DNA of 64,000 nucleotides from a virus (IMGVR_UViG_3300024999_000040:32001-96000), one strand, 5' to 3'; shown: positions 1 through 64,000, counted from the stretch's first letter. Program-made: numbers and translations. The notes: generated by a model from the letters alone, not told the origin.

Positions 1-1
1 T

Positions 2-2140
2 GAAGGTAATCTCCTAGTATCTCAAACAGATTTATTAAAGATTCTTTTTGAAGCCAAAAAAGCAGACCTTAAATTAACGCTTCAAACTGAGAAAGACAAA
101 GCAGATGCAGTTATTAGAAGTTTAGAAGTTCAAAGAGATGCATATTTAGGGTTTTATAGTGCTATAGGAGCTACTTTAGGATATTCTGAAGAACAAGCAG
201 CAACCATGTTTGGTTTTGATAAAGAATCGTATGATAAAGCAGTTGTGGCAGCTAAAGATGCACAGGCTAAAATTAATGCTTTAGATAAGTTGACTTTTAA
301 GGATTATAGTGGTAAAAAAACTAGTTCTAGCGGTAAAGAAATAGATGCTAATCTCTCCCTTATCGAAAAGGACAGATATTCCCAACTAGAAGCCTCTCTA
401 AATAAAACGGATGTTTTATTGGAAAAAAATAAAGCACTTCAAGCACTTCATGAAGATGATATTTCTTTAATGAAGGAGGAGCAACAACTTCTTAAACAGA
501 AGCAAGATCAATTGCATCTCATAAATGAAGAACGCCGTAAAGAACGTGATGAACTTCAAAAATCTATGTCTTCTCAGGGGTTTAGTTTTAGTGGTACTGG
601 GGACTCTACCTCTGTTGCAAATTACACAAATGTAATTAATAAACTTACTGATGATGTGAACAAACACAGAACCGATAAAGATAAAACTTATTACAATACT
701 CTAAAACAACGTCTTGAAGATGCACAGAATAATTTTAAAAGATTTAATGAACTTCAGATTAATGAAATTCCTAAAGCATCTATTGAATGGTGGAATTTGC
801 AAAAAGCTATAGGAGATGTTGATGCTCAGATTTTAGAGACAACTGAAAATCTTGCAGAAGAACGTCTTCAAAACTTAGCTGATGTTGAAAAACAACTTGT
901 AGAAATTATCAAGCAAGGTGTTCAAGATAAGATTGACGTTTTAGAAAAAGAACATGATAAAGAAATGGAATTGCTTGAAGAACGTCATGATGCTCGTATT
1001 GAATCATATGAAGATGATTTAGATGAATTTGAGGATTACACTAATGAGAAATTAGGACTTCTTGAAGATCAATATGATGAAGAAGATTTTCTTAAAGAAC
1101 TTTCAAAGAAACGTAAAGAAGCTAATGAGATTCAGCAGAAAATAAATGAATTATCTCTTGATGATAGTCTTGAAGCTCGTACTAAAGTTGCTGAATTAGT
1201 AGAAGAATTAGCAGATAAAGAAACAGAAATTACTAAATTCAAAACTGATAGAGAACGTACATTAAGAAAAGATGGCTTATCTGATCAATTATCTGATTAT
1301 CAAAAATATATTCAAGAGTTGAAAGATAAAGAGAATGACAGATACGAAACTAAAAAAGATATTCTTGAAGATGAATATGAAGAAGATAAAACTCGTTTAA
1401 ACAAACAATTAGAAAATGAATCTTTATATGCTGAAGCCAGAAAATTATTAATGAATAGTACTTTGGAAGAAATTGCTGAAAAATTTGATTTGTTTTCAGA
1501 TAAATTTGGTGAAGGATTATCTGTTTTAGGAGATAAAATTCAAAACGAATTTATTGAAAAACTTAAAGATGCTTTAGCTTTAATTGAAGAAATGGGTGGA
1601 TTTGATATTGAAACTGGTACTTCTGGAAGTTCTTCAATTATAGATAAAATGAAACAAAATTCTGCTGCTTGGTTTGATGCTTCTGCTTCAGAAAAAGAAC
1701 GTCTTGCTAATGAAAATCTTGAATTGGGTACATCTCTAGGTTGGGTTCGTAAAGATGATGGGCATTGGTATAAACCAGATGGTACTAGAGCATATGCCAG
1801 TGGAACATTAAGTGCTAAAGCAGGATTAGCCAAAGTTAATGAACAAGGTACAGAACTTAGAGTTTTAAATTCTGGTGATGGTATTGTAAATGCTGGTTTG
1901 ACTAAGAATCTTATTGATTTTGCTAAAATTGCTCCTGATTTCTTGAATAATTTTAAGTTTCTTACTCCAAAATTACCTAATATATCAGGTGGTAATGGAA
2001 TGACAATTGATGCTTCTATTACAGTTGTTGGTAGTGTGGATAAGTCGTTTATGTCTCAATTGGAAAAATCTCAAAATAATCAACTCGATAAAATAATAAA
2101 GAGTGTAAGTAGGACTACTGTGGGTAGAGGGAGTTTTTAA
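2..2140 (+). CDS. Tail tape measure protein, C-terminal part (5'-truncated by the window edge)
   Basis: Frame is open from position 2. Long E/K/L-rich coiled coil with a YASGT-type C-terminal motif, directly upstream of the distal tail gene. Confidence 0.85.
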   Translation, partial: EGNLLVSQTDLLKILFEAKKADLKLTLQTEKDKADAVIRSLEVQRDAYLGFYSAIGATLGYSEEQAATMFGFDKESYDKAVVAAKDAQAKINALDKLTFKDYSGKKTSSSGKEIDANLSLIEKDRYSQLEASLNKTDVLLEKNKALQALHEDDISLMKEEQQLLKQKQDQLHLINEERRKERDELQKSMSSQGFSFSGTGDSTSVANYTNVINKLTDDVNKHRTDKDKTYYNTLKQRLEDAQNNFKRFNELQINEIPKASIEWWNLQKAIGDVDAQILETTENLAEERLQNLADVEKQLVEIIKQGVQDKIDVLEKEHDKEMELLEERHDARIESYEDDLDEFEDYTNEKLGLLEDQYDEEDFLKELSKKRKEANEIQQKINELSLDDSLEARTKVAELVEELADKETEITKFKTDRERTLRKDGLSDQLSDYQKYIQELKDKENDRYETKKDILEDEYEEDKTRLNKQLENESLYAEARKLLMNSTLEEIAEKFDLFSDKFGEGLSVLGDKIQNEFIEKLKDALALIEEMGGFDIETGTSGSSSIIDKMKQNSAAWFDASASEKERLANENLELGTSLGWVRKDDGHWYKPDGTRAYASGTLSAKAGLAKVNEQGTELRVLNSGDGIVNAGLTKNLIDFAKIAPDFLNNFKFLTPKLPNISGGNGMTIDASITVVGSVDKSFMSQLEKSQNNQLDKIIKSVSRTTVGRGSF

Positions 2141-2153
2141 TTTAATTCCCTCT
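2126..2153 (+). terminator. Hairpin at the end of the tape measure gene
   Basis: AGAGGGAG...TTCCCTCT inverted repeat spanning the stop codon. Confidence 0.4.
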
Positions 2154-2210
2154 CTTCCCTATTTTAAATTTTAAAAAATTAATTCTTAAAAGAAAGTGAG
2201 GTGTGGTTCA

Positions 2211-2993
2211 ATGTTTATTTCTACAAATTTCACATACGATAATTCTACAAGTGATGAGATGGGAGTTTGGCTAGTTAGAGTCGAAACAGGATTGGTAGAA
2301 CAAAATTTTGGTATTCCTAGAACCACTATAACAGAGAAAATTAAAGGTCGGAAAAGACCTTATTTATATGGTTTTACAGAGGAAGTTATTAAATTCAGTA
2401 TTACATTAGCAAAAAGTAATACCAATCATACTTGGACTCTTGCCGAAAAAAGATCAATCTGTACTTGGTTGTTTAAAAATTCATATAAAGATTTTGTCTC
2501 TGATGATGATATCGAAATTGTTTATAAATGCGTTGCTGTTGGTTCTCCGAAATTTTATACTAGTACAAATGAAGATGGATACTGCGTTGTGGATTTTGAG
2601 TGTGATGCACCTCATCCATGGAGTGCTTCGAATGTACAGACATTTGATTTGAGTAGTATTAGTTCTGCTACTACGATTCAGATTCAGAATTTAAGTAATA
2701 TAGATGATTATTATTATCCTGAGTTGGAATTCCAATTAAAAAGTACTGCAACTGCATTTAAACTTGTGAATAACAATGACGGTGGGAGAATATTCGAATT
2801 TACAGGACTTAATGCTTTGGAAACAGTTTATATAAATAATGAAACTAAACAAATTATCTCGGACTCGGGTAACTATAGGTATTCTGCGCTCACCGATAAA
2901 AGATTCTTTCGGCTCCCTTATGGTACATCAAATTGTGTAATTTCGTATCCTTGTATTATTACAGTTAGATCACAATTTCCGATAGCAAAGTAA
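2211..2993 (+). CDS. Distal tail protein (Dit, siphovirus tail component)
   Basis: Position after the tape measure gene. Motifs FTYDN..S.EMG, WLF, DFECDAPHPWS and YYYPELEF. GAGGTG RBS before ATG 2211. Confidence 0.8.
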   Translation: MFISTNFTYDNSTSDEMGVWLVRVETGLVEQNFGIPRTTITEKIKGRKRPYLYGFTEEVIKFSITLAKSNTNHTWTLAEKRSICTWLFKNSYKDFVSDDDIEIVYKCVAVGSPKFYTSTNEDGYCVVDFECDAPHPWSASNVQTFDLSSISSATTIQIQNLSNIDDYYYPELEFQLKSTATAFKLVNNNDGGRIFEFTGLNALETVYINNETKQIISDSGNYRYSALTDKRFFRLPYGTSNCVISYPCIITVRSQFPIAK

Positions 2994-3043
2994 AAATTTT
3001 ATAGTTTTTGATTAATGATTATTTGGAAAAGAAAAAAAGTTTT

Positions 3044-3122
3044 AGGGATAGATTGAATTAGCTATTCAATTGAAAAGTGTCCTCCACTTCCCTTTTTATT
3101 TTTGTGGAGGATAAGAAGGAGG
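3044..3122 (+). promoter_or_regulatory. Structured leader of the homing endonuclease gene
   Basis: Hairpin ATTGAAT/ATTCAAT (3052-3070). TCCTCCAC (3080-87) is complementary to GTGGAGGA (3104-11) next to the RBS. Confidence 0.45.
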
Positions 3123-3131
3123 AAAATTATA

Positions 3132-4259
3132 ATGGCTATAAAAAAATATACATTAGTTATTGCAAAAGAATATATTGAAAGTATTGGATTTACATTACTT
3201 AATTATGATGAAAAAACTACATATGCTATATTTATTGATAAAGAAGGTTATTTATATAAATCTCAAATTTATAAGTTAAAATCTAATAGGAGGCCAAGAT
3301 TTATAGATTCCAGAAATCCATTTGTAGTATACAATATAAAATTATGGTTATTAAATCATAGAAATAATTTAAGATTAGTTTCGGATTACAAAAATTGGAC
3401 AACAAAATTAGTTGTTAAAGATTATGAAGGGTATATATATTCTATTTTACCACAAGGAATAATAAGAAATTATATACCTAGAATTGTTGATATGGCAAAT
3501 GATTGTTCTATACAAAATTTAAAGTTATGGTTAATAAAAAATAATAAAAATTTTATTTTACTATCATCCGAATATAATGGGTGTGAAAATAAATTATTAT
3601 TTAAATGTATAAATGAAAATTGTAGGGAAAGTTTTTATATGAATTGGTTGGATATATCTCAAGGAAATGGTTGTCCTTTTTGTGCTGGCAAACAAGCTGG
3701 ATTATCAAATTGTTTAGCAACCAAAAGACCTGATTTAATATCAGAATGGCATTTAAGTCTCAACGGAGACTTAACACCATATGATGTAACTTGTGGGTGT
3801 AATAAGGATATAATATGGCAATGTGGTAATAATCTTAATCATATATGGAAGGCGAAAATATATAATAGAACACTTAGAAATGATGGATGTCCACAATGTA
3901 ATCAATCAAAAGGAGAGGTAAAAATAGAGGAAGTTTTAAACATAAATAAAATTTATAATATTTCTCAACATAAGTTTCTTGATTGTAAATATATTAATAG
4001 TTTGGAATTTGATTTTTTCTTACCTGATTATAATATAATTGTCGAATATCAAGGTAAGCATCACTATGAACCTGTAGATTTTGCTGGTAGAGGCATAGAG
4101 TGGGCTGAGGAACAATTTAAAGAGAATCAAATTAAAGATCAAATTAAAAGAGATTATTGTAAAAATAATGATATAAAACTTATTGAAATACCATATTGGG
4201 ATTTTGATAATATTGAAGAAATCTTAATCAAAGAATTAAATTTAGATAAAGTAAACTAA
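3132..4259 (+). CDS. Free-standing putative homing endonuclease (zinc-ribbon repeats plus DUF559/Vsr-like PD-(D/E)XK domain)
   Basis: GCPFCAG and GCPQC zinc ribbons. C-terminal SKGE...FDFFLP...IVEYQGKHHY...DQIKRDYC...LIEIPYW. Inserted between two tail genes. Confidence 0.75.
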   Translation: MAIKKYTLVIAKEYIESIGFTLLNYDEKTTYAIFIDKEGYLYKSQIYKLKSNRRPRFIDSRNPFVVYNIKLWLLNHRNNLRLVSDYKNWTTKLVVKDYEGYIYSILPQGIIRNYIPRIVDMANDCSIQNLKLWLIKNNKNFILLSSEYNGCENKLLFKCINENCRESFYMNWLDISQGNGCPFCAGKQAGLSNCLATKRPDLISEWHLSLNGDLTPYDVTCGCNKDIIWQCGNNLNHIWKAKIYNRTLRNDGCPQCNQSKGEVKIEEVLNINKIYNISQHKFLDCKYINSLEFDFFLPDYNIIVEYQGKHHYEPVDFAGRGIEWAEEQFKENQIKDQIKRDYCKNNDIKLIEIPYWDFDNIEEILIKELNLDKVN

Positions 4260-4282
4260 TATAATAAAGAAGGTGATTACAA

Positions 4283-7153
4283 TTGTTAGTAGATGCTTTA
4301 ACTATCTACAAATTTCCTAGTCGTTATAGACTTTATTTATGCAAACCTAATAAGGAAATAATTTCCATATTAGAAGAAGCATACAACATAGTATATTCTC
4401 CAAACCTTGTAAATTGTGATGATTTAACATTCACAATTCCTTATCTTATTGATGGTGAAGTAAATCCTAATTTTGATTTAATTCGTGGACACTATTTAAT
4501 ATTTATGGAGCAAATTCTAGAAGAAGATAACACGGTATTACTTCAAAAATATTTCTTAATAATAAAACCTAACAAACAGGGTGACAATCAAGATATATTA
4601 GAAATTGAATGTAAATCATTAGAAAAACAACTTACTAAAATTTTAAGAAATTTTAAAGGTGTTAAGAAATTATACAGGACTTCTGCTGAAATTGCTGCAT
4701 ATGTAGCCTCAGAAACATATCCAACTTTACAATCATTTATAGAAAGCGGAATACTAAATGTAGTAATTTCACGTTGTCCTAGTTGGTCTATAGGAGATAT
4801 AGACACTGATTTGAATAATATATATAGAAATATTGATGTAGATTCTCAGGCAGTATTAGATTTTTTGCTTAATACATGTCAAAAATCATTTAATGCAATA
4901 TTTTTATTTGATACGATTAATAAGAGTATAAGTGTAAAAAAACTAAGTTCAGTAGGCATTAATAAAGGTCTTTTTATATCAGAAGAAAATTACATAAAAC
5001 AATTTGGTGAAAACGCTGATTTTTCTGAAATTTGTACGAGGCTCTACTGCTATGGTAAGGATTCACTTTCAATCAACGCAATCAATCCCACTGGAACCAG
5101 TTATATCCAAAGTTTCTCATATTATAAGTCAACAACGTATATGAGTCAAAGTTTAATAGATGCTTTAAACGCTTATGACACTTTATTAACTAGTAAAAAT
5201 ACAGAGTTCCAAACACTACTAACTAGTCTCAACACATATACATCTCAATTAGCTACAAAAAATGACGAGTTGGATGTGTTGGAGGCGGCTCTTACTGTAT
5301 TGAATGATACGAAGGATGGGTATATACAACAAGATAGTCAAGGTACTATTCCTACATACAGTGGTTCTACATCATATATAGTAGGTAATGTTGTAAAATA
5401 TAATAATTTATTTTACAAATGTATATTAGCATCTATAGGTAATTTACCAACAAATATAACATATTGGTCTTCCATCAATGCACAGATAACAGCAAAAGAG
5501 ACTGAGATAACGACTAAGAATACTGAAATAACTACAACTCAAGGCAATATTGACACTACTAATACAAGTATTACTACTTTGAGGAATACAATTTCATTGT
5601 CTAGTAATTTTACTGTTGCTCAAATTTCGGAACTTGATAATTTTGTGCATGAACGAGATTTTAATGACACAAATTACATTGACCCAACCGAATTGAGAGA
5701 TGCAGGTATAGAAGTATTAGCAAGAATCAATACTCCTCCAATCGAATTGAACCTTGAAATTGTGGATTTTTTGAATATTGTAGAATGCCAACAGGATTGG
5801 AATAAATTAAAAATTGGGGATATTATAAATATACAATACTCTAAATTTAACATGAATGTAGAATTGAGGCTCATAGGGTACGTTCACAATTGGGAGGAAA
5901 ACTCCCTTCAATTAACATTCAGCAACAAAAGTCGTTTAAACGATCCGAATATGATCTGGGAAGAGCTACTTCAGAATTCAGTAACCACATCTACATCCAT
6001 CGACATTAACAAATTCACTTACGGGCAGTATGTTGATTCTGGTGAGCAATCACAGTTATTATCTTACATCTCATCTGAATTAGACCTAGCAGCACAGAAA
6101 GCGAAAGCAGGAACGAATCAGAACATTGAGATAAGCAAGCGAGGGATTACGTTAACTAACACCACATCTGATTTGAGACAATTGAGGTTATTAAATGATT
6201 TGTTAGTATTTTCAACTGATGGTGGTCAGACAGTAAAACTTGCGATTTCGCCTGATGGGGTAGTAGCAGAAAATGTTTACGGAAAGTTAGGAGCATTTGC
6301 AACAGTAGTAGCAGACCAAATAGTTGTTGGTGACGCTGGAGAAAAAATTGCAGATGGTGTAATTAACAGTGCAACTACATGGAATAATAGTGTACAACGA
6401 GATACATATTATAATAGAGTAAAAATATCAACAACAGGTGGAATTCAAGTTTTTGACAATCAAGTTACTCCTGTAGAAAGAATACAAATTGGTAATTATG
6501 CTACTGATAAATATGGTATTAGAATTAAAAATGCTGCTGGAACTGCAACTGTGCTTGACCAAGATGGTATTATTCAATCATGGGGCGATAGTTATGCTGA
6601 TAATGTGGATGCTACTCATAAGCTAAAAGTTAAATTCTATGTTCCTACTGAAACATTATCAGTTAAAAAAGTATTGCTTAATTTTTCTCTTGAAGCATTC
6701 AGATCATATGAGACAGGTGCATCAAGTGGAGGAGGACAGACATCAAGCAGTGGAGGTAGTGGGACTTATAGCACCACTGATGAAACGGGTTTAGGCTATG
6801 GTGGATATACGGACAATGCATCAGCAACTTCACCGCATAATCACTGGTTTGATTTTTCCCTTTCTAATCATTCACATAATGTAACGCTATCCAGTCATTC
6901 ACATACTGTGTCAGACCATACCCATAACTTGACATTTGGCATATACGAGGGTACTTCCGCTACAGGTGTTAAGGTCTATGTTGACGGTACTTTAAGACTT
7001 GACAATGGTGGTGCAGGATATACAACGGATCAGGCAAGTCTTGATTTATCGTCATGGATTACAACGACTGGCTGGCACTACATAGAGCTTTCAAGCACAC
7101 AATTGGGTAGAATTAATTGCGCTTATTTTATGCAGGTATTTTTAGGAGTATAA
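4283..7153 (+). CDS. Tail tip/spike protein (prophage tail endopeptidase-like N-terminus, coiled coil, CBM5/12-like insert, HxH metal-binding needle near the C-terminus)
   Basis: ICTRLYCYGKD..SIN.INPTG.SYI..FSYY motif, coiled coil, HNH/HSH/HSH/HTH motifs, position after Dit. Confidence 0.8.
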   Translation: MLVDALTIYKFPSRYRLYLCKPNKEIISILEEAYNIVYSPNLVNCDDLTFTIPYLIDGEVNPNFDLIRGHYLIFMEQILEEDNTVLLQKYFLIIKPNKQGDNQDILEIECKSLEKQLTKILRNFKGVKKLYRTSAEIAAYVASETYPTLQSFIESGILNVVISRCPSWSIGDIDTDLNNIYRNIDVDSQAVLDFLLNTCQKSFNAIFLFDTINKSISVKKLSSVGINKGLFISEENYIKQFGENADFSEICTRLYCYGKDSLSINAINPTGTSYIQSFSYYKSTTYMSQSLIDALNAYDTLLTSKNTEFQTLLTSLNTYTSQLATKNDELDVLEAALTVLNDTKDGYIQQDSQGTIPTYSGSTSYIVGNVVKYNNLFYKCILASIGNLPTNITYWSSINAQITAKETEITTKNTEITTTQGNIDTTNTSITTLRNTISLSSNFTVAQISELDNFVHERDFNDTNYIDPTELRDAGIEVLARINTPPIELNLEIVDFLNIVECQQDWNKLKIGDIINIQYSKFNMNVELRLIGYVHNWEENSLQLTFSNKSRLNDPNMIWEELLQNSVTTSTSIDINKFTYGQYVDSGEQSQLLSYISSELDLAAQKAKAGTNQNIEISKRGITLTNTTSDLRQLRLLNDLLVFSTDGGQTVKLAISPDGVVAENVYGKLGAFATVVADQIVVGDAGEKIADGVINSATTWNNSVQRDTYYNRVKISTTGGIQVFDNQVTPVERIQIGNYATDKYGIRIKNAAGTATVLDQDGIIQSWGDSYADNVDATHKLKVKFYVPTETLSVKKVLLNFSLEAFRSYETGASSGGGQTSSSGGSGTYSTTDETGLGYGGYTDNASATSPHNHWFDFSLSNHSHNVTLSSHSHTVSDHTHNLTFGIYEGTSATGVKVYVDGTLRLDNGGAGYTTDQASLDLSSWITTTGWHYIELSSTQLGRINCAYFMQVFLGV

Positions 7154-7522
7154 AAATTTGAAAAGCAGTTCAATGTTGATGAAATCGGTATAACCCCTGA
7201 TAATTACTTGAGTTTTGTCGTTGAGGTCAATATTGAGCTGCTTACCTTTAAAGGTTAATGCCAATTCGGTTATTATTGTTTTCCCGTTTTCGATGGAAGC
7301 TGATTCACTGACGGCAACATCGTATTTCTTTATGATAGTGTCCGTGCTTAAATAGGTATTTCCATCAGTATAAAGCAGTTCATAGCCATTGTCGTATATT
7401 TTAACGATACCATTACTACCCGTTTCAATTTCAAGCTCTTTGGTTTCTTCTTGGGCGAAAGCTCCAGTAAACATTGTAGTCATGATGGCGATTGTTAGAA
7501 TTAAACTTATGATTTTTTTCAT
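7142..7522 (-). CDS. Exported hypothetical protein (moron), convergent with and overlapping the tail-tip stop
   Basis: Signal peptide MKKIISLILTIAIMTTMFTGAFA and AAGGAAGGT RBS. Confidence 0.75.
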   Translation of the reverse strand: MKKIISLILTIAIMTTMFTGAFAQEETKELEIETGSNGIVKIYDNGYELLYTDGNTYLSTDTIIKKYDVAVSESASIENGKTIITELALTFKGKQLNIDLNDKTQVIIRGYTDFINIELLFKFLYS

Positions 7523-7831
7523 GGTATTTTACCTTCCTTTTTAAATAATTTATTTATGTAAGTATACGTTTGTATTTCGTATTTGTCTTACAATACCATT
7601 ATACTACTATGGGAAAAATTTGTAAAGGGTTTTAACAAAATAAATATAATATTTTTAAAAATTTATTTTATTGGTAAGATGAACTAAATATGTTGGGATA
7701 AATATAAAAGTAATTACTTCCTTATTATAGTAGTTTAGAAAACGTTACCATTTCATAACAAATATTTACATACTGTAAAACTATGATATACTATATATAA
7801 GAAATATTATAATATTCTGGAGGTATTTGTT

Positions 7832-8350
7832 ATGAAAAGAATTAAATGGTTTACTTTAGGTGTTGTTTTAATATTATCGATATCTTTATTACTTATCGGA
7901 TGTTCAGACATTGAAACTAATGCCACTTCTATAACTGAAACTATTGTTACCTCAATTCCTACTGCAACTCCCATACCAGAACCAGTTGGTTTTGAGAAGT
8001 TTATGAAGGATAATTCATTAACTTTAACAGCAAAAGATTTGCAATTTGATATGGTTAATAATCTTGATAAAGAATTTGGATTAGAAGGTTATGCTGAATT
8101 AGATGATTATTATAATTACGGATTTGATTCAGACATAGAGAAAGATTATTTTTGTATGAGAGTTGAACCTGTCGGTGGAAGGTTTTCTGATTCGTGGTAT
8201 ATTTATTGTCATCGTGATAGTTTTAAGAAATTGTTTCAAAAGTTAAAAGACCTTAATGTTGTTGAGGTTTATGTAAAATGTAAAATACCAAAAAGTATAT
8301 ATGAGGATAATCAAGGTAATATGGCTGAAGCTATGAGAATTGGCTATTAG
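7832..8350 (+). CDS. Putative lipoprotein (moron)
   Basis: Lipobox LIGC after a hydrophobic N-terminus, T/P-rich linker, GGAGGT RBS. Confidence 0.75.
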   Translation: MKRIKWFTLGVVLILSISLLLIGCSDIETNATSITETIVTSIPTATPIPEPVGFEKFMKDNSLTLTAKDLQFDMVNNLDKEFGLEGYAELDDYYNYGFDSDIEKDYFCMRVEPVGGRFSDSWYIYCHRDSFKKLFQKLKDLNVVEVYVKCKIPKSIYEDNQGNMAEAMRIGY

Positions 8351-8406
8351 AAAGAGAGATTTAATCTTTCTTTCTAAATATTTTAACAAAACAAATATAA
8401 TGACTC

Positions 8407-8436
8407 TTGACAATATTACGTTTTGTGTGGTATAAT
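8407..8436 (+). promoter_or_regulatory. Sigma-A-type promoter
   Basis: TTGACA-18 bp-TATAAT with extended TG. Confidence 0.6.
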
Positions 8437-8504
8437 TAATTATGTTAAATTTTTAACCTCTATTCCCTATTTGAAATTTTAATACATATATAATATAATG
8501 GTGA

Positions 8505-8846
8505 ATGGAGGATTATAATATGATTAAGATTATAAGCAGAGAAGATTCAATAGATGATAAAATTATTAAAGATGATAAAATAGTTGTTAGGATCAATACA
8601 GAATTAAAAGAAAAATTCATAAAATTACTTGATACCAAAGGTACTAATGCTTCAGATTATTTAAGACAATATATTGTTGAAACAGTAAACAACATTAACA
8701 AATATAAATTTGAAGATTCAACTAAATCATACATTATGGAAACAACACAGCCAGAGATTGAATTATATAAAAGATTAAGTGAACTTGAAGCCAAAGTAAA
8801 AGCAATGGAAAATATTTTGAAAAATCAAGGAATCGTTAAATATTAG
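8505..8846 (+). CDS. Ribbon-helix-helix (CopG-like) DNA-binding protein with C-terminal coiled coil
   Basis: KIVVRINTELKEKFIKLLDTKGTNASDYLRQYI matches the RHH pattern. Confidence 0.6.
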   Translation: MEDYNMIKIISREDSIDDKIIKDDKIVVRINTELKEKFIKLLDTKGTNASDYLRQYIVETVNNINKYKFEDSTKSYIMETTQPEIELYKRLSELEAKVKAMENILKNQGIVKY

Positions 8847-8887
8847 AAGTAAAGTGAAGATAGTTTGAGCTAATTGATTATAATGCT

Positions 8888-8920
8888 TTGTTATCACGTT
8901 GTTACAACATTGTTATAACA
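8888..8920 (+). repeat. Three tandem 11-bp direct repeats TTGTTA(N)2-3AC(A/G)
   Basis: ttgttatcacg ttgttacaaca ttgttataaca. Confidence 0.7.
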
Positions 8921-8970
8921 GTAAATATCCTTTATACTATATTTTGTAAGGTAAATATTGCCTTAACGAA

Positions 8971-9381
8971 ATGTATATGGAGGTTTTTATTATGTGTACA
9001 AAATCAATCAGAAAATCCAAACTCAAAAAATCAAAAGAAACCCAACTCACTCCCCTATCAGTCTTAGAATTCAAGAAAGACATCAAGCGGTACAAAGGAA
9101 ATCCAGCATCCATAGAATTCATGGGAGAACATATTAATATTGGTTGTAATTTTGACCAATTGAATTTACTTTCAAGTGATGATATGGGATTGCTTGTATT
9201 TTTAAACTGGGACATTTCTAGACCTGAGATATCCATAAGAGAAGAAAACATTAGTAAGGTATTCTATTCAACACATTACTACCAGATTGAGTTAAAAAAC
9301 CATGACTTAATACATATTAGTTTTACAGAAAACGAGTATCTTGAGATCGGTACTTCTGGTAAGGTGGTGTTGAATATGTAA
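8971..9381 (+). CDS. Hypothetical protein (probable start ATG 8992)
   Basis: ORF with GGAGGT RBS. Its stop codon lies in the IS66 target duplication. Confidence 0.6.
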   Translation: MYMEVFIMCTKSIRKSKLKKSKETQLTPLSVLEFKKDIKRYKGNPASIEFMGEHINIGCNFDQLNLLSSDDMGLLVFLNWDISRPEISIREENISKVFYSTHYYQIELKNHDLIHISFTENEYLEIGTSGKVVLNM

Positions 9382-9522
9382 ATGGAGTTACTGTTCACAC
9401 CCCCTTAAGCAGTTTAAAATAAATTGTGTCGCAATAATCAACTCGTAACCCAAAACATAGAATCATCAGTAGCAAAAAGACTTTGAAACCATTGAAATTT
9501 CAAGGTTTTTTTGCATTTTTTA

Positions 9523-9551
9523 TTGACATAAATATGGTTATGTGATATACT
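9523..9551 (+). promoter_or_regulatory. IS internal promoter
   Basis: TTGACA-17-TATACT with extended TG. Confidence 0.7.
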
Positions 9552-9588
9552 TAACACATAACCATATTTATCTGAGGAGGTCTTGATT

Positions 9589-9897
9589 ATGGCTGTTATA
9601 TACCAATACGACAAGCGCTCCGGTATCACTTACGCATACGAGTCTTATTCCTATTGGGACAAAGAAAAGAAAATGACTCGGGCGAAGCGCAAACTGATCG
9701 GGAGGCTTAACAAAGAAACCGGCGAGATTGTGCCGACGGACGGTAGGAATAGAGACGGGAAGCTCAAGGAAACCGTTGATAAGGAGCCAGACTACAAATC
9801 ACTGTATGAGAAACTGTTGAAAAAATACGCAGCGCAGGAAACTTTGGTGACGGCGCTGAAAGAAGAACTCAAAAAACTAAAGAAGAAGGGTGAGTAA
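9589..9897 (+). CDS. IS accessory protein resembling the IS1634-type transposase N-terminal domain
   Basis: YAYESYSYWDKEKKMTRAKRKLIGRLNKETGEIVPT, GAGGAGG RBS. Confidence 0.65.
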   Translation: MAVIYQYDKRSGITYAYESYSYWDKEKKMTRAKRKLIGRLNKETGEIVPTDGRNRDGKLKETVDKEPDYKSLYEKLLKKYAAQETLVTALKEELKKLKKKGE

Positions 9898-9900
9898 TGT

Positions 9901-11571
9901 ATGTTGTTCGGAAGATTTGAATTCATCACAGATTTGCAATATAAGGTAAAGCATCTTCAACATGAAGTAGATGCTTTTAAGTCTGGCGAAAAATATGTAA
10001 AGATGAATTCAAGCTTCCAAGCAATGCTCGATGAAAGAAACCGCGAGGTAAAAAAGCTGCGGAACGAACTTGCCGACTCCCGCAGCGAGATGGTGACCGT
10101 CCGCAACAACTGGATGCAGGTATTTGAGGACTTACAGGAGGAACACGCTAAGGCAATCCACAATAAGGAGCGCATCAATAAAGCTCTTGAAGAACGGGCT
10201 CTCAAAGCCGAGAGGCGTGTCGACGAGCTTAAGGATGAAAACTTAGCGTTGAAACGGGAACATTATGCAATTCAAACCGAGTTGGAAGAAGAACGCGCCA
10301 AAAACCAAAAGCTACTATCGCAGATAAAGAAAACCCACGAAAACTCTTCGATCCCATCGTCTATGAAACCAAACCACAAACCAATCACCAACAACCGCGA
10401 AAAGTCAGGCAAAGCGCCTGGTGGGCAATTGGGTCATGAGGGACACGGTCGCAAGAAACAAAAAGCGACCGAAGTGATAGAAATCCCGCCACCGAGGGAA
10501 TACGCGGACAATCCGGATTACGAAGCGACCGGCAGAATAATCAAGAGGCAGCGGGTAGGTGTAAAGGTACTGCCGTACACTGAGGAATATGTCACCCTGG
10601 AATTCAGGAACATAAAGACGGGAAAGCTTGTATATGCTGATTTCCAAGCAGGCGTGGAGAATGATGTAAACTACGATGGGAGCGTCAAGGCGTTTGCGTT
10701 TTTGTTAAACAACCATTGTAATGTCTCAATGGACAAAACGTGCGAGTTCCTATCAGAAGTGACAGATGGGGCATTACAGATCTCAAAAGGCATGGTTTGT
10801 GGCTTAAGCCGTGAGTTCTCGGAGAAATCTAAGGCAGAGCAAGCAGAGGCGTTTTCAAACCTCGTAGTCGCCCCGGTGTTACATATAGATTTCACAACCG
10901 CCAAAGTGAACGGAAAGAATGTCAACGTTGCCGTCTGCGCCACGCCGCAAAATGCAGCATATTTTGCGCGGAAACACAAAGGCCATGAAGGTATTAAGGA
11001 CACACCGGCCGAGCTAAACCCAAACACCCTTGTGCACGATCATGACAAGACTTTCTACAGTTATGGACGCTTGCACCAAGAATGTTTAATACATATACTG
11101 CGATATCTTTTGGACAGCATACAAAACGAGAAGAACCTAACATGGAGCACATTGATGCGGGAACTTCTGAGGGAGATGATACACTACCGCAACAGTTTAG
11201 ATCTTGAAGAGGATTTAGATCCTGTCAAAGTCGCAGGATTCGAGGAAAGGTTTGGGCAAATCCTTGATATTGCAGACGCGGAGTACGATTACGAACCGCC
11301 CAGCAAATATTACAAAGATGGGTTCAATCTAAAAGAGAGGTTACGGGAATTTAGGGAAGCACATCTTCTGTTCTTACATGACAAAAATGTTCCAACATCA
11401 AACAATATTGCGGAGCGCCTGCTCAGAATATTCAAGCGAAAACAAAGACAAGTCATGTCTTTCAGAAGCTTTAGCACCCTTGATTACCTATGCCAGAGTT
11501 TTACCATGTTAGCGCAGTTGTGCTCTCGCAAGGTTAATGTTTATAGAAGTGTCGCCGACATTTTCGGTTGA
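9901..11571 (+). CDS. tnp: IS66-family DDE transposase
   Basis: Coiled coil, NSSIPSS, KPGGQ.GHEG, LHID.T, LVHD, HQECLIHILR and VPTSNNIAERLLR motifs. Confidence 0.92.
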   Translation: MLFGRFEFITDLQYKVKHLQHEVDAFKSGEKYVKMNSSFQAMLDERNREVKKLRNELADSRSEMVTVRNNWMQVFEDLQEEHAKAIHNKERINKALEERALKAERRVDELKDENLALKREHYAIQTELEEERAKNQKLLSQIKKTHENSSIPSSMKPNHKPITNNREKSGKAPGGQLGHEGHGRKKQKATEVIEIPPPREYADNPDYEATGRIIKRQRVGVKVLPYTEEYVTLEFRNIKTGKLVYADFQAGVENDVNYDGSVKAFAFLLNNHCNVSMDKTCEFLSEVTDGALQISKGMVCGLSREFSEKSKAEQAEAFSNLVVAPVLHIDFTTAKVNGKNVNVAVCATPQNAAYFARKHKGHEGIKDTPAELNPNTLVHDHDKTFYSYGRLHQECLIHILRYLLDSIQNEKNLTWSTLMRELLREMIHYRNSLDLEEDLDPVKVAGFEERFGQILDIADAEYDYEPPSKYYKDGFNLKERLREFREAHLLFLHDKNVPTSNNIAERLLRIFKRKQRQVMSFRSFSTLDYLCQSFTMLAQLCSRKVNVYRSVADIFG

Positions 11572-11697
11572 TTTTACGGAGCAAATTTTCGCCGACATGT
11601 GGGAGTTCCATGTCGGCTTTATATTTGTTGGGGCGGTTCCTCCCCTGTGAACAGTAACTAAATGGATTATTAGGCAATTAAAGGGAAAGTAAAAAAT

Positions 11698-11726
11698 TTG
11701 CAATTAAATCTTATTTATGGTATAAT
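11698..11726 (+). promoter_or_regulatory. Promoter of the toxin-antitoxin pair
   Basis: TTGCAA-17-TATAAT with extended TG. Confidence 0.6.
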
Positions 11727-11769
11727 CATTATAAAAATAGCATATACTTACTAATTGAGGTGATGATAT

Positions 11770-11961
11770 ATGCACTATAGGAGGAAAAATAGAGATATGA
11801 ATGCTATAGTAGAAAGACCTTTTACAATATTAGAGTCTATTGAAGAAAGTTTTAAACAGATTAAAGAATTTAAAGAAGGCAAAAGGCAATTAAAAACTGT
11901 TGATGAATCTTTTACAGAATGGGAAAAGTGGGCAAAGGAAGTTGAAGATGAATCAAAATGA
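11770..11961 (+). CDS. Putative antitoxin (probable start ATG 11797)
   Basis: Small acidic ORF (ILESIEESFKQIKEFKEGK) overlapping the RelE-like gene. Confidence 0.6.
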   Translation: MHYRRKNRDMNAIVERPFTILESIEESFKQIKEFKEGKRQLKTVDESFTEWEKWAKEVEDESK

Positions 11962-12328
11962 AGAATTGATTTATTATTCACTTCATCATACGGATACATT
12001 TAATGATGAAGTGAAATATTATATTAAGAGCAAAAAGTTCACAAAATTTCCTAAAGATATTGAGAATATTAAAGATGATTTGAAAAAAGGTATATTTAAT
12101 GGTACGATAATTGGAAATTTAGATTTAGATGAAAATAGAGTTGCTTACAAGATAAGAGCAAAAAATTCAAATACTGGAGTTGGAAAATCAAATGGTTATC
12201 GCCTTATATATTTAGTTGAAGATAATAATAAAATTATTTTTTTAGTAACTATATATTATAAGAAAGATGATAATAAAATTCCAAATGATTCAGAAATAAA
12301 ACAATTAATTAAAAAATATTGTATATAA
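11948..12328 (+). CDS. RelE/ParE (HigB-like) family toxin
   Basis: YKIRAKNS..GVGKSNGYRLIY...IFLVTIYYK motif. Confidence 0.8.
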   Translation: MNQNEELIYYSLHHTDTFNDEVKYYIKSKKFTKFPKDIENIKDDLKKGIFNGTIIGNLDLDENRVAYKIRAKNSNTGVGKSNGYRLIYLVEDNNKIIFLVTIYYKKDDNKIPNDSEIKQLIKKYCI

Positions 12329-12357
12329 GACCGCACCTAACTAGTGGGGTCTTTTTG
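12328..12357 (+). terminator. Rho-independent terminator
   Basis: AGACC...GGTCT stem followed by a T run. Confidence 0.6.
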
Positions 12358-12408
12358 CTGTGTGGAAATTTCTCAGTAAATTAAGTAAATATAATAATAC
12401 AATTTTAT

Positions 12409-12650
12409 TAGGAAAAGAGGTAGCAATAGTCAACCACCCACGACCCTAAAGGGTCGGGGCTTGCAAAAGTCTGATTGACTAGACTAAGCGAAAAGCTACG
12501 TTGTTTAGGTCATGATACCCAAGAATATTTATCCTAGTTCTTGGCTCTATCGTATAGTATTAAAAGTTCTAAGAGGTAGGAACGGTGTACTATATACAAC
12601 AAGCCTTTACAACATTGTCTAAGGATATTAACTCTAATATACGGAGGTTT
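12409..12650 (+). ncRNA. omegaRNA (HEARO-type) with a 5' guide taken from flanking phage DNA; boundaries approximate
   Basis: GTCAAC...TTGACTAGACTAAG...CTACGTT scaffold hallmarks, several hairpins, directly upstream of iscB. Confidence 0.8.
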
Positions 12651-13928
12651 TAAAAACAAAATGGTATATGTATTAAATATTCAAGGCAATCCAATTATGC
12701 CTTGTAAAGAAGCAAAAGCAAGAAAGTTACTTAGAGACAATCTTGCAAGAGTAATTAAGAAAGAACCTTTCACTATTCAATTGATTTTTGAATGTGAAAA
12801 TCAAGTGCAAGATATTACTCTTGGAATTGATGCAGGAAGTAAGATAATAGGTATATCTGCTACTACTGATAAACAAGAATTATATTCATCAGAGGTTGAA
12901 TTGAGGAATGATATTGTAGATTTACTGGCTACTCGTAGACAAAATAGACGCACAAGAAGAAACAGACTTAGATATAGAAAAGCTAGGTTTCTCAATCGTG
13001 TAGGTAGTAAAAACAAAGGATGGCTTGCACCTAGTATTGAAAACAAAATACAAACACATTTGAGTATTGTTGAGAAACTTTATAAGATACTGCCTATATC
13101 TAAAATTATAGTTGAAGTAGCATCATTTGATATTCAAAAGATTAAGAATCCTGATATACAGGGTGAAGAATATCAGCAAGGTGAAATGATGGGATGGAAT
13201 GCAAGAGAATATGTATTATTCAGGGATGGACACCAATGTCAAGGTAAAAAAGGTTGTAAGAATAAAATATTACGAACACATCATATAGAATCAAGGAAGA
13301 CAGGGGGAGATACACCGAATAATCTAATAACTTTATGTAAAGAATGTCATGATGATTATCATTTAGGTAAATTAAAACTTAATCTAAAACGTGGCAAATC
13401 ATTTAGAGATGCGGCTTTTATGGGTATTATGAGATGGGCATTTTATAATAAACTTAAAGAAATATATCCCAATGTAAGTTTGACATATGGGTATATAACT
13501 AAGAACACAAGAATTGAAAATAAACTACCAAAAGAACATAGGATTGATGCATTGTGCATTAGTGGTAATCCATTAGTTAAAAGATTGGATAGCTATTATT
13601 ATATTAAGCAAGTAAGAAAACACAATAGACAAATACACAAAGCAAATATCTTAAAAGGTGGAATCAAAAAACTAAATCAAGCACCATATGAGGTAAAAGG
13701 ATTTAGATTATTTGATAAGGTCAAATACAAAGGACAGGAGTGTTTTATATTTGGAAGAAGAAGTAGTGGATATTTTGATTTGAGAAAACTTGATAGAACA
13801 AGTATTCATAAATCTGCAAGTTATAAGGATTTAGAATTAGTAAGTAAAAGAAATAGTTTATTAATTGAGAGGAGAAAGGCGATTCCTCCACTCCCCTAAA
13901 GGGAAGTGGTTTCCTCGCCAAAATTTTA
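12429..13928 (+). mobile_element. Non-autonomous IS200/IS605-superfamily element carrying omegaRNA and iscB (no tnpA)
   Basis: Left end GTCAACCACCCACGACCCTAAAGGGTCGGGGCTTG, right-end hairpin CCACTCCCCTAAAGGGAAGTGG. Removing the element rejoins the RBS GAGGT to ATGAAA. Confidence 0.85.
12661..13899 (+). CDS. iscB: RNA-guided endonuclease IscB
   Basis: PIMP (PLMP) N-terminus, RuvC-I GIDAG, R-rich bridge helix, RuvC-II IVEVA, HNH HHIESRKTGG...NLITLCKECH, RuvC-III HRIDA. Confidence 0.95.
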   Translation: MVYVLNIQGNPIMPCKEAKARKLLRDNLARVIKKEPFTIQLIFECENQVQDITLGIDAGSKIIGISATTDKQELYSSEVELRNDIVDLLATRRQNRRTRRNRLRYRKARFLNRVGSKNKGWLAPSIENKIQTHLSIVEKLYKILPISKIIVEVASFDIQKIKNPDIQGEEYQQGEMMGWNAREYVLFRDGHQCQGKKGCKNKILRTHHIESRKTGGDTPNNLITLCKECHDDYHLGKLKLNLKRGKSFRDAAFMGIMRWAFYNKLKEIYPNVSLTYGYITKNTRIENKLPKEHRIDALCISGNPLVKRLDSYYYIKQVRKHNRQIHKANILKGGIKKLNQAPYEVKGFRLFDKVKYKGQECFIFGRRSSGYFDLRKLDRTSIHKSASYKDLELVSKRNSLLIERRKAIPPLP

Positions 13929-14315
13929 ATGAAAATAAGTGAATTATCTTTATTTGTCAATAATAAATTGGTAAATAATCAATTATTAAATGGTGATATA
14001 ACAAAGTATATTAATATAGGATGGAACACTATTAAAATTCAAACTAAGGATTTGTGTCAAATTTGTAGTTCATATCAAGTAAGTATTAAAATAGAGAATA
14101 AAAATCAATCTTGGGGTTGTTCTGAAACTGAAAATTCAGATAAAAATCATCTTATTAAATTATTACTTTTTGTTCCTAATGAAACAGAAAATATAAATAA
14201 AGTATTATTGAAAACATCAATTGTGAAAGACAAAAATATATTATTTGAAGAATTTAGTAAAGATTTATTCACAAGTCATACTAATCCATGTTTAACAACT
14301 TGTTCAACAAGATAA
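13929..14315 (+). CDS. Circularly permuted paralog of the tail-tip C-terminal domain
   Basis: QSWG.S...N.D..H..K....VP.ET....KVLL matches the tail tip at 17/35 identities without gaps. The N-terminal half matches the tail tip's extreme C-terminus. Confidence 0.7.
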   Translation: MKISELSLFVNNKLVNNQLLNGDITKYINIGWNTIKIQTKDLCQICSSYQVSIKIENKNQSWGCSETENSDKNHLIKLLLFVPNETENINKVLLKTSIVKDKNILFEEFSKDLFTSHTNPCLTTCSTR

Positions 14316-14368
14316 TAACCCCATAAAAGTGACATTTTATTGGATAAAAATTGAAATTTAAGAAGATG

Positions 14369-14432
14369 AACCTTGCAAATTTAAGTGAATTTTAATGATA
14401 TTTATTAATTTACTTAATATTTTGCAAGGTTT
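14369..14432. terminator. Long intergenic hairpin
   Basis: AACCTTGCAAA...TTTGCAAGGTT plus an inner TTAAGTGAATT/AATTTACTTAA stem. Confidence 0.55.
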
Positions 14433-14468
14433 TTATTATAGAAAATCATAAAAAGGAGGCATAAAAAT

Positions 14469-17400
14469 ATGATAATTGACTTTAAATCCCCTATCGTAAT
14501 TAGATTCAATACAGATTCAAATGGAAATGCTATTACTGAACCGATTATAAATGAATCAAAGCAAGTCATTAACCAAATGGTCGTTTTGGATCAAATTCCA
14601 AATAAACTGAACAGAATTTTGATTACTGGATATACTGAAATAGAACAACATGAAACTCTTACATTAGCTACGCAATTCCGCTGTAACTACCAAAATGGAA
14701 TCTTAACGTTCCATTCTTCAAAAGAAGGAAACACTATAAATATTGATAGTTATGCCGGAAGAGGGATAATTTATACTCCATCCACTCGTATTTATACAAA
14801 TTTGGATGGAATTGGTAATGTAAATCAAACATTATATGATCTCATAGCAATAACTTATAAAACACCTGTTTCTACCTTCACAGCACTCTCAACCATCTAT
14901 CCAACTCCAGAAAAAAATTGGACTGCACAATGCGAAGATACAGGAAAATTTTATAAATGGAGTGGTAGTGCATGGGAATATATTTCAATATTAAACAGTA
15001 GTCAAATTACGCAATTAAATAATGATATAGACAATTTAGCAGGTACAGGAAGAACAACAGAAACGGTAAAAGGAAATTCAGACAACATTAACGAAATCAA
15101 CAACAAACTTGATTCTGGCACAATCAACTCCCCTACCTTTATTTATGGTATGAATGGTGTGATAACTCATACAGGTGAAGTAATAGCATTCCCCGGAATA
15201 AGCTTCACTGGAATGACTATTGTCAATCTGCTAGGTAAAGATGGGGATTGTGAAGATGTAAGTAAGTGGTCGGGTTCTTCTGCTACATTATCTTTAGATT
15301 CAACAAATAAGATATTTGGAAGTAATGGTATTAAGATAACCTTAACATCGACAGCAGGTTCTGCATATAAAACATTGTCAACACTTAATGTAGATGTAAG
15401 TAAATATTATATGATGTCTGCATATTTAAAAAATGGGAATGCAACTAATGTGCGTCTATATAAAAGTGCAACAGGTGGAGGTGTATCGAAATCGGGGCCT
15501 TTTATTACAGATACTACTGCATTTACAAGAACCGTAATGAAATTACAACCATCTGATTTAAATGTTGCAAATACTATAACTTTATATGTAACTGGAGCAA
15601 GTACTCAATATGCTTATGCTGATGGAGTAATGTTTAACGAAATCTCCGCAGCAGACTATGCATTAACCGAATCTGAACTCCTAGCAAAATACCCATATGT
15701 CGAATCCTACGCAGCTTTACAAAATCCGTACTTTGAAAATCGCAGATATAACATGATTAGGAACGGTAACGGTGAGGAAGGTGTTGGGTATTGGATTCTA
15801 CATGATAGTAGTGTCACTCTATCTATAGAAAATGATAGATTTAAGATTGTGACTACTGCTGCGAGTCTAGTAAAACAGAAAATCAAAGTAAAACTAAATA
15901 CAGATTATTATTTTACTGCAAATGTAACTGGTTCAGGTGTTTCTGCTAGAGTATATCATTCCGATGCGACAACTGTTCTTAAAATAGGAGCAGGTTCTTT
16001 TAATAGTGGTGCTAACACAGAAATATGGGCAGCAATAAGAAACGCAGATGCAGAAACTTCATATTTTGATTCCATAATACTCACAGAAGGCACGACAGCC
16101 CCAACAACTTACCTATCCTGTGACTTACAGCGTTTTGTCATAGAAGGTCAATTCACAGATGACGATACTGTGACTGTGAAAGATGGTCAGGTATCAGGGT
16201 TGTTGAATTGGAAACATAGAACGTTGTATGGTAAGGATTATGATTGGATATATGCGGCAGATGGGACTGGATGGAAAAGAATGACTTGTTCATATGGTTT
16301 CCCTATCGGTTTATCTGCTAGTTATGGTGCAGGAAATACACATTTTGTAAAAAATAACGGAGATATTGTACGATTTAAACTTGAAGTTGATGAAAGTAAT
16401 ACATATGCTATGGGTAATGCTGATGCCACAAAAGTACATATTGCCGTAGCAGACACAGACACTGGCTTTGCAGAGTCTATAGCCCCTAATTCTGATGAAG
16501 TTAAAGCATTTATGAATGGGTGGAAGGCTACAGCCAATGATGGTACACGTTATACAGCATGGGTAAGTGTAGTAGATGGTGTAACTGTACCTACAGCACA
16601 AACTATTGACTTTGTTAAAGCTAATATAGCAAGCGGTTATGAAGGCTACAGGCTACATTACAAATTGGCAAATCCTGAACCGATAACCGATGTAAATGTA
16701 CATGTTCATGGCAGTATTTGGGGACTTGTGCCTGGAGATAATTATGTGACGGTGGATTCGGGGATGGTGTTGGAGGAAGTTGCGAATCCTATAAATGTAA
16801 CATCAAATTATTTTATAAATGATAATCGTTATGCAGATTTGCTGCAATATAAGGCAGAAACTATATTTCATATAAATAAAAATAGTTTGTTTGATTCGCT
16901 ATGGACATTAGATAGCAATTTAACATATACATATGGAAATTTACGAGCGTATACAGCCGTGGTAAATTTCAATGTAAATGCAGTATATACAGTAAAATAT
17001 CAAATACTAAAAACTCTTCATGTTCAGTCATTTGGTAACCTTGCAATGCAGTATGCACAGGATGTTTTTAGTAGTATTACGGCTATGGGAAAGGCACTGG
17101 AGGAAAAGCAGCAAAAGAATATCAGTCTTGATTCATTAGTGGATTTAAGTATATACGAGGAGTTTAAAAGTCTATACATTGTTGGTAGGTGGTTAAGGGC
17201 AGATTCAACTGCTCCATATATTTGCTACTTGCAATTAAAAATGTCTCCTAAAAAGGCGGTGCCGGTAATTAATCTAAAAGCAAACAGTGGTGTTGCTTTT
17301 AATGGTTCGGGCAGTTATACGACAATCCCATTGTCGAACATTTTAATTAGAACAACAATTATAGATACTAACAATTTACTTATTTATGCAACATATGTAG

Positions 17401-17489
17401 GAACTGATGCTACTATACAATCAAATTTATTGGCATATGGTGGGTGGGTAAATGTTAAAGTCATTGCAGACTGTCGCGGGAGGATTTAA
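14469..17489 (+). CDS. Tail fibre / receptor-binding protein with galactose-binding-like (CBM) domains
   Basis: 1006 aa, beta-rich. NLLGKDGDCE and NMIRNGNGE CBM-like starts. Followed by a chaperone-like gene. Confidence 0.7.
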   Translation: MIIDFKSPIVIRFNTDSNGNAITEPIINESKQVINQMVVLDQIPNKLNRILITGYTEIEQHETLTLATQFRCNYQNGILTFHSSKEGNTINIDSYAGRGIIYTPSTRIYTNLDGIGNVNQTLYDLIAITYKTPVSTFTALSTIYPTPEKNWTAQCEDTGKFYKWSGSAWEYISILNSSQITQLNNDIDNLAGTGRTTETVKGNSDNINEINNKLDSGTINSPTFIYGMNGVITHTGEVIAFPGISFTGMTIVNLLGKDGDCEDVSKWSGSSATLSLDSTNKIFGSNGIKITLTSTAGSAYKTLSTLNVDVSKYYMMSAYLKNGNATNVRLYKSATGGGVSKSGPFITDTTAFTRTVMKLQPSDLNVANTITLYVTGASTQYAYADGVMFNEISAADYALTESELLAKYPYVESYAALQNPYFENRRYNMIRNGNGEEGVGYWILHDSSVTLSIENDRFKIVTTAASLVKQKIKVKLNTDYYFTANVTGSGVSARVYHSDATTVLKIGAGSFNSGANTEIWAAIRNADAETSYFDSIILTEGTTAPTTYLSCDLQRFVIEGQFTDDDTVTVKDGQVSGLLNWKHRTLYGKDYDWIYAADGTGWKRMTCSYGFPIGLSASYGAGNTHFVKNNGDIVRFKLEVDESNTYAMGNADATKVHIAVADTDTGFAESIAPNSDEVKAFMNGWKATANDGTRYTAWVSVVDGVTVPTAQTIDFVKANIASGYEGYRLHYKLANPEPITDVNVHVHGSIWGLVPGDNYVTVDSGMVLEEVANPINVTSNYFINDNRYADLLQYKAETIFHINKNSLFDSLWTLDSNLTYTYGNLRAYTAVVNFNVNAVYTVKYQILKTLHVQSFGNLAMQYAQDVFSSITAMGKALEEKQQKNISLDSLVDLSIYEEFKSLYIVGRWLRADSTAPYICYLQLKMSPKKAVPVINLKANSGVAFNGSGSYTTIPLSNILIRTTIIDTNNLLIYATYVGTDATIQSNLLAYGGWVNVKVIADCRGRI

Positions 17490-17492
17490 ATT

Positions 17493-18104
17493 ATGAGAAA
17501 TCAATGTAGAATAGATGAAAATAATATTCTTTATTTCCAACCATATGAAGGAGAAGAAATTGTTCTTTGCAATATTAATGAGGTAAATATTCAAGACAAT
17601 ATGTTAATGGTAGATGGTGGATGTTATCCACTAGCAGAAAACTTTGGAAACGAAGTTGAGATACTAAATAAATGGAAAGAAATATATCCAAATGGTAAAC
17701 CAGAAACTATTAACATCGAATCCATTCGTCAATCAGTCATTTCAGCAATGGCTACTCAATGTGAATACAAAATAGTCAATGAGTTTTATTCTGATTGTTT
17801 AGGTGAATCTCTTCATTTTGGTTGTAAAAAAGATGAAGACCAGCAATGGATAATGGGTAAGTTTTTTAAAGCTCAATTAATCAAACAATCAAATCCTGAA
17901 CTCGCAGATGTGGCATTAGAAGCATTAGCATGGAAAAATCAAGTTGCTTTACAGTGTTTTGCATTTAGTCCTAATCAGATGATTGCTCTTGGAGAAGACA
18001 TGGAAACTCATTTAGCAGAAAAGAAAAATAGGTTTTATGAACTGAGGATTTGGGCTTTGGATGAGGTAAGAACGGTTGAGGAATTGGAGAATTGGGTATG
18101 GTAA
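17493..18104 (+). CDS. Putative tail fibre assembly/chaperone (DUF4376-like)
   Basis: Adjacent to the fibre gene. FYSDCLG..HF....DQ and C-terminal TVEELENWVW pattern. Confidence 0.55.
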   Translation: MRNQCRIDENNILYFQPYEGEEIVLCNINEVNIQDNMLMVDGGCYPLAENFGNEVEILNKWKEIYPNGKPETINIESIRQSVISAMATQCEYKIVNEFYSDCLGESLHFGCKKDEDQQWIMGKFFKAQLIKQSNPELADVALEALAWKNQVALQCFAFSPNQMIALGEDMETHLAEKKNRFYELRIWALDEVRTVEELENWVW

Positions 18105-18523
18105 GCGTATTGAGGGCTATATTTAAACATTTAGTCCTCTTTCTTATTTTAGGATTAATATATTATGGTATTGAGGTATGGTTTAGAGGTTATTCTTATT
18201 GGCAAATGGTAGTTGTAGCAATGATTATTACATTTCTCATTGATAGCTTAAATGAATATGTGCCTTGGTCTATGCCTCTTTATCAACAAGTTGGACTAGC
18301 AACTATTTTTTCAATTAGTATTGAGTTCTTCAGTGGATTATTATTTCGTAGTTTAGGTTGGATACTTTGGGATTATTCTAATATGGCATTTAATATATTG
18401 GGAGTAATTCAATTGTATTTTTGTTTAGCATGGATTCCACTTTCGGCGTTGGCAATTTTCTTATCAGATTTATTAAGGTACTTGTTGATGGATGAAGATT
18501 TTCCACACTATAAAATATTCTAA
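18098..18523 (+). CDS. Membrane protein (putative ABC-permease/CmpB-like family common after phage tail genes)
   Basis: Several TM helices, YYGIEVWFRGYS.W and WDYSN..FNILG.I.L motifs. Confidence 0.7.
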   Translation: MVSVLRAIFKHLVLFLILGLIYYGIEVWFRGYSYWQMVVVAMIITFLIDSLNEYVPWSMPLYQQVGLATIFSISIEFFSGLLFRSLGWILWDYSNMAFNILGVIQLYFCLAWIPLSALAIFLSDLLRYLLMDEDFPHYKIF

Positions 18524-18610
18524 CAACACATTAAAACATAGATTTTATTGGGAAATGGAAACTCAATAAATCAGTACTTTTATTGGGATGTTTTAAAGAC
18601 AAAGGGATGT

Positions 18611-18645
18611 AACTAATAGGGATGAAAACCACATCCCTATTAGTT
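18611..18645. terminator. 14-bp perfect stem hairpin
   Basis: AACTAATAGGGATG-loop-CATCCCTATTAGTT. Confidence 0.7.
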
Positions 18646-18730
18646 TTATCGTTGCTGAAGCAACGAATATAATTATAACTAAATATTGATTAATTTTAAC
18701 TAAAGTGATATAATAATATAAGAAAGAGAG

Positions 18731-18982
18731 ATGATGATTATGACAACTATTTATTCAACAAAGGATTTCTATTTAGCATCTTTATTGCTAAGTTCTGATT
18801 TTAAATTTGTTGATTCTGAAAAGAAACAAGAAGGAGTTTATTTTAATTTTATAAACTCAAACGATGAATTATTGAAAAAATTGCTTAATGATTTTATTAA
18901 TTATCAGGCAATGGTTAACATGAGAAAATTCACTTCTGCTCTCACTAGATTGAGAAAGGAACTAGATAAATATAAACACTAA
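18731..18982 (+). CDS. DUF5659-like small protein
   Basis: YSTKDFYLASLL...VYFNF motif. Confidence 0.6.
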   Translation: MMIMTTIYSTKDFYLASLLLSSDFKFVDSEKKQEGVYFNFINSNDELLKKLLNDFINYQAMVNMRKFTSALTRLRKELDKYKH

Positions 18983-19014
18983 TGGTTTTTTAGAGATGAT
19001 GGAGATGACGAAAT

Positions 19015-19617
19015 ATGAACGATAAAGCACATCGTATCTTATCAAGTGTAATGATTATTGATGCAGATACAAATAAAGAACAAGAAGTTAGAAATTTGGT
19101 AAGTGGTTTTCTAGTAGATAATATAATTTCAAATACAAAATTCGAAAATGTAAATACAAGTTTATTTGTAAAAGATACATCATTAAAACACTGGAAACCT
19201 AAGGCACATTTCACAAAAATATTTAATAACGAAATAGAATACGCAAAAGAACTTTATGGTTTGACAAGAACCGAAGTTCTTTTTTTATATTCACTTTCAC
19301 CTTATTTATTATGGGAAAATAATTTGTTGGTTGATGAAGAAGATGACCCACTTAATCAAAAAAGACTTGCTGAATTATTAGGAATAGAAAGAAAAACTGT
19401 TCAACGAAATATGAAAACCTTAGAAGAAAAGAAATGTATTTATAGCATCCCATATGAAAGGGATGTTTTTTATTTGGTTAATCCTAGTTTGATGTACGCA
19501 GGACAACAAATAAATATGATTATTCCTTCCCTATTTCGCGCATCAGGTTATGAACCTAGCGAAAGCATTAGAAGTAATAGAGATAAAGCAACTAAAAACA
19601 ATCAAATCAAGGCTTAG
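19015..19617 (+). CDS. RepL-like winged-helix DNA-binding protein
   Basis: LNQKRLAELLGIERKTVQRNMKTLEEK HTH and YLVNPSLMYAG. Confidence 0.65.
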   Translation: MNDKAHRILSSVMIIDADTNKEQEVRNLVSGFLVDNIISNTKFENVNTSLFVKDTSLKHWKPKAHFTKIFNNEIEYAKELYGLTRTEVLFLYSLSPYLLWENNLLVDEEDDPLNQKRLAELLGIERKTVQRNMKTLEEKKCIYSIPYERDVFYLVNPSLMYAGQQINMIIPSLFRASGYEPSESIRSNRDKATKNNQIKA

Positions 19618-19730
19618 AAGGCGATTTTATGTACCTTTAATGTCTCATGAGGTGACGAGAAATCAAGGGTTTTAAACGCCATATGGGACATTTCACATTA
19701 TTAGAGAAAATGAAAATGGAGGAATTTTAA

Positions 19731-20450
19731 ATGAATACAAATATTATGGGAATTTACAAGATTACTAATATTACAAATAATAAAATATACATAGGTAGTA
19801 GTGTTGATATTCATGGCAGATGGTTACAGCATCAAAATCAACTAAACAAGAATAAACATTGTAATAATTATTTGCAAAATTCTTGGAAAAAGCATGGAAA
19901 GGATAATTTTAAATTTGAAGTTGTTGAACTTGTTTCAGATGAGGATTTATTATTTTCAGCAGAACAGAAATGGATTAACAAAACAAAATGTTACGATAGT
20001 AATTATGGCTATAACATTTCAATAGAAGCAAGCAGACCTAATTGTGGGGATGGAACAAATCGATTAAATGCTAATTTTGTATTTAGGAATAAAATTACTG
20101 ATATTGTTGATATGAAATTAGATAAAAATGAAAAACTTGTTTATTATGTTCTTAGAGATTTTGCACAACATCCCTCAAACTGTATAATGCTAAATAATAT
20201 TGTACCTTCTTTTAAGGAATTAGAACCATTAGTGTCTTTAACTGAAAGAACAATTAGGGATGCTTTGAAAACACTTGAACAGAAGAATTTATTAAAGTTG
20301 GTACAGTCTGGTCACAAGAAGGCTATATACATAAATCCAGAATATTATTCTACAGGTAAAGAACTTAACATAGATACATTAGACCTTTTTAATTTGGAGT
20401 TATATACTTATGAAGATGTTGAAAATTATAAGAAGAAAAACACTAATTGA
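19731..20450 (+). CDS. GIY-YIG endonuclease fused to a RepL-like winged helix
   Basis: GIYKITN...IYIGSS...R..QH at the N-terminus. C-terminal LTERTIRDALKTLEQK...YINPEYY. Confidence 0.8.
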   Translation: MNTNIMGIYKITNITNNKIYIGSSVDIHGRWLQHQNQLNKNKHCNNYLQNSWKKHGKDNFKFEVVELVSDEDLLFSAEQKWINKTKCYDSNYGYNISIEASRPNCGDGTNRLNANFVFRNKITDIVDMKLDKNEKLVYYVLRDFAQHPSNCIMLNNIVPSFKELEPLVSLTERTIRDALKTLEQKNLLKLVQSGHKKAIYINPEYYSTGKELNIDTLDLFNLELYTYEDVENYKKKNTN

Positions 20451-20479
20451 ACAAATATAATAAAAGGAGGAAAAATCCA

Positions 20480-20668
20480 ATGGCTCCAGCAAAACCAAGT
20501 AAAACAAATCCAGATGTAAAGCAAAAAAGTCAGAAAAGCATCCTAGTTACTTCAGATAAGTGTATTGCGTGTTTAGAGCAATGTGAAAAAGGTTTAGCGT
20601 ATATTCAGACAGTCAAGAAAAAGTTTGGTAGTGGCTGTGTTTGTTATAAACTAAAGGAAAATAAGTAA
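20480..20668 (+). CDS. Small Cys-rich hypothetical protein
   Basis: AGGAGG RBS, CIACLEQC and GCVC. Confidence 0.55.
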   Translation: MAPAKPSKTNPDVKQKSQKSILVTSDKCIACLEQCEKGLAYIQTVKKKFGSGCVCYKLKENK

Positions 20669-20695
20669 ACAAATATAATAAAAGGAAGTGAAATC

Positions 20696-20992
20696 ATGTT
20701 TAAGAAAATAATTGAATCTTTCAAAAAAACAACAACCTCTAAAAAACTCACAGCATTGATAGTTGCGTTTTGGATTATGGTAATTATAGCAGATATAATT
20801 ATCTATTTAATTACAGGCAATACAATTAATGTAGTGGTCGATTATGTAAATACTGCATTCCTAGTTATTTTAGGTTCATATTTTGGTAAGAGTTTGATTG
20901 AAAATGTAGCAAAAGGTATAGAGAACAATATTACATCCAAGGCTACAGATATACCTACAGAATCAACAGAAAATCAAGAGTCTCAAGGTTGA
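20696..20992 (+). CDS. Putative holin
   Basis: Two TM helices, LGSYFGKS motif, located in the lysis module. Confidence 0.55.
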   Translation: MFKKIIESFKKTTTSKKLTALIVAFWIMVIIADIIIYLITGNTINVVVDYVNTAFLVILGSYFGKSLIENVAKGIENNITSKATDIPTESTENQESQG

Positions 20993-21006
20993 AGGAGATG
21001 ATTTAA

Positions 21007-21633
21007 TTGAAATATTACAAAGTATTTATTACACATGTTATAGAACTTGACCCATTAGAAATTCGTGCATCATTAGTTTCTGCTACAGGAAAATCAATTA
21101 TTAAGAAATTTAAAAATTTCATCAATTGTAATTTTTTCTCAGGTAGTAAAACAGTTGGTTGGTTAATATCTGAAGGCAAAGTTTTATCAGAAAGACATGA
21201 ATATAAAATATGGAAAGGGAATCCAAAAGGCAGTTTGATAGTCTACAAAGATGGTTCAGTTTTCGTAGGTTGGAAATATGATTCAGAAATTGTAGCTGAA
21301 CTTGATAAGATATGGTTCTGTTGTCAAGGGTTTAACTTATTCCCTACTGGTATGGATGTAATTTCTGGAATAAAGAAAGAGGGATTTGACCCTAATCAGG
21401 TAGGTTATACAACGAACAGAATTGCTATTGGCTATAATAAGGTTACTAATAAAATAGTAATTACTGTAAGACCTTCTAGTAATGCTCAAAGGGCTGTTTC
21501 TACTATGAAAAACTTAGGTTGTGATGGTAATGCCATATGCCTTGACAGTGGAGGAAGCGTCAATTTAGGATTATTAGGGAAGTTGATATTTTCAACGTCT
21601 AGGAGATTAACAAACATCTTATGGTGGAATTAA
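21007..21633 (+). CDS. Phosphodiester glycosidase (NAGPA-like) family protein
   Basis: INCNFF, RIAIGY and LGCDGNAICLDSGGS (LDGGGS-like) motifs. Confidence 0.75.
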   Translation: MKYYKVFITHVIELDPLEIRASLVSATGKSIIKKFKNFINCNFFSGSKTVGWLISEGKVLSERHEYKIWKGNPKGSLIVYKDGSVFVGWKYDSEIVAELDKIWFCCQGFNLFPTGMDVISGIKKEGFDPNQVGYTTNRIAIGYNKVTNKIVITVRPSSNAQRAVSTMKNLGCDGNAICLDSGGSVNLGLLGKLIFSTSRRLTNILWWN

Positions 21634-21647
21634 AGGAAGTGAAAAAT

Positions 21648-22580
21648 ATGGTAAAAATAAATGAACAACTAATTCCTGTAGGTCATCCAAATAGAGCAGG
21701 AACAAAAACAATTCCTATAGCTGTGATTGTACATTATACAGCTAATGATGCACCTTCCGCAACAGATACAGCAAACGCTAATTATTTTGCAAGAAAGTAT
21801 ATTGTCAAAAATGGAGTTATATATGAATCAAATGGTATTGATAAATTTAGATATGGTTCTACTCAATGGATTATAGATCAAGATAGTGCGACATTAGTAA
21901 TCCCTCAAAATGAAGTGTCATGGGGTTGCGGAGATAGGCAGTTACCTTATAACAATGGATATAAGGGGCAAACAAAAATAGCATATGATATATTTAATCA
22001 TAAACAGAATTATTTAACTATTAATTATGAAATTTGTAATAATGATACCATTAAAAATTCTAATGCTGATTGGCAAATGGCTTGTAACAATGCTATAGAG
22101 ATTATTGCACAAGATATGATTAAATATAATATTCCTATAGATAGAATTTATAAGCACCAAGATTTATCAGGTAAGATATGTCCAAAACCATTTATTGATA
22201 ATCCTAAATCATGGGAAGATTTCAAAAACAGAATCATAAATAAAATAAATAATAAGCAAGAAGGAAGTGAATCAGAAGTGATAATGGATAAAGTTTATAC
22301 TTGTAAAAGAATAGTAACTACTACATTAAATGTTAGAACTTCACCTAGTACAGATGGAAAAATTCTTGGACAATTTAAGGCCGATGAAGTCATTGTATGT
22401 ACAGGTGAAGTTGGTAATGGTTGGATAAGAGTTGTCTATCAAGATCAGGATGGATTTTGCTCAGAAAAGTATACAAATCCATTTATAGAACTAGATTATA
22501 AATCTAAGTGTGAACAATTAAGTAAAGATAATAATGCACTCACAAGTAAATTGAATGCCATTAAAAATATTTTAGATTAG
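21648..22580 (+). CDS. Endolysin: N-acetylmuramoyl-L-alanine amidase (Amidase_2) plus SH3b domain
   Basis: VIVHYTAN, INYEIC and HQDLSGKICP motifs. SH3 domain LNVRTSPST...GWIRV. Confidence 0.9.
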   Translation: MVKINEQLIPVGHPNRAGTKTIPIAVIVHYTANDAPSATDTANANYFARKYIVKNGVIYESNGIDKFRYGSTQWIIDQDSATLVIPQNEVSWGCGDRQLPYNNGYKGQTKIAYDIFNHKQNYLTINYEICNNDTIKNSNADWQMACNNAIEIIAQDMIKYNIPIDRIYKHQDLSGKICPKPFIDNPKSWEDFKNRIINKINNKQEGSESEVIMDKVYTCKRIVTTTLNVRTSPSTDGKILGQFKADEVIVCTGEVGNGWIRVVYQDQDGFCSEKYTNPFIELDYKSKCEQLSKDNNALTSKLNAIKNILD

Positions 22581-22591
22581 GATGTGATTGT

Positions 22592-22807
22592 ATGTTCAAT
22601 ATAACACATCCAAAGTACTCAAATATCACTTGGAGAAGCGAAGAAAACCAGAAAAGGATAAATACAATTATGTTAATTATGAACTACATCAATCGTGATG
22701 TAAACGATTTAGAATTCATGAAGGATAAAAGTGATTCTGAAAAGGCTGTACTTCAAGAATATATAACAATTCTCAGAAATTTACTTATCGAAGAAATGTC
22801 AGTATAA
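22592..22807 (+). CDS. Hypothetical protein
   Basis: ORF with RBS in the lysis operon. Confidence 0.5.
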   Translation: MFNITHPKYSNITWRSEENQKRINTIMLIMNYINRDVNDLEFMKDKSDSEKAVLQEYITILRNLLIEEMSV

Positions 22808-22939
22808 AAACCAAATAAAATAGATTTTTTATTTGTTTTGGTTTTAGTATAGGTTTTGGTATGTACAAACATTAAGTCCATATTCTTGTATGAACTATAA
22901 ATAAAAAATAAGGTTAAATTAAGAAAGGTTAGGTGTATC

Positions 22940-23317
22940 ATGGACGTATTATTACAGTTAGGAATTTATTTGGCAATTGCAATTGGTATAGCAGGAATCG
23001 CTATAGTTGGAATTTGGTTAAGACGAAGATTCAATATCAAGGACTCTGAGATAGAATTAGCAAAATTAATACTTCAGGTAGTTGATTTAATTGTTGCTAA
23101 AGGGAACGTAAAATATAAGGGAGAGATTTCAGTTGTTATCAATTACGTAATCGAAGGAATAAAATTTGTCAATGAATTTGAGCAGGTAGATTCTATTCAT
23201 CAACAGAAAGAATTAGTTGCTGAAAAGGCACTTAGTATATGTGAAGAAAATGGAATAACTCCAGATCAGGCAGTAGTAGAATTAATAGACCAGGTGATAG
23301 AATATTTTATTAAATAA
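22940..23317 (+). CDS. Putative holin (LL-H-like, single N-terminal TM helix)
   Basis: N-terminal TM helix, EQ......KELVAEKAL...GIT....IDQVIE pattern. Confidence 0.55.
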   Translation: MDVLLQLGIYLAIAIGIAGIAIVGIWLRRRFNIKDSEIELAKLILQVVDLIVAKGNVKYKGEISVVINYVIEGIKFVNEFEQVDSIHQQKELVAEKALSICEENGITPDQAVVELIDQVIEYFIK

Positions 23318-23325
23318 ACAAATAT

Positions 23326-23371
23326 AATAGGGATACAAGAATATTAAATTATTCTGTATCCCTATTTTTTT
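23326..23371. terminator. Bidirectional terminator at the strand-convergence point
   Basis: AATAGGGATACA...TGTATCCCTATT followed by a T tract. Confidence 0.75.
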
Positions 23372-23389
23372 ACGTTTTTATTTTACCAA

Positions 23390-24586
23390 TTACATATCAT
23401 CCAATAAATCAATAGCCTTATTTTTTTGTTCTTGAATTAAATGTATATATGTTTCATAAGTTATTCTCACATCTGCATGACCTAACAATTCACTTACGGT
23501 TTTTACATCTATTCCTTTTTTAAAAAGCATGGAAGCAAAAGTATGTCTTAATACATGAAGTCCTTTATGCTTAATCCCTGCTCTCTCTAAAATAGCATCA
23601 AAAGTATTTTGTAAATTCCTTGGTCTTATTGGTGTATTATTGTTTGTAAAAAATATATAGCTATCTGGTGTATAATGATACATCTTATTAAGTTCTATAA
23701 GAGCATTTAAAGCCTTTTTACTTAACTGTATTGATCTATTTCCTTTTGGGGTTTTTGTGGTATCTTGGTGAACCATAATATTTTTGGGAGATGATTCATC
23801 TTTTCGTTTTCTATTTTTGGTTATAATGATACTGTTCTTCACATTTATTCTTTTATTTTCGATATCAACATCTAACCATCTTAATGCTAATGCTTCAGAC
23901 ATTCTTACACCGATATAGAGCATTAATATAAATCCATATCCTTTTTTAAATATGAATTCGTTATTATTATATTTTGTCAAACATACTTCTTCAAATTTTT
24001 CTTTTTCATTATCAGTAAATATTTCAATCTCTTTCTTTTTAAATTTAGAAGAAGAAGGTTTGGTTACTGTATTAACAGGATTAAATATTACCTTTCTATT
24101 GTCAGCAGCATATTTCATACAAGCATTGATGGCATCATAAGCTTTTTTTATTGATGAGTAAGACTTTCCATCTTCCACCATTTTATTGATTAATTCTTCC
24201 TGTATAACAGGTGCTGTAAGTTTATTTAATTCATAATGTCCAATATTTGGTATTATATGATTATTAATGGTTGATTCTAATCTATCATATGATAATGGTT
24301 TAAGATCATTTGTTTTTGTTAATTTTAGCCAACTTAAAATATAATCTTTTAAAGTATCGTTTGCTAAGTTATCTAATCCTTGAGATTGTAATAAATGATA
24401 TTCTTTTAATTTTGCCACAACTTCTTTTCGTTCTTTTCCATAAAAAGTTTTAATGATAGGTGTTCCTGATTCAGAAGTACCAGTTTGAATTTTTGCACAC
24501 CAACGATCATCTTTTCTTTGGAATATACTTCCTTCTCCATTTCCTCTCCTAGTATTTTTCTTTTCTTTTATTGTTTTTTCCTTCAT
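23390..24586 (-). CDS. int: Tyrosine integrase
   Basis: RRGNGEGSIFQRKD arm domain. Catalytic GVRMSE, TKT, HVLRHTFAS, LLGHAD and TYETY. Confidence 0.95.
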   Translation of the reverse strand: MKEKTIKEKKNTRRGNGEGSIFQRKDDRWCAKIQTGTSESGTPIIKTFYGKERKEVVAKLKEYHLLQSQGLDNLANDTLKDYILSWLKLTKTNDLKPLSYDRLESTINNHIIPNIGHYELNKLTAPVIQEELINKMVEDGKSYSSIKKAYDAINACMKYAADNRKVIFNPVNTVTKPSSSKFKKKEIEIFTDNEKEKFEEVCLTKYNNNEFIFKKGYGFILMLYIGVRMSEALALRWLDVDIENKRINVKNSIIITKNRKRKDESSPKNIMVHQDTTKTPKGNRSIQLSKKALNALIELNKMYHYTPDSYIFFTNNNTPIRPRNLQNTFDAILERAGIKHKGLHVLRHTFASMLFKKGIDVKTVSELLGHADVRITYETYIHLIQEQKNKAIDLLDDM

Positions 24587-24593
24587 TATTTTC

Positions 24594-24633
24594 ACCTCAT
24601 GAAAATTATAACATGAGGTATATTTTTAATCAA
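24594..24633 (-). promoter_or_regulatory. int promoter with an inverted repeat covering the RBS
   Basis: TTGATT-17-TATAAT on the - strand. ACCTCATG/CATGAGGT inverted repeat flanks the -10. Confidence 0.6.
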
Positions 24634-24639
24634 GGTTTA

Positions 24640-24944
24640 TACACCAATTTTGACACCAATACCGTTATAAAACTATATAAAAACTTGTAAATGGTTGTAA
24701 AGTAAAAGGGAGTTTAGAGTATATATTTAAGCAATAAAAAACCCACAAACCGCTTATATCAAGCAACTTGTGGGTCGTTTATTTTGGAGGCGCCACCCAG
24801 ATTCGGACTGGGGATAAAGGTTTTGCAGACCTCATATCATAAGTCTTGTAAGTATTGATACATAATGGTTATAAGGTTTATGATGAAATACTTGACACTA
24901 ATTGTACACTAATTCTTATTTTTGACACTATTTATTACACCAAA
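24640..24944. other. attP: attP region: tRNA-Cys 3' core flanked by integrase arm-type repeats
   Basis: (TG/T)ACAC(C/T)AAT repeats at 24640, 24651, 24893, 24905 and 24923 around the tRNA fragment, between int and xis. Confidence 0.8.
24785..24833 (-). tRNA. Partial tRNA-Cys(GCA), 3' half only (att core, not a full gene)
   Basis: Reverse complement GAGGTCTGCAAAACCTTTATCCCCAGTCCGAATCTGGGTGGCGCCTCCA has the anticodon arm, T arm and CCA. No D arm or 5' acceptor strand follows. Confidence 0.88.
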
Positions 24945-25134
24945 ACTTTTCTGCTTGTTTATTAAACCATTCATCAACCTTGTTCTCTATTATATAGTAT
25001 TTACCACCAATTTTTAAAGCAGGAAAATCTTTGCGTTTAGCCAAAGCACGAACAGCATGTATTCCTATAATTTCTTTTTTATCTTTATTTAGATATTCAT
25101 ATAACTTCTGTGGGGTTATTAATATATTTTCCAT
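24928..25134 (-). CDS. xis: Excisionase (HTH_17-like)
   Basis: DFPALKIGGKYYI...VDEWF, next to attP and int. Confidence 0.8.
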   Translation of the reverse strand: MENILITPQKLYEYLNKDKKEIIGIHAVRALAKRKDFPALKIGGKYYIIENKVDEWFNKQAEKFWCNK

Positions 25135-25181
25135 GGTTTTGTCCTTATCTATGTATAATATATTTGTATCGTAGATATCAT

Positions 25182-25433
25182 TTAAAAATTAAATGCTTTT
25201 GCAAAAGCGTCAAGATCATCAATAATAAACAAGTCACTACTCCAATTCCCAGGCCAAACAGCATATAATGTTGTATCTTTTTTTACTGCTCGTAAATAAG
25301 ATTCAAAAACTCCTTGTTTATCAGACTTATTTTTATGATGAATATGATTTGTATTACCCTGTTTATCGACCTCAAAGTAACAAACTGTTTTCATATTATA
25401 TGGAAAATTATCTGATTCCTTTGCACTTCTCAT
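25182..25433 (-). CDS. Hypothetical protein
   Basis: ORF with AGGAG RBS, YAVWPGNWSSDLF. Confidence 0.65.
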   Translation of the reverse strand: MRSAKESDNFPYNMKTVCYFEVDKQGNTNHIHHKNKSDKQGVFESYLRAVKKDTTLYAVWPGNWSSDLFIIDDLDAFAKAFNF

Positions 25434-25487
25434 TTTATTTTATCTCCTTTATTATATTTACTCGCTTTACCCCATAAAATTGGCTTT

Positions 25488-25898
25488 TTATTGTCTTATA
25501 TCTCTCGGTTTTTTAATTTCAATTTTCATTGATTCATCTTGATTCTTTCTTACTGTCTGCCATGAATTGGATTGATCATTTTTATAATTCCAAGGAACAT
25601 AGAAAGTAAAATTAGAGTTGTCTTCATAACAAATAGCTACAGCAGTAATATCTCCACCTGTAAATATTCTTTCGGAAAATGGCTTGCTCCATTCCCAATA
25701 TGCTTTTATATCCTTTAAATTCTTAACAGATAATAAAAAACTATAAGCTCTAAGAGATGTAGAACAATCACCATAATCACCTTGAATATAGTATTTTTTT
25801 TTAAATCCATCAACATTCATTCTGTCTATACATTTAGCAGGTATTATATAATACTCAGAATTTTCTAATGTAACCTCAATACATTTAAATTTTTTCAT
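25488..25898 (-). CDS. Hypothetical protein
   Basis: ORF with AGGAG RBS. Confidence 0.65.
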   Translation of the reverse strand: MKKFKCIEVTLENSEYYIIPAKCIDRMNVDGFKKKYYIQGDYGDCSTSLRAYSFLLSVKNLKDIKAYWEWSKPFSERIFTGGDITAVAICYEDNSNFTFYVPWNYKNDQSNSWQTVRKNQDESMKIEIKKPRDIRQ

Positions 25899-25963
25899 AT
25901 TTTCTCCTTTAATTATTATATTTATTTTATTTACACACTATAAAAATTGATTTTTATTGGGTT

Positions 25964-27994
25964 TTATTCAAACTTACTTATATCTAAACCTATATCTTCA
26001 TTGTAGTTTATATAGCAAATATCATTATTATCTATTAATCCCTTTTGTTTTAACTTGTAATATTGTCCTTTGCTTAAATTTACAGTCAGACTATTTGCAG
26101 TTAAATAATCATTATTAGCAATATAGGTATCATATTCGTTTTTTAGATTGATACATATTACTGAATAATTATCTCCTTCAATCATTTTGTCACTATAATT
26201 CTTATCATAATGAGATACTTTATATTCATTTATAACTGAATTAACATATAAATTTGCATATTTATTATAAGTTTCAATATCCATATTTTGATATACATGA
26301 TTTAAATATTCTTGTACTTTATTTTCATTAAGGATATCAATGTTTTGTATAGTTTTACAGGTATTGTTTAATATTTCTTTATCGTAAAATGGTATATTTT
26401 TGTAATCACAATTATATATGTATATATTTTTGATATCAGTTACTATTCTTTTTCTATTTACCCTTCCAAATCTTTGAATTAATGAATCTATAGGAGCAAT
26501 TTCTGTATATAATTCATCATAATCTATATTTAAACTCACTTCTAATGCTTGGGTTCCTATAAGTAATTTTATATTGTTTGATTTATCGTATAATTCTTTT
26601 TCTATCCTTTCTCTACTTCGAGCATTAAATTTACCATGTAACATCTTAATATTTATCTTATTATGAATACAAAATTTTTCAAAATAGTAATAAGTGTCAA
26701 TAGCTTTCTGTACTGTATTAACACATATCAATACTTTTTTATTTGTGCTTAATAATTGATTTTTTATATGTTCAAAATCATTTTCTATAAAATAATTTTT
26801 ATAATGCAATTTATGTCTTTGTATATAGTTCTCTTTTATTGTAGGAGATATTATCTTATATATACTTAGTTTATTTTGAATTAAATCTATTAATGGTTGC
26901 GGTATACTTGCACTCATGATACATATACTAATATTATAGTTATCTTTTAAATATTTTAAACTCTCTAATATATAACAAAGAGTTTTGGTATCAAAAGCAT
27001 GTATTTCATCAATTATAAAAATAGAATTTTCAAACATAGATAATATCATTTCACTAAATTTACAATTAAAGAATGCTTTAACTATTTGAAATATTGTACA
27101 TACTGTAACTTGTTTAATTAAGTTTTTAAATGTTTGATATTCTTGTTTTACATTTATATTATCTAATTCTTTTGATAAAAAATATTCAGCTTTACTATGT
27201 AACATTCCAACATCTATTCCTTCATTTTTTAATCTTGTATACATAGCATTTATACTCGCTGTAAAAGGCAATATATAATATATTCTTCTACTCTTTGTTT
27301 GATTTTGAATAGAATTAGACCAAAATAAACTTGCTTCTGTTTTCCCTAGTCCTGTACGACCTATTAACAAACAATCTTCTTTAGTTTGTTTGCAAACCTG
27401 TTGCATTGAATTATATGAATCAAATTTAAATATTTCTGTAGTATTTAATCCAGTACTTATTTTAGTAATATTAGCTGATGCTAAATGGTCACATTGATTC
27501 AATATTCCTTTATGTAATATAGCTTGTTTAGATTTTAATAATTCCTCATTCTTTATGTATTCTAATATTTTAGGTTTAATATCTAAAGTGTCTATATTAT
27601 CTGATTTACTTTTAAAATTTTCTAGTTCTTGTTGATATGATTTTTCCTGTCTAGGAGTTTGTATTAATCCATATAAGTCATTTAATGTTTTATGGTGTGT
27701 AATAATACTTAACCTTTGAATTTCAGTTAAATCAATTAAACTAGCACTTAATATTTCATGTCTACATTTTCTAAATTTAGAAGTAATATTCTCTTGAAAA
27801 TCATCAGTTATTTTACCTATATCATGATAAAGAATTGATTTTCTTAACAACAAATATTCTTTATGAGATAAATTGAGTATAGTTTTCAATTGTTTTAATA
27901 CTTTGAATAATTTTTTATTGTGTTCAAATATAGTTTCATTATTTGATTTAGCTTTGTATTTTTTAAGTATCTTATTAACTTGTTGTGTTTTCAT
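25964..27994 (-). CDS. cas3: Cas3 HD nuclease-helicase
   Basis: EH...LYHDIGK, RHEILS and HH HD motifs. GRTGLGKTE, DEIH, MSAS, QRFGRVNR helicase motifs. Confidence 0.95.
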   Translation of the reverse strand: MKTQQVNKILKKYKAKSNNETIFEHNKKLFKVLKQLKTILNLSHKEYLLLRKSILYHDIGKITDDFQENITSKFRKCRHEILSASLIDLTEIQRLSIITHHKTLNDLYGLIQTPRQEKSYQQELENFKSKSDNIDTLDIKPKILEYIKNEELLKSKQAILHKGILNQCDHLASANITKISTGLNTTEIFKFDSYNSMQQVCKQTKEDCLLIGRTGLGKTEASLFWSNSIQNQTKSRRIYYILPFTASINAMYTRLKNEGIDVGMLHSKAEYFLSKELDNINVKQEYQTFKNLIKQVTVCTIFQIVKAFFNCKFSEMILSMFENSIFIIDEIHAFDTKTLCYILESLKYLKDNYNISICIMSASIPQPLIDLIQNKLSIYKIISPTIKENYIQRHKLHYKNYFIENDFEHIKNQLLSTNKKVLICVNTVQKAIDTYYYFEKFCIHNKINIKMLHGKFNARSRERIEKELYDKSNNIKLLIGTQALEVSLNIDYDELYTEIAPIDSLIQRFGRVNRKRIVTDIKNIYIYNCDYKNIPFYDKEILNNTCKTIQNIDILNENKVQEYLNHVYQNMDIETYNKYANLYVNSVINEYKVSHYDKNYSDKMIEGDNYSVICINLKNEYDTYIANNDYLTANSLTVNLSKGQYYKLKQKGLIDNNDICYINYNEDIGLDISKFE

Positions 27995-28021
27995 AGTTCT
28001 CCTTTTCATTAACAAAAAATA

Positions 28022-28907
28022 GTCTATAATATATAATATTCAAATTAAAACCGCTTGCCAAAAAGTTGAAGCTGTATAGTAAGGATTATTTATAATATAC
28101 AATATTTAAATTAAAACTTGCAAGCTCAATAAGCACAAAGAAGGTCGTTGGGCATTTATAATATATAGTATTTAAATTAAAACTTTCCAACTTATACCAA
28201 ATGATGGTAATTACTGACACATTTATAATATACAATATTTAAATTAAAACTGATGAAACTAGAGCACTTGATGTAGCTACGAACTTTATAATATATAATA
28301 TTTAAATTAAAATAATCTACAATTTGGGTGAGAGTCTAGTCCAGGAATGTTTATAATATACAATATTTCAATTAAAACGTGGAGCGTAGTAGGATAATTG
28401 TTTTTTGGAACATAATTTATAATATATAATATTTAAATTAAAACGTCTAAACCTGCATCAGTTAGCATTTTATCAAATTCATTTATAATATATAATATTC
28501 AAATTAAAACTGGTAAAGCTGTTAGTAATTGTAAGATAACGGTTGTGTTTATAATATATAGTATTCAAATTAAAACCAGATTGCTTGGGATATGGTATAT
28601 GTGAATTTACATTATTTATAATATATAGTATTTAAATTAAAATAAGGAATTTCCAGTTATCAGCAGTCTGATTTTCGTCATTTATAATATATAGTATTTA
28701 AATTAAAACATTATTTAAAAATGAAAATTATCAAATTCCTGATTGATTTATAATATACAATATTTAAATTAAAACCATATCATATCAATTTGCACAAATA
28801 GTTTATGATATATTTATAATATACAATATTTAAATTAAAACAAGTACTGGAATTAATAAGATATATGTGAAAGCGAAATTTATAATATACAATATTCTAA
28901 TTAAAAC
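28022..28907 (-). CRISPR. Type I-B CRISPR array: 14 repeats (30 bp, consensus GTTTTAATTTAAATATTRTATATTATAAAT) and 13 spacers of 33-37 bp
   Basis: Repeats start at 28022, 28088, 28154, 28221, 28284, 28349, 28415, 28481, 28547, 28614, 28680, 28746, 28812 and 28878. The degenerate terminal repeat is at the cas3 side. Confidence 0.97.
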
Positions 28908-29107
28908 CCATCGTATTTACAAGCCTTATTATTAAAGGCTTTTAGATACTAAAACTATCGATGTATTATTAAATTATCAAAGTTCACATATATTTTACAA
29001 AAATCAAACAAACTAAAGTTCATAGCTATTGATTCTAGTAGGGTTATAATACTTTGTCGATGCATTGGTATTTTTGCATTATATTACATCGACAAAGTAT
29101 TCTTTAA
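28908..29107 (-). promoter_or_regulatory. CRISPR leader
   Basis: AT-rich 200 bp. GTCGATG...TGCAAAAA...CATCGAC inverted motif (15-bp arms at 29048-62 and 29087-101), as in clostridial I-B leaders. Confidence 0.75.
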
Positions 29108-30172
29108 TTATATTAATGTATTCTTTAAATATTCAATATAATTATCATAAGTTTTTCCGATAGTAGAAATTATAATTCTTTCATCACCTTCAAAAGTATC
29201 TTTTAAATCTTGTTCTAATTCACCCATAAATCCAGACCTAATGCCTATATATATCTTTGAAATTCTGAATTCTTCATTGTCATCAATGGTTTGTTTTAAA
29301 TATTCAAGATTTAATTTATTCTCTCTAAATATATTACAGAATATTCCACCGCCAATACTATAATCAGCAAGTATTGTAAATTTACTATTTAAATCTTCCA
29401 AATGATTTCCAACATCAGTTCTTAAATGTTGAATTGCTTTTAATGTATGAGAAATTCTATTAAATCTTTCATCTTTACTCAATAGAATATTACCATTTTT
29501 ATCTGCTTGTATTCCTAAAGTAGATAATTCATTTGGTAAAAAATCTACATAACCACATTCATCAGGTTTAATAGTGAATTGTCCAACTCTATCTACTTCA
29601 AAACAGAAAGGCATTGACATTTTACAAGAATAAACTTCTTTAGTATATAATATATTATTAGAATTTGTTTTTTTTGTGCAAAATTCTTCTTGAATCGTAG
29701 TATGTCCTATTGCTTGTAAAGACGAGATAAATAAACATTTATATCTTTTTTTAGTCATAGCTCTAGTATATTTTTTACCCTTTTCTTCGTATAAAGATTG
29801 CTTTTCTTTTGACAATAAATCATAATCTTTTTTATTGATCTCAATAGTTTTAGCTCTCATAAAGCCCATGACATCTTCATCATAATTTATATATGGATTT
29901 GCTTCTATAATAACTGTTTGTTTATCAGCTTCTCCATCTAACTCAATATTTGAGTTCTTATGTCCATATGTATCCCTTACAATTATCTTAATACAATATT
30001 TCATATTTTGAGGACTAGCATATGGGAAAATACCTTCATTACTTTTAATTTTCTTGACATAACTTTTATTTGTAGTCCCTCCTGTAGCTTTTCCTTCAAC
30101 TTCTTTACTGCTCATGTTTAACCTTGCATTTCTCGTTTCTATTGCTGTAATTCCCTGCAAAAATCTTGTCAT
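29108..30172 (-). CDS. cas7: Cas7 (Cst2/DevR type, I-B)
   Basis: ARLN, PYASPQNMKY and NPYINYDEDVMGFMRA motifs. Confidence 0.88.
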   Translation of the reverse strand: MTRFLQGITAIETRNARLNMSSKEVEGKATGGTTNKSYVKKIKSNEGIFPYASPQNMKYCIKIIVRDTYGHKNSNIELDGEADKQTVIIEANPYINYDEDVMGFMRAKTIEINKKDYDLLSKEKQSLYEEKGKKYTRAMTKKRYKCLFISSLQAIGHTTIQEEFCTKKTNSNNILYTKEVYSCKMSMPFCFEVDRVGQFTIKPDECGYVDFLPNELSTLGIQADKNGNILLSKDERFNRISHTLKAIQHLRTDVGNHLEDLNSKFTILADYSIGGGIFCNIFRENKLNLEYLKQTIDDNEEFRISKIYIGIRSGFMGELEQDLKDTFEGDERIIISTIGKTYDNYIEYLKNTLI

Positions 30173-30218
30173 AACAATAATCTCCTTTTAAAAATTTTAT
30201 TTGAATTTATTTTAATAA

Positions 30219-30464
30219 TTACTGCATAGTTATTCTGAATTGAAGAGAAGTTTTATAATCTTTCCATTTTCTAAAATTTAAAACTTCTTCCATTTCATCT
30301 AAGTTAGATAGAATATTTAAACTTTCTTGATATTTAAGCAAAAAATCTTGAAATTTAGATTTATTATCACAACATCTTAGTTGTTTAGACAGTTCTTTAC
30401 TATCTTCTGATTCAAGTAACTTTATACATATCTTATTAACAATTTCTTTTTGCTTTTCTGTCAT
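30219..30464 (-). CDS. cas11: Putative internally translated Cas11 small subunit (81 aa)
   Basis: In-frame ATG (MTEKQKEIV) with GGAGG 8 nt upstream inside cas8. Confidence 0.65.
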   Translation of the reverse strand: MTEKQKEIVNKICIKLLESEDSKELSKQLRCCDNKSKFQDFLLKYQESLNILSNLDEMEEVLNFRKWKDYKTSLQFRITMQ

Positions 30465-31316
30465 TTCATAATCCTCCAATAATTCATATAATTCTTTTGA
30501 GCAATTTTTATTATATTTTAATAATGTATTTGTAAAACTACTTTTATTTATCAAATTATAAAATAAACCTAGTTCAATAAATTCATGTAGTAATTGAGAT
30601 GATTTTAAATCTGATAATAAATTATAATCTTTTCTATTAAGAACTTTTTCATCATAAAAAACATTTTGTCCATTTGCAATGCAGTGTTGAGATAAGTAAT
30701 TTGAATTAAACATATCTTGAATTCGCTTTATATTTAAACAAGTTTCAATGTAATTATCAGTTTTCTTTATTTTAACATCAATTAATTGATTCTTGTCTAT
30801 TTTAAGTTGTTGTTGATTAGTTATATATCTCATGGCTTCATCTGAGTCACTATTATACAATATAGCAGAACCAATTCTTTGATTATTTAAAACACTTATT
30901 AAAGATAAATAAACACAAATCGGACATATATCTACATGCTTTAAATTACTAGCATGGTTAAAAAAAGTTTGTGATACCAAGTTAGCTATATATTTTCTAT
31001 CCACTTCTATATTAGTGTTAACTTGTTTTTCTCCACAGATTATACAATATTTATGATTAGATATATTATTTAATAATTCTCTCATAACTTCTTCTATGGA
31101 TTTTTTAGATTTAGTCTGAGTTAATATAGAATTAAAATGTGTTAATGCTTGACAAATGTCTACTCCTTCAGATTTTATTGCAGATTGTATTTTAGCACTT
31201 ATAATTTTATTATTTTCAAATAAATCTTGAATAGTAATTTCTGAATAAGGTTTCTTTATTATATTTTCTAAAACAAATAATCCATTATCAACTTGATAGT
31301 GATATGTTCTTTTCAT
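30219..31316 (-). CDS. cas8b: Cas8 large subunit (compact Cas8b1/Cst1-like)
   Basis: CIICG and ICPICVYLS zinc motifs, position between cas6 and cas7. Confidence 0.8.
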   Translation of the reverse strand: MKRTYHYQVDNGLFVLENIIKKPYSEITIQDLFENNKIISAKIQSAIKSEGVDICQALTHFNSILTQTKSKKSIEEVMRELLNNISNHKYCIICGEKQVNTNIEVDRKYIANLVSQTFFNHASNLKHVDICPICVYLSLISVLNNQRIGSAILYNSDSDEAMRYITNQQQLKIDKNQLIDVKIKKTDNYIETCLNIKRIQDMFNSNYLSQHCIANGQNVFYDEKVLNRKDYNLLSDLKSSQLLHEFIELGLFYNLINKSSFTNTLLKYNKNCSKELYELLEDYEMTEKQKEIVNKICIKLLESEDSKELSKQLRCCDNKSKFQDFLLKYQESLNILSNLDEMEEVLNFRKWKDYKTSLQFRITMQ

Positions 31317-32090
31317 TTAAGCCTCTTTTCTGGAAGTTATATAACTTAAACATCCAGCTCCCGAACTTGAATTTTGTCCTAATCCTAAATAATATATTAT
31401 CTTTTGCATTTTAGGAGAAGTTTGCACCCACACATTATATATATAACCGTTATTGTAGATTTCTTTTACTTTAAAACTTTTTGATTTTATCTCATCTATA
31501 TCATCTATATCAAAGAAAATTTCACCTTTAAAATCTTCTTGATATATTAGTTTATACTTCCTTTTAGCATTTTCAATGAGATTTTTATAATATAAACTTT
31601 CATAAACCGTAAGAGTATATGGCTTACAATTATCATCTTTAGAAGTTTCTATTACTGGACTAAGAGCCTTATATAACATTATGTTATTAAAAAGTACTGA
31701 CTTATCAACTTTAATATCTTTTAATATAAATTCATTGTCTTGTAATTTTATTTTTTTTGCATGAAGAATACCCTTAATGATTTTTTTGATAATATCTTCT
31801 TTACCAGAAATAATAAGTTTTAATATTGTATATTTATTTATTTTTATACCTTGTTTTGTAAAATGAGCATTCTCAAATAATAAAGTGAAGTTAAATAATT
31901 TATATATATGTCCTGATTCAACTCTATAACCTTGATTATGTAACATTTTTTCTAATATTTGATCAGATATTGATAAATAATAGTAACAATTTTTCATAAC
32001 TTCATAATTATTATCATATGGTATTACTGTTTCTATTGGTGAAGTAAATATAATTTGTTTCCTGCAAAATAAACTTTCTTTAGTCTGCAT
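31317..32090 (-). CDS. cas6: Cas6 endoribonuclease
   Basis: LHNQGY, YKLFNFT and the C-terminal GLGQNSSSGAG loop. Confidence 0.92.
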   Translation of the reverse strand: MQTKESLFCRKQIIFTSPIETVIPYDNNYEVMKNCYYYLSISDQILEKMLHNQGYRVESGHIYKLFNFTLLFENAHFTKQGIKINKYTILKLIISGKEDIIKKIIKGILHAKKIKLQDNEFILKDIKVDKSVLFNNIMLYKALSPVIETSKDDNCKPYTLTVYESLYYKNLIENAKRKYKLIYQEDFKGEIFFDIDDIDEIKSKSFKVKEIYNNGYIYNVWVQTSPKMQKIIYYLGLGQNSSSGAGCLSYITSRKEA

Positions 32091-32712
32091 ATATGTAATC
32101 TCCTTTTATGCTCCATATAAATATATTTTGATTATCATCTTCGTCAAAATTTTTATCATAATTAAATTCATTATTAAATCGTAGAGATATAATTCTTGAA
32201 TCATAACTACCTAGTTTTGAATTATATTTTGTATATGCTGTTAACATAGGGATAATGTGTCCAGTTCCTATATTAATTGGAGTATATTGACCATAGCCAA
32301 TCCCTTGTTTGTTAACTAATTCAATTTCTTGTATTGGCATCTCTATTTTTGCTAATGAATCGGCTTGCCCCAATGTTAAAGTTCTAAACATGTTTATAGG
32401 TAATTTTATATCTGTATATATTATTAATTCAGTATCAAATAAATATTCTTTAGAACATGCGTCAGTAGTCATATTCTTTGGTTTTTGGTTTTTAATATCC
32501 ACTTTATACTTCTTGACTAAATCTTCGAATAGAGTGTCATATTTAAAGGTATATCCTAATTTAAAGTTGTTTATATTAAAACCATAGATATTTCTTAAAA
32601 TGCCAATCACTGTACTAGGAGGAGGACACCTATGTGTCATTCTATTTTTGGAAGTATACGGTATTCCAAAATGTGCAATAGGAGCTATAATTTTAATTTT
32701 CTGTAGTTTCAT
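32080..32712 (-). CDS. cas5: Cas5
   Basis: AHFGIPY...THRCPPPSTVIGIL. Confidence 0.92.
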   Translation of the reverse strand: MKLQKIKIIAPIAHFGIPYTSKNRMTHRCPPPSTVIGILRNIYGFNINNFKLGYTFKYDTLFEDLVKKYKVDIKNQKPKNMTTDACSKEYLFDTELIIYTDIKLPINMFRTLTLGQADSLAKIEMPIQEIELVNKQGIGYGQYTPINIGTGHIIPMLTAYTKYNSKLGSYDSRIISLRFNNEFNYDKNFDEDDNQNIFIWSIKGDYIYAD

Positions 32713-32736
32713 TTTTGTATTTACCTCACATTTGTT

Positions 32737-32764
32737 ATTATATCAACTTAGTTCAACAAGTCAA
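32737..32764 (-). promoter_or_regulatory. cas operon promoter containing the shared AACTAA(A/G)TTGA box
   Basis: TTGACT-16-TATAAT on the - strand with extended TG. Confidence 0.6.
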
Positions 32765-32918
32765 GTGTTTTTTATTTATTGATTCTTTTTCTAGATACCT
32801 CCTTTTAGTTGCAAATTTGCTAACTTGTTTATTTGTTGACTGTGATTCCATTATACTATAGTAGATAACATCTTGTCAAGCATATTATTATATTTATTTA
32901 ATTGAAAATTTTACTTCT

Positions 32919-33224
32919 TTAGCAATACGCCTTTCTAAGACTTCTACTAATTGTTTTTCTCCATCTGTTGCTATCTGCAACATCATCCTTCAGCACTGGG
33001 AACATGTTGACTACTTTACGGCGAATTCTTGAAATACTTTCAAAATTTACTCTATGCTTAATAAAGTTTTCCATATTGAATTCAGTATCATAGTATGTAG
33101 TAAAAAATTTGACAAAAAGTTCATGGTCATCTAATCTGGCTGTAGGATATTTGTCAAGTATTTCTTTTACTCTGTTCTCCATGATAGATAGAGATGTTTT
33201 AGATTTGGTTGTTGAAGCGTTCAT
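32919..33224 (-). CDS. Hypothetical protein
   Basis: ILDKYPTARLDD.EL...FESISRIRRK pattern. Confidence 0.65.
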   Translation of the reverse strand: MNASTTKSKTSLSIMENRVKEILDKYPTARLDDHELFVKFFTTYYDTEFNMENFIKHRVNFESISRIRRKVVNMFPVLKDDVADSNRWRKTISRSLRKAYC

Positions 33225-33375
33225 ATGTATTACCTTACCTTTCTTATTATATTTATTTTATATGTTTATTTTATCACTATATGTACTTAGTTTTAAAAGT
33301 TTTATTCAGGTGATACAGTTGACGCTACACCACCTAAATTTGTGTCAAGTCAGACACTCAAAGTCAATGAATATT

Positions 33376-33594
33376 TTATTTTATAATAAAACCACAATCA
33401 AAATCACCGATTTCAAATTCATAACCATAAATATTAGTAACACAATCTTCTTTTTGAATATCATCAATTGCTTTAATATCAATATTATCTAAAAGACGAA
33501 TAGTTTGTTTACCTATTATTAACGTAGGTTTTTTATTGTTTAATGCTTGAAACATTTGAGCTTGATTGATTATTACATTAGTTAAATTATTCAT
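33376..33594 (-). CDS. Hypothetical protein
   Basis: ORF with AGGGG RBS. Confidence 0.55.
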   Translation of the reverse strand: MNNLTNVIINQAQMFQALNNKKPTLIIGKQTIRLLDNIDIKAIDDIQKEDCVTNIYGYEFEIGDFDCGFIIK

Positions 33595-33636
33595 ATTTTC
33601 CCCTTTCATTCATTTTATATTTCTTAAACTTATTGT

Positions 33637-33921
33637 TTATGTAGGTATAATTATTTTAATAGTTGTATCTTCAGGTGTATTTGGATCTATCTTTGATCTA
33701 AGCTTTTCATTTAATGAAAAAGAGTTCACCTGAATAGTATTAATCATTTCACGCCAACCATCTGTTAAATAAGAATCATCTAGTAAATGATCATTAAATG
33801 GTGAAATTCCACTATCAGTTATTTTTCCAATAGTTTTAACTGTAGCAGAGATTTTTACTTCTTTATTTTTATCAATTTCTGCAATGTAGTTAATTATTTT
33901 TAATACAGATTCTTTATTCAT
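33637..33921 (-). CDS. Hypothetical protein
   Basis: ORF with AGGAG RBS. Confidence 0.6.
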   Translation of the reverse strand: MNKESVLKIINYIAEIDKNKEVKISATVKTIGKITDSGISPFNDHLLDDSYLTDGWREMINTIQVNSFSLNEKLRSKIDPNTPEDTTIKIIIPT

Positions 33922-33964
33922 ACAATATTCTCCTTTCCCTTATAAACATTTGATTCTAAAGTTT

Positions 33965-34348
33965 CTATCCTATGATACCAATACCAAGTATAATTTCGTT
34001 TGTCCAATTTTCTAGTATTCTAAAATCTCTTATAACAATTTTAATAGGTTTTGAAACTATGCTATAAATTCCATCATGGTTTATAATCATATCTTCAATA
34101 ATTTCAACAAATTTATTAACAATTGTTGACATTGCTACAGGTTCATTAAAATTATAAGTTATAGTTTTATTCCACGAAACTACAACTTGATTTCCATTAG
34201 AATCATTGAAACAAGCACTATCGCCGAATGATAAAAGTCTAATATCACAAAATGAAATATCTTTTTCTATTTGTTCTTCAATTTTTTTAAGTATTTTCTG
34301 TGTAAAATATTCTGTATAGTTCATCATTGAATATATTTCCCTAATCAT
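33965..34348 (-). CDS. Hypothetical protein
   Basis: ORF with AGGAG RBS and an upstream consensus promoter (34399-34427). Confidence 0.6.
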   Translation of the reverse strand: MIREIYSMMNYTEYFTQKILKKIEEQIEKDISFCDIRLLSFGDSACFNDSNGNQVVVSWNKTITYNFNEPVAMSTIVNKFVEIIEDMIINHDGIYSIVSKPIKIVIRDFRILENWTNEIILGIGIIG

Positions 34349-34468
34349 ATTTTAACTCCTTCTTGCTATTAAGTCGCAACCTATTTATTACACTTATTAT
34401 TATATCAATTTAGTTAAGGTTTGTCAACATAATATTTTCTACTGCCCATCACAGTAAAAATTTAATGT

Positions 34469-34975
34469 TTATATTTGCTTTTTACAGCATATTGATTTTA
34501 ATATATTATTCTGAAACGTAAAATCATTAGTAAGATCAATAAACTCATCTGCGGTTAATCCTATTAACTCATTTTCATTTTTAACCCTACATTCAATAAT
34601 AACACCGTTATAAAGTATAAATGTAGTTTTATGATTCCTAGACTCTGTAAGAAGTTTAATATCGTTTTTATTTATTACCATATGCATAAGATTTGTAAAA
34701 GTAATAAGTTCTGAAACATTACCAACAACAAGAATCTTATAATTATGTATTTTAGGAATAATTTTTTCTTTAAATACCATCTGTCTTTGCAAATCTTGAA
34801 TCATATGAAGTATTGTTTCTCTTGTCTTAGTTGTATTACTTCCAATCTCCACTTCATCATATTCTTCTTGAAGTTTTAGAAGTGTTTTAAGATGAAATTC
34901 CATACTGTAAGGTATATCGTATTTTTCTTTCCATTTAGTGAACTCTCTCTGAACGCTCTCACTCAAATTATTCAT
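34469..34975 (-). CDS. Hypothetical protein
   Basis: ORF with AGGAG RBS. Confidence 0.6.
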   Translation of the reverse strand: MNNLSESVQREFTKWKEKYDIPYSMEFHLKTLLKLQEEYDEVEIGSNTTKTRETILHMIQDLQRQMVFKEKIIPKIHNYKILVVGNVSELITFTNLMHMVINKNDIKLLTESRNHKTTFILYNGVIIECRVKNENELIGLTADEFIDLTNDFTFQNNILKSICCKKQI

Positions 34976-35082
34976 AATAATCTCCTTTAATTTTTGTATT
35001 TTATATTAAATACCAGATGGGTTAGTATTAATACCTTAGTTAAATAGCCTACTGCCCACTAACAGTAGACTATTATATTTAC

Positions 35083-35772
35083 TTATCTTATATCCACAGA
35101 CAAATTCTTATCAGAACAATCCAAATATACTACCTTTGTCATTGAAGGAACAACAATATATTCTTTTGGAATGCTCAATCTCATATTATTAATCATATTG
35201 TCTTGCATTTCTTTATTTATGGCTGGTTTATTATCTTTATCTTTTGGAATTTCATGAACTATAATACCTTTTATTTTATCGAGATTGTTTTGTTGCCATT
35301 CTCTTATCTCTTCAACTTTCGATTCGATTTTTAATTTCTCTGCCTTTTTACTTGCTTCTTCAATTAAATAATTTGCTCTATTTTGTTCTTTATTTTCCTT
35401 ATAGATTTGTTTAACACAATTTAATTTAGATAACAATTTTTCCTTATTATTTTCTTGATCATCAATATATTCAGTGACATAAGATACATTGTAGTAAATA
35501 TAACCATCTGTACCTACTGTAACTTTTTGAATTGTTGTATAAACTCCCTTTTCACTTAAAAATATTTCATCTTTTTCTTTTAATTGATGAGGTAGTTCAT
35601 ATTCACCAATCTTAACTCTTTCTATTGTTTCTGAATCTTCTTCTAATTTTGGTTCACATAAAGAATTTTTTAAAGACCATTCATCTGCATTTTCTAGTTT
35701 GTAGAACCTTCTCACTTTTCTTCCCATTAAAATACTATGTACTTTATTAGTTTTGCTTTTTATTGTTGACAT
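35083..35772 (-). CDS. Hypothetical protein
   Basis: 229-aa ORF with RBS. Confidence 0.65.
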   Translation of the reverse strand: MSTIKSKTNKVHSILMGRKVRRFYKLENADEWSLKNSLCEPKLEEDSETIERVKIGEYELPHQLKEKDEIFLSEKGVYTTIQKVTVGTDGYIYYNVSYVTEYIDDQENNKEKLLSKLNCVKQIYKENKEQNRANYLIEEASKKAEKLKIESKVEEIREWQQNNLDKIKGIIVHEIPKDKDNKPAINKEMQDNMINNMRLSIPKEYIVVPSMTKVVYLDCSDKNLSVDIR

Positions 35773-36116
35773 ATTGCCAACCTACCTTTCTGTGCTATGC
35801 ACATTTAAATGTTTTATTTATATTAAATACCTAGTGGGTGGTATTAAATATCTTGATTATAGTATTTCTCTATATCCTTTACCATTATAAGAACCTATAA
35901 TGCCTCTAAGTTCTAATTCTTCAAGCATTATATTAGCCCAAGTAGTTCCATTTTTAAATTTTTTTTTGAATTAAAGTCCCATTGAAATTTTGTGTATCTT
36001 TACAACTATTTGCTAACTCGATAACTTTTATAACATCTTCTTCTGTTAGTATATTATAGTTATTTAACATGACAAACCTCCTTTCTTTAACCCAATAAAA
36101 TTCTCTTTTTAATGCC

Positions 36117-36383
36117 TTATTTAATTCCAAATTTACCATTCTTAAAATTATATAATCCTGTTTCATACCATTTGCCTATATGATTCAATCTATTGGCAAT
36201 GCATGTAGGACATAATAATCCTCCTCTTTTATATTGAGAAGGAGTAATCAATTCCCATAATTCATCTGCAATAACCATATCAGGAAAATCTTCATACGGC
36301 ATTCCGCAATCATAACATTTATCATATTCCCCACATGGCCTTTCTTCTTCAGTATATTTCCAAGGATATTTATAATTCTTCAT
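36117..36383 (-). CDS. Zinc-finger hypothetical protein
   Basis: CYDC...LWE...GGLLCPTC. Confidence 0.6.
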   Translation of the reverse strand: MKNYKYPWKYTEEERPCGEYDKCYDCGMPYEDFPDMVIADELWELITPSQYKRGGLLCPTCIANRLNHIGKWYETGLYNFKNGKFGIK

Positions 36384-36418
36384 AATTTACCTTTCTAATA
36401 AACGATAGAACCCACATT

Positions 36419-36619
36419 TTATTGTCTCATTATTTCTTTAGAAAAATCATACAAATCATCTTCCTCGATTTCCATATGAGGCATTTCACCGTTACACTTG
36501 ACACAATACAAATGTTTAATGTGATGTTTCTCACGTTTTTTATTAAGTTTTCTAGGGATAGGGAATATGTTCCCACATCCCAAGCATTGTAGATTTTGAA
36601 TATAAATGTTTTTCTTCAT
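36419..36619 (-). CDS. Ribosomal-protein-L33-like zinc ribbon protein
   Basis: CLGCG.IFPIPRK..KKRE..HIKHLYCVKC. Confidence 0.55.
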   Translation of the reverse strand: MKKNIYIQNLQCLGCGNIFPIPRKLNKKREKHHIKHLYCVKCNGEMPHMEIEEDDLYDFSKEIMRQ

Positions 36620-37191
36620 AATAATTGTTGAATTTCTCTTTGTCTATTGCCAGCAAAATTCCAATCAATTCTCTTTGGTGGATTTAGAAAATTCTTATAA
36701 GCTAATGCCATTTGTTTTGCAGCTATATCAAAAGGTACTCTACCAGTTGCAGTACCTAATCCACAACATGCAACAGTTTGAATATTTCTATGTTTACTTG
36801 TAGCAATTAGCATAGCTTTCATTGCTTGATAAACATTGTCTGTGTTTCTTATATCCATAGGGACTCTCATTGTAGGAGTATGTGCTAAGTATGGATGCAT
36901 GTCATGATAAGTTTGAATAATAAATGATGTTCCTACTGGCTGTTCTCCAGCATAGTTTTCAATAATATATTCTTGTACTCTTTCCATTAATTGAGTACCA
37001 AAATATCTTGTAATGGCTAAATCTATACCACCATCCATTAATCCAAAAGAATTTGCAGGACTAACTATACAATCATAATCAGGCAAATTTTCTAAAGATG
37101 AATGTAGTACAGTTACATTAGTCAAATCTTTAAAGGCTATTTCAAATTCTTTGCATAGGTCTTTATTTATATCAAATAATAGTAAATTCAT
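36616..37191 (-). CDS. Macrodomain ADP-ribose hydrolase
   Basis: DCIVSPANSFGLMDGGIDLAI, HTPTMRVP and GLGTATG. Confidence 0.9.
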   Translation of the reverse strand: MNLLLFDINKDLCKEFEIAFKDLTNVTVLHSSLENLPDYDCIVSPANSFGLMDGGIDLAITRYFGTQLMERVQEYIIENYAGEQPVGTSFIIQTYHDMHPYLAHTPTMRVPMDIRNTDNVYQAMKAMLIATSKHRNIQTVACCGLGTATGRVPFDIAAKQMALAYKNFLNPPKRIDWNFAGNRQREIQQLL

Positions 37192-37529
37192 ATTGATTCA
37201 CCATCTTTTTTATTTTCTTCTATACACCTGACCATATAGTCATAAAGTTCATCTAATGTTTTAACACTAATTTCCTTCTCTCCGTATTCACCGTAAAAAA
37301 TAACCCTATTATCTTCTTCGTACAGCCACCAAGACAATAAATCATTCCCATCTGTGCGTTCAAAATCTTCAGCAATCATATTTAATAATTCATCCATTAA
37401 ATAAGTTCCTATAACTGCAACGGTATGTCCATCACAGATTTTACTCACTAAAACGTTTAGCGTATCTTGTTCCGATTGAAAGTTCATTATTAGTTCCATA
37501 CGCTTTTTGAACAATTCTCTTGTCATCAT
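37188..37529 (-). CDS. Hypothetical protein
   Basis: LSWWLYE...TLDELYDY pattern. Confidence 0.6.
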   Translation of the reverse strand: MMTRELFKKRMELIMNFQSEQDTLNVLVSKICDGHTVAVIGTYLMDELLNMIAEDFERTDGNDLLSWWLYEEDNRVIFYGEYGEKEISVKTLDELYDYMVRCIEENKKDGESI

Positions 37530-37714
37530 AATTTTATCCTCTCTATTACCCTAATTATCCAACATCCAATTCTTTCACAGTAAGAGAGTCCCAAACCAAT
37601 TAATACACAAATTAACAAAGCAAGAAATCCAAAGCCTACGAAGATTCCTGCTAGTGTGAGTTCAAACAAAATTTTGCATTTATTTTTATAGTTTATATAT
37701 GACATGTTTAGCAC
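37526..37714 (-). CDS. Small membrane protein
   Basis: One long hydrophobic segment. Confidence 0.5.
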   Translation of the reverse strand: MLNMSYINYKNKCKILFELTLAGIFVGFGFLALLICVLIGLGLSYCERIGCWIIRVIERIKL

Positions 37715-37770
37715 TCTCCTTTCGTTTGGTTATAAATACTGTGTAGTTTTTATTACTATATTTGTTTTGT

Positions 37771-38337
37771 TTACAATAACAAATTCCCTAAATCATTCCA
37801 ATTCACAGTTCTTATTCCATTCCAAGTATTATTCAATTCATTAACTTCTCCAAAGCAAATCTTATAATCCGCATTACTACTGATTAAGTTTTTTTCTGAA
37901 TCATCAATAATTATTGAATTTTCACCTGACATATTTACAACTGATTTATCCATTTTGCAATGTTTTTTCATTAACAAAATAGACTCATTAATGAATGGTA
38001 AATTTTCTTCAATCCACCATGCTTTATATGCAAGATTAGAAGGTATTCCGATTGAACATATTCTAACATCATATTCCTGACATATTTCTTTAAGAATTCT
38101 TTTTGTATTTGGATTAATAAATTCAACTACTTCAAAGAAACGTTTACTTCCAAATATTTCATCAACGTGATCTAATAAAGTACACTGATCTAATAAATGC
38201 ATGGGTTCTGCTTTATACCAATCTGCTTTTATGAAATTAGGATGCTTTATGTATTTTTCGTTGTAAACGTCCATGAACGCTTTAATTGAGTCAACTATTG
38301 TTGAGTCATAATCCAGAAATATTTTTTGTTTACTCAT
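37771..38337 (-). CDS. 5'(3')-deoxyribonucleotidase-like HAD phosphatase
   Basis: FLDYDSTIVDS, K and IIIDD motifs. Confidence 0.75.
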   Translation of the reverse strand: MSKQKIFLDYDSTIVDSIKAFMDVYNEKYIKHPNFIKADWYKAEPMHLLDQCTLLDHVDEIFGSKRFFEVVEFINPNTKRILKEICQEYDVRICSIGIPSNLAYKAWWIEENLPFINESILLMKKHCKMDKSVVNMSGENSIIIDDSEKNLISSNADYKICFGEVNELNNTWNGIRTVNWNDLGNLLL

Positions 38338-38875
38338 TGTTTCCTCCATTGAGATATTCAACAAACTTATTAACTTCCATTTGTAAATAGCCTTCTCCAC
38401 TTAGAGATTTCAAATAATAATCAAAAGTAAAGTTATCCAATGCTATTTCTGAAAGGTGCAATCTTTGTTCAGGAGTTAAATGATTTTCAAATCCAATTCT
38501 TTCAATATGTAATGAAATAACATCCCATCCAAAATCTTTAAGATAATTTATTTCGTTAGGAAAGCGTGTATCTGGTATTAAAAAATAATCAAAATCATCA
38601 TCAAATACATCTATGAACATTTCAATTAATTCAACCCAAAAGTTAAGATTCCTAGTTCTTACTTTTTCTGTGCCTATTTGCTGAAGAATAGTTCTACCTT
38701 TTTCATCTTTATTACCATCCCAACCAAAATATTGTTTGCATATGTATTTTAAGTAATCTGCATAATGAATAATTAATACTTTTTTACCTAAATATTCTAA
38801 TTTATCTTTTAGGATTGTTGCGGTTAAGTCTTTACCATGTTCTGCTTTTGCAGATAGAGTTATTATTTTACTCAT
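38330..38875 (-). CDS. Deoxynucleoside monophosphate kinase
   Basis: SAKAEHGKD P-loop, LQQIGTE..R and DTRFPNE. Confidence 0.8.
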   Translation of the reverse strand: MSKIITLSAKAEHGKDLTATILKDKLEYLGKKVLIIHYADYLKYICKQYFGWDGNKDEKGRTILQQIGTEKVRTRNLNFWVELIEMFIDVFDDDFDYFLIPDTRFPNEINYLKDFGWDVISLHIERIGFENHLTPEQRLHLSEIALDNFTFDYYLKSLSGEGYLQMEVNKFVEYLNGGNNE

Positions 38876-38888
38876 TATTATATCCTTT

Positions 38889-39518
38889 CTATTCAATTGT
38901 CTCAATATCTCCAAATATTTCAGGTAGAATTCTCTTAAAATCATTTAATACTGGAATAGCAACTTCACGCATTTGGGGATGTGCTGCTTTAGCAGTTCTA
39001 AGTTTAAAGAAATGTCTAAATTCTCTGAGATTCATTGTAACAACTATTTCAGTTTTAAGTGAATTAGGTAGTACTGAACGTGCTTCTTGTGGTGTTGCAC
39101 CATGGTCTATTAGACTAAGATAACTTGTTTCTGCAAATTTACAAGAAGATTCCCAAATTGCATAATTTATACTATCTTCTTCCCAAAATAAAGGTTTAAT
39201 AACAGTAATTTCATTTCCGAATTTACCACTACTATAATTTACGTACCTTGTTGATTCTTGTGCATAAGAAGCTATCCTATGTCTTACTATCTCATGGCTA
39301 ACTCCCCTGTCACAAATAAATTTTACTGTGACATTATAATGCTCTATCATAGCTTCATGTCCTCTATTGATAAGCATTGATACAAACTTACTTGCTGAAT
39401 CTTCAGTAATGCTACTCTCTGATTTATAGCATACCCTTCCTGAAAGTTCTAGTGTCTTTAATATTTCTGATCTGTTGATTGGTGTCATAATCTCATATGA
39501 CGGTTTGATAATTTTCAT
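38889..39518 (-). CDS. thyX: FAD-dependent thymidylate synthase
   Basis: SHEIVRHRIASYAQESTRY, ARSVLP and LR...AAHPQMR. Confidence 0.95.
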   Translation of the reverse strand: MKIIKPSYEIMTPINRSEILKTLELSGRVCYKSESSITEDSASKFVSMLINRGHEAMIEHYNVTVKFICDRGVSHEIVRHRIASYAQESTRYVNYSSGKFGNEITVIKPLFWEEDSINYAIWESSCKFAETSYLSLIDHGATPQEARSVLPNSLKTEIVVTMNLREFRHFFKLRTAKAAHPQMREVAIPVLNDFKRILPEIFGDIETIE

Positions 39519-39597
39519 AACCCTTTAAAACCTCACTTTTGTTGGCTTATTTTTAATTTATTTATACTTATTATTATATCAATTTAGTTTAACTTTG

Positions 39598-39792
39598 TCA
39601 ATACTTACTTTTCAATATGTCATGTCTTAAATAACTACTATCTACATACTTTTCACAATTATTTAAAATACTCGTATCTAACTCTTTAAGTTCTACACCT
39701 CGACATGTACAATACTCTACAACCCTTTTGTTTGGATTATTACAATAATAGAATATACAACGTTTACTAGTACCCATTTCATGGCATTTCAT
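39598..39792 (-). CDS. Small Cys-rich hypothetical protein
   Basis: ORF with GAGGTG RBS. Confidence 0.5.
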   Translation of the reverse strand: MKCHEMGTSKRCIFYYCNNPNKRVVEYCTCRGVELKELDTSILNNCEKYVDSSYLRHDILKSKY

Positions 39793-39859
39793 ATTGACAC
39801 CTCTTTCTGCTTGCGTTTTTTGAATTGTTAGTGTAAAGGAGAAAGGGATTGTTAGTCCC

Positions 39860-40324
39860 TTAATTACTTGAGCCTATACCACCTATTCTATCACTATTAG
39901 ATTCACTGTTGTCTGCTACAAGATAATTCATAAAAACACCTTGACAAATTCTTTCACCTACTTCGATAGTTTTAATGAAAATAGAATTATTAAATAAGCA
40001 AACACCTATATTTCCATCGTTGTCCTTATTTTGATAATAATCTCCATCTATCACAGCAACAGAATTAGCTAGTGTAAGATACTTTTTAATACCAATTGAA
40101 CTGCGTATATAAAGCATTAATACTTCATTTTCACACATATATGCTTTAATATCAGTCCATATTACTTGTTTTTCTCCTGGTTGAATATCAATGGTAATAG
40201 GACTATAGAAATCTATACCAGCAGAATGTTTTGTTGCTCTTGTTGGTAGAATTATTTCTTTGTCTGGATGCTTTCTATATTGATCTGAAACTATTTCAAA
40301 TCCTCTCGTTTTTACTATATTCAC
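39860..40324 (-). CDS. dut: Trimeric dUTPase
   Basis: SAGIDF, RSS, VIDGDY, GERICQ and RIGGIGSS. Confidence 0.93.
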   Translation of the reverse strand: MNIVKTRGFEIVSDQYRKHPDKEIILPTRATKHSAGIDFYSPITIDIQPGEKQVIWTDIKAYMCENEVLMLYIRSSIGIKKYLTLANSVAVIDGDYYQNKDNDGNIGVCLFNNSIFIKTIEVGERICQGVFMNYLVADNSESNSDRIGGIGSSN

Positions 40325-40341
40325 TTATTTAACCTCTCTCA

Positions 40342-40821
40342 TTAACTTATTTTTATAGCAAATTGATTTTGTGAAACCAGATATACACCTAAAACTTCAT
40401 CCCATATTCCATTACTATTAGGTATATATCTGCCGAACTTAATAAATATATTATTATATTTTTTAAGCATTTCAACTTCTTCTATAATCTCTTCAGGATA
40501 ATACCCTGTATAAATCACAACATCGTCATTACACTTTTTCCTGAACTGATATATAAAAAACAATATTTCTAATAGTTGCTTTATTGGCTCTAATCCAGCT
40601 ATAACAATAGCCTGAGTAATTGGATTACTAAGGTATCTATTAATAATTTTATCAACAGATACCTCAATATTATCTTGATGTGCTAATTCTGAATTTTGAC
40701 AGATATGTATATCTAAATCCTTTTCAACTAGACACTTCCAATCACAGAAACAAGTAGCCAACATCATAGAAGGTTTTTTATAATCTTGAAAGTCTTCGTC
40801 TATAATGTTTTTTAATTTCAT
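40342..40821 (-). CDS. nrdG: Anaerobic RNR activating radical-SAM enzyme
   Basis: CDWKC....CQN, GLEP and IYTGY, adjacent to nrdD. Confidence 0.85.
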   Translation of the reverse strand: MKLKNIIDEDFQDYKKPSMMLATCFCDWKCLVEKDLDIHICQNSELAHQDNIEVSVDKIINRYLSNPITQAIVIAGLEPIKQLLEILFFIYQFRKKCNDDVVIYTGYYPEEIIEEVEMLKKYNNIFIKFGRYIPNSNGIWDEVLGVYLVSQNQFAIKIS

Positions 40822-42732
40822 TTAATCATCCATAGAATACCATTTTCTACTATAATATTCTTCTCTTCTTTCTTTACTATAATTATTTGTGGCAACAAGG
40901 AAACCAACAATGCGACTGTATTCATCTGTTTTTCCTTCACCACAAGTAGGACATATATTTCCAAAGAATCCATGATTGTGTTGACATACAGATATTTTAG
41001 GATTATATGCAAAATACAATACACCTGATTTTGCAATATGATTTAAAAGATTCCAAGATTGTTCCTCGTTTGCAAATTTCCCTTGTAGAGATACATGCAT
41101 TATTTGACCTCCACCACACTTTTTATCAAGTATAGCACCTAGTCTAATTTTTTCTTCAAGGGTACATTTTTCCATCAAGGGTATCCATTGATTTGAATAA
41201 ATAAAGTGTTTTTTTCTATCAAATAACATATTATCTTTTTTACATAACTTTATGTTGGCAGTTTCGGCAGGTATTATTTCAACTCCTATGTTATAACCTA
41301 AATTATAAGAATCTTGAACATCATTTATTGTATCCATTATTTTTATTGAGAAATCAATACCTTCAGGTGTGTAGTATTTATTGCCAAACTCATCAGCATA
41401 GATCATACCTAATTCGTCAATTACTTCATACATTGCTGTAGCACCATTAGTAACAGACTGGTTTTCTAATTTAATAACTCCATTTGAATAATTAGGTAAT
41501 AATCCTTTTTCAATATTGCGTTTAATAATATGTCTTACCGTATCTAATACCTCAATATTCAATCTAACCCTTTGTTCAAGCAATTGTAAATACAAATCTT
41601 TATCGCCATTGCTTTCAAGGGCTATTCTCATGAGATTAATAGTACTTACCTTTACTGAACCTATTTCAGTTAGGCTACCACCTATTGATGATAAAAACTG
41701 CTTGTTAAGTTTACTAATATCATTAGTCATTCTACAACAAGAAGCTAAATTAGTCACAGAATCACCAATATAGAAATTACTATCATACCATTCCATATTA
41801 TGACGATTTGACCATTGAGCAAATTCTTCATCAACAAACTTTCCATTTTGATAAAGTAAACTAAAAGTTAAAACAGGAAATGTAAGCATAACTGTTTTAC
41901 GTGTTTCTGACACAACTTCCATAAATACTTTTTGATGTTCAATAATTTCTTCAAGATAATCTATTACATATGTACCATCTGGATATTGTCTATCTCCAAA
42001 TATTTCAGATATATAATTTCTATCCATGATAATAATATTTGTAAATGGACTTTGAGTAATTCTTCCATGTATTTGATTAATTTCGAAAATAAACTGTTGG
42101 AAAAATTGTCTTCTATAATAATCTGGATTCTTTAAAAAATACTCTTGTGCTACATCATTTTTCCAAAAATAATATGAATAGATAAAAAACGAAGGTAATG
42201 CACATGCACCTGAAGTACGATTTGATACCCAAACAATAAATTCTCTTAAATGAGCAGCAAACGTGGTTAAATGCTTTGCAACTGATTTATTAGTTTTAGG
42301 TAAGAAGTGCAATCCTTTTTCAACCAAATCCTGTAATTCGTAAGCATAGCAGTAACTATAAAAACTTGAACTAGGAGCATCGTGCATATATAAAGCACCT
42401 GTCCATTCTGCTTCAAGCCATTCTTCTGCTCTTTTTAATCCATATTTCTTTATCATTTCATAGAATATTTTATTAAATGACAAAAGTTTTGTATGGGGCT
42501 TATCTATTTCTGATAGTAATGATCTTACATCTTTTACACTACTATTTGCGTTACTATCTATTGTGGCATCTACAGGATTATTTGTATCTACAAAATTATC
42601 TATGAAATCTGTAAAATTTAGGTTACTTGAATGAAACCCATTGATTTTTTCAAATTCTTCTCCATATTTTTCAGAAAGTTTATTATAACAAGCCACAAAA
42701 TTTTTATTAAGTTTAAGTCCTTTTATGTCCAT
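40822..42732 (-). CDS. nrdD: Class III ribonucleotide reductase (no ATP cone, SCCR type)
   Basis: YMHD, YCYAY, QSPFTN, ASCCR, C-terminal zinc site and SRIVGF glycyl loop. Confidence 0.92.
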   Translation of the reverse strand: MDIKGLKLNKNFVACYNKLSEKYGEEFEKINGFHSSNLNFTDFIDNFVDTNNPVDATIDSNANSSVKDVRSLLSEIDKPHTKLLSFNKIFYEMIKKYGLKRAEEWLEAEWTGALYMHDAPSSSFYSYCYAYELQDLVEKGLHFLPKTNKSVAKHLTTFAAHLREFIVWVSNRTSGACALPSFFIYSYYFWKNDVAQEYFLKNPDYYRRQFFQQFIFEINQIHGRITQSPFTNIIIMDRNYISEIFGDRQYPDGTYVIDYLEEIIEHQKVFMEVVSETRKTVMLTFPVLTFSLLYQNGKFVDEEFAQWSNRHNMEWYDSNFYIGDSVTNLASCCRMTNDISKLNKQFLSSIGGSLTEIGSVKVSTINLMRIALESNGDKDLYLQLLEQRVRLNIEVLDTVRHIIKRNIEKGLLPNYSNGVIKLENQSVTNGATAMYEVIDELGMIYADEFGNKYYTPEGIDFSIKIMDTINDVQDSYNLGYNIGVEIIPAETANIKLCKKDNMLFDRKKHFIYSNQWIPLMEKCTLEEKIRLGAILDKKCGGGQIMHVSLQGKFANEEQSWNLLNHIAKSGVLYFAYNPKISVCQHNHGFFGNICPTCGEGKTDEYSRIVGFLVATNNYSKERREEYYSRKWYSMDD

Positions 42733-42733
42733 T

Positions 42734-42934
42734 CTATATCTCCTTGATCCAATTAATTGCGTCTAAATAATTAAGTACTTTATTATCTATTTCTATCATT
42801 GGTACACTTCTAAATCCCTTTGCCTTCATAACTTCAATATCAGAATTTGTTGAATATACAATTCCTTTTTCTTCTAGTTTTGCTTTCAATATCTTACATT
42901 TTGGACATTCGGTTGTATATAAAATTACCGCCAA
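42734..42934 (-). CDS. nrdH: NrdH/glutaredoxin-like protein
   Basis: LYTTECPKC...FRSVPMI. Confidence 0.8.
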   Translation of the reverse strand: MAVILYTTECPKCKILKAKLEEKGIVYSTNSDIEVMKAKGFRSVPMIEIDNKVLNYLDAINWIKEI

Positions 42935-42948
42935 AATTCTGCCTCCTA

Positions 42949-43200
42949 TTATATATTATTATTTTCTTCAATTTTCTCACTTTCACTTTCTCTTACTGCT
43001 CTACCATCCACTTCAGTAAAGAAATGATAATTATCATGTATGCAAACATAACTTAAATCAGCATAACCCTGATTCTGTGAATTAGGAGACACACCAATTG
43101 CTCTCCAACATTCGTTCTTTCGTTCACAATGTTCTGAAATACAAAAACTAAGTCCCAATATTATATCACCTCTATTCTGCTCTATATCCGCATTCTTCAC
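42949..43200 (-). CDS. Cys-rich hypothetical protein
   Basis: FC...C.RK.ECWRA. Confidence 0.5.
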   Translation of the reverse strand: MKNADIEQNRGDIILGLSFCISEHCERKNECWRAIGVSPNSQNQGYADLSYVCIHDNYHFFTEVDGRAVRESESEKIEENNNI

Positions 43201-43321
43201 AGACTAATACTGCACAACGTTCATAAACTATTCTGCCCATATACTCTCTCGGTTCTCTCCATGTATCCCAATGCATCTCATTGCCACATATTGGACAATA
43301 CCATTCTTCTTCTGAATACAT
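43172..43321 (-). CDS. Small zinc-ribbon protein (49 aa, not in the ORF track)
   Basis: MYSEEEWYCPICGNEM...LVCEECGY. Confidence 0.55.
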   Translation of the reverse strand: MYSEEEWYCPICGNEMHWDTWREPREYMGRIVYERCAVLVCEECGYRAE

Positions 43322-43362
43322 ATCATTTTCTTCATTCATTTTATAATATTATCACCTGCTTT

Positions 43363-43569
43363 CTATTCCTTCATTTTATTATTAACTACATTCCAATCTT
43401 GAGAAGTACATATTTTCTTGTTCTCTGTGTGATTGTACAAAGACCAGATATTATTGTGAAGAGTAATAATAAAAACAGAATTTCCCACTAACTCCTGTTG
43501 CATTATTTCTTCATTTTTATATTTCTTTGATTTTACATGCTCAAAAATATTGATCACCTCTGTTGCCAA
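43363..43569 (-). CDS. Hypothetical protein
   Basis: ORF in a co-oriented cluster. Confidence 0.45.
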   Translation of the reverse strand: MATEVINIFEHVKSKKYKNEEIMQQELVGNSVFIITLHNNIWSLYNHTENKKICTSQDWNVVNNKMKE

Positions 43570-43694
43570 TTGAAATAAATTCTACCGCACTTCTTACAAG
43601 TAGCTTTCTTATCTTTAAACCAATTCAAATCTTCATCTTTACATCCAGTAAAAGTATGTATTATAAAATAAATTAACCACATAAAATACTCCTT

Positions 43695-43892
43695 TTAGAT
43701 ACAAATATTTGCTTCTTTCAATAATCTTTTAGCTAATGGTCTTGATAATTCTCTACCATGAAAAGGCAATGTAATTATCCTATTACAACCATTTTTCACA
43801 AATGATACATGAGTACCACCATGACTACGGTGCCAGCCATTTGATATTAAAATTCCAGTAAATTCTCTAGGTGAAAATCCTTGCATACGCAT
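43695..43892 (-). CDS. HicA-like mRNA interferase (orphan)
   Basis: REF..IL..NGW.R..GGTH..F.K......TLPFHG.EL...LAKRLLKEA. Confidence 0.75.
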   Translation of the reverse strand: MRMQGFSPREFTGILISNGWHRSHGGTHVSFVKNGCNRIITLPFHGRELSRPLAKRLLKEANICI

Positions 43893-44112
43893 ATTATGTA
43901 TTCTCCTTTCTATATTATATTTTCTTTATTTAACTTTTTGTTTTTTCTTTTAAAATTTGTTTGCATTCTTGAATACTTTCATCAATAGAGCAATTATTTT
44001 TACCAGATAAAACAATTAATTCTGCTATGAACATAACATCTTTATCGGGTATTTTTTCTGTATCAATTTTAATAATCATTTATATATTACCTTTCTCAAT
44101 AAAATGTATTTT

Positions 44113-44505
44113 CTATTGGGTTTGTTCCTGATTCAATCTTTCACATTCTTTTTCGGCTTCTTCTCTGTTTATAAATAACTTATCTTCCGAAATATCATTC
44201 ATTAAATCAAAAGTATCATACTCTCCTGAAAAATATGAAAGATTATAATAAAATCCATCTCTTAAATTTTCAATATATAATCCAGTAACTACATAAGGAC
44301 AAAATTTATCAACAGAAAATTCTATATATTCTTCTCTTGTTTTACCTATGCCATTACATCTAGAACAATCTAAATTGAAAGTTTCTATTAATACTTTTCC
44401 TGTACCATTACAAGTATTACAGTCTATAATAGCACCTTTTTTCTTATTGCACTGAATTCTATATACTTCATTACCGAAGTTAAACTTAGGTTTTGGTAGT
44501 TGCAT
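44113..44505 (-). CDS. DnaJ-type zinc finger (CxxCxGxG) protein
   Basis: CNTCNGTG and CSRCNGIG. Confidence 0.65.
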   Translation of the reverse strand: MQLPKPKFNFGNEVYRIQCNKKKGAIIDCNTCNGTGKVLIETFNLDCSRCNGIGKTREEYIEFSVDKFCPYVVTGLYIENLRDGFYYNLSYFSGEYDTFDLMNDISEDKLFINREEAEKECERLNQEQTQ

Positions 44506-44716
44506 ATTTTAATTCCTCTTTTCTCGAAATACTTTGAATGCATTCTTTTATTGTTCTACTTTTCTTCACATACTTCAACATTAATTTCACAAACAAAATC
44601 ATAAGTATCATATTTTGAAATAACGTCTAATAATTCTTGTAACTGTTCGTAGCCTTTACATTCATAACTTTCGCCTTCTCTTTTAATTGTAAATTTTAAC
44701 ATAACCTACTCCTTTC

Positions 44717-45106
44717 TTACCACTTTCTAGTATCCGTAAAATCAATTTCACATTTACACTGAGAACATACACCTGTAACATAACCACCTATACCGGTATT
44801 ACCTTCAAATAGTTCTAATGGAATTTTACAAGTATTACAATTAGCATATATCTTACCTTCATATGTATCTGTATATCCATCTGCCTTACCTTTATATTCC
44901 ATTTCTTTGTGTTGATCTAAAAACCAATTAGCAGACATTGAATTTGATTGAACTGCTTTAAGTTTTCTTAGTTCTTCATTTAAGCTATTTTCTTCTTGTT
45001 GTAAAATTTCTCTCCTAAATTGTGTGTTTTGAACTTCTTTCCATAGATTATCATCTTCTGTTTCTATGGATACTAACCGATTTTGGATTTCTATAATTCT
45101 ATCCAT
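44717..45106 (-). CDS. Coiled-coil plus zinc-ribbon hypothetical protein
   Basis: CNTC and CSQC. Confidence 0.55.
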   Translation of the reverse strand: MDRIIEIQNRLVSIETEDDNLWKEVQNTQFRREILQQEENSLNEELRKLKAVQSNSMSANWFLDQHKEMEYKGKADGYTDTYEGKIYANCNTCKIPLELFEGNTGIGGYVTGVCSQCKCEIDFTDTRKW

Positions 45107-45114
45107 ATTTTCTC

Positions 45115-45531
45115 CTAATCAACCGTTGTAACTTCAACAGGCAAAATCATTTTTGGATTAAAGTTAATTTGATACTTATATTTGTTTATGGTAGTAGTAC
45201 CTAAATCCTCAACTATATAGCTAATGTCTTTTGATAAAAATACAAAATGTTTGTAGAAAGTACCATTTTCATTTTCACCTATAACAGCTAAATCACCATC
45301 AGTTTCTTTCTCGATTGAAAAATTACCTGTCATTTGAAATAGAATTGCTGTATTACCGTCCTCTGCTCTTGTGTTTATTACTGTCAATTTTCTTGCAACG
45401 TTGAAATTGTCTGCTTGCAATGAAAGATTGTAACTGACAGTATTTGCTTGACGTTGTTCACAACCCGAGAATACCAATATTGACATAATTGCTACGAGTG
45501 TGATAATAACATTCCTTTTTGATTTAAACAT
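45115..45531 (-). CDS. Conserved phage lipoprotein
   Basis: Lipobox FSGC, SYNLS.QADNF.V.RKLTVIN. Confidence 0.7.
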   Translation of the reverse strand: MFKSKRNVIITLVAIMSILVFSGCEQRQANTVSYNLSLQADNFNVARKLTVINTRAEDGNTAILFQMTGNFSIEKETDGDLAVIGENENGTFYKHFVFLSKDISYIVEDLGTTTINKYKYQINFNPKMILPVEVTTVD

Positions 45532-45604
45532 GATTTTTCTCCTTTATTATTTTAATTTTATTTGGTACAATTTTATTTTCCTTTAAATTCAACATTTCAT
45601 TATC

Positions 45605-46003
45605 TTATGTCTTATTTATTTCAATTATAATATTTTCAATAATATCCTCTGTATTTTCTATCATGAAAAACGTCGGATGGTTGTTTGTTTCATCCATCCA
45701 TCTTTCCAATGCTTCATTAAGCATATCTTCAAGTTTCTGTTTTTCTTCTTTAGTATAATCTAGATATCCTTCTGAACATTCACCACATTGATCATAAGCA
45801 TTTTCTGAAATATAATCTAATACATTATCAACATCAATACTTGGAATAAAACAAGTTATTTGACCTACCTGATACGATTCCTCTTCTCTTTCTATTGCTT
45901 CTGCTCTACCTGTTTCAATAGCCTCTTCCCTTGTTTCAAAAAATTCACATTCATCCCAATGTTCTTCATCACCAAAATTGTACATCCATTGTCCTGTTTT
46001 CAT
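45605..46003 (-). CDS. Acidic hypothetical protein
   Basis: FETREEAIE motif. Confidence 0.6.
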   Translation of the reverse strand: MKTGQWMYNFGDEEHWDECEFFETREEAIETGRAEAIEREEESYQVGQITCFIPSIDVDNVLDYISENAYDQCGECSEGYLDYTKEEKQKLEDMLNEALERWMDETNNHPTFFMIENTEDIIENIIIEINKT

Positions 46004-46022
46004 AATTTTATATTTCCTTTCT

Positions 46023-46232
46023 TTAACTTACTTTTACAATATGAAATGTTGTTTTACATTTTGGACAAATAAATTTCAAACCATTATCTCTACTATATTC
46101 AAAACTCATTGTATCAATATCCATTGATTGAACGATATTTCCATTATCATCTTCAAACATATAATCCATATATGCTCTTTGACCACAATCACAAGTAATG
46201 TTTATCATATTTATATTCCTTTCTTTCGTCAT
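46023..46232 (-). CDS. Small zinc-ribbon protein
   Basis: CDCG and CPKC. Confidence 0.5.
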   Translation of the reverse strand: MTKERNINMINITCDCGQRAYMDYMFEDDNGNIVQSMDIDTMSFEYSRDNGLKFICPKCKTTFHIVKVS

Positions 46233-46237
46233 AAATA

Positions 46238-46537
46238 TTATATACTTTTTATAATCAACTCTAATCTACCACCAAGCAATTCCAACAATTTCTTAGTAAA
46301 AGCCTTATCATCATCTGAATCCATACATTCCATACTTGCGGTTAATATTAATTCTTCTTCTGGATTTTTAAAGTCTTCTCCGTCATTACCACTTCTCTTT
46401 ACAATATCAAGCGTTCCAAATCCAATTGTAGAACTCCAATAGATACGCATACCACCTTTATTGTACTTATGTTTGCTCCAGAAATCTATATTATCTATTT
46501 GTAGGTTGATATTATTTACATCGTTTTTTCTTGGCAT
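46238..46537 (-). CDS. Hypothetical protein
   Basis: W....GFG.L and MD..DDK.F.KKLL. Confidence 0.6.
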   Translation of the reverse strand: MPRKNDVNNINLQIDNIDFWSKHKYNKGGMRIYWSSTIGFGTLDIVKRSGNDGEDFKNPEEELILTASMECMDSDDDKAFTKKLLELLGGRLELIIKSI

Positions 46538-46585
46538 AGTTTTATCCTTTCTTTTACCTTATGAAATAGGATATATATTGGGTAT

Positions 46586-46632
46586 ACCATATATAGCATC
46601 AAAAATAAATTTTATATACTATATATGGTATG
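46586..46632. terminator. Hairpin downstream of the vWA gene
   Basis: ATACCATATATAG...CTATATATGGTAT. Confidence 0.55.
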
Positions 46633-46642
46633 GTTTTTTATA

Positions 46643-47266
46643 TTACTTTATCTCGTCATTCCAGTTATCTTGTATTTCTCCATCAGTTCTATAACTAGCA
46701 ACAGATTTACTAACGCTAGAATACAACGTTCCAATACCACGACTGTTTGCTGTATAATTCGAAGCAAACTGTCCAGATATTCCAAAATTCTGAGCCGTTG
46801 ATACAGCATCAATATTTGCACCAAGAAATAAGAACTTCCAACTATAGTTGTTTGTTTGATGCTTAATCATTTCCTTAACTTTACTTTGGGTAAATTCTTT
46901 ACTGGAATTTTCTTGACCATCTGTAGTAATTACAAAAATAACTTTAGAAGGTTTGTCTTCCTCTTTTGTCTTACTTAGTCTGTCACCTACAGTATTAATT
47001 GTTTTGCCTATAGCGTCTAATAATGCTGTCATTCCTCTTGCTGAATATTCTTTAGTTGTAAGTAGTTTTACTGCTTTAATGTCTACCCCATTATGAAGTA
47101 TTTCATATTGATCATCAAACAGTATTGTAGTGAGTATAGCTTCTCCGTCTTCCTGTTTCTGAATTTCAATAAATGAATTAAATCCACCTATTGTATCAGT
47201 TACTAAGTTACTCATAGAGCCACTTCTGTCGAGGATGAATACGATTTCAGTTAAATTGTCTTTCAT
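46643..47266 (-). CDS. von Willebrand factor A domain protein
   Basis: ILDRSGSM MIDAS, TALLDAIG, TTDGQENSS and FLFLGAN. Confidence 0.9.
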   Translation of the reverse strand: MKDNLTEIVFILDRSGSMSNLVTDTIGGFNSFIEIQKQEDGEAILTTILFDDQYEILHNGVDIKAVKLLTTKEYSARGMTALLDAIGKTINTVGDRLSKTKEEDKPSKVIFVITTDGQENSSKEFTQSKVKEMIKHQTNNYSWKFLFLGANIDAVSTAQNFGISGQFASNYTANSRGIGTLYSSVSKSVASYRTDGEIQDNWNDEIK

Positions 47267-47325
47267 GTTTTCTTAATCTCCTTTTATATTAATTTAATTT
47301 TACTTTAAAATTTCCGTTTCGTTGA

Positions 47326-47766
47326 CTATTTAAGTTTAAAGTTAAAACTTCCACTTATTATATGTATACAATCGCATTTTCTTTTGTATTTAAATAATAC
47401 ATAAACATCACAATCGTTTGTTGGAATGGCAAACTTTTTCCCTATTGGTCTTATAGTATGTAGTGTTCCATCAGATGTTTGCACCTCAATATCTCCAATA
47501 ATTTCTTTATCGTGTGGTAATTCTCCAATACCTTTATTTAATGGAATTGTCATTTGATGAAAAAGTTCAACCTTTTTATTTTCTTCTATAAGCATCCAAT
47601 TATTAATACATAGTATACAATTAGTCATATTTAAAAATACCGGTTCTTTATCATTATCCCATACAATACTTCCATTAATGCATTTGACTTTTAAAGTCGA
47701 ATCTTCAATAACTGCTTTTAAGTTTGGATTTTTTCTTAATTCAATTATCATTTCTAAAGTATTCAT
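47326..47766 (-). CDS. Hypothetical protein
   Basis: ORF with AGGAG RBS. Confidence 0.6.
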   Translation of the reverse strand: MNTLEMIIELRKNPNLKAVIEDSTLKVKCINGSIVWDNDKEPVFLNMTNCILCINNWMLIEENKKVELFHQMTIPLNKGIGELPHDKEIIGDIEVQTSDGTLHTIRPIGKKFAIPTNDCDVYVLFKYKRKCDCIHIISGSFNFKLK

Positions 47767-47808
47767 ACTATTATTATACTCCTTTAGTTAAAAATATTCA
47801 ATACCTAT

Positions 47809-48216
47809 TTATACAAACATAGCCAACACCAACAGCACCATCTCATGTAATCTATGATCTATTCCTATATGCATAAATCCAAATGTCTGATAATCGTTTA
47901 TCTGTTCCCAACTCATACCTTTGAATCTCATAATCCATTTAACAGGGATTCTAGTGTCTATAAGTAAATGTGATATAAACAACACATCCCATATGAATGA
48001 AAATTGCTGATAGTTAAAATCAAATATAAACAGTAGGGCAGTTGAAGTTAATGCCGAATAAATAAAACTATGGCTCACTACTGCTATAGTAGCCTTTAAA
48101 CAATTATCCATAGTCCATTTACTTTTATTAACTGCTTGCCAGTTCCATTGAAATATCCAATCAACGAATAGGCTTATGAAATATGCTACTACTAGGAATT
48201 CTATATTTATATTCAT
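47809..48216 (-). CDS. DUF3307-like membrane protein
   Basis: DWIFQ..WQA.NKS, H..IY, SH..ID and DHRLH. Confidence 0.75.
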   Translation of the reverse strand: MNINIEFLVVAYFISLFVDWIFQWNWQAVNKSKWTMDNCLKATIAVVSHSFIYSALTSTALLFIFDFNYQQFSFIWDVLFISHLLIDTRIPVKWIMRFKGMSWEQINDYQTFGFMHIGIDHRLHEMVLLVLAMFV

Positions 48217-48525
48217 TTAGTTTAACCTCACTTACTTTTATAATTATCTTTCTTTCCACCATCATAAATCCTTTTGCAACCAACACAATTAGATACTGCC
48301 TTTGATCTTAAATCAACATCTTCATATTTACAACCTTTACAAGTTAATTTTCCCATTTAGTTTAATCTCCAAATTTTTTCCCATAATTTAATACAATGAT
48401 ATTGAAAATTATACCATATCCATTTCCATTTAGGTGTAGGTTTACCTATATTATCAAGAATCTCATTAACTGGTTTTAATATTATTTTGTCAGTCATTTT
48501 TTATTTTCCCCTCAGGCAATAAAAT

Positions 48526-48771
48526 TCAAATTTCATTCGCTTGTAATATTTCAATTATTTTATCTGAATCATATTGTTTTCTTAAAGTATTTTTCGCAAT
48601 ATCAGACATAATCCCCATAGTACTTACCGCTATAATTAAATCTCTATCATTATTTTTATATTTGTCACATATTGCTATCATCTGAGTTTTAATAGACTCA
48701 AATATTTCATCTACATGATCATCTTGTGCTTCATATTTTTTATTTGGTTTATCATCAAATGTTACTATCAT
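48526..48771 (-). CDS. Hypothetical protein
   Basis: ORF with RBS. Confidence 0.55.
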   Translation of the reverse strand: MIVTFDDKPNKKYEAQDDHVDEIFESIKTQMIAICDKYKNNDRDLIIAVSTMGIMSDIAKNTLRKQYDSDKIIEILQANEI

Positions 48772-48975
48772 ATATTTTCCTTTCTTAGACCTTTAATCTT
48801 TTCTCCACAACTACTACAAAATTTATCCATAGGGCTTAAGCCACCACATTTACATTTATTACAATAATATAATGTTGAAAGTTTTCCATCTGATGGAGGG
48901 AAAATAATAATTTCTTTATATAATATCTCTGCCATACTTATTGTTCCTTTCTAGGCAATAAAATTGCCAGTTCAA

Positions 48976-49173
48976 TCATTTATTTCTATACATCTTTTGT
49001 AAAAGACCATCCTCAAACTCATATTCAAATAATTTGCAATCTTCACAGAAATAATAGGCTTCATCACCTTCGCTAAATCCAGCACAATTATATCCACCAA
49101 ATGAACCTTTCCTATATTCTATATTGTTGTGATTGCAATTTTTCTGTTTAATTAATTTATCTATACTATACAT
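48976..49173 (-). CDS. Small zinc-binding hypothetical protein
   Basis: AGGAG RBS before MYSIDK, CNH and CEDC. Confidence 0.55.
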   Translation of the reverse strand: MYSIDKLIKQKNCNHNNIEYRKGSFGGYNCAGFSEGDEAYYFCEDCKLFEYEFEDGLLQKMYRNK

Positions 49174-49288
49174 ATGGATTCTCCTTTCAAATGGCCACCT
49201 CAAGACTTTTATTACAAACATATTACAATACTTCATTTGAGGTACTTTTATTACAGAAATATTACAAAGCGTTATTATATGTACTTTA

Positions 49289-49612
49289 TTACCTTTCACT
49301 CAAGTCTTTAAACATTTCTTTACAATAACAATTATCACACAAACAATAATCTTTCATTTCAACATGTCTATATTTCTTAGGCTGCGGATAAAATATACCA
49401 GTATGTCTATATTTTAAACCGCACTCTATACAATTTTTGTATTCTATTTTTCTAGCACTATATGTAGGATCAAATTCAACCTGCACTTCAAATTCTTCTT
49501 CACATTACTGACAAGTCCAATCTAAAGTATTATCTGAAGATAATCCATCACATAGAGCATCGGTCATATCATTCTCATATTCACAATAAGGACATTCTAC
49601 TGTATTGTACAT
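49289..49612 (-). pseudogene. Double zinc-ribbon gene interrupted by an in-frame TAA
   Basis: MYNTVECPYCEYEN...WTCQ*CEEEFEVQVEF...CIECG...LCDNC. TAA at 49505-07 splits a CxxC. Confidence 0.7.
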
Positions 49613-49630
49613 TGTTTTTATATCTCTCCT

Positions 49631-49924
49631 TTACATTGTTTGATTATACAAACTTTCCATTGCTTTTAGAACACTTTCGTATCCATAGAAATTATCTTCT
49701 ATTGGAAACAATACTCTACTAAATACTGAACTAAGATGTTTACATGTAAGAAGTATATACTGATCACTTTTATTATCCCTGATATTTCTATCGAATAAAA
49801 GGCTTATAAAAAATATAGGCTTACATTCATCGGTTAACCAGTGTTTTTCAGTTAATTCATTTACTTCATTTCTTAAAGAATCTATAATACTATTTCCCCA
49901 TGTTCTATCTTCATATGTGATCAT
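49631..49924 (-). CDS. Hypothetical protein
   Basis: ORF in a co-oriented cluster. Confidence 0.55.
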   Translation of the reverse strand: MITYEDRTWGNSIIDSLRNEVNELTEKHWLTDECKPIFFISLLFDRNIRDNKSDQYILLTCKHLSSVFSRVLFPIEDNFYGYESVLKAMESLYNQTM

Positions 49925-49926
49925 AA

Positions 49927-50226
49927 TTATTCATCCCATCCATCCAAATTACCATTCCAATTTTGATACTCTTCAAAATATGAAAACTTATTTACTGAAA
50001 TTTGCTTATTATATTCATCAATAGCTGATTTTGCCTTTAATATTATACTTTCTTTATTATAATACATATCTGTCCATGAATAATTATATGGAGCAATATT
50101 TTTACCGTTTACCTGAAAAATATTAATATTATGATGAGTCTTACCGTTTATACCTCTTTCAGTTGCAAAATTATAATCTATTGCATATGTATTGTTTTTG
50201 TAGGTTATAGTTTTCTTTAAGTCCAT
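49927..50226 (-). CDS. Hypothetical protein
   Basis: ORF with GGTGGAG RBS. Confidence 0.55.
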   Translation of the reverse strand: MDLKKTITYKNNTYAIDYNFATERGINGKTHHNINIFQVNGKNIAPYNYSWTDMYYNKESIILKAKSAIDEYNKQISVNKFSYFEEYQNWNGNLDGWDE

Positions 50227-50627
50227 TTATATCTCCACCTTTCTTTATCCAATAAAACTGCAATTTCATCGACTTTGTTTTATTTTTAATTCAAGTTCTC
50301 TTTTTGAGTGCCATAACATATGACTATATGCAAAATACGTTCCTGGTTTATTTAAAATTGCAGTAAATAAAAATGTTAAGCCATCAATAATTTGCAATAG
50401 TCCATTGATAAAATAATAAATCCTTCTCTTCATAATTTATCTCCAAAAGTCTATCAAATTAAGATTTTAAGTTATAAACGTCAATATTATAACCTTCAGA
50501 TAATGTTCTTTCAATGTTATCCATTTGTAATCTGACACGATTATATGATTTAAATGATTCATGTTTGTTAAGTAATTTATTTGCTGTTTTATTTAATTGT
50601 TTCCATGATTCAATTAATTCTTTTGAC

Positions 50628-51056
50628 TTATCCATTCTTTAGTTCCTCTCTCACTCTCATCAATATCTTACCTAACTTATTCTGACCTCTACCACTACAT
50701 ACACCCCAATAAGTATCATTCCAGCTATTACCTTCAATTAATTCGGCATCACCTGTATTAATGAGCATTTGCTTTAAATACTTAATATTGAATTTAGCCT
50801 TAACAACGTTATACATAACGTCATCTTTTATTTGTTCCCAATCTTGTCTTAGTTGTACTTTTCTACCTAACTTCTTAGCATCTGAAGCACTAAGATTACA
50901 AAATTGTTTTCTATTGTTTTTATCTATTATTTTTACAGATTGAAATGCGGCTTCAGCATTATTGTAAAACAATCCATCATATTCAATTTGATATGATATA
51001 TCTTCATAAAAATTACTTAAAAAATAATATTGTCCTCTGAATTCATTTATTAGCAT
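50628..51056 (-). CDS. NADAR (YbiA-like) family protein
   Basis: FLSNFY, AEAAFQ, AKKLGR, DWEQIK..VM, LIEGNSWNDTYWG and GQNKLGKILM.VR. Confidence 0.92.
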   Translation of the reverse strand: MLINEFRGQYYFLSNFYEDISYQIEYDGLFYNNAEAAFQSVKIIDKNNRKQFCNLSASDAKKLGRKVQLRQDWEQIKDDVMYNVVKAKFNIKYLKQMLINTGDAELIEGNSWNDTYWGVCSGRGQNKLGKILMRVREELKNG

Positions 51057-51093
51057 TTTTATATCTCCTTAATTTCACAATGAAATAAATCTT

Positions 51094-51495
51094 TTATTTA
51101 CTCTTTTCAATATTTTCATTTTTATTTCTATCATCACATTCGTTTTGAGCTTCTTCTAATGTTTTAAAACAATCCTTTTCATAAAAATAATTTCCAGAAT
51201 TACCCCAAGGGAAATAAGCAATTTTAGTTTCCTTTTTAGTAACTTCAATATCTATTCTATGAATTTTGTTAAAACTAGTATATTTATTCTCCGCAATTCT
51301 CCAGCATTGAGGTTCTATTATTGTCCTAGTTCCAGAACCATAACATTCAGGGCAAATAAACTTCTTTTCTGATATATTAATTTCACATTCACCTTTGCAA
51401 ACATCACAAGTAACTGTTTTCTCTTCGGTATTTTGCCATATTATAAATATATATTCTCCTATTGACAACTTTGTATTAATATCCATAATTAACAA
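51094..51495 (-). CDS. DnaJ-type zinc finger protein (paralog of 44113..44505)
   Basis: CDVCKG, CPECYGSG and F.TLEEAQ.ECD.RN. Confidence 0.65.
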   Translation of the reverse strand: MLIMDINTKLSIGEYIFIIWQNTEEKTVTCDVCKGECEINISEKKFICPECYGSGTRTIIEPQCWRIAENKYTSFNKIHRIDIEVTKKETKIAYFPWGNSGNYFYEKDCFKTLEEAQNECDDRNKNENIEKSK

Positions 51496-51519
51496 TCTCC
51501 TTCCAAATCGGACATTCGT

Positions 51520-51726
51520 TTAGTTTATTCCATCAATCCTTTTACGCCAACAATTCAAACACAAATCTTCTTCTTTAACAATCGGTTCAGATGTTGTAAT
51601 CATGTCTCTAAAATTAAGTATGATTTTTCCGCATCCATCACAGATTTCTTCCCATGACCACCACTGACTTACATCTGGAATATTAGAATCTGGATTATAT
51701 TTTACTTTCTGAATATTGTTTTTCAT
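51520..51726 (-). CDS. Small zinc-finger protein
   Basis: CDGCGK and DLCLNC. Confidence 0.55.
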   Translation of the reverse strand: MKNNIQKVKYNPDSNIPDVSQWWSWEEICDGCGKIILNFRDMITTSEPIVKEEDLCLNCWRKRIDGIN

Positions 51727-51761
51727 ATTAACCTCTCAACAAAACAAACTTTATTATGTTT

Positions 51762-52238
51762 TTATTTTATTTCAAAATCTCTTTTAATAAACTCTTTATA
51801 TTCATCATAAGTAAAAGCCTTGCTACCATCCCAAGCATGTATCAAATCAGTTCTCATTTGATACATAGTACCTTGACCTTGAGCAGTTCTTATGAGAATG
51901 TTTAATCCTTTGAAAACCAAGCAACAATTTTCTTCTTCAAAATAAGAACTTTCTATATTACTAATCATTGCTTTATTTGCATAGTCAATCATATTTGAAC
52001 ACAACTTACAAAAGTTTAATTCTGAAAACTCATATTTTTCTGTATTATATAATATATCTTCATTATCAATATAATCTTCTTTATTGAGTAAATGTTGATA
52101 TACTAAATCCATAATATTATCTTGTTTTTCCATTATAAATTTCTCATTCTGTAATTCTTGTTCAATCATATCTTGAATACAACCATCAATAAATTCTTGT
52201 TTCTCTTCTTCGGTTTTAAATAAATCTGTAAAGTTCAT
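51762..52238 (-). CDS. Hypothetical protein
   Basis: AGGAAGGA RBS before MNFTDLF, GQG motif. Confidence 0.6.
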   Translation of the reverse strand: MNFTDLFKTEEEKQEFIDGCIQDMIEQELQNEKFIMEKQDNIMDLVYQHLLNKEDYIDNEDILYNTEKYEFSELNFCKLCSNMIDYANKAMISNIESSYFEEENCCLVFKGLNILIRTAQGQGTMYQMRTDLIHAWDGSKAFTYDEYKEFIKRDFEIK

Positions 52239-52284
52239 AATTATTTCCTTCCTTAAAGGCAACGAAAACTGTCTTTTATTGGGT

Positions 52285-52476
52285 TTATATAAACGATCTC
52301 CAATGTTTTTCGTCTTCACTTTGTTTAATGCTTTGCCTTAATCTAGATATTAATTTTAATTGCTGTAAATCTGATAACATATCAAATGCTTGCCAAAACA
52401 ATGTTTCAATATGAATTTTATTATTGTCTTTATATATAAGTTCTATAACTTTATCTTTATTTGTCATATGCTCCAA
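52285..52476 (-). CDS. Hypothetical protein
   Basis: ORF downstream of its own promoter. Confidence 0.5.
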   Translation of the reverse strand: MEHMTNKDKVIELIYKDNNKIHIETLFWQAFDMLSDLQQLKLISRLRQSIKQSEDEKHWRSFI

Positions 52477-52557
52477 TTACCTTCCACTCTTTTGCTATAT
52501 TAACATTATAACATGGAGTGGAAGGTTAAGTCAAGAGTATTACTATATTTATTTAGT

Positions 52558-53082
52558 TTATTTAAGTTGATTTCTTAGATGATAATAAAACGTACAAAAA
52601 ATAAATTTTGCAGTATATTCTTTATTCAAAAATATAAAATTCAAGCCATACCTATCTGTCATTGAATGTAAGGTACCTATTGCAGATTTAGAAGCATATT
52701 TACTTTGATATTTTCCTTCATACATGTCATCATAAGTAGAATCTTCTATTATCAAATACATTTTACCCTTATGCCTAAGAAATTCAGATTCTAGTCTATC
52801 CCTTTCTACGAAGTTTTCTATTATTTCGTCAAGACATCCCTTACGTTCTATGGAAATTTGATTATTAAAATAAGTATCTCTAATTATACCTAATTCTGGA
52901 TTTTTAGGAATATAAAAACTATAATCTCCCCAATCAAGTTTCTTGCTAACATAAGAGATTTTCTTTTTATCAAACCATTCTGTAATATGGGAACATTGTT
53001 GTTCCCTACTGTCACATATAATTGTCATAGAAGATAATATTTTCTTCAGTTCAGCTTCAGTATATTTGAAATTTTCAATCAT
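52558..53082 (-). CDS. ERCC4-domain nuclease (putative resolvase)
   Basis: ICDSREQ, KLDWGDYS and SIERKG..DE. Confidence 0.85.
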   Translation of the reverse strand: MIENFKYTEAELKKILSSMTIICDSREQQCSHITEWFDKKKISYVSKKLDWGDYSFYIPKNPELGIIRDTYFNNQISIERKGCLDEIIENFVERDRLESEFLRHKGKMYLIIEDSTYDDMYEGKYQSKYASKSAIGTLHSMTDRYGLNFIFLNKEYTAKFIFCTFYYHLRNQLK

Positions 53083-56000
53083 TTGCTTTCTCCATTCTGA
53101 AATTTGTAAGTGATATTACTATATTTTGGTATCCAATATTCAACAGTTCCATCTACTTCTCTATATATTTTCTTTCCTGTATCTGGATTAATTTCTCCTG
53201 TTGGTTCTTTTTGTGGCTTTTCATCAATAACTTTAACAAACAAAAAATCTCCTTGATCAAATGGTTGTTTATTATATTGATTTGTCCACATTTTTGTTTC
53301 TATTGTTTCACCATATTTAATTCTATACAAGATTACTTTAGTTATTGATTTTAGTACTTCCAACTCCGAAATATAATAAATATCATATGAATATTGATTA
53401 TCACTAAAAGTAATGATTCCTAGAATTTCCTTCTGATTGTCTATTATCTCTTTTGTGGTTAAAGGAATATTTTCTATATTACTTATAATATCCTGTAACA
53501 AATCTTTATTTCTAAGTTTAGTAACTTTTTTTGCAGTTTCATTTCCATAACCCAAAACAAAATCTAGCTTTATTCCATATTCTTCTATTTTGGCTTTAGA
53601 AATTTCTTTTGATTCTCCAAAAATATCATTCCATTTTATAATTTGTAAAAGATAATTAACACCACCAAATTGTTTAAAATAATTTAACTTAACAAGTTTT
53701 TCAATAACAGTTTTATTAATTCCAACTCCTTTTAAAGAATCAAGGAATTCTATAAAATTATTATATTTACTTTGTCCAAGTTCAAATAATGTTTGCGATA
53801 CCTTTTCACCAAATCCTTTTATACTAGACATATTCGGATAGATAACTTTATTTTGTTCATCAATATTTACTCTTCTATTATCTATACCAAATTCATAATC
53901 CCCAAGTCTATATCCATAAAAAGTTAAAGCTTCTTTTACAAGTGCATCAATTTTCTTTTTATTCTCTTTATCTTGATAGTGGTTAATTGCTACTTCATAA
54001 AATTTTGTTGTATGATGTGCTTTAAACCACGCTTGATATGCACTATCACCTCCCATTGATAAAGCATGTGGAGCATTAAATGCATACCTTGCTGAGTCCT
54101 CGATAACATCCCAAATATTATCAAAATTATCAAGATTATTAAATATCTTAATCCAATTTTCTTTTAATGTACTTTTTAATTTATCTAACTTCTCTCCTTT
54201 AAGTTTCTTTTTAGATATCGCTTTTAAAACACCATATGCCTCACCCATAGGTAAACCAAGAAAAGATAATAACTTCATTATAGATTCTTGATATAACATA
54301 AAGTGATAACTATCAGTAAGTAAATCATCTATAATTTTTTCTCCGGTTGTATAGTTTTCTCTTGCTAAAAATGTTCCTAATAGCGATTTAAATCCTGGTC
54401 GTATACCAGCTATAAAAGCACTAGATTCAGCTAAAGTTTTTGCTTTATATTGTTTTGCTTTCTTCGTTGTTGATTCTTTTTCAACTTGATTAACACAACA
54501 AGTTATTCCTTTTTCATATATCTCCCATGTTGCTTCATCGTTTTGAATCATTTCTCTTAATTCATCAAAAGTAGGTACTTCTTTCCCAATACTTTGAAAA
54601 AACTTATGAGTTAAATGAACACTATCAACTATAAGATAATCATTTTTTACATAGCCAAATTCATCAAGATAATTACCTTCTATACAAGCACATAGAGTAC
54701 GTTTTCCTGTAGTCTCTGATACTGCATTGATTAATCCTATCTTGCGTCTTATATCTCCTTCTAGCAACAAATAACCGCATGGATGAGCCTTTAGATTTAT
54801 TGTAATTCCTTGATATTCTAAACTGCCTTTATAAATTTCAAGATATTCTTCTGGAATAAAGTCTTCAATATGTATGAATTCTTTATCTTCTTCATCAGCA
54901 TATTTTAATTTATCGTTATACTTATCAATAAACTTAGATATTTCATTTGCAACTTCTGGTTCAACATCATTTGCTCCTGCGAATAATTGCCATGCTGCCT
55001 TTTCTTTAAGTTTTTCAATTGCCATCAAAGGATAACAACTATGATATCCAATTAGTTCTCTTGTTGCTTCTACAAAAGGTTCTTGTACGGCAACATTATA
55101 ATCTATATCTGGCATTTGTCCACTTAATACCCTATCTTTTGTTAAAAATCTTTCAGGATATATAGGAATTTCACAATTAAATCTATCTATTGTAGTAAAT
55201 CCCAATAATTTATTTGTTATAAATGATGCAGCACTACCTCTTGATGTGGTAGTTAAAATTCCACCTTTTTCATTAACTGCTTTAGATATTATATGATAAT
55301 TAGTTAATGGATAATCTACTACTCCACTATCCACATATTCTCCTACTTCATATCTTATACCTGCAACTTTTTCAGGTGTTTTTAACTTTTCATGTTTATA
55401 ACTATCATTTATAATTTTCTTAAATATTTTAGTTCTTTCTTCATATGTAGTATTTGGATAAACACAAGGTATTTTGAAACTCTGATCAAAAACTGTTTCT
55501 TCACATTCATTAATAAATACATTTGTATTCATCATTGATGTTAGAATTTCTTCATTATTTAAAACACCTTGCCTTTTAAACCTTTCGAATATTTCTTTAT
55601 TATTAGGATAATCAAGATACCATCCTTCTTCATCTTCATAGGTGATGCCTTTGTATTTTAATATCTGATCACGTTTAATTGTATTTTCAGGTTTAACATA
55701 ATGGCTATCTAATCCGCATATAATTTGTATTCCGTATTTCTTAGATATTTCTAATATTTTTTCATTGAGAAATTTTTGGCTTGGAGTATTATGATTTTGT
55801 ACTTCTAAAAAGAAATTATCTCCAAAATGTTCATGAACTTTTAACCATATATCTTCTGCATCTTCATATTTCCACCCTGTAACACATGCGGAGGTTATTA
55901 TCATATTATCTTTAGGAATATTAAATAACAATTCTAAATCAATTCTAGGTTTATAATAATAACCATCTTCGTTCGCAATAGAAAGAGCAAAATTCAAGTC

Positions 56001-56369
56001 TTCACGCCCTATCTCATTCTTTGCAACTAAAACTATATGACAATTAGTTCTATCTTTTTCTATTCTATTTTTAACCCAATATGCTTCAGCAGAATGTCTA
56101 TACTTTAATTCATATTTTTTAGCAATTTTATATGCTTCAAACTGGTTTCCTTGGTTTCCATGTTCCCCACTAAATAAACATCTTCCTTTATATTCAATAG
56201 TTTTTTCTGCATAATTTTCTATTGGTTCTGCACAATCAGGAGTAGAAACATTTGAATGATAAGTATGCTTATGATAGTTCTCACAATATAAATTTTCTAA
56301 ATAATCATCTACATTATAAGGAAATTTAAATGATAAAGAAGGTATTATTTTTTCAATTAGTTCTCTCAT
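53079..56369 (-). CDS. dnaE: DNA polymerase III alpha subunit (phage DnaE)
   Basis: PHP domain YHKHTYHSN, RGSAAS, ERFL...PDID, YQESIM and YAFN..HA. Confidence 0.93.
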   Translation of the reverse strand: MRELIEKIIPSLSFKFPYNVDDYLENLYCENYHKHTYHSNVSTPDCAEPIENYAEKTIEYKGRCLFSGEHGNQGNQFEAYKIAKKYELKYRHSAEAYWVKNRIEKDRTNCHIVLVAKNEIGREDLNFALSIANEDGYYYKPRIDLELLFNIPKDNMIITSACVTGWKYEDAEDIWLKVHEHFGDNFFLEVQNHNTPSQKFLNEKILEISKKYGIQIICGLDSHYVKPENTIKRDQILKYKGITYEDEEGWYLDYPNNKEIFERFKRQGVLNNEEILTSMMNTNVFINECEETVFDQSFKIPCVYPNTTYEERTKIFKKIINDSYKHEKLKTPEKVAGIRYEVGEYVDSGVVDYPLTNYHIISKAVNEKGGILTTTSRGSAASFITNKLLGFTTIDRFNCEIPIYPERFLTKDRVLSGQMPDIDYNVAVQEPFVEATRELIGYHSCYPLMAIEKLKEKAAWQLFAGANDVEPEVANEISKFIDKYNDKLKYADEEDKEFIHIEDFIPEEYLEIYKGSLEYQGITINLKAHPCGYLLLEGDIRRKIGLINAVSETTGKRTLCACIEGNYLDEFGYVKNDYLIVDSVHLTHKFFQSIGKEVPTFDELREMIQNDEATWEIYEKGITCCVNQVEKESTTKKAKQYKAKTLAESSAFIAGIRPGFKSLLGTFLARENYTTGEKIIDDLLTDSYHFMLYQESIMKLLSFLGLPMGEAYGVLKAISKKKLKGEKLDKLKSTLKENWIKIFNNLDNFDNIWDVIEDSARYAFNAPHALSMGGDSAYQAWFKAHHTTKFYEVAINHYQDKENKKKIDALVKEALTFYGYRLGDYEFGIDNRRVNIDEQNKVIYPNMSSIKGFGEKVSQTLFELGQSKYNNFIEFLDSLKGVGINKTVIEKLVKLNYFKQFGGVNYLLQIIKWNDIFGESKEISKAKIEEYGIKLDFVLGYGNETAKKVTKLRNKDLLQDIISNIENIPLTTKEIIDNQKEILGIITFSDNQYSYDIYYISELEVLKSITKVILYRIKYGETIETKMWTNQYNKQPFDQGDFLFVKVIDEKPQKEPTGEINPDTGKKIYREVDGTVEYWIPKYSNITYKFQNGESK

Positions 56370-56380
56370 ATTATATTCCT

Positions 56381-59173
56381 TTACTTTAATATTTCTTTTA
56401 ATTCATCTGCGAACAAACAATATTTACCTTTATTTCTACTTTTATTTTCATTAGTATTATATGTAATATACAGTTCATCTTTTGCTCTAGTGATATCAAC
56501 AAATAGAAGTCTTCTTTCTTCTTCAAGTAAATTCAAATCGTCTTGAATTTCGTCATATTTAAATGAATTAATAGTTGTAATAACTACACTCCATTCCTTG
56601 CCTTTGCTACTATGTGCTGTTGTCAAAGTTACTACATTGTATTTATTTTCATCTTTTTCTATGCTTGTATCATCATTATATAAATTTATTTTATAAATAT
56701 GTTCTAAGAAAAGATTAAAATTATCAAAAGTTATTTCTTGTAAATCTTCAATAAAACTTTTTGCTATTTCATCTTTTTCTATAATGGGATCAATTAATTT
56801 ATAAAAATATTCTATTCTTGATTCTTCAGATTTTAAACTACTGAATTCCTCTATTATTTTTATTTTAAAATCATTACAAAACATTTCAATATATTCCTTA
56901 TTCTTTTCTGAAAGCTCATTAATAAAATACAAATGCTCCATCAAATAATAATCATGTTCATTGTTTTTAAAGAAATTACTTAAATTTATTATGTGCTGAA
57001 CATTTACATTATCGATATATAACTCACTTGCTTCTATCACATTAGGAATATTTTCTTTTTTAAAGTAACTTTGAATTTCCAGTAATTCTTTTTTGGTTCT
57101 TGCTATTATACAAACTTCATATTTTGGAATGCCTTTAGATATACTCTCTTTTACAAAATTGGTAATACCAATGTATTCATTTTCTAAAGTATCATAAGGT
57201 ATTAAGATAGGTACTTTACCATTACTTCTTCTGCCAATAATTTCTTTATCAATTCTTTGTGTATTTAATTTGTTTAACTCATTAGCAACATAACATATTT
57301 CATTTGTTGACCTAAAATTATCAAGCAGAAAAACGTCATTTACATTTGTAAATTGTTTATCAAAGTTTAAAATGTTCTCAGGCGTAGTATTTCGAAATGA
57401 GTAAATTGCCTGTGAATCATCTCCGACAACCATTAATGAATTCATATTATTATATTTTTCTAATAAATGTAATAACTTTACTTGTGTAAAATCTGTATCT
57501 TGATATTCATCTATTATAACATGCTTAAATCCATATTTGTCAATTAAATTAATATCTACTTCAAATAGTTCAATTAAGTATAATATCTGGTCTTGATACT
57601 GTATTAACCCCTTAGATTTTAGCTTTTCATTAAACTTAGAATACATCTCATAAATAAGATCAGCCTTATTTGATTCTACATTAAAATCCTTTTCTCTTGA
57701 CAAAATTTTCTCATTAAATGTTCCAACACTATAATCATAACTTTTTATAATATTGAAATATATCACAAGTTGCTTAAAAGCCCCTTTAGCATTAGGATAA
57801 TTAAGTAGTGGATTCCTATAATTTAACCATTCTATTTTACTATACTCTTCTATTTCAAACAGTTCTTTAATAATATCATTTACATCTATAGAGTTTGCCA
57901 ACTTAGGTTGTACTGAAAACCCTAGTTTATTCCATTCTTTAGATACTATGCTATCTCCAAAAGAGTTAAAGGTAAAAATATTGAGATTATTAACATTTAT
58001 GTTTTTGATTCCATAATAACTTAACCAATAGTTAATTTTATCTCTTAATTCTTGCGCTCCTTTATTAGTGAAGGTTATTAATAATATATCTCTTGGAGTA
58101 TACCCCTTCTTGAACAATTCTATTGTCCTCATGACCATACTTGATGATTTTCCTGAACCTGCAACAGCATTTATCCTATAATTACCATGTTCTATTTCTA
58201 CAATCTGTTTTTGATCTTTTGTTAGTTTAAGTTCTCCGCTAGATTTCTTAGAATCTATAACTATTTTCATATCCAATTTATTATTAGTATCTTCATAATT
58301 ACATAGAGTTGAATAATTACAAAAATCACAATCGGAAGATTTACATTTTTCTGAATTAAAATTCAAATCAGAATTTAAAAGTTCTATAATTTCAGCATCT
58401 AGGGATTTATCATAATTAAAAGTTATGATATTGTTCCCTTCGGAATTATTAAAATATAGAACATCAGATATTTCCTTAATTTGTTTTTCGTGTTCTTTTT
58501 GCAACTTTTTATCAGGGTAACTAATTAGTTTTAGATTATTTAATACTTCAGTCAGTTCATTTTCATCCGTCAAAAATTGAGAATAAAGGGCTTCTTTATC
58601 CTTCTTCCCTTTTAAATGATAAAATGAAGATATAATTGGTTTACCTTTACTAGCGTATAATTGCTCCCCTAACTTTTTCAAAAGATATAATTCTATATCA
58701 TTCTCAGGTAAATTCTTATCTGTTCTTGCCTTATAACTCAATTCAGTTGCACCCATCTTATATTTTATTATTTCAATACTTTCAGGATTCTCAAAACCCA
58801 CATCAGCATTTATTTCTATTTCTTGATCATTTATTGAAACATTCCCATATATAGTTTTAGCTATTATTTCTCTATTCTTCAGCTTCTCAAAAGTTATATA
58901 TCTTGATAAATGGGAAAATATTATATTTATTTCTACTGTTTTCTCTTGTTTTGTTAAGAAAAACTTTTCTTCTATTAGGTTTTCTATCAAAGATTTTAAC
59001 TCTGTATCCTTTAGGTTAACAAAATCATAATCCTTAATAATAGTTTTATATATTTGGGAAATCATACTGGACTTATTATTAAGAGTCTTAAAATTGCTAA
59101 ATTGAGATACATAGGCTTTAAATTTACAATCTTTTATATTTTTGAGTTGATATAATTTTATTTTATTTTTCAT
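56381..59173 (-). CDS. UvrD/PcrA-like SF1 helicase with an N-terminal PD-(D/E)XK-like/Fe-S domain
   Basis: AVAGSGKSS, ITFTNK, DEYQD, VGDDSQAIYSFR, TAHSSKGKEW and EERRLLFV. N-terminal ADV...IIKYK and C...DCDFC.Y..LC. Confidence 0.88.
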   Translation of the reverse strand: MKNKIKLYQLKNIKDCKFKAYVSQFSNFKTLNNKSSMISQIYKTIIKDYDFVNLKDTELKSLIENLIEEKFFLTKQEKTVEINIIFSHLSRYITFEKLKNREIIAKTIYGNVSINDQEIEINADVGFENPESIEIIKYKMGATELSYKARTDKNLPENDIELYLLKKLGEQLYASKGKPIISSFYHLKGKKDKEALYSQFLTDENELTEVLNNLKLISYPDKKLQKEHEKQIKEISDVLYFNNSEGNNIITFNYDKSLDAEIIELLNSDLNFNSEKCKSSDCDFCNYSTLCNYEDTNNKLDMKIVIDSKKSSGELKLTKDQKQIVEIEHGNYRINAVAGSGKSSSMVMRTIELFKKGYTPRDILLITFTNKGAQELRDKINYWLSYYGIKNINVNNLNIFTFNSFGDSIVSKEWNKLGFSVQPKLANSIDVNDIIKELFEIEEYSKIEWLNYRNPLLNYPNAKGAFKQLVIYFNIIKSYDYSVGTFNEKILSREKDFNVESNKADLIYEMYSKFNEKLKSKGLIQYQDQILYLIELFEVDINLIDKYGFKHVIIDEYQDTDFTQVKLLHLLEKYNNMNSLMVVGDDSQAIYSFRNTTPENILNFDKQFTNVNDVFLLDNFRSTNEICYVANELNKLNTQRIDKEIIGRRSNGKVPILIPYDTLENEYIGITNFVKESISKGIPKYEVCIIARTKKELLEIQSYFKKENIPNVIEASELYIDNVNVQHIINLSNFFKNNEHDYYLMEHLYFINELSEKNKEYIEMFCNDFKIKIIEEFSSLKSEESRIEYFYKLIDPIIEKDEIAKSFIEDLQEITFDNFNLFLEHIYKINLYNDDTSIEKDENKYNVVTLTTAHSSKGKEWSVVITTINSFKYDEIQDDLNLLEEERRLLFVDITRAKDELYITYNTNENKSRNKGKYCLFADELKEILK

Positions 59174-59195
59174 TAATAAATCCTTCTTTATAATT

Positions 59196-60551
59196 TTATT
59201 TGAAAATTGATTGTTTTTTATTGTTTTTATCCTCTTTTGCTATACTGTAAAAATTAAAAGTTCTGCCTTCAAACATCAAAGGGAAATATCCAGTAGCCCC
59301 ATTTCTTTGTTTTGCAATAATTGCTTTCCTTTTTTGAATTTCAGCCATATCATCAGAATCACTTTCTTTATGAAGAAAAATTACGTTATCAGCATCCTGC
59401 TCTATATCACCACATTCTCTTAAATCGCTCAATCTAGGTTCTCTATTTTCTTTTTCTGTTGCACGATTTAATTGTGCTAACGCAACTACAGGAATATTAA
59501 ATTCTTTTGATAGTGATTTTAAATTTCTACTGATATCTCCAAGTTCTCCATTTCTATTGTCAGTTTTTTTCATAGTCAACATTAACTGAATATAATCTAC
59601 AAATAAAGCATCTAACTTGTTTTTTGATTTTAATTGTCTACAATAAGCACGAATTTCTTGTATGTATTTAAATTCTTCAATTTGCAATGGAAGGCTATTA
59701 ATATATATCAAGGTTTGTTTGTATAATTTATATTCATCTTCTGTCATTAATTTAGGCTTTCTTAATTTATGACTATTAATTTTTGATTCTGAAGATATTA
59801 GTCTTGCCAATAATTGCTTATCAGACATCTCTAAACTTATAAATGGAATATGTAATCCTTTTTTAACAAGATTTCTAGCAATTTGTAATCCGAAAGCGGT
59901 CTTGCCAACAGCAGGTCTAGCCCCAATAATTGTAAATTCTTGTTCATGCAATCCGTCTAACCAATAATCATAATCGGTTAATCCTGTAAAATATTTTTCT
60001 TCATTTCCATTATCTTGATTTCTTTTTCTTTCAATATCTCCATCAAGTTCTTCTGAAGCTTTTTTCATACTTCTATTTTTCTTTTGATCATTTATGTCTA
60101 TTCCAGATATAATTTCTAGGGCATCATTTTTTAAGTCAACAGTATTATCATAGTCTTGCTCATATGCTTTTTCTTGTATTTCTGAAGACTTTTTTATTAA
60201 TTGTCTTCTTATGGATTTTTCTTCTACTATTCTTGAATAATGTTTAGCATTTGCAGTTGTTGGTACATTACTTGAGATATAAGCAAGATAATCATAGCCA
60301 CCAATTGTATCGAAAATATTCTGTAATTTTAATTGTTCTGATACAGTAATTATATCTACTGGTTTATTACCATTATGTAGTTCATAAATAATATCAAATA
60401 TTTCTTGATGTTCTGGCTTATAAAAATCCCTTGAATTTAAAATAGATAAAATATCTGGTATAATATCACTATCCAATAAGGCAGAACCTAATACACTTTG
60501 TTCTGCCTCAATGTTTTGTGGAGGCAACCTACCTAAAGCATTAAAATTCAT
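59196..60551 (-). CDS. dnaB: Replicative helicase DnaB
   Basis: PPQNIEAEQSVLG, GARPAVGKT, DYIQL and DLRECGDIEQDAD. Confidence 0.95.
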   Translation of the reverse strand: MNFNALGRLPPQNIEAEQSVLGSALLDSDIIPDILSILNSRDFYKPEHQEIFDIIYELHNGNKPVDIITVSEQLKLQNIFDTIGGYDYLAYISSNVPTTANAKHYSRIVEEKSIRRQLIKKSSEIQEKAYEQDYDNTVDLKNDALEIISGIDINDQKKNRSMKKASEELDGDIERKRNQDNGNEEKYFTGLTDYDYWLDGLHEQEFTIIGARPAVGKTAFGLQIARNLVKKGLHIPFISLEMSDKQLLARLISSESKINSHKLRKPKLMTEDEYKLYKQTLIYINSLPLQIEEFKYIQEIRAYCRQLKSKNKLDALFVDYIQLMLTMKKTDNRNGELGDISRNLKSLSKEFNIPVVALAQLNRATEKENREPRLSDLRECGDIEQDADNVIFLHKESDSDDMAEIQKRKAIIAKQRNGATGYFPLMFEGRTFNFYSIAKEDKNNKKQSIFK

Positions 60552-60561
60552 AACACCATCC

Positions 60562-61239
60562 TTAATTTACTTCATAATTTGATAAATCTTTATATTGAGG
60601 CTTTTTAGGCTGATTAATAGAATTTTGTTTATTCTTTTTTTCTTCCATATTAATCCAAGTTAAAATAGTATGGTAATGACTAGCTTTCTTTCTTTTTGCT
60701 TCAGTAGGTTTTTCACCTATCCAATTATTCAAACTCTCTATTTTATCATCTATGAATTTCTTATCGTATTTTTCTACTAACTTTTCATATTCATTTTCAG
60801 TCAAAAAAACATATTCCAAATATTGTTTTTTATCTTCTTTGGGTTTTTCTATTTTTATATCGTTTTCAACTAAATTTGTATTAATATTTACTTTCTTTTT
60901 CATCTTCTGAATATTATTTAATAAATTTGGTACATATAAAATTCTTTCATTTTTCCATTTTTCTTTATCAATAGCATCTAATTCACATAGAGTGTTTAAA
61001 ATTTCAGACATTAATTTACCATCAATTTTAAATTTATCTAATAGAATTTTACATGCTCCTTTTGTTTTAGCACAAAATTGATAATCATGAGATGGACTAC
61101 TTCCTAAAACTTCTAATAATTTAAACCAAACTGCATACCCATTATTTTGATATAACATTTCCAATGTTTTTATTGTTGTGCTTTCTTTTAATAAATGAGG
61201 GAAAAAGTCTATAGATTGTTTAGGTTTCCCTGCCATCAT
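60562..61239 (-). CDS. Putative replication initiator (DUF4373/Lin1244-like N-terminus)
   Basis: IDFFPH...GYAVWFKLLE, V.LTENEYEKL and HYHTILTW, located between ssb and dnaB. Confidence 0.65.
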   Translation of the reverse strand: MMAGKPKQSIDFFPHLLKESTTIKTLEMLYQNNGYAVWFKLLEVLGSSPSHDYQFCAKTKGACKILLDKFKIDGKLMSEILNTLCELDAIDKEKWKNERILYVPNLLNNIQKMKKKVNINTNLVENDIKIEKPKEDKKQYLEYVFLTENEYEKLVEKYDKKFIDDKIESLNNWIGEKPTEAKRKKASHYHTILTWINMEEKKNKQNSINQPKKPQYKDLSNYEVN

Positions 61240-61264
61240 ATATCACCTACTTTTAAAAGATTTT

Positions 61265-61289
61265 AGGAGGAGAATATTTCTCCTCCTAT
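61265..61289. terminator. Perfect hairpin downstream of ssb
   Basis: TAGGAGGAGAA-TAT-TTCTCCTCCTA. Confidence 0.65.
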
Positions 61290-61306
61290 AAGTTTACATA
61301 TTTGTA

Positions 61307-61711
61307 TTAAAATGGAAGATCATCGTCTTCCAAAGGATAAAAACCATCTCCCTGTGCTCCAGTAGGTTTTTGTGAAGGTGTTCCTTCACCCTTTTTGCTA
61401 TCTGCAAAATAAGTATCTTCAACAATAACTTCTGTTACATAATGCTTTTTACCTTCGTTATCATCCCAAGTTCTTGTTTCAATTCTTCCTACAATAGCAA
61501 CCTGTGAACCTTTAGTAAAATATTTAGCTACAAATTCTGCTGTCTTTGCCCATGACTGACAATTGATAAAATCTGCTTTCTTTTCTTCCCCTTGTTTTGT
61601 AAATTTTCTGTTTACCGCTAATGTGAAAGAACATACGGCAGTATTATTAGCAGTAGTATACTTCAATTCAGGGTCTTTGGTGAGCCTTCCCATAAGAATT
61701 ACTTTGTTCAT
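61307..61711 (-). CDS. ssb: Single-stranded DNA-binding protein
   Basis: MNKVILMGRLTKDPEL and C-terminal DDDLPF. Confidence 0.96.
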   Translation of the reverse strand: MNKVILMGRLTKDPELKYTTANNTAVCSFTLAVNRKFTKQGEEKKADFINCQSWAKTAEFVAKYFTKGSQVAIVGRIETRTWDDNEGKKHYVTEVIVEDTYFADSKKGEGTPSQKPTGAQGDGFYPLEDDDLPF

Positions 61712-61730
61712 AATTAATTTATCCTCCTAT

Positions 61731-62675
61731 TTATTTTGTTATAGTTATATCCTTTAATGCCTTGATAACGGCATTTGCGACCTCTATGTCCTTAATTGTG
61801 GTATAATTTGCAACTGTGTGTTTTGACTTTATTGCCGTTTTAATGTCTGCCTCTGATACTTTCAATGAAGTTAATTCAGCAACTATAGTCTTAATATCTT
61901 CTTTTGCTTTTGCTAATTCATCAACTACTGATTCATCAATTTTAGATTCATTGAATTTTGGTGTCTCTGATTTAGGTTGTGGTTTAGGGTCTGGAGCATC
62001 TCCACTATTAGCCCAATCATACAATGCCATACCATCTTTTTCTGTCAGCACATCATATCTATTTTCAAAGAGATGTGTATTGTCTTTCATAGCATCAGCA
62101 ATATGTGATTGTTGGTCAATATTGAACGTAACGGTATAGTTGTATTCTGTATTATCTCTCTGTTTATAACCCAATCCAACTTTCTTTGGCACTTGCTTTC
62201 CATTCTTCTCTTCCATAACATATTCGTCTTTTCCTCTGACGGTAGCAAAAATATGTAGTGGAGATTGAAGAATCTTTTCCATAAAAGGGTCATGTCTAGG
62301 AGTAATTTTTACCCAATTAGTATAACTATTTCCTGGCATTTTTGAGTGAACTTCCAAACAATAATCCCATTCATGAGTTATACTATCAATGATTAAAATA
62401 GTGTAACCCCCATCAGCAGCAGCATCTATTGCTTCAATATACTTTTCTGGAGTATAAGGTGCTGATAATTGCAAATCATCAAAATCGAATTCATTTGCAT
62501 AATATCTTATACGTCCATTTTCCGTATCAATTGCTGCAATTTTACCACCAGACTTTTTTGCAAATCCAGTTGCAAGTCTTAACATTGAATATGTTTTGCC
62601 TGAACCCGATGCTCCTGCCCCGAGAACCTTTATCCATATCTGTTCTCTCTTCGCTTTTTTAAAGCCAATTGCCAT
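61731..62675 (-). CDS. Sak4-like AAA ATPase (single-strand annealing recombinase)
   Basis: GASGSGKT, IDTE and IIDSITHEW, adjacent to ssb. Confidence 0.82.
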   Translation of the reverse strand: MAIGFKKAKREQIWIKVLGAGASGSGKTYSMLRLATGFAKKSGGKIAAIDTENGRIRYYANEFDFDDLQLSAPYTPEKYIEAIDAAADGGYTILIIDSITHEWDYCLEVHSKMPGNSYTNWVKITPRHDPFMEKILQSPLHIFATVRGKDEYVMEEKNGKQVPKKVGLGYKQRDNTEYNYTVTFNIDQQSHIADAMKDNTHLFENRYDVLTEKDGMALYDWANSGDAPDPKPQPKSETPKFNESKIDESVVDELAKAKEDIKTIVAELTSLKVSEADIKTAIKSKHTVANYTTIKDIEVANAVIKALKDITITK

Positions 62676-62713
62676 AAATTCTCTTACCCTCTTTCTTTAT
62701 TATATTTATTTTA

Positions 62714-63403
62714 TTATTTGTTATATAAAGGTGAAAACTCACCAAAATATATTAACTCTGCATTATGTCTTGCTTTAACTGCATTTTCAAAATCATCAAA
62801 GTTTCCTAAATAAATTTGTTTGCCTTCAACTGTAATTCTGGCTCTCCAACAATTTTCTTTTTCTCTCCAACCAACGCCAGTTATTCCAGAAGTATTATCT
62901 TTTCTTTTGTTAATATTCATACCATTTTGACTATTTGTAGCAACTCTTAAATTTTTTCTACGATTATCATATTTATGTCTATTTCTATGATCAACTTTAC
63001 TTGATGTATTCATTAATAATTTATGTAATTTAATACCTTTACCATAAATCCTAGTTACTACATATCCGTCTTTATCAAAATACCAACTATGACTTTCAAT
63101 AACTTCTGAATCAATTATGTCATAATAAAACTCTTGATTAGTGTCTGTAAATCCAACTTTATAATTATCTTTAAACTCAAAAATATTAGGTGGAACTGAG
63201 TTTCTTTTTCTTTCTTTATATAGACACCCACAACTTTTGATTCTTTCTGACGTTAAATGGGATGCTCTAACTTCTTTTATTGTTCTTTTCTCACATTGAC
63301 ATTCACAAATCCAATAAGGTCTACCATTTCTATCTTCTGCTCTTTTTATTACTTTAAGTAAACCAAACATTTGCCCTGTTAAATCTTTTAATACATTAAT
63401 CAC
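62714..63403 (-). CDS. HNH-AP2 homing endonuclease
   Basis: DLTGQMFG.L.V, VDHRNR..YDNRRKNLR and AP2 domain SGITGV.W....WRARI...LG.F. Confidence 0.88.
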   Translation of the reverse strand: MINVLKDLTGQMFGLLKVIKRAEDRNGRPYWICECQCEKRTIKEVRASHLTSERIKSCGCLYKERKRNSVPPNIFEFKDNYKVGFTDTNQEFYYDIIDSEVIESHSWYFDKDGYVVTRIYGKGIKLHKLLMNTSSKVDHRNRHKYDNRRKNLRVATNSQNGMNINKRKDNTSGITGVGWREKENCWRARITVEGKQIYLGNFDDFENAVKARHNAELIYFGEFSPLYNK

Positions 63404-63987
63404 TTTCTTTCTATTACTATATCAAAGTCAAATTCAGATAAATATCTTCTTGATGATAGATAGTCACCAATATGGGTTATACTTTGTAATTTATTTTTTG
63501 GTTTTGGAAGCAATTGATTCTTCTTATACTTATCCTTATAATCATAAGCCCAAGAACCCATATGACTACTGATACAACCCTTTATTTGTTCAAGTATATC
63601 TGAATCAATTAAAATATTTAATTCAGCATCATTAGTCAGAAAATCAGCCATTATAGTAGGATGTAATAAGACTGTTCCAGTACCGTTCTCTCCACACTTC
63701 ATACCATCATGTAACAACAAAGAAGCAATTACTATATCCTTTTCTGTATCAGTATACTTCATCATTTCCAGACTAAGCAAATCTACTGCAATTCTTACAG
63801 CTACTTTAGTATGTCTTATCAAACCACCTTCACCTAGACTGAATTTCGGATGATAACGTCCTGATGAACTTGCAGGAATTTCAAAGAAGTAATCTGGAAG
63901 TTTATTAAGTGTTGATTCTGCAAAATTTCTTATCTTCTCGTCTTTTATGTATCCAAGTTCTGTTTCAAATATTTCTAGTCTATTCAA
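63400..63987 (-). CDS. HD-domain phosphohydrolase
   Basis: PASSSGRYHP, GGLIRHT, LLHDG, SHMG and H..DYLSSR. Confidence 0.85.
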   Translation of the reverse strand: MNRLEIFETELGYIKDEKIRNFAESTLNKLPDYFFEIPASSSGRYHPKFSLGEGGLIRHTKVAVRIAVDLLSLEMMKYTDTEKDIVIASLLLHDGMKCGENGTGTVLLHPTIMADFLTNDAELNILIDSDILEQIKGCISSHMGSWAYDYKDKYKKNQLLPKPKNKLQSITHIGDYLSSRRYLSEFDFDIVIERK

Positions 63988-64000
63988 GTTTAACCTCCTT

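Follow-up and report, generated by a model that had tools for sequence, protein, structure and literature searches.

Variants of lox, FRT and dif with unlike spacers cross over only where the spacers match, and in laboratory cassette exchange with heterospecific lox or FRT sites, which have identical arms and unlike spacers, recombination is confined to sites of identical spacer and the segment between two unlike sites is swapped in a fixed place and orientation. The PeSLs of T4-type phages, each a promoter with a true stem-loop, border small accessory genes and give modular exchange by homologous recombination, and the attC sites of integrons, 57-141 nt long and defined by structure, are recombined by IntI in folded single-stranded form. 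Among repeated sites bound by phage regulators, the stoperators of Cluster A mycobacteriophages are 13 bp long, asymmetric, oriented with transcription and co-vary with the immunity repressor (PMC6550527), and MrpR of SPbeta binds a repeated element, SPBRE (PMC10516654).

The DNA analysed here, referred to as the window, is a stretch of 64,000 nucleotides from the 148,716-bp contig of a large SPbeta-like phage (G000), in which an earlier note had described a recurrent motif with inverted arms around a variable 6-bp centre. Comparison with shuffled sequence bore this out: a symmetric matrix of the palindrome (26 bp, arranged 10-6-10, with the half-site [G/C]NCAATRAAA and a 6-bp centre), iterated over the whole contig, gave 54 sites of at least 12 bits, against 2.3 (maximum 6) in the shuffles, and 17 of these fall within the window. 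When matches were counted by mismatches, the 18-bp core (at most one mismatch) occurred 18 times in the window against 6.2 expected, a number reached in 0 of 100 shuffles, and the 26-bp form (at most three mismatches) nine times against 0.03 expected; a spacing of 6 bp was the only one enriched among the spacings of 4-8 bp tested in five genomes. Fourteen of the 17 coordinates first listed score 13-28 bits, 45583 is borderline (11.7 bits), and 48958 (6.1) and 50453 (6.4) are weak, while the matrix added sites at 398, 22811 and 46557. The sites spread over the whole contig, well past the interval 14319-52283 originally given, and none lies within 53-64 kb, as the note had said, the next being at 64009, just beyond the window end. 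The sites (listed without strand) and neighbouring features of the window are as follows.

398..423: palindromic site, 17.5 bits; in or at the margin of a tape-measure-like ORF
14319..14344: palindromic site, 26.5 bits; flanked by ORF 13929-14315 and ORF 14469-17489
18527..18552: palindromic site, first of a tandem, 24.1 bits; 3 nt past the stop of ORF 18092-18523
18562..18587: palindromic site, second of the tandem, 24.4 bits
22811..22836: palindromic site, 21.6 bits; 3 nt past the stop of ORF 22592-22807
23390..24595, minus strand: phage integrase, a tyrosine recombinase of 401 aa; at the junction of two strand blocks
25470..25495: palindromic site, 27.6 bits; holds the stop codon of ORF 25488-25898 (minus strand)
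25936..25961: palindromic site, 27.3 bits; directly past where the cas3-like gene 25964-28015 (minus strand) stops
36091..36116: palindromic site, 25.8 bits; followed by an RBS on the minus strand
36401..36426: palindromic site, 16.5 bits; 17 nt ahead of the start of ORF 36117-36383 (minus strand)
39521..39546: palindromic site, 24.6 bits; 2 nt ahead of the start at 39518
44095..44120: palindromic site, 24.2 bits; holds the stop of ORF 44113-44505 (minus strand)
45579..45604: borderline site (45583 in the earlier list), 11.7 bits
46557..46582: palindromic site, 15.7 bits; a paired ATATATRGTATA element precedes it on the transcribed strand
47301..47326: palindromic site, 13.3 bits; centre CGGAAA (gene orientation), rare AACGAAA arm
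48515..48540: palindromic site, 21.6 bits
50248..50273: palindromic site, 24.0 bits
51076..51101: palindromic site, 18.9 bits
52258..52283: palindromic site, 26.8 bits; first site of the operon from the promoter at 52534-52505 (minus strand)
52505..52534, minus strand: sigma-A-type promoter, 11/12, TG-extended

Over the whole contig, 52 of the 54 sites are outside genes, and nearly all have the placement that the note had claimed, past a stop codon and ahead of the following RBS. The upstream stop codon lies mostly -15 to +6 nt from the left edge of the site and is often the arm's own TAA or TGA; the claims that sites supply the stops of the ORFs at 25488 and 44113, and that one copy (25936) directly follows the cas3-like gene, both held. 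Within the minus-strand block, 12-37 nt usually separate the right edge from the next ATG, and the palindrome fills roughly half of the intergenic gaps of 30-60 nt without covering every junction; in the plus-strand block, the sites trail stop codons and the next start is 100-600 nt away. The promoter at 52505..52534 heads a small-gene run of ~12.7 kb with about nine sites, so that most sites are operon-internal and away from promoters rather than promoter-borne. Two sites do lie ~27 nt downstream of strong promoters, as at 39521..39546, where the promoter is of sigma-A type and matches at 12/12 positions (39601-39573, minus strand), and the tandem pair at 18527 and 18562 has a spacing of 35 bp.

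Readings of the motif as a hairpin, a terminator or a promoter were tried and rejected. Watson-Crick pairs between the arms numbered 339, compared with 354 expected from shuffled partners, G.U pairs (33) were about as frequent as A.C (39), and A.C at the variable position was not depleted; a hairpin reading fails because the arms show no compensatory change and pair no more than independence predicts, and the lack of covariation points to a double-stranded DNA site. Intrinsic terminators were not recognised at the motif (two terminator-like sites in 19 kb, both elsewhere). Nor is the motif a promoter, since the right arm abuts the Shine-Dalgarno sequence in relatives (the right core does so in G002) and no positions beyond the 26 bp are conserved; canonical TTGACA/TATAAT promoters are located away from the palindromic sites, which show only a slight left/right asymmetry. 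An RNA-level element, namely a short mRNA hairpin just 5' of the Shine-Dalgarno sequence that would act as a processing, stability or translation signal with the loop as address, could draw on the constant position immediately 5' of the RBS and on the MazF/PemK endoribonuclease encoded by all five phages studied. We consider it highly improbable, given that compensatory arm changes are absent, that the 6-bp A/U stem shows no avoidance of A.C mismatches at its middle, that the right arm in G003 favours G where the left arm has A, and that plus-strand-block sites stand behind stop codons, 100-600 nt from the next start.

The core ATRAAA-N6-TTTYAT, with the same placement, was also found in four related Clostridia-type phages (G001-G004) and in SPbeta. 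The top 6-N6-6 palindrome has the arm ATAAAA in G000 and G003, and ATGAAA in G001, G002 and G004; the five phages carry 34-54 sites per genome, compared with 3-9 in shuffles, in a like stop-motif-RBS arrangement, and the 45-95 kb region of SPbeta has 20 sites against 5.7 expected. The core is conserved among phages with ~5% of their proteins in common, and the palindromic sites are real, act at the level of DNA and are family-wide.

The centres are unique within a genome and conserved by position between genomes. No centre is repeated among the 54, 41 and 50 sites of three genomes, and the centres have 41% G+C compared with 28% for the genome. Between G002 and G004 there are 26 pairs of sites with identical centres (null mean 4.4, maximum 12), all 23 of the dominant-orientation pairs are collinear, and in eight pairs neither flank is homologous by DNA or BLASTP. 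The corresponding figures are 20 pairs (null 4.2) for G001 and G002, and 19 (null 5.1) for G001 and G004, with neither flank homologous in 11 of each, and the shared centres run in collinear order across G001, G002 and G004; when two such shared-centre sites were aligned, identity was limited to ~19 nt. The centre at 47301, together with its rare AACGAAA arm, recurs in G001, G002 and some ten other viral contigs with differing flanks, and the loci L185, L187 and L191 have one flank in common and diverge right past the core. The centres of G000 match those of G001-G004, and of ~480 sites of other loci, at chance level only, and L089, its closest relative, has centres unlike its own at the three sites that come first downstream of Pol III.

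These observations bear on two further readings. The sites could be an array of operators or 'stoperators', at which a phage regulator would block transcription of early or accessory operons in lysogeny, or time early expression, with no recombination; the regulator could be a recombinase-fold protein of the sro module (YopP/SroD-, YopQ/SroE- or MrpR/SroF-like) or another dimeric protein. G000 has an sro-like operon encoding a Xer-like recombinase, PemK, a YopQ-like and an MrpR-like protein; by our computation, SPBRE in SPbeta is located 17-88 nt upstream of gene starts; the SroF box of phi3T, likewise 26 bp long, abounds in A-tracts (bioRxiv 10.1101/2025.11.27.690993); the mycobacteriophage stoperators set a precedent for genomes with 20-30 intergenic repressor sites (PMC6550527); and early and accessory regions are where the sites occur, with the tandem at 18527/18562 and the two sites just past strong promoters. 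We nevertheless regard this reading as rather unlikely. Homologues of MrpR and YopQ are found in G000 and G003, and the core is kept with and without them; the motif is present in three phages (G001, G002 and G004) that lack both, and is therefore unlikely to be the operator of the MrpR/SroF repressor. Immunity operators normally diverge with their repressor, whereas this core persists at ~5% shared proteins; the sites are mostly operon-internal and distant from promoters; they are palindromic, unlike the asymmetric SPBRE, SroF box and stoperators; and unique yet collinear, conserved centres beside replaced flanks are left unexplained. A purely regulatory role would still leave the conservation of the 6-bp centres at specific positions in need of a new explanation.

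The palindrome might alternatively be a docking site for a conserved DNA-binding or DNA-bending protein of Clostridia and Bacilli hosts, or an intrinsically bent A4-N6-T4 element, with the centres kept for DNA shape. The A- and T-tracts stand in 10-bp phase, and the Firmicutes host is the only common denominator of very divergent phages that keep the core, but shape fails to explain the letter-for-letter, position-specific conservation of unrelated centres, and we think this reading improbable. We recognised no site of a known Firmicutes regulator in the palindrome.

The note had asked whether breakpoints of gene gain or loss fall in the 6-bp core, and in the relatives breakpoints of the mosaic do coincide with the sites, with identical, collinear centres beside replaced flanks. 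For the mosaic genomes G002 and G004, 13 of 118 ends of alignments are at most 30 bp from a site, compared with 2.3 at random (maximum 8 in 2000 trials), and identity spans arm, centre and core hexamer and then ends; against a background of gene junctions the enrichment is only about two-fold (9/61 vs 7.9%). Between L089 and G000, three of four indels have no site at their ends, one being an HNH-AP2 gene; at the junction by 64009, homology between L089 and the window's phage starts in the site, at the boundary of centre and right arm. Excised or variant cassette forms were not found in the contigs of four metagenome runs, a search of contigs only and of low power.

Three catalytic-type tyrosine recombinases are encoded in the contig, including the integrase at 23390..24595 and a small Xer-like enzyme at 137880-138800 (minus strand), outside the window. 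The latter retains R, K, HxxR, H and Y, is intact in G000 and all four relatives and adjoins a PemK/MazF gene in each; only five protein families are common to the five phages, and tyrosine recombinase and PemK are among them. Its best matches are XerC, XerA and XerD (1e-25 to 4e-27), and it matches IntI4 over 47 residues only. The integron-like array suggested in the note is not supported, there being no attC-type folded structure and no arm covariation, and neither is a Tn916-type tolerance of heterologous cores, since each junction keeps its own. By eye, the arms are unlike those of B. subtilis dif. The small recombinases are ~25% identical between groups while the arm core is conserved, which is odd for a cognate enzyme.

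Our preferred reading, to which we give a probability of about 0.45, is that the sites are position-specific crossover joints, most likely of recombinase type. The inverted arms (ATRAAA/TTTYAT, here ~10 bp) would be read by a two-fold or paired site-specific DNA-binding protein, for which the small Xer-like recombinase beside the PemK/MazF gene is the prime candidate, and the 6-bp centre, different at each junction, would serve as an address. When related phages co-infect a cell, or one infects a lysogen of another, crossover would occur only between sites of identical centre, and the one to three genes between neighbouring addresses would be replaced as a unit, with order and orientation kept. 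We infer that crossover takes place inside the site, that a tyrosine recombinase is the agent and that the scheme extends to the window's own phage; homologous recombination on an identical island of ~20 bp would yield the same pattern and fits too, and the crossover reading is compatible with the sites also docking a regulatory protein. It is possible, although doubtful, that SPbeta-like phages of hosts from Bacillus to Clostridia thus possess a natural recombinase-mediated cassette exchange, with dozens of heterospecific sites of common arms at which a small Xer-like recombinase swaps the genes of one slot and leaves order, orientation and neighbours undisturbed. The rapid turnover of accessory genes in mosaic phages (defence, counter-defence, host takeover), clean at gene borders, is a long-standing question, for which an array of addressed crossover sites, if true, would be a dedicated mechanism, and it would supply orthogonal recombination sites of natural origin. 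The same motif is borne by two genetically tractable Bacillus subtilis phages, SPbeta and phi3T, in which the idea can be tested directly.

Like PeSLs and attC, the palindrome flanks small accessory genes, but it has neither promoter nor conserved structure, and at 26 bp with sequence-conserved arms it is unlike the structure-defined attC. Cassette exchange with lox and FRT is a laboratory design with two or three site variants, whereas the phages would carry a natural array of dozens. Stoperators resemble these sites in number (20-30 or more), shortness, location in short intergenic gaps and position mostly off promoters (PMC6550527); the phage sites differ in being palindromic, with a free centre and a core kept across differing repressor sets. 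The SPBRE and SroF box of SPbeta and phi3T belong to the same phage family and are AT-rich A-tract boxes of at most 26 bp just 5' of the RBS, bound by a recombinase-fold protein (PMC10516654; bioRxiv 10.1101/2025.11.27.690993). Unlike the palindrome, SPBRE is an asymmetric element located at promoters, present in ~10 copies and recognised by a monomer (PMC10516654), and the SPBRE sequence that we derived from SPbeta is unrelated to the palindrome, SPbeta having both. The arms show no match by eye to those of XerC/XerD, XerH or XerS sites beyond the centre-side A-tract (PMC5357621); the geometry of a tyrosine-recombinase core site, which the note had recognised, stands, as the 10-6-10 sites have A-tracts abutting the 6-bp centre as in difH and difSL and so match single-recombinase Xer sites (PMC5357621). 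The pdif sites of Acinetobacter plasmids and Xer dif-type sites likewise have inverted arms of ~10-11 bp around a 6-bp centre and bracket small gene modules, with a Xer-like recombinase encoded nearby. Compared with pdif, the sites described here, predicted from sequence, are carried by phages rather than plasmids at ~50 per genome, have symmetric arms and hence no C/D-D/C alternation, and keep at each position a centre of their own.

The source is a linear viral contig of 148,716 bp (about 28% G+C), the window being its bases 32001-96000, and a 191.7-kb scaffold in a groundwater metagenome assembly has the same sequence across the 21 kb compared. Genes for a Pol III alpha subunit, DnaB, a UvrD-type helicase and SSB were found, together with genes for NrdD, a dUTPase, an NAD-dependent ligase, a YOMG-type tail protein, an integrase and a Cas3-like helicase, and this predicted gene content marks the phage as large, temperate and SPbeta-like. 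Genome assemblies of Clostridium and Lachnospiraceae contain relatives of the polymerase, which makes a host from the Clostridia probable. Nearly all of the window's accessory genes are orphans; the following genes were also seen.

Window 9901-11571, plus strand: IS66-family transposase gene within a 43% G+C island of the structural region (phage 28% G+C), probably a host-derived insertion sequence
Window 12661-13899, plus strand; contig 24621-25961, plus strand; contig 131916-133148, minus strand: three dispersed RRXRR-HNH paralogues
Contig 128165-130093, minus strand: 642-aa ORF with an intein bearing a LAGLIDADG endonuclease domain

The earlier note had described about 20 palindromic sites in the window, and the motif is indeed enriched. 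The 18-bp core (ATRAAA-N6-TTTYAT), allowing one mismatch, gave 18 matches in the window against 6.2 expected, the 26-bp form gave nine against 0.03, and an iterated symmetric matrix gave 54 sites on the whole contig against 2.3 in shuffles, 17 of them inside the window. When the 17 coordinates listed in that note were rescored, 14 were good, one was borderline and two were weak; three further sites had been overlooked. All but two of the 54 sites (52/54) lie outside genes. The upstream stop codon is tied to the left edge of the site, mostly at -15 to +6 nt, and often a TAA or TGA falls within the arm. In the minus-strand block the right edge is usually 12-37 nt from the next start codon, with the RBS between, and about half of the 30-60-nt gaps contain a site, against essentially none of the gaps below 30 nt. 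In the plus-strand (structural) block the site comes after the stop codon and far ahead of the next start, often with a terminator-like hairpin behind it; before the window this order of stop codon, site and terminator has a G+C-rich hairpin about 10-25 nt beyond the site, as in these examples.

Contig 4863-4905, 18940-18985 and 28280-28320, plus-strand block: terminator-like hairpin beyond a palindromic site

Between the arms there are 339 Watson-Crick pairs, compared with 354 expected if right arms are assigned at random, and 33 G.U pairs against 39 A.C, the latter not being scarce at the R/Y position. A hairpin, in RNA or single-stranded DNA, was rejected, as the variable arm positions show no covariation; a terminator reading of the sites was likewise rejected. 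No conserved positions were found beyond the 26 bp. A promoter reading was rejected because there are no flanking conserved elements and because, in the related phage G002, nothing separates the right core from the Shine-Dalgarno sequence; the canonical TTGACA/TATAAT promoters of the phage are located elsewhere than the sites, and one of them (window 52534-52505, minus strand) stands at the head of an operon of 12.7 kb that contains about nine sites. In view of the missing arm covariation and promoter features, we conclude that this is a double-stranded DNA site of two inverted, independently conserved half-sites.

Two other motifs were seen near promoters or sites. About ten strong sigma-A-type promoters have a conserved spacer, TTGACA-N4-TTAACTAA-N2-TGATATAAT, which suggests a second, promoter-embedded operator of some regulator. 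In addition, paired copies of ATATATRGTATA, halves of an 18-bp palindrome 20-26 nt apart, stand directly upstream of four palindromic sites, one pair being upstream of the replication module of L089, a locus of the closest relative; one possible role for them is that of a special early promoter or operator.

Window 18714 (plus), 32737 (minus), 34399 (minus) and 39573 (minus): -10 ends of conserved-spacer promoters
Contig 22736, 106727, 112466, 119086, 128150 and 138996: conserved-spacer promoters
Window 46583-46626; contig 98932-98975 and 124905-124954; L089 215-235: paired ATATATRGTATA

Four other phages of the Pol III clade have the same palindrome core as their top 6-N6-6 palindrome, placed as in the window's phage, with 35 sites in G001, 41 in G002, 50 in G003 and 34 in G004 against 4-9 in shuffles. 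The five phages have only five protein families in common (Pol III, NrdD, dUTPase, PemK and tyrosine recombinases), and the window's phage has only about 12 proteins in common with G002 or G003. By the matrix of the window's phage, few or no sites were found in 80 loci of NrdD-based relatives and in most Pol III-based relatives, and none in 22 kb of L091, a locus with 77% Pol III identity. The sites are real, and they are a family-wide element of SPbeta-like phages.

No two of the 6-bp centres are identical within a genome in the three genomes checked, and the centres have 41% G+C in a genome of 28%. Centres and breakpoints were compared among the mosaic relatives G001, G002 and G004, whose Pol III proteins are 72-99% identical. 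In a comparison of breakpoints, as the earlier note had proposed, 13 of 118 alignment ends between G002 and G004 lie within 30 bp of a site compared with 2.3 for random positions; for ends at gene junctions, the figure is 9/61, against 7.9% of all junctions. At the site-associated ends, the identical stretch takes in one arm, the centre and, from the other arm, the core hexamer, beyond which it breaks off. Pairs with identical centres numbered 26, 20 and 19 in the three comparisons (null means 4.4, 4.2 and 5.1), and all 23 of the G002-G004 pairs in the dominant orientation are collinear. Among the pairs, 8, 11 and 11 have no homologous flank on either side when 120 bp of DNA and the adjoining proteins are compared, and when two such addresses were aligned across the three phages, identity was confined to about 19 letters amid otherwise unalignable sequence.

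A shared centre with replaced flanks is what a crossover point needing matched centres between partners would predict, and is not predicted by a simple operator, a bent-DNA element or a hairpin. Our best reading, to which we give a probability of about 0.45, is that the sites would be position-addressed crossover joints of the tyrosine-recombinase type. General homologous recombination on the conserved island may account for the pattern, and the sites may have a regulatory docking role, stoperator-like (PMC6550527); these two explanations are compatible and could both hold at once. Of the cassette system proposed in the earlier note, the core, crossover joints at gene junctions, is thus supported, and the analogy with integrons is not.

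The link from the relatives to the window is indirect, running through the motif, its placement and the uniqueness of centres, which are the same in both. Window site 47301 has its centre and a rare arm variant in common with sites in G001 and G002 and in some ten further viral contigs, with different flanks; in three of these other contigs one flank is shared and divergence begins directly after the core. Against L089 (Pol III 84% identity), homology at the junction beside site 64009, just beyond the window end, starts within that site, where the centre meets the right arm. Three of four indels against L089 have no site at their ends. One of these, a free-standing mobile gene indel, is an HNH-AP2 homing-endonuclease-type gene (window 62714-63403, minus strand), missing from the otherwise collinear L089 and bordered by no palindromic site. 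Downstream of the polymerase, L089 and the window differ in their first sites, and overall the agreement between the centres of the window's phage and those of the available relatives is no better than chance. Two further window addresses, searched for in viral contigs, gave 39 and 62 matches; 19 matches of the second pattern were aligned, and 15 of them are near-identical copies of a single prophage-type locus, with the same site architecture and a centre identical to that of window site 52258, a match not beyond chance given the three addresses tried. When contigs of four groundwater runs were aligned to 35-54 kb, only the source assembly spanned the region; in the other runs this phage is present at 3-5x as short identical fragments. 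The putative joints listed have short sides or low likeness, an apparent joint from 43697 to 51749 is supported by 21 letters, and no informative variants were seen in these runs.

As candidate proteins acting at the sites, we considered a small recombinase and the MrpR/SroF repressor. An SPbeta-type lysogeny operon outside the window has genes for a small Xer-like recombinase, which lies at contig 137880-138800, for a 95-aa protein and PemK/MazF, and for a YopQ/SroE-like and an MrpR/SroF-like protein. The recombinase keeps all catalytic residues; between groups these enzymes are only about 25% identical. That motif type follows their phylogeny is unsupported, since the G001 enzyme groups with those of the window's phage and G003, yet its motif is of the ATGAAA type. 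For host dif, Kono et al. (PMC3025954) offer no Clostridia sequence to compare. The small tyrosine recombinase and a PemK/MazF gene, with no recognisable antitoxin, are conserved in all five related phages, and in G002 a Cro/C1-type HTH gene adjoins the pair.

Contig 134312-138800, minus strand, outside the window: recombinase-PemK locus joined to YopQ-like and MrpR-like genes
G003 16172-25516: recombinase-PemK locus joined to YopQ-like and MrpR-like genes
G002 84351-86211 and G004 26015-28202: recombinase-PemK loci

Repressors of the MrpR/SroF type fold like tyrosine recombinases, and those of SPbeta and phi3T recognise repeats of up to 26 bp (PMC10516654; bioRxiv 10.1101/2025.11.27.690993). 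As a general answer, an operator of this repressor was rejected, because the distribution of the motif across phages does not match that of the repressor: no MrpR or YopQ homologues were found in G001, G002 or G004, which do carry the motif. MrpR relatives are rare in sequence collections, too few for the motif to be compared with variation in the repressor. The SPbeta element, derived for comparison from six MrpR-bound promoters, is asymmetric and unrelated in sequence to the palindrome. Besides this element, the SPBRE, SPbeta has 20 palindrome matches in its yop-yoq region compared with 5.7 expected; the SPbeta papers searched do not mention the palindrome. ATAAAA-N6-TTTTAA/T sites stand at yoq gene ends, for example at 41073, 41885, 42598, 43399 and 47393 of SPbeta 45001-95000, and the element is therefore open to study in a tractable model phage.
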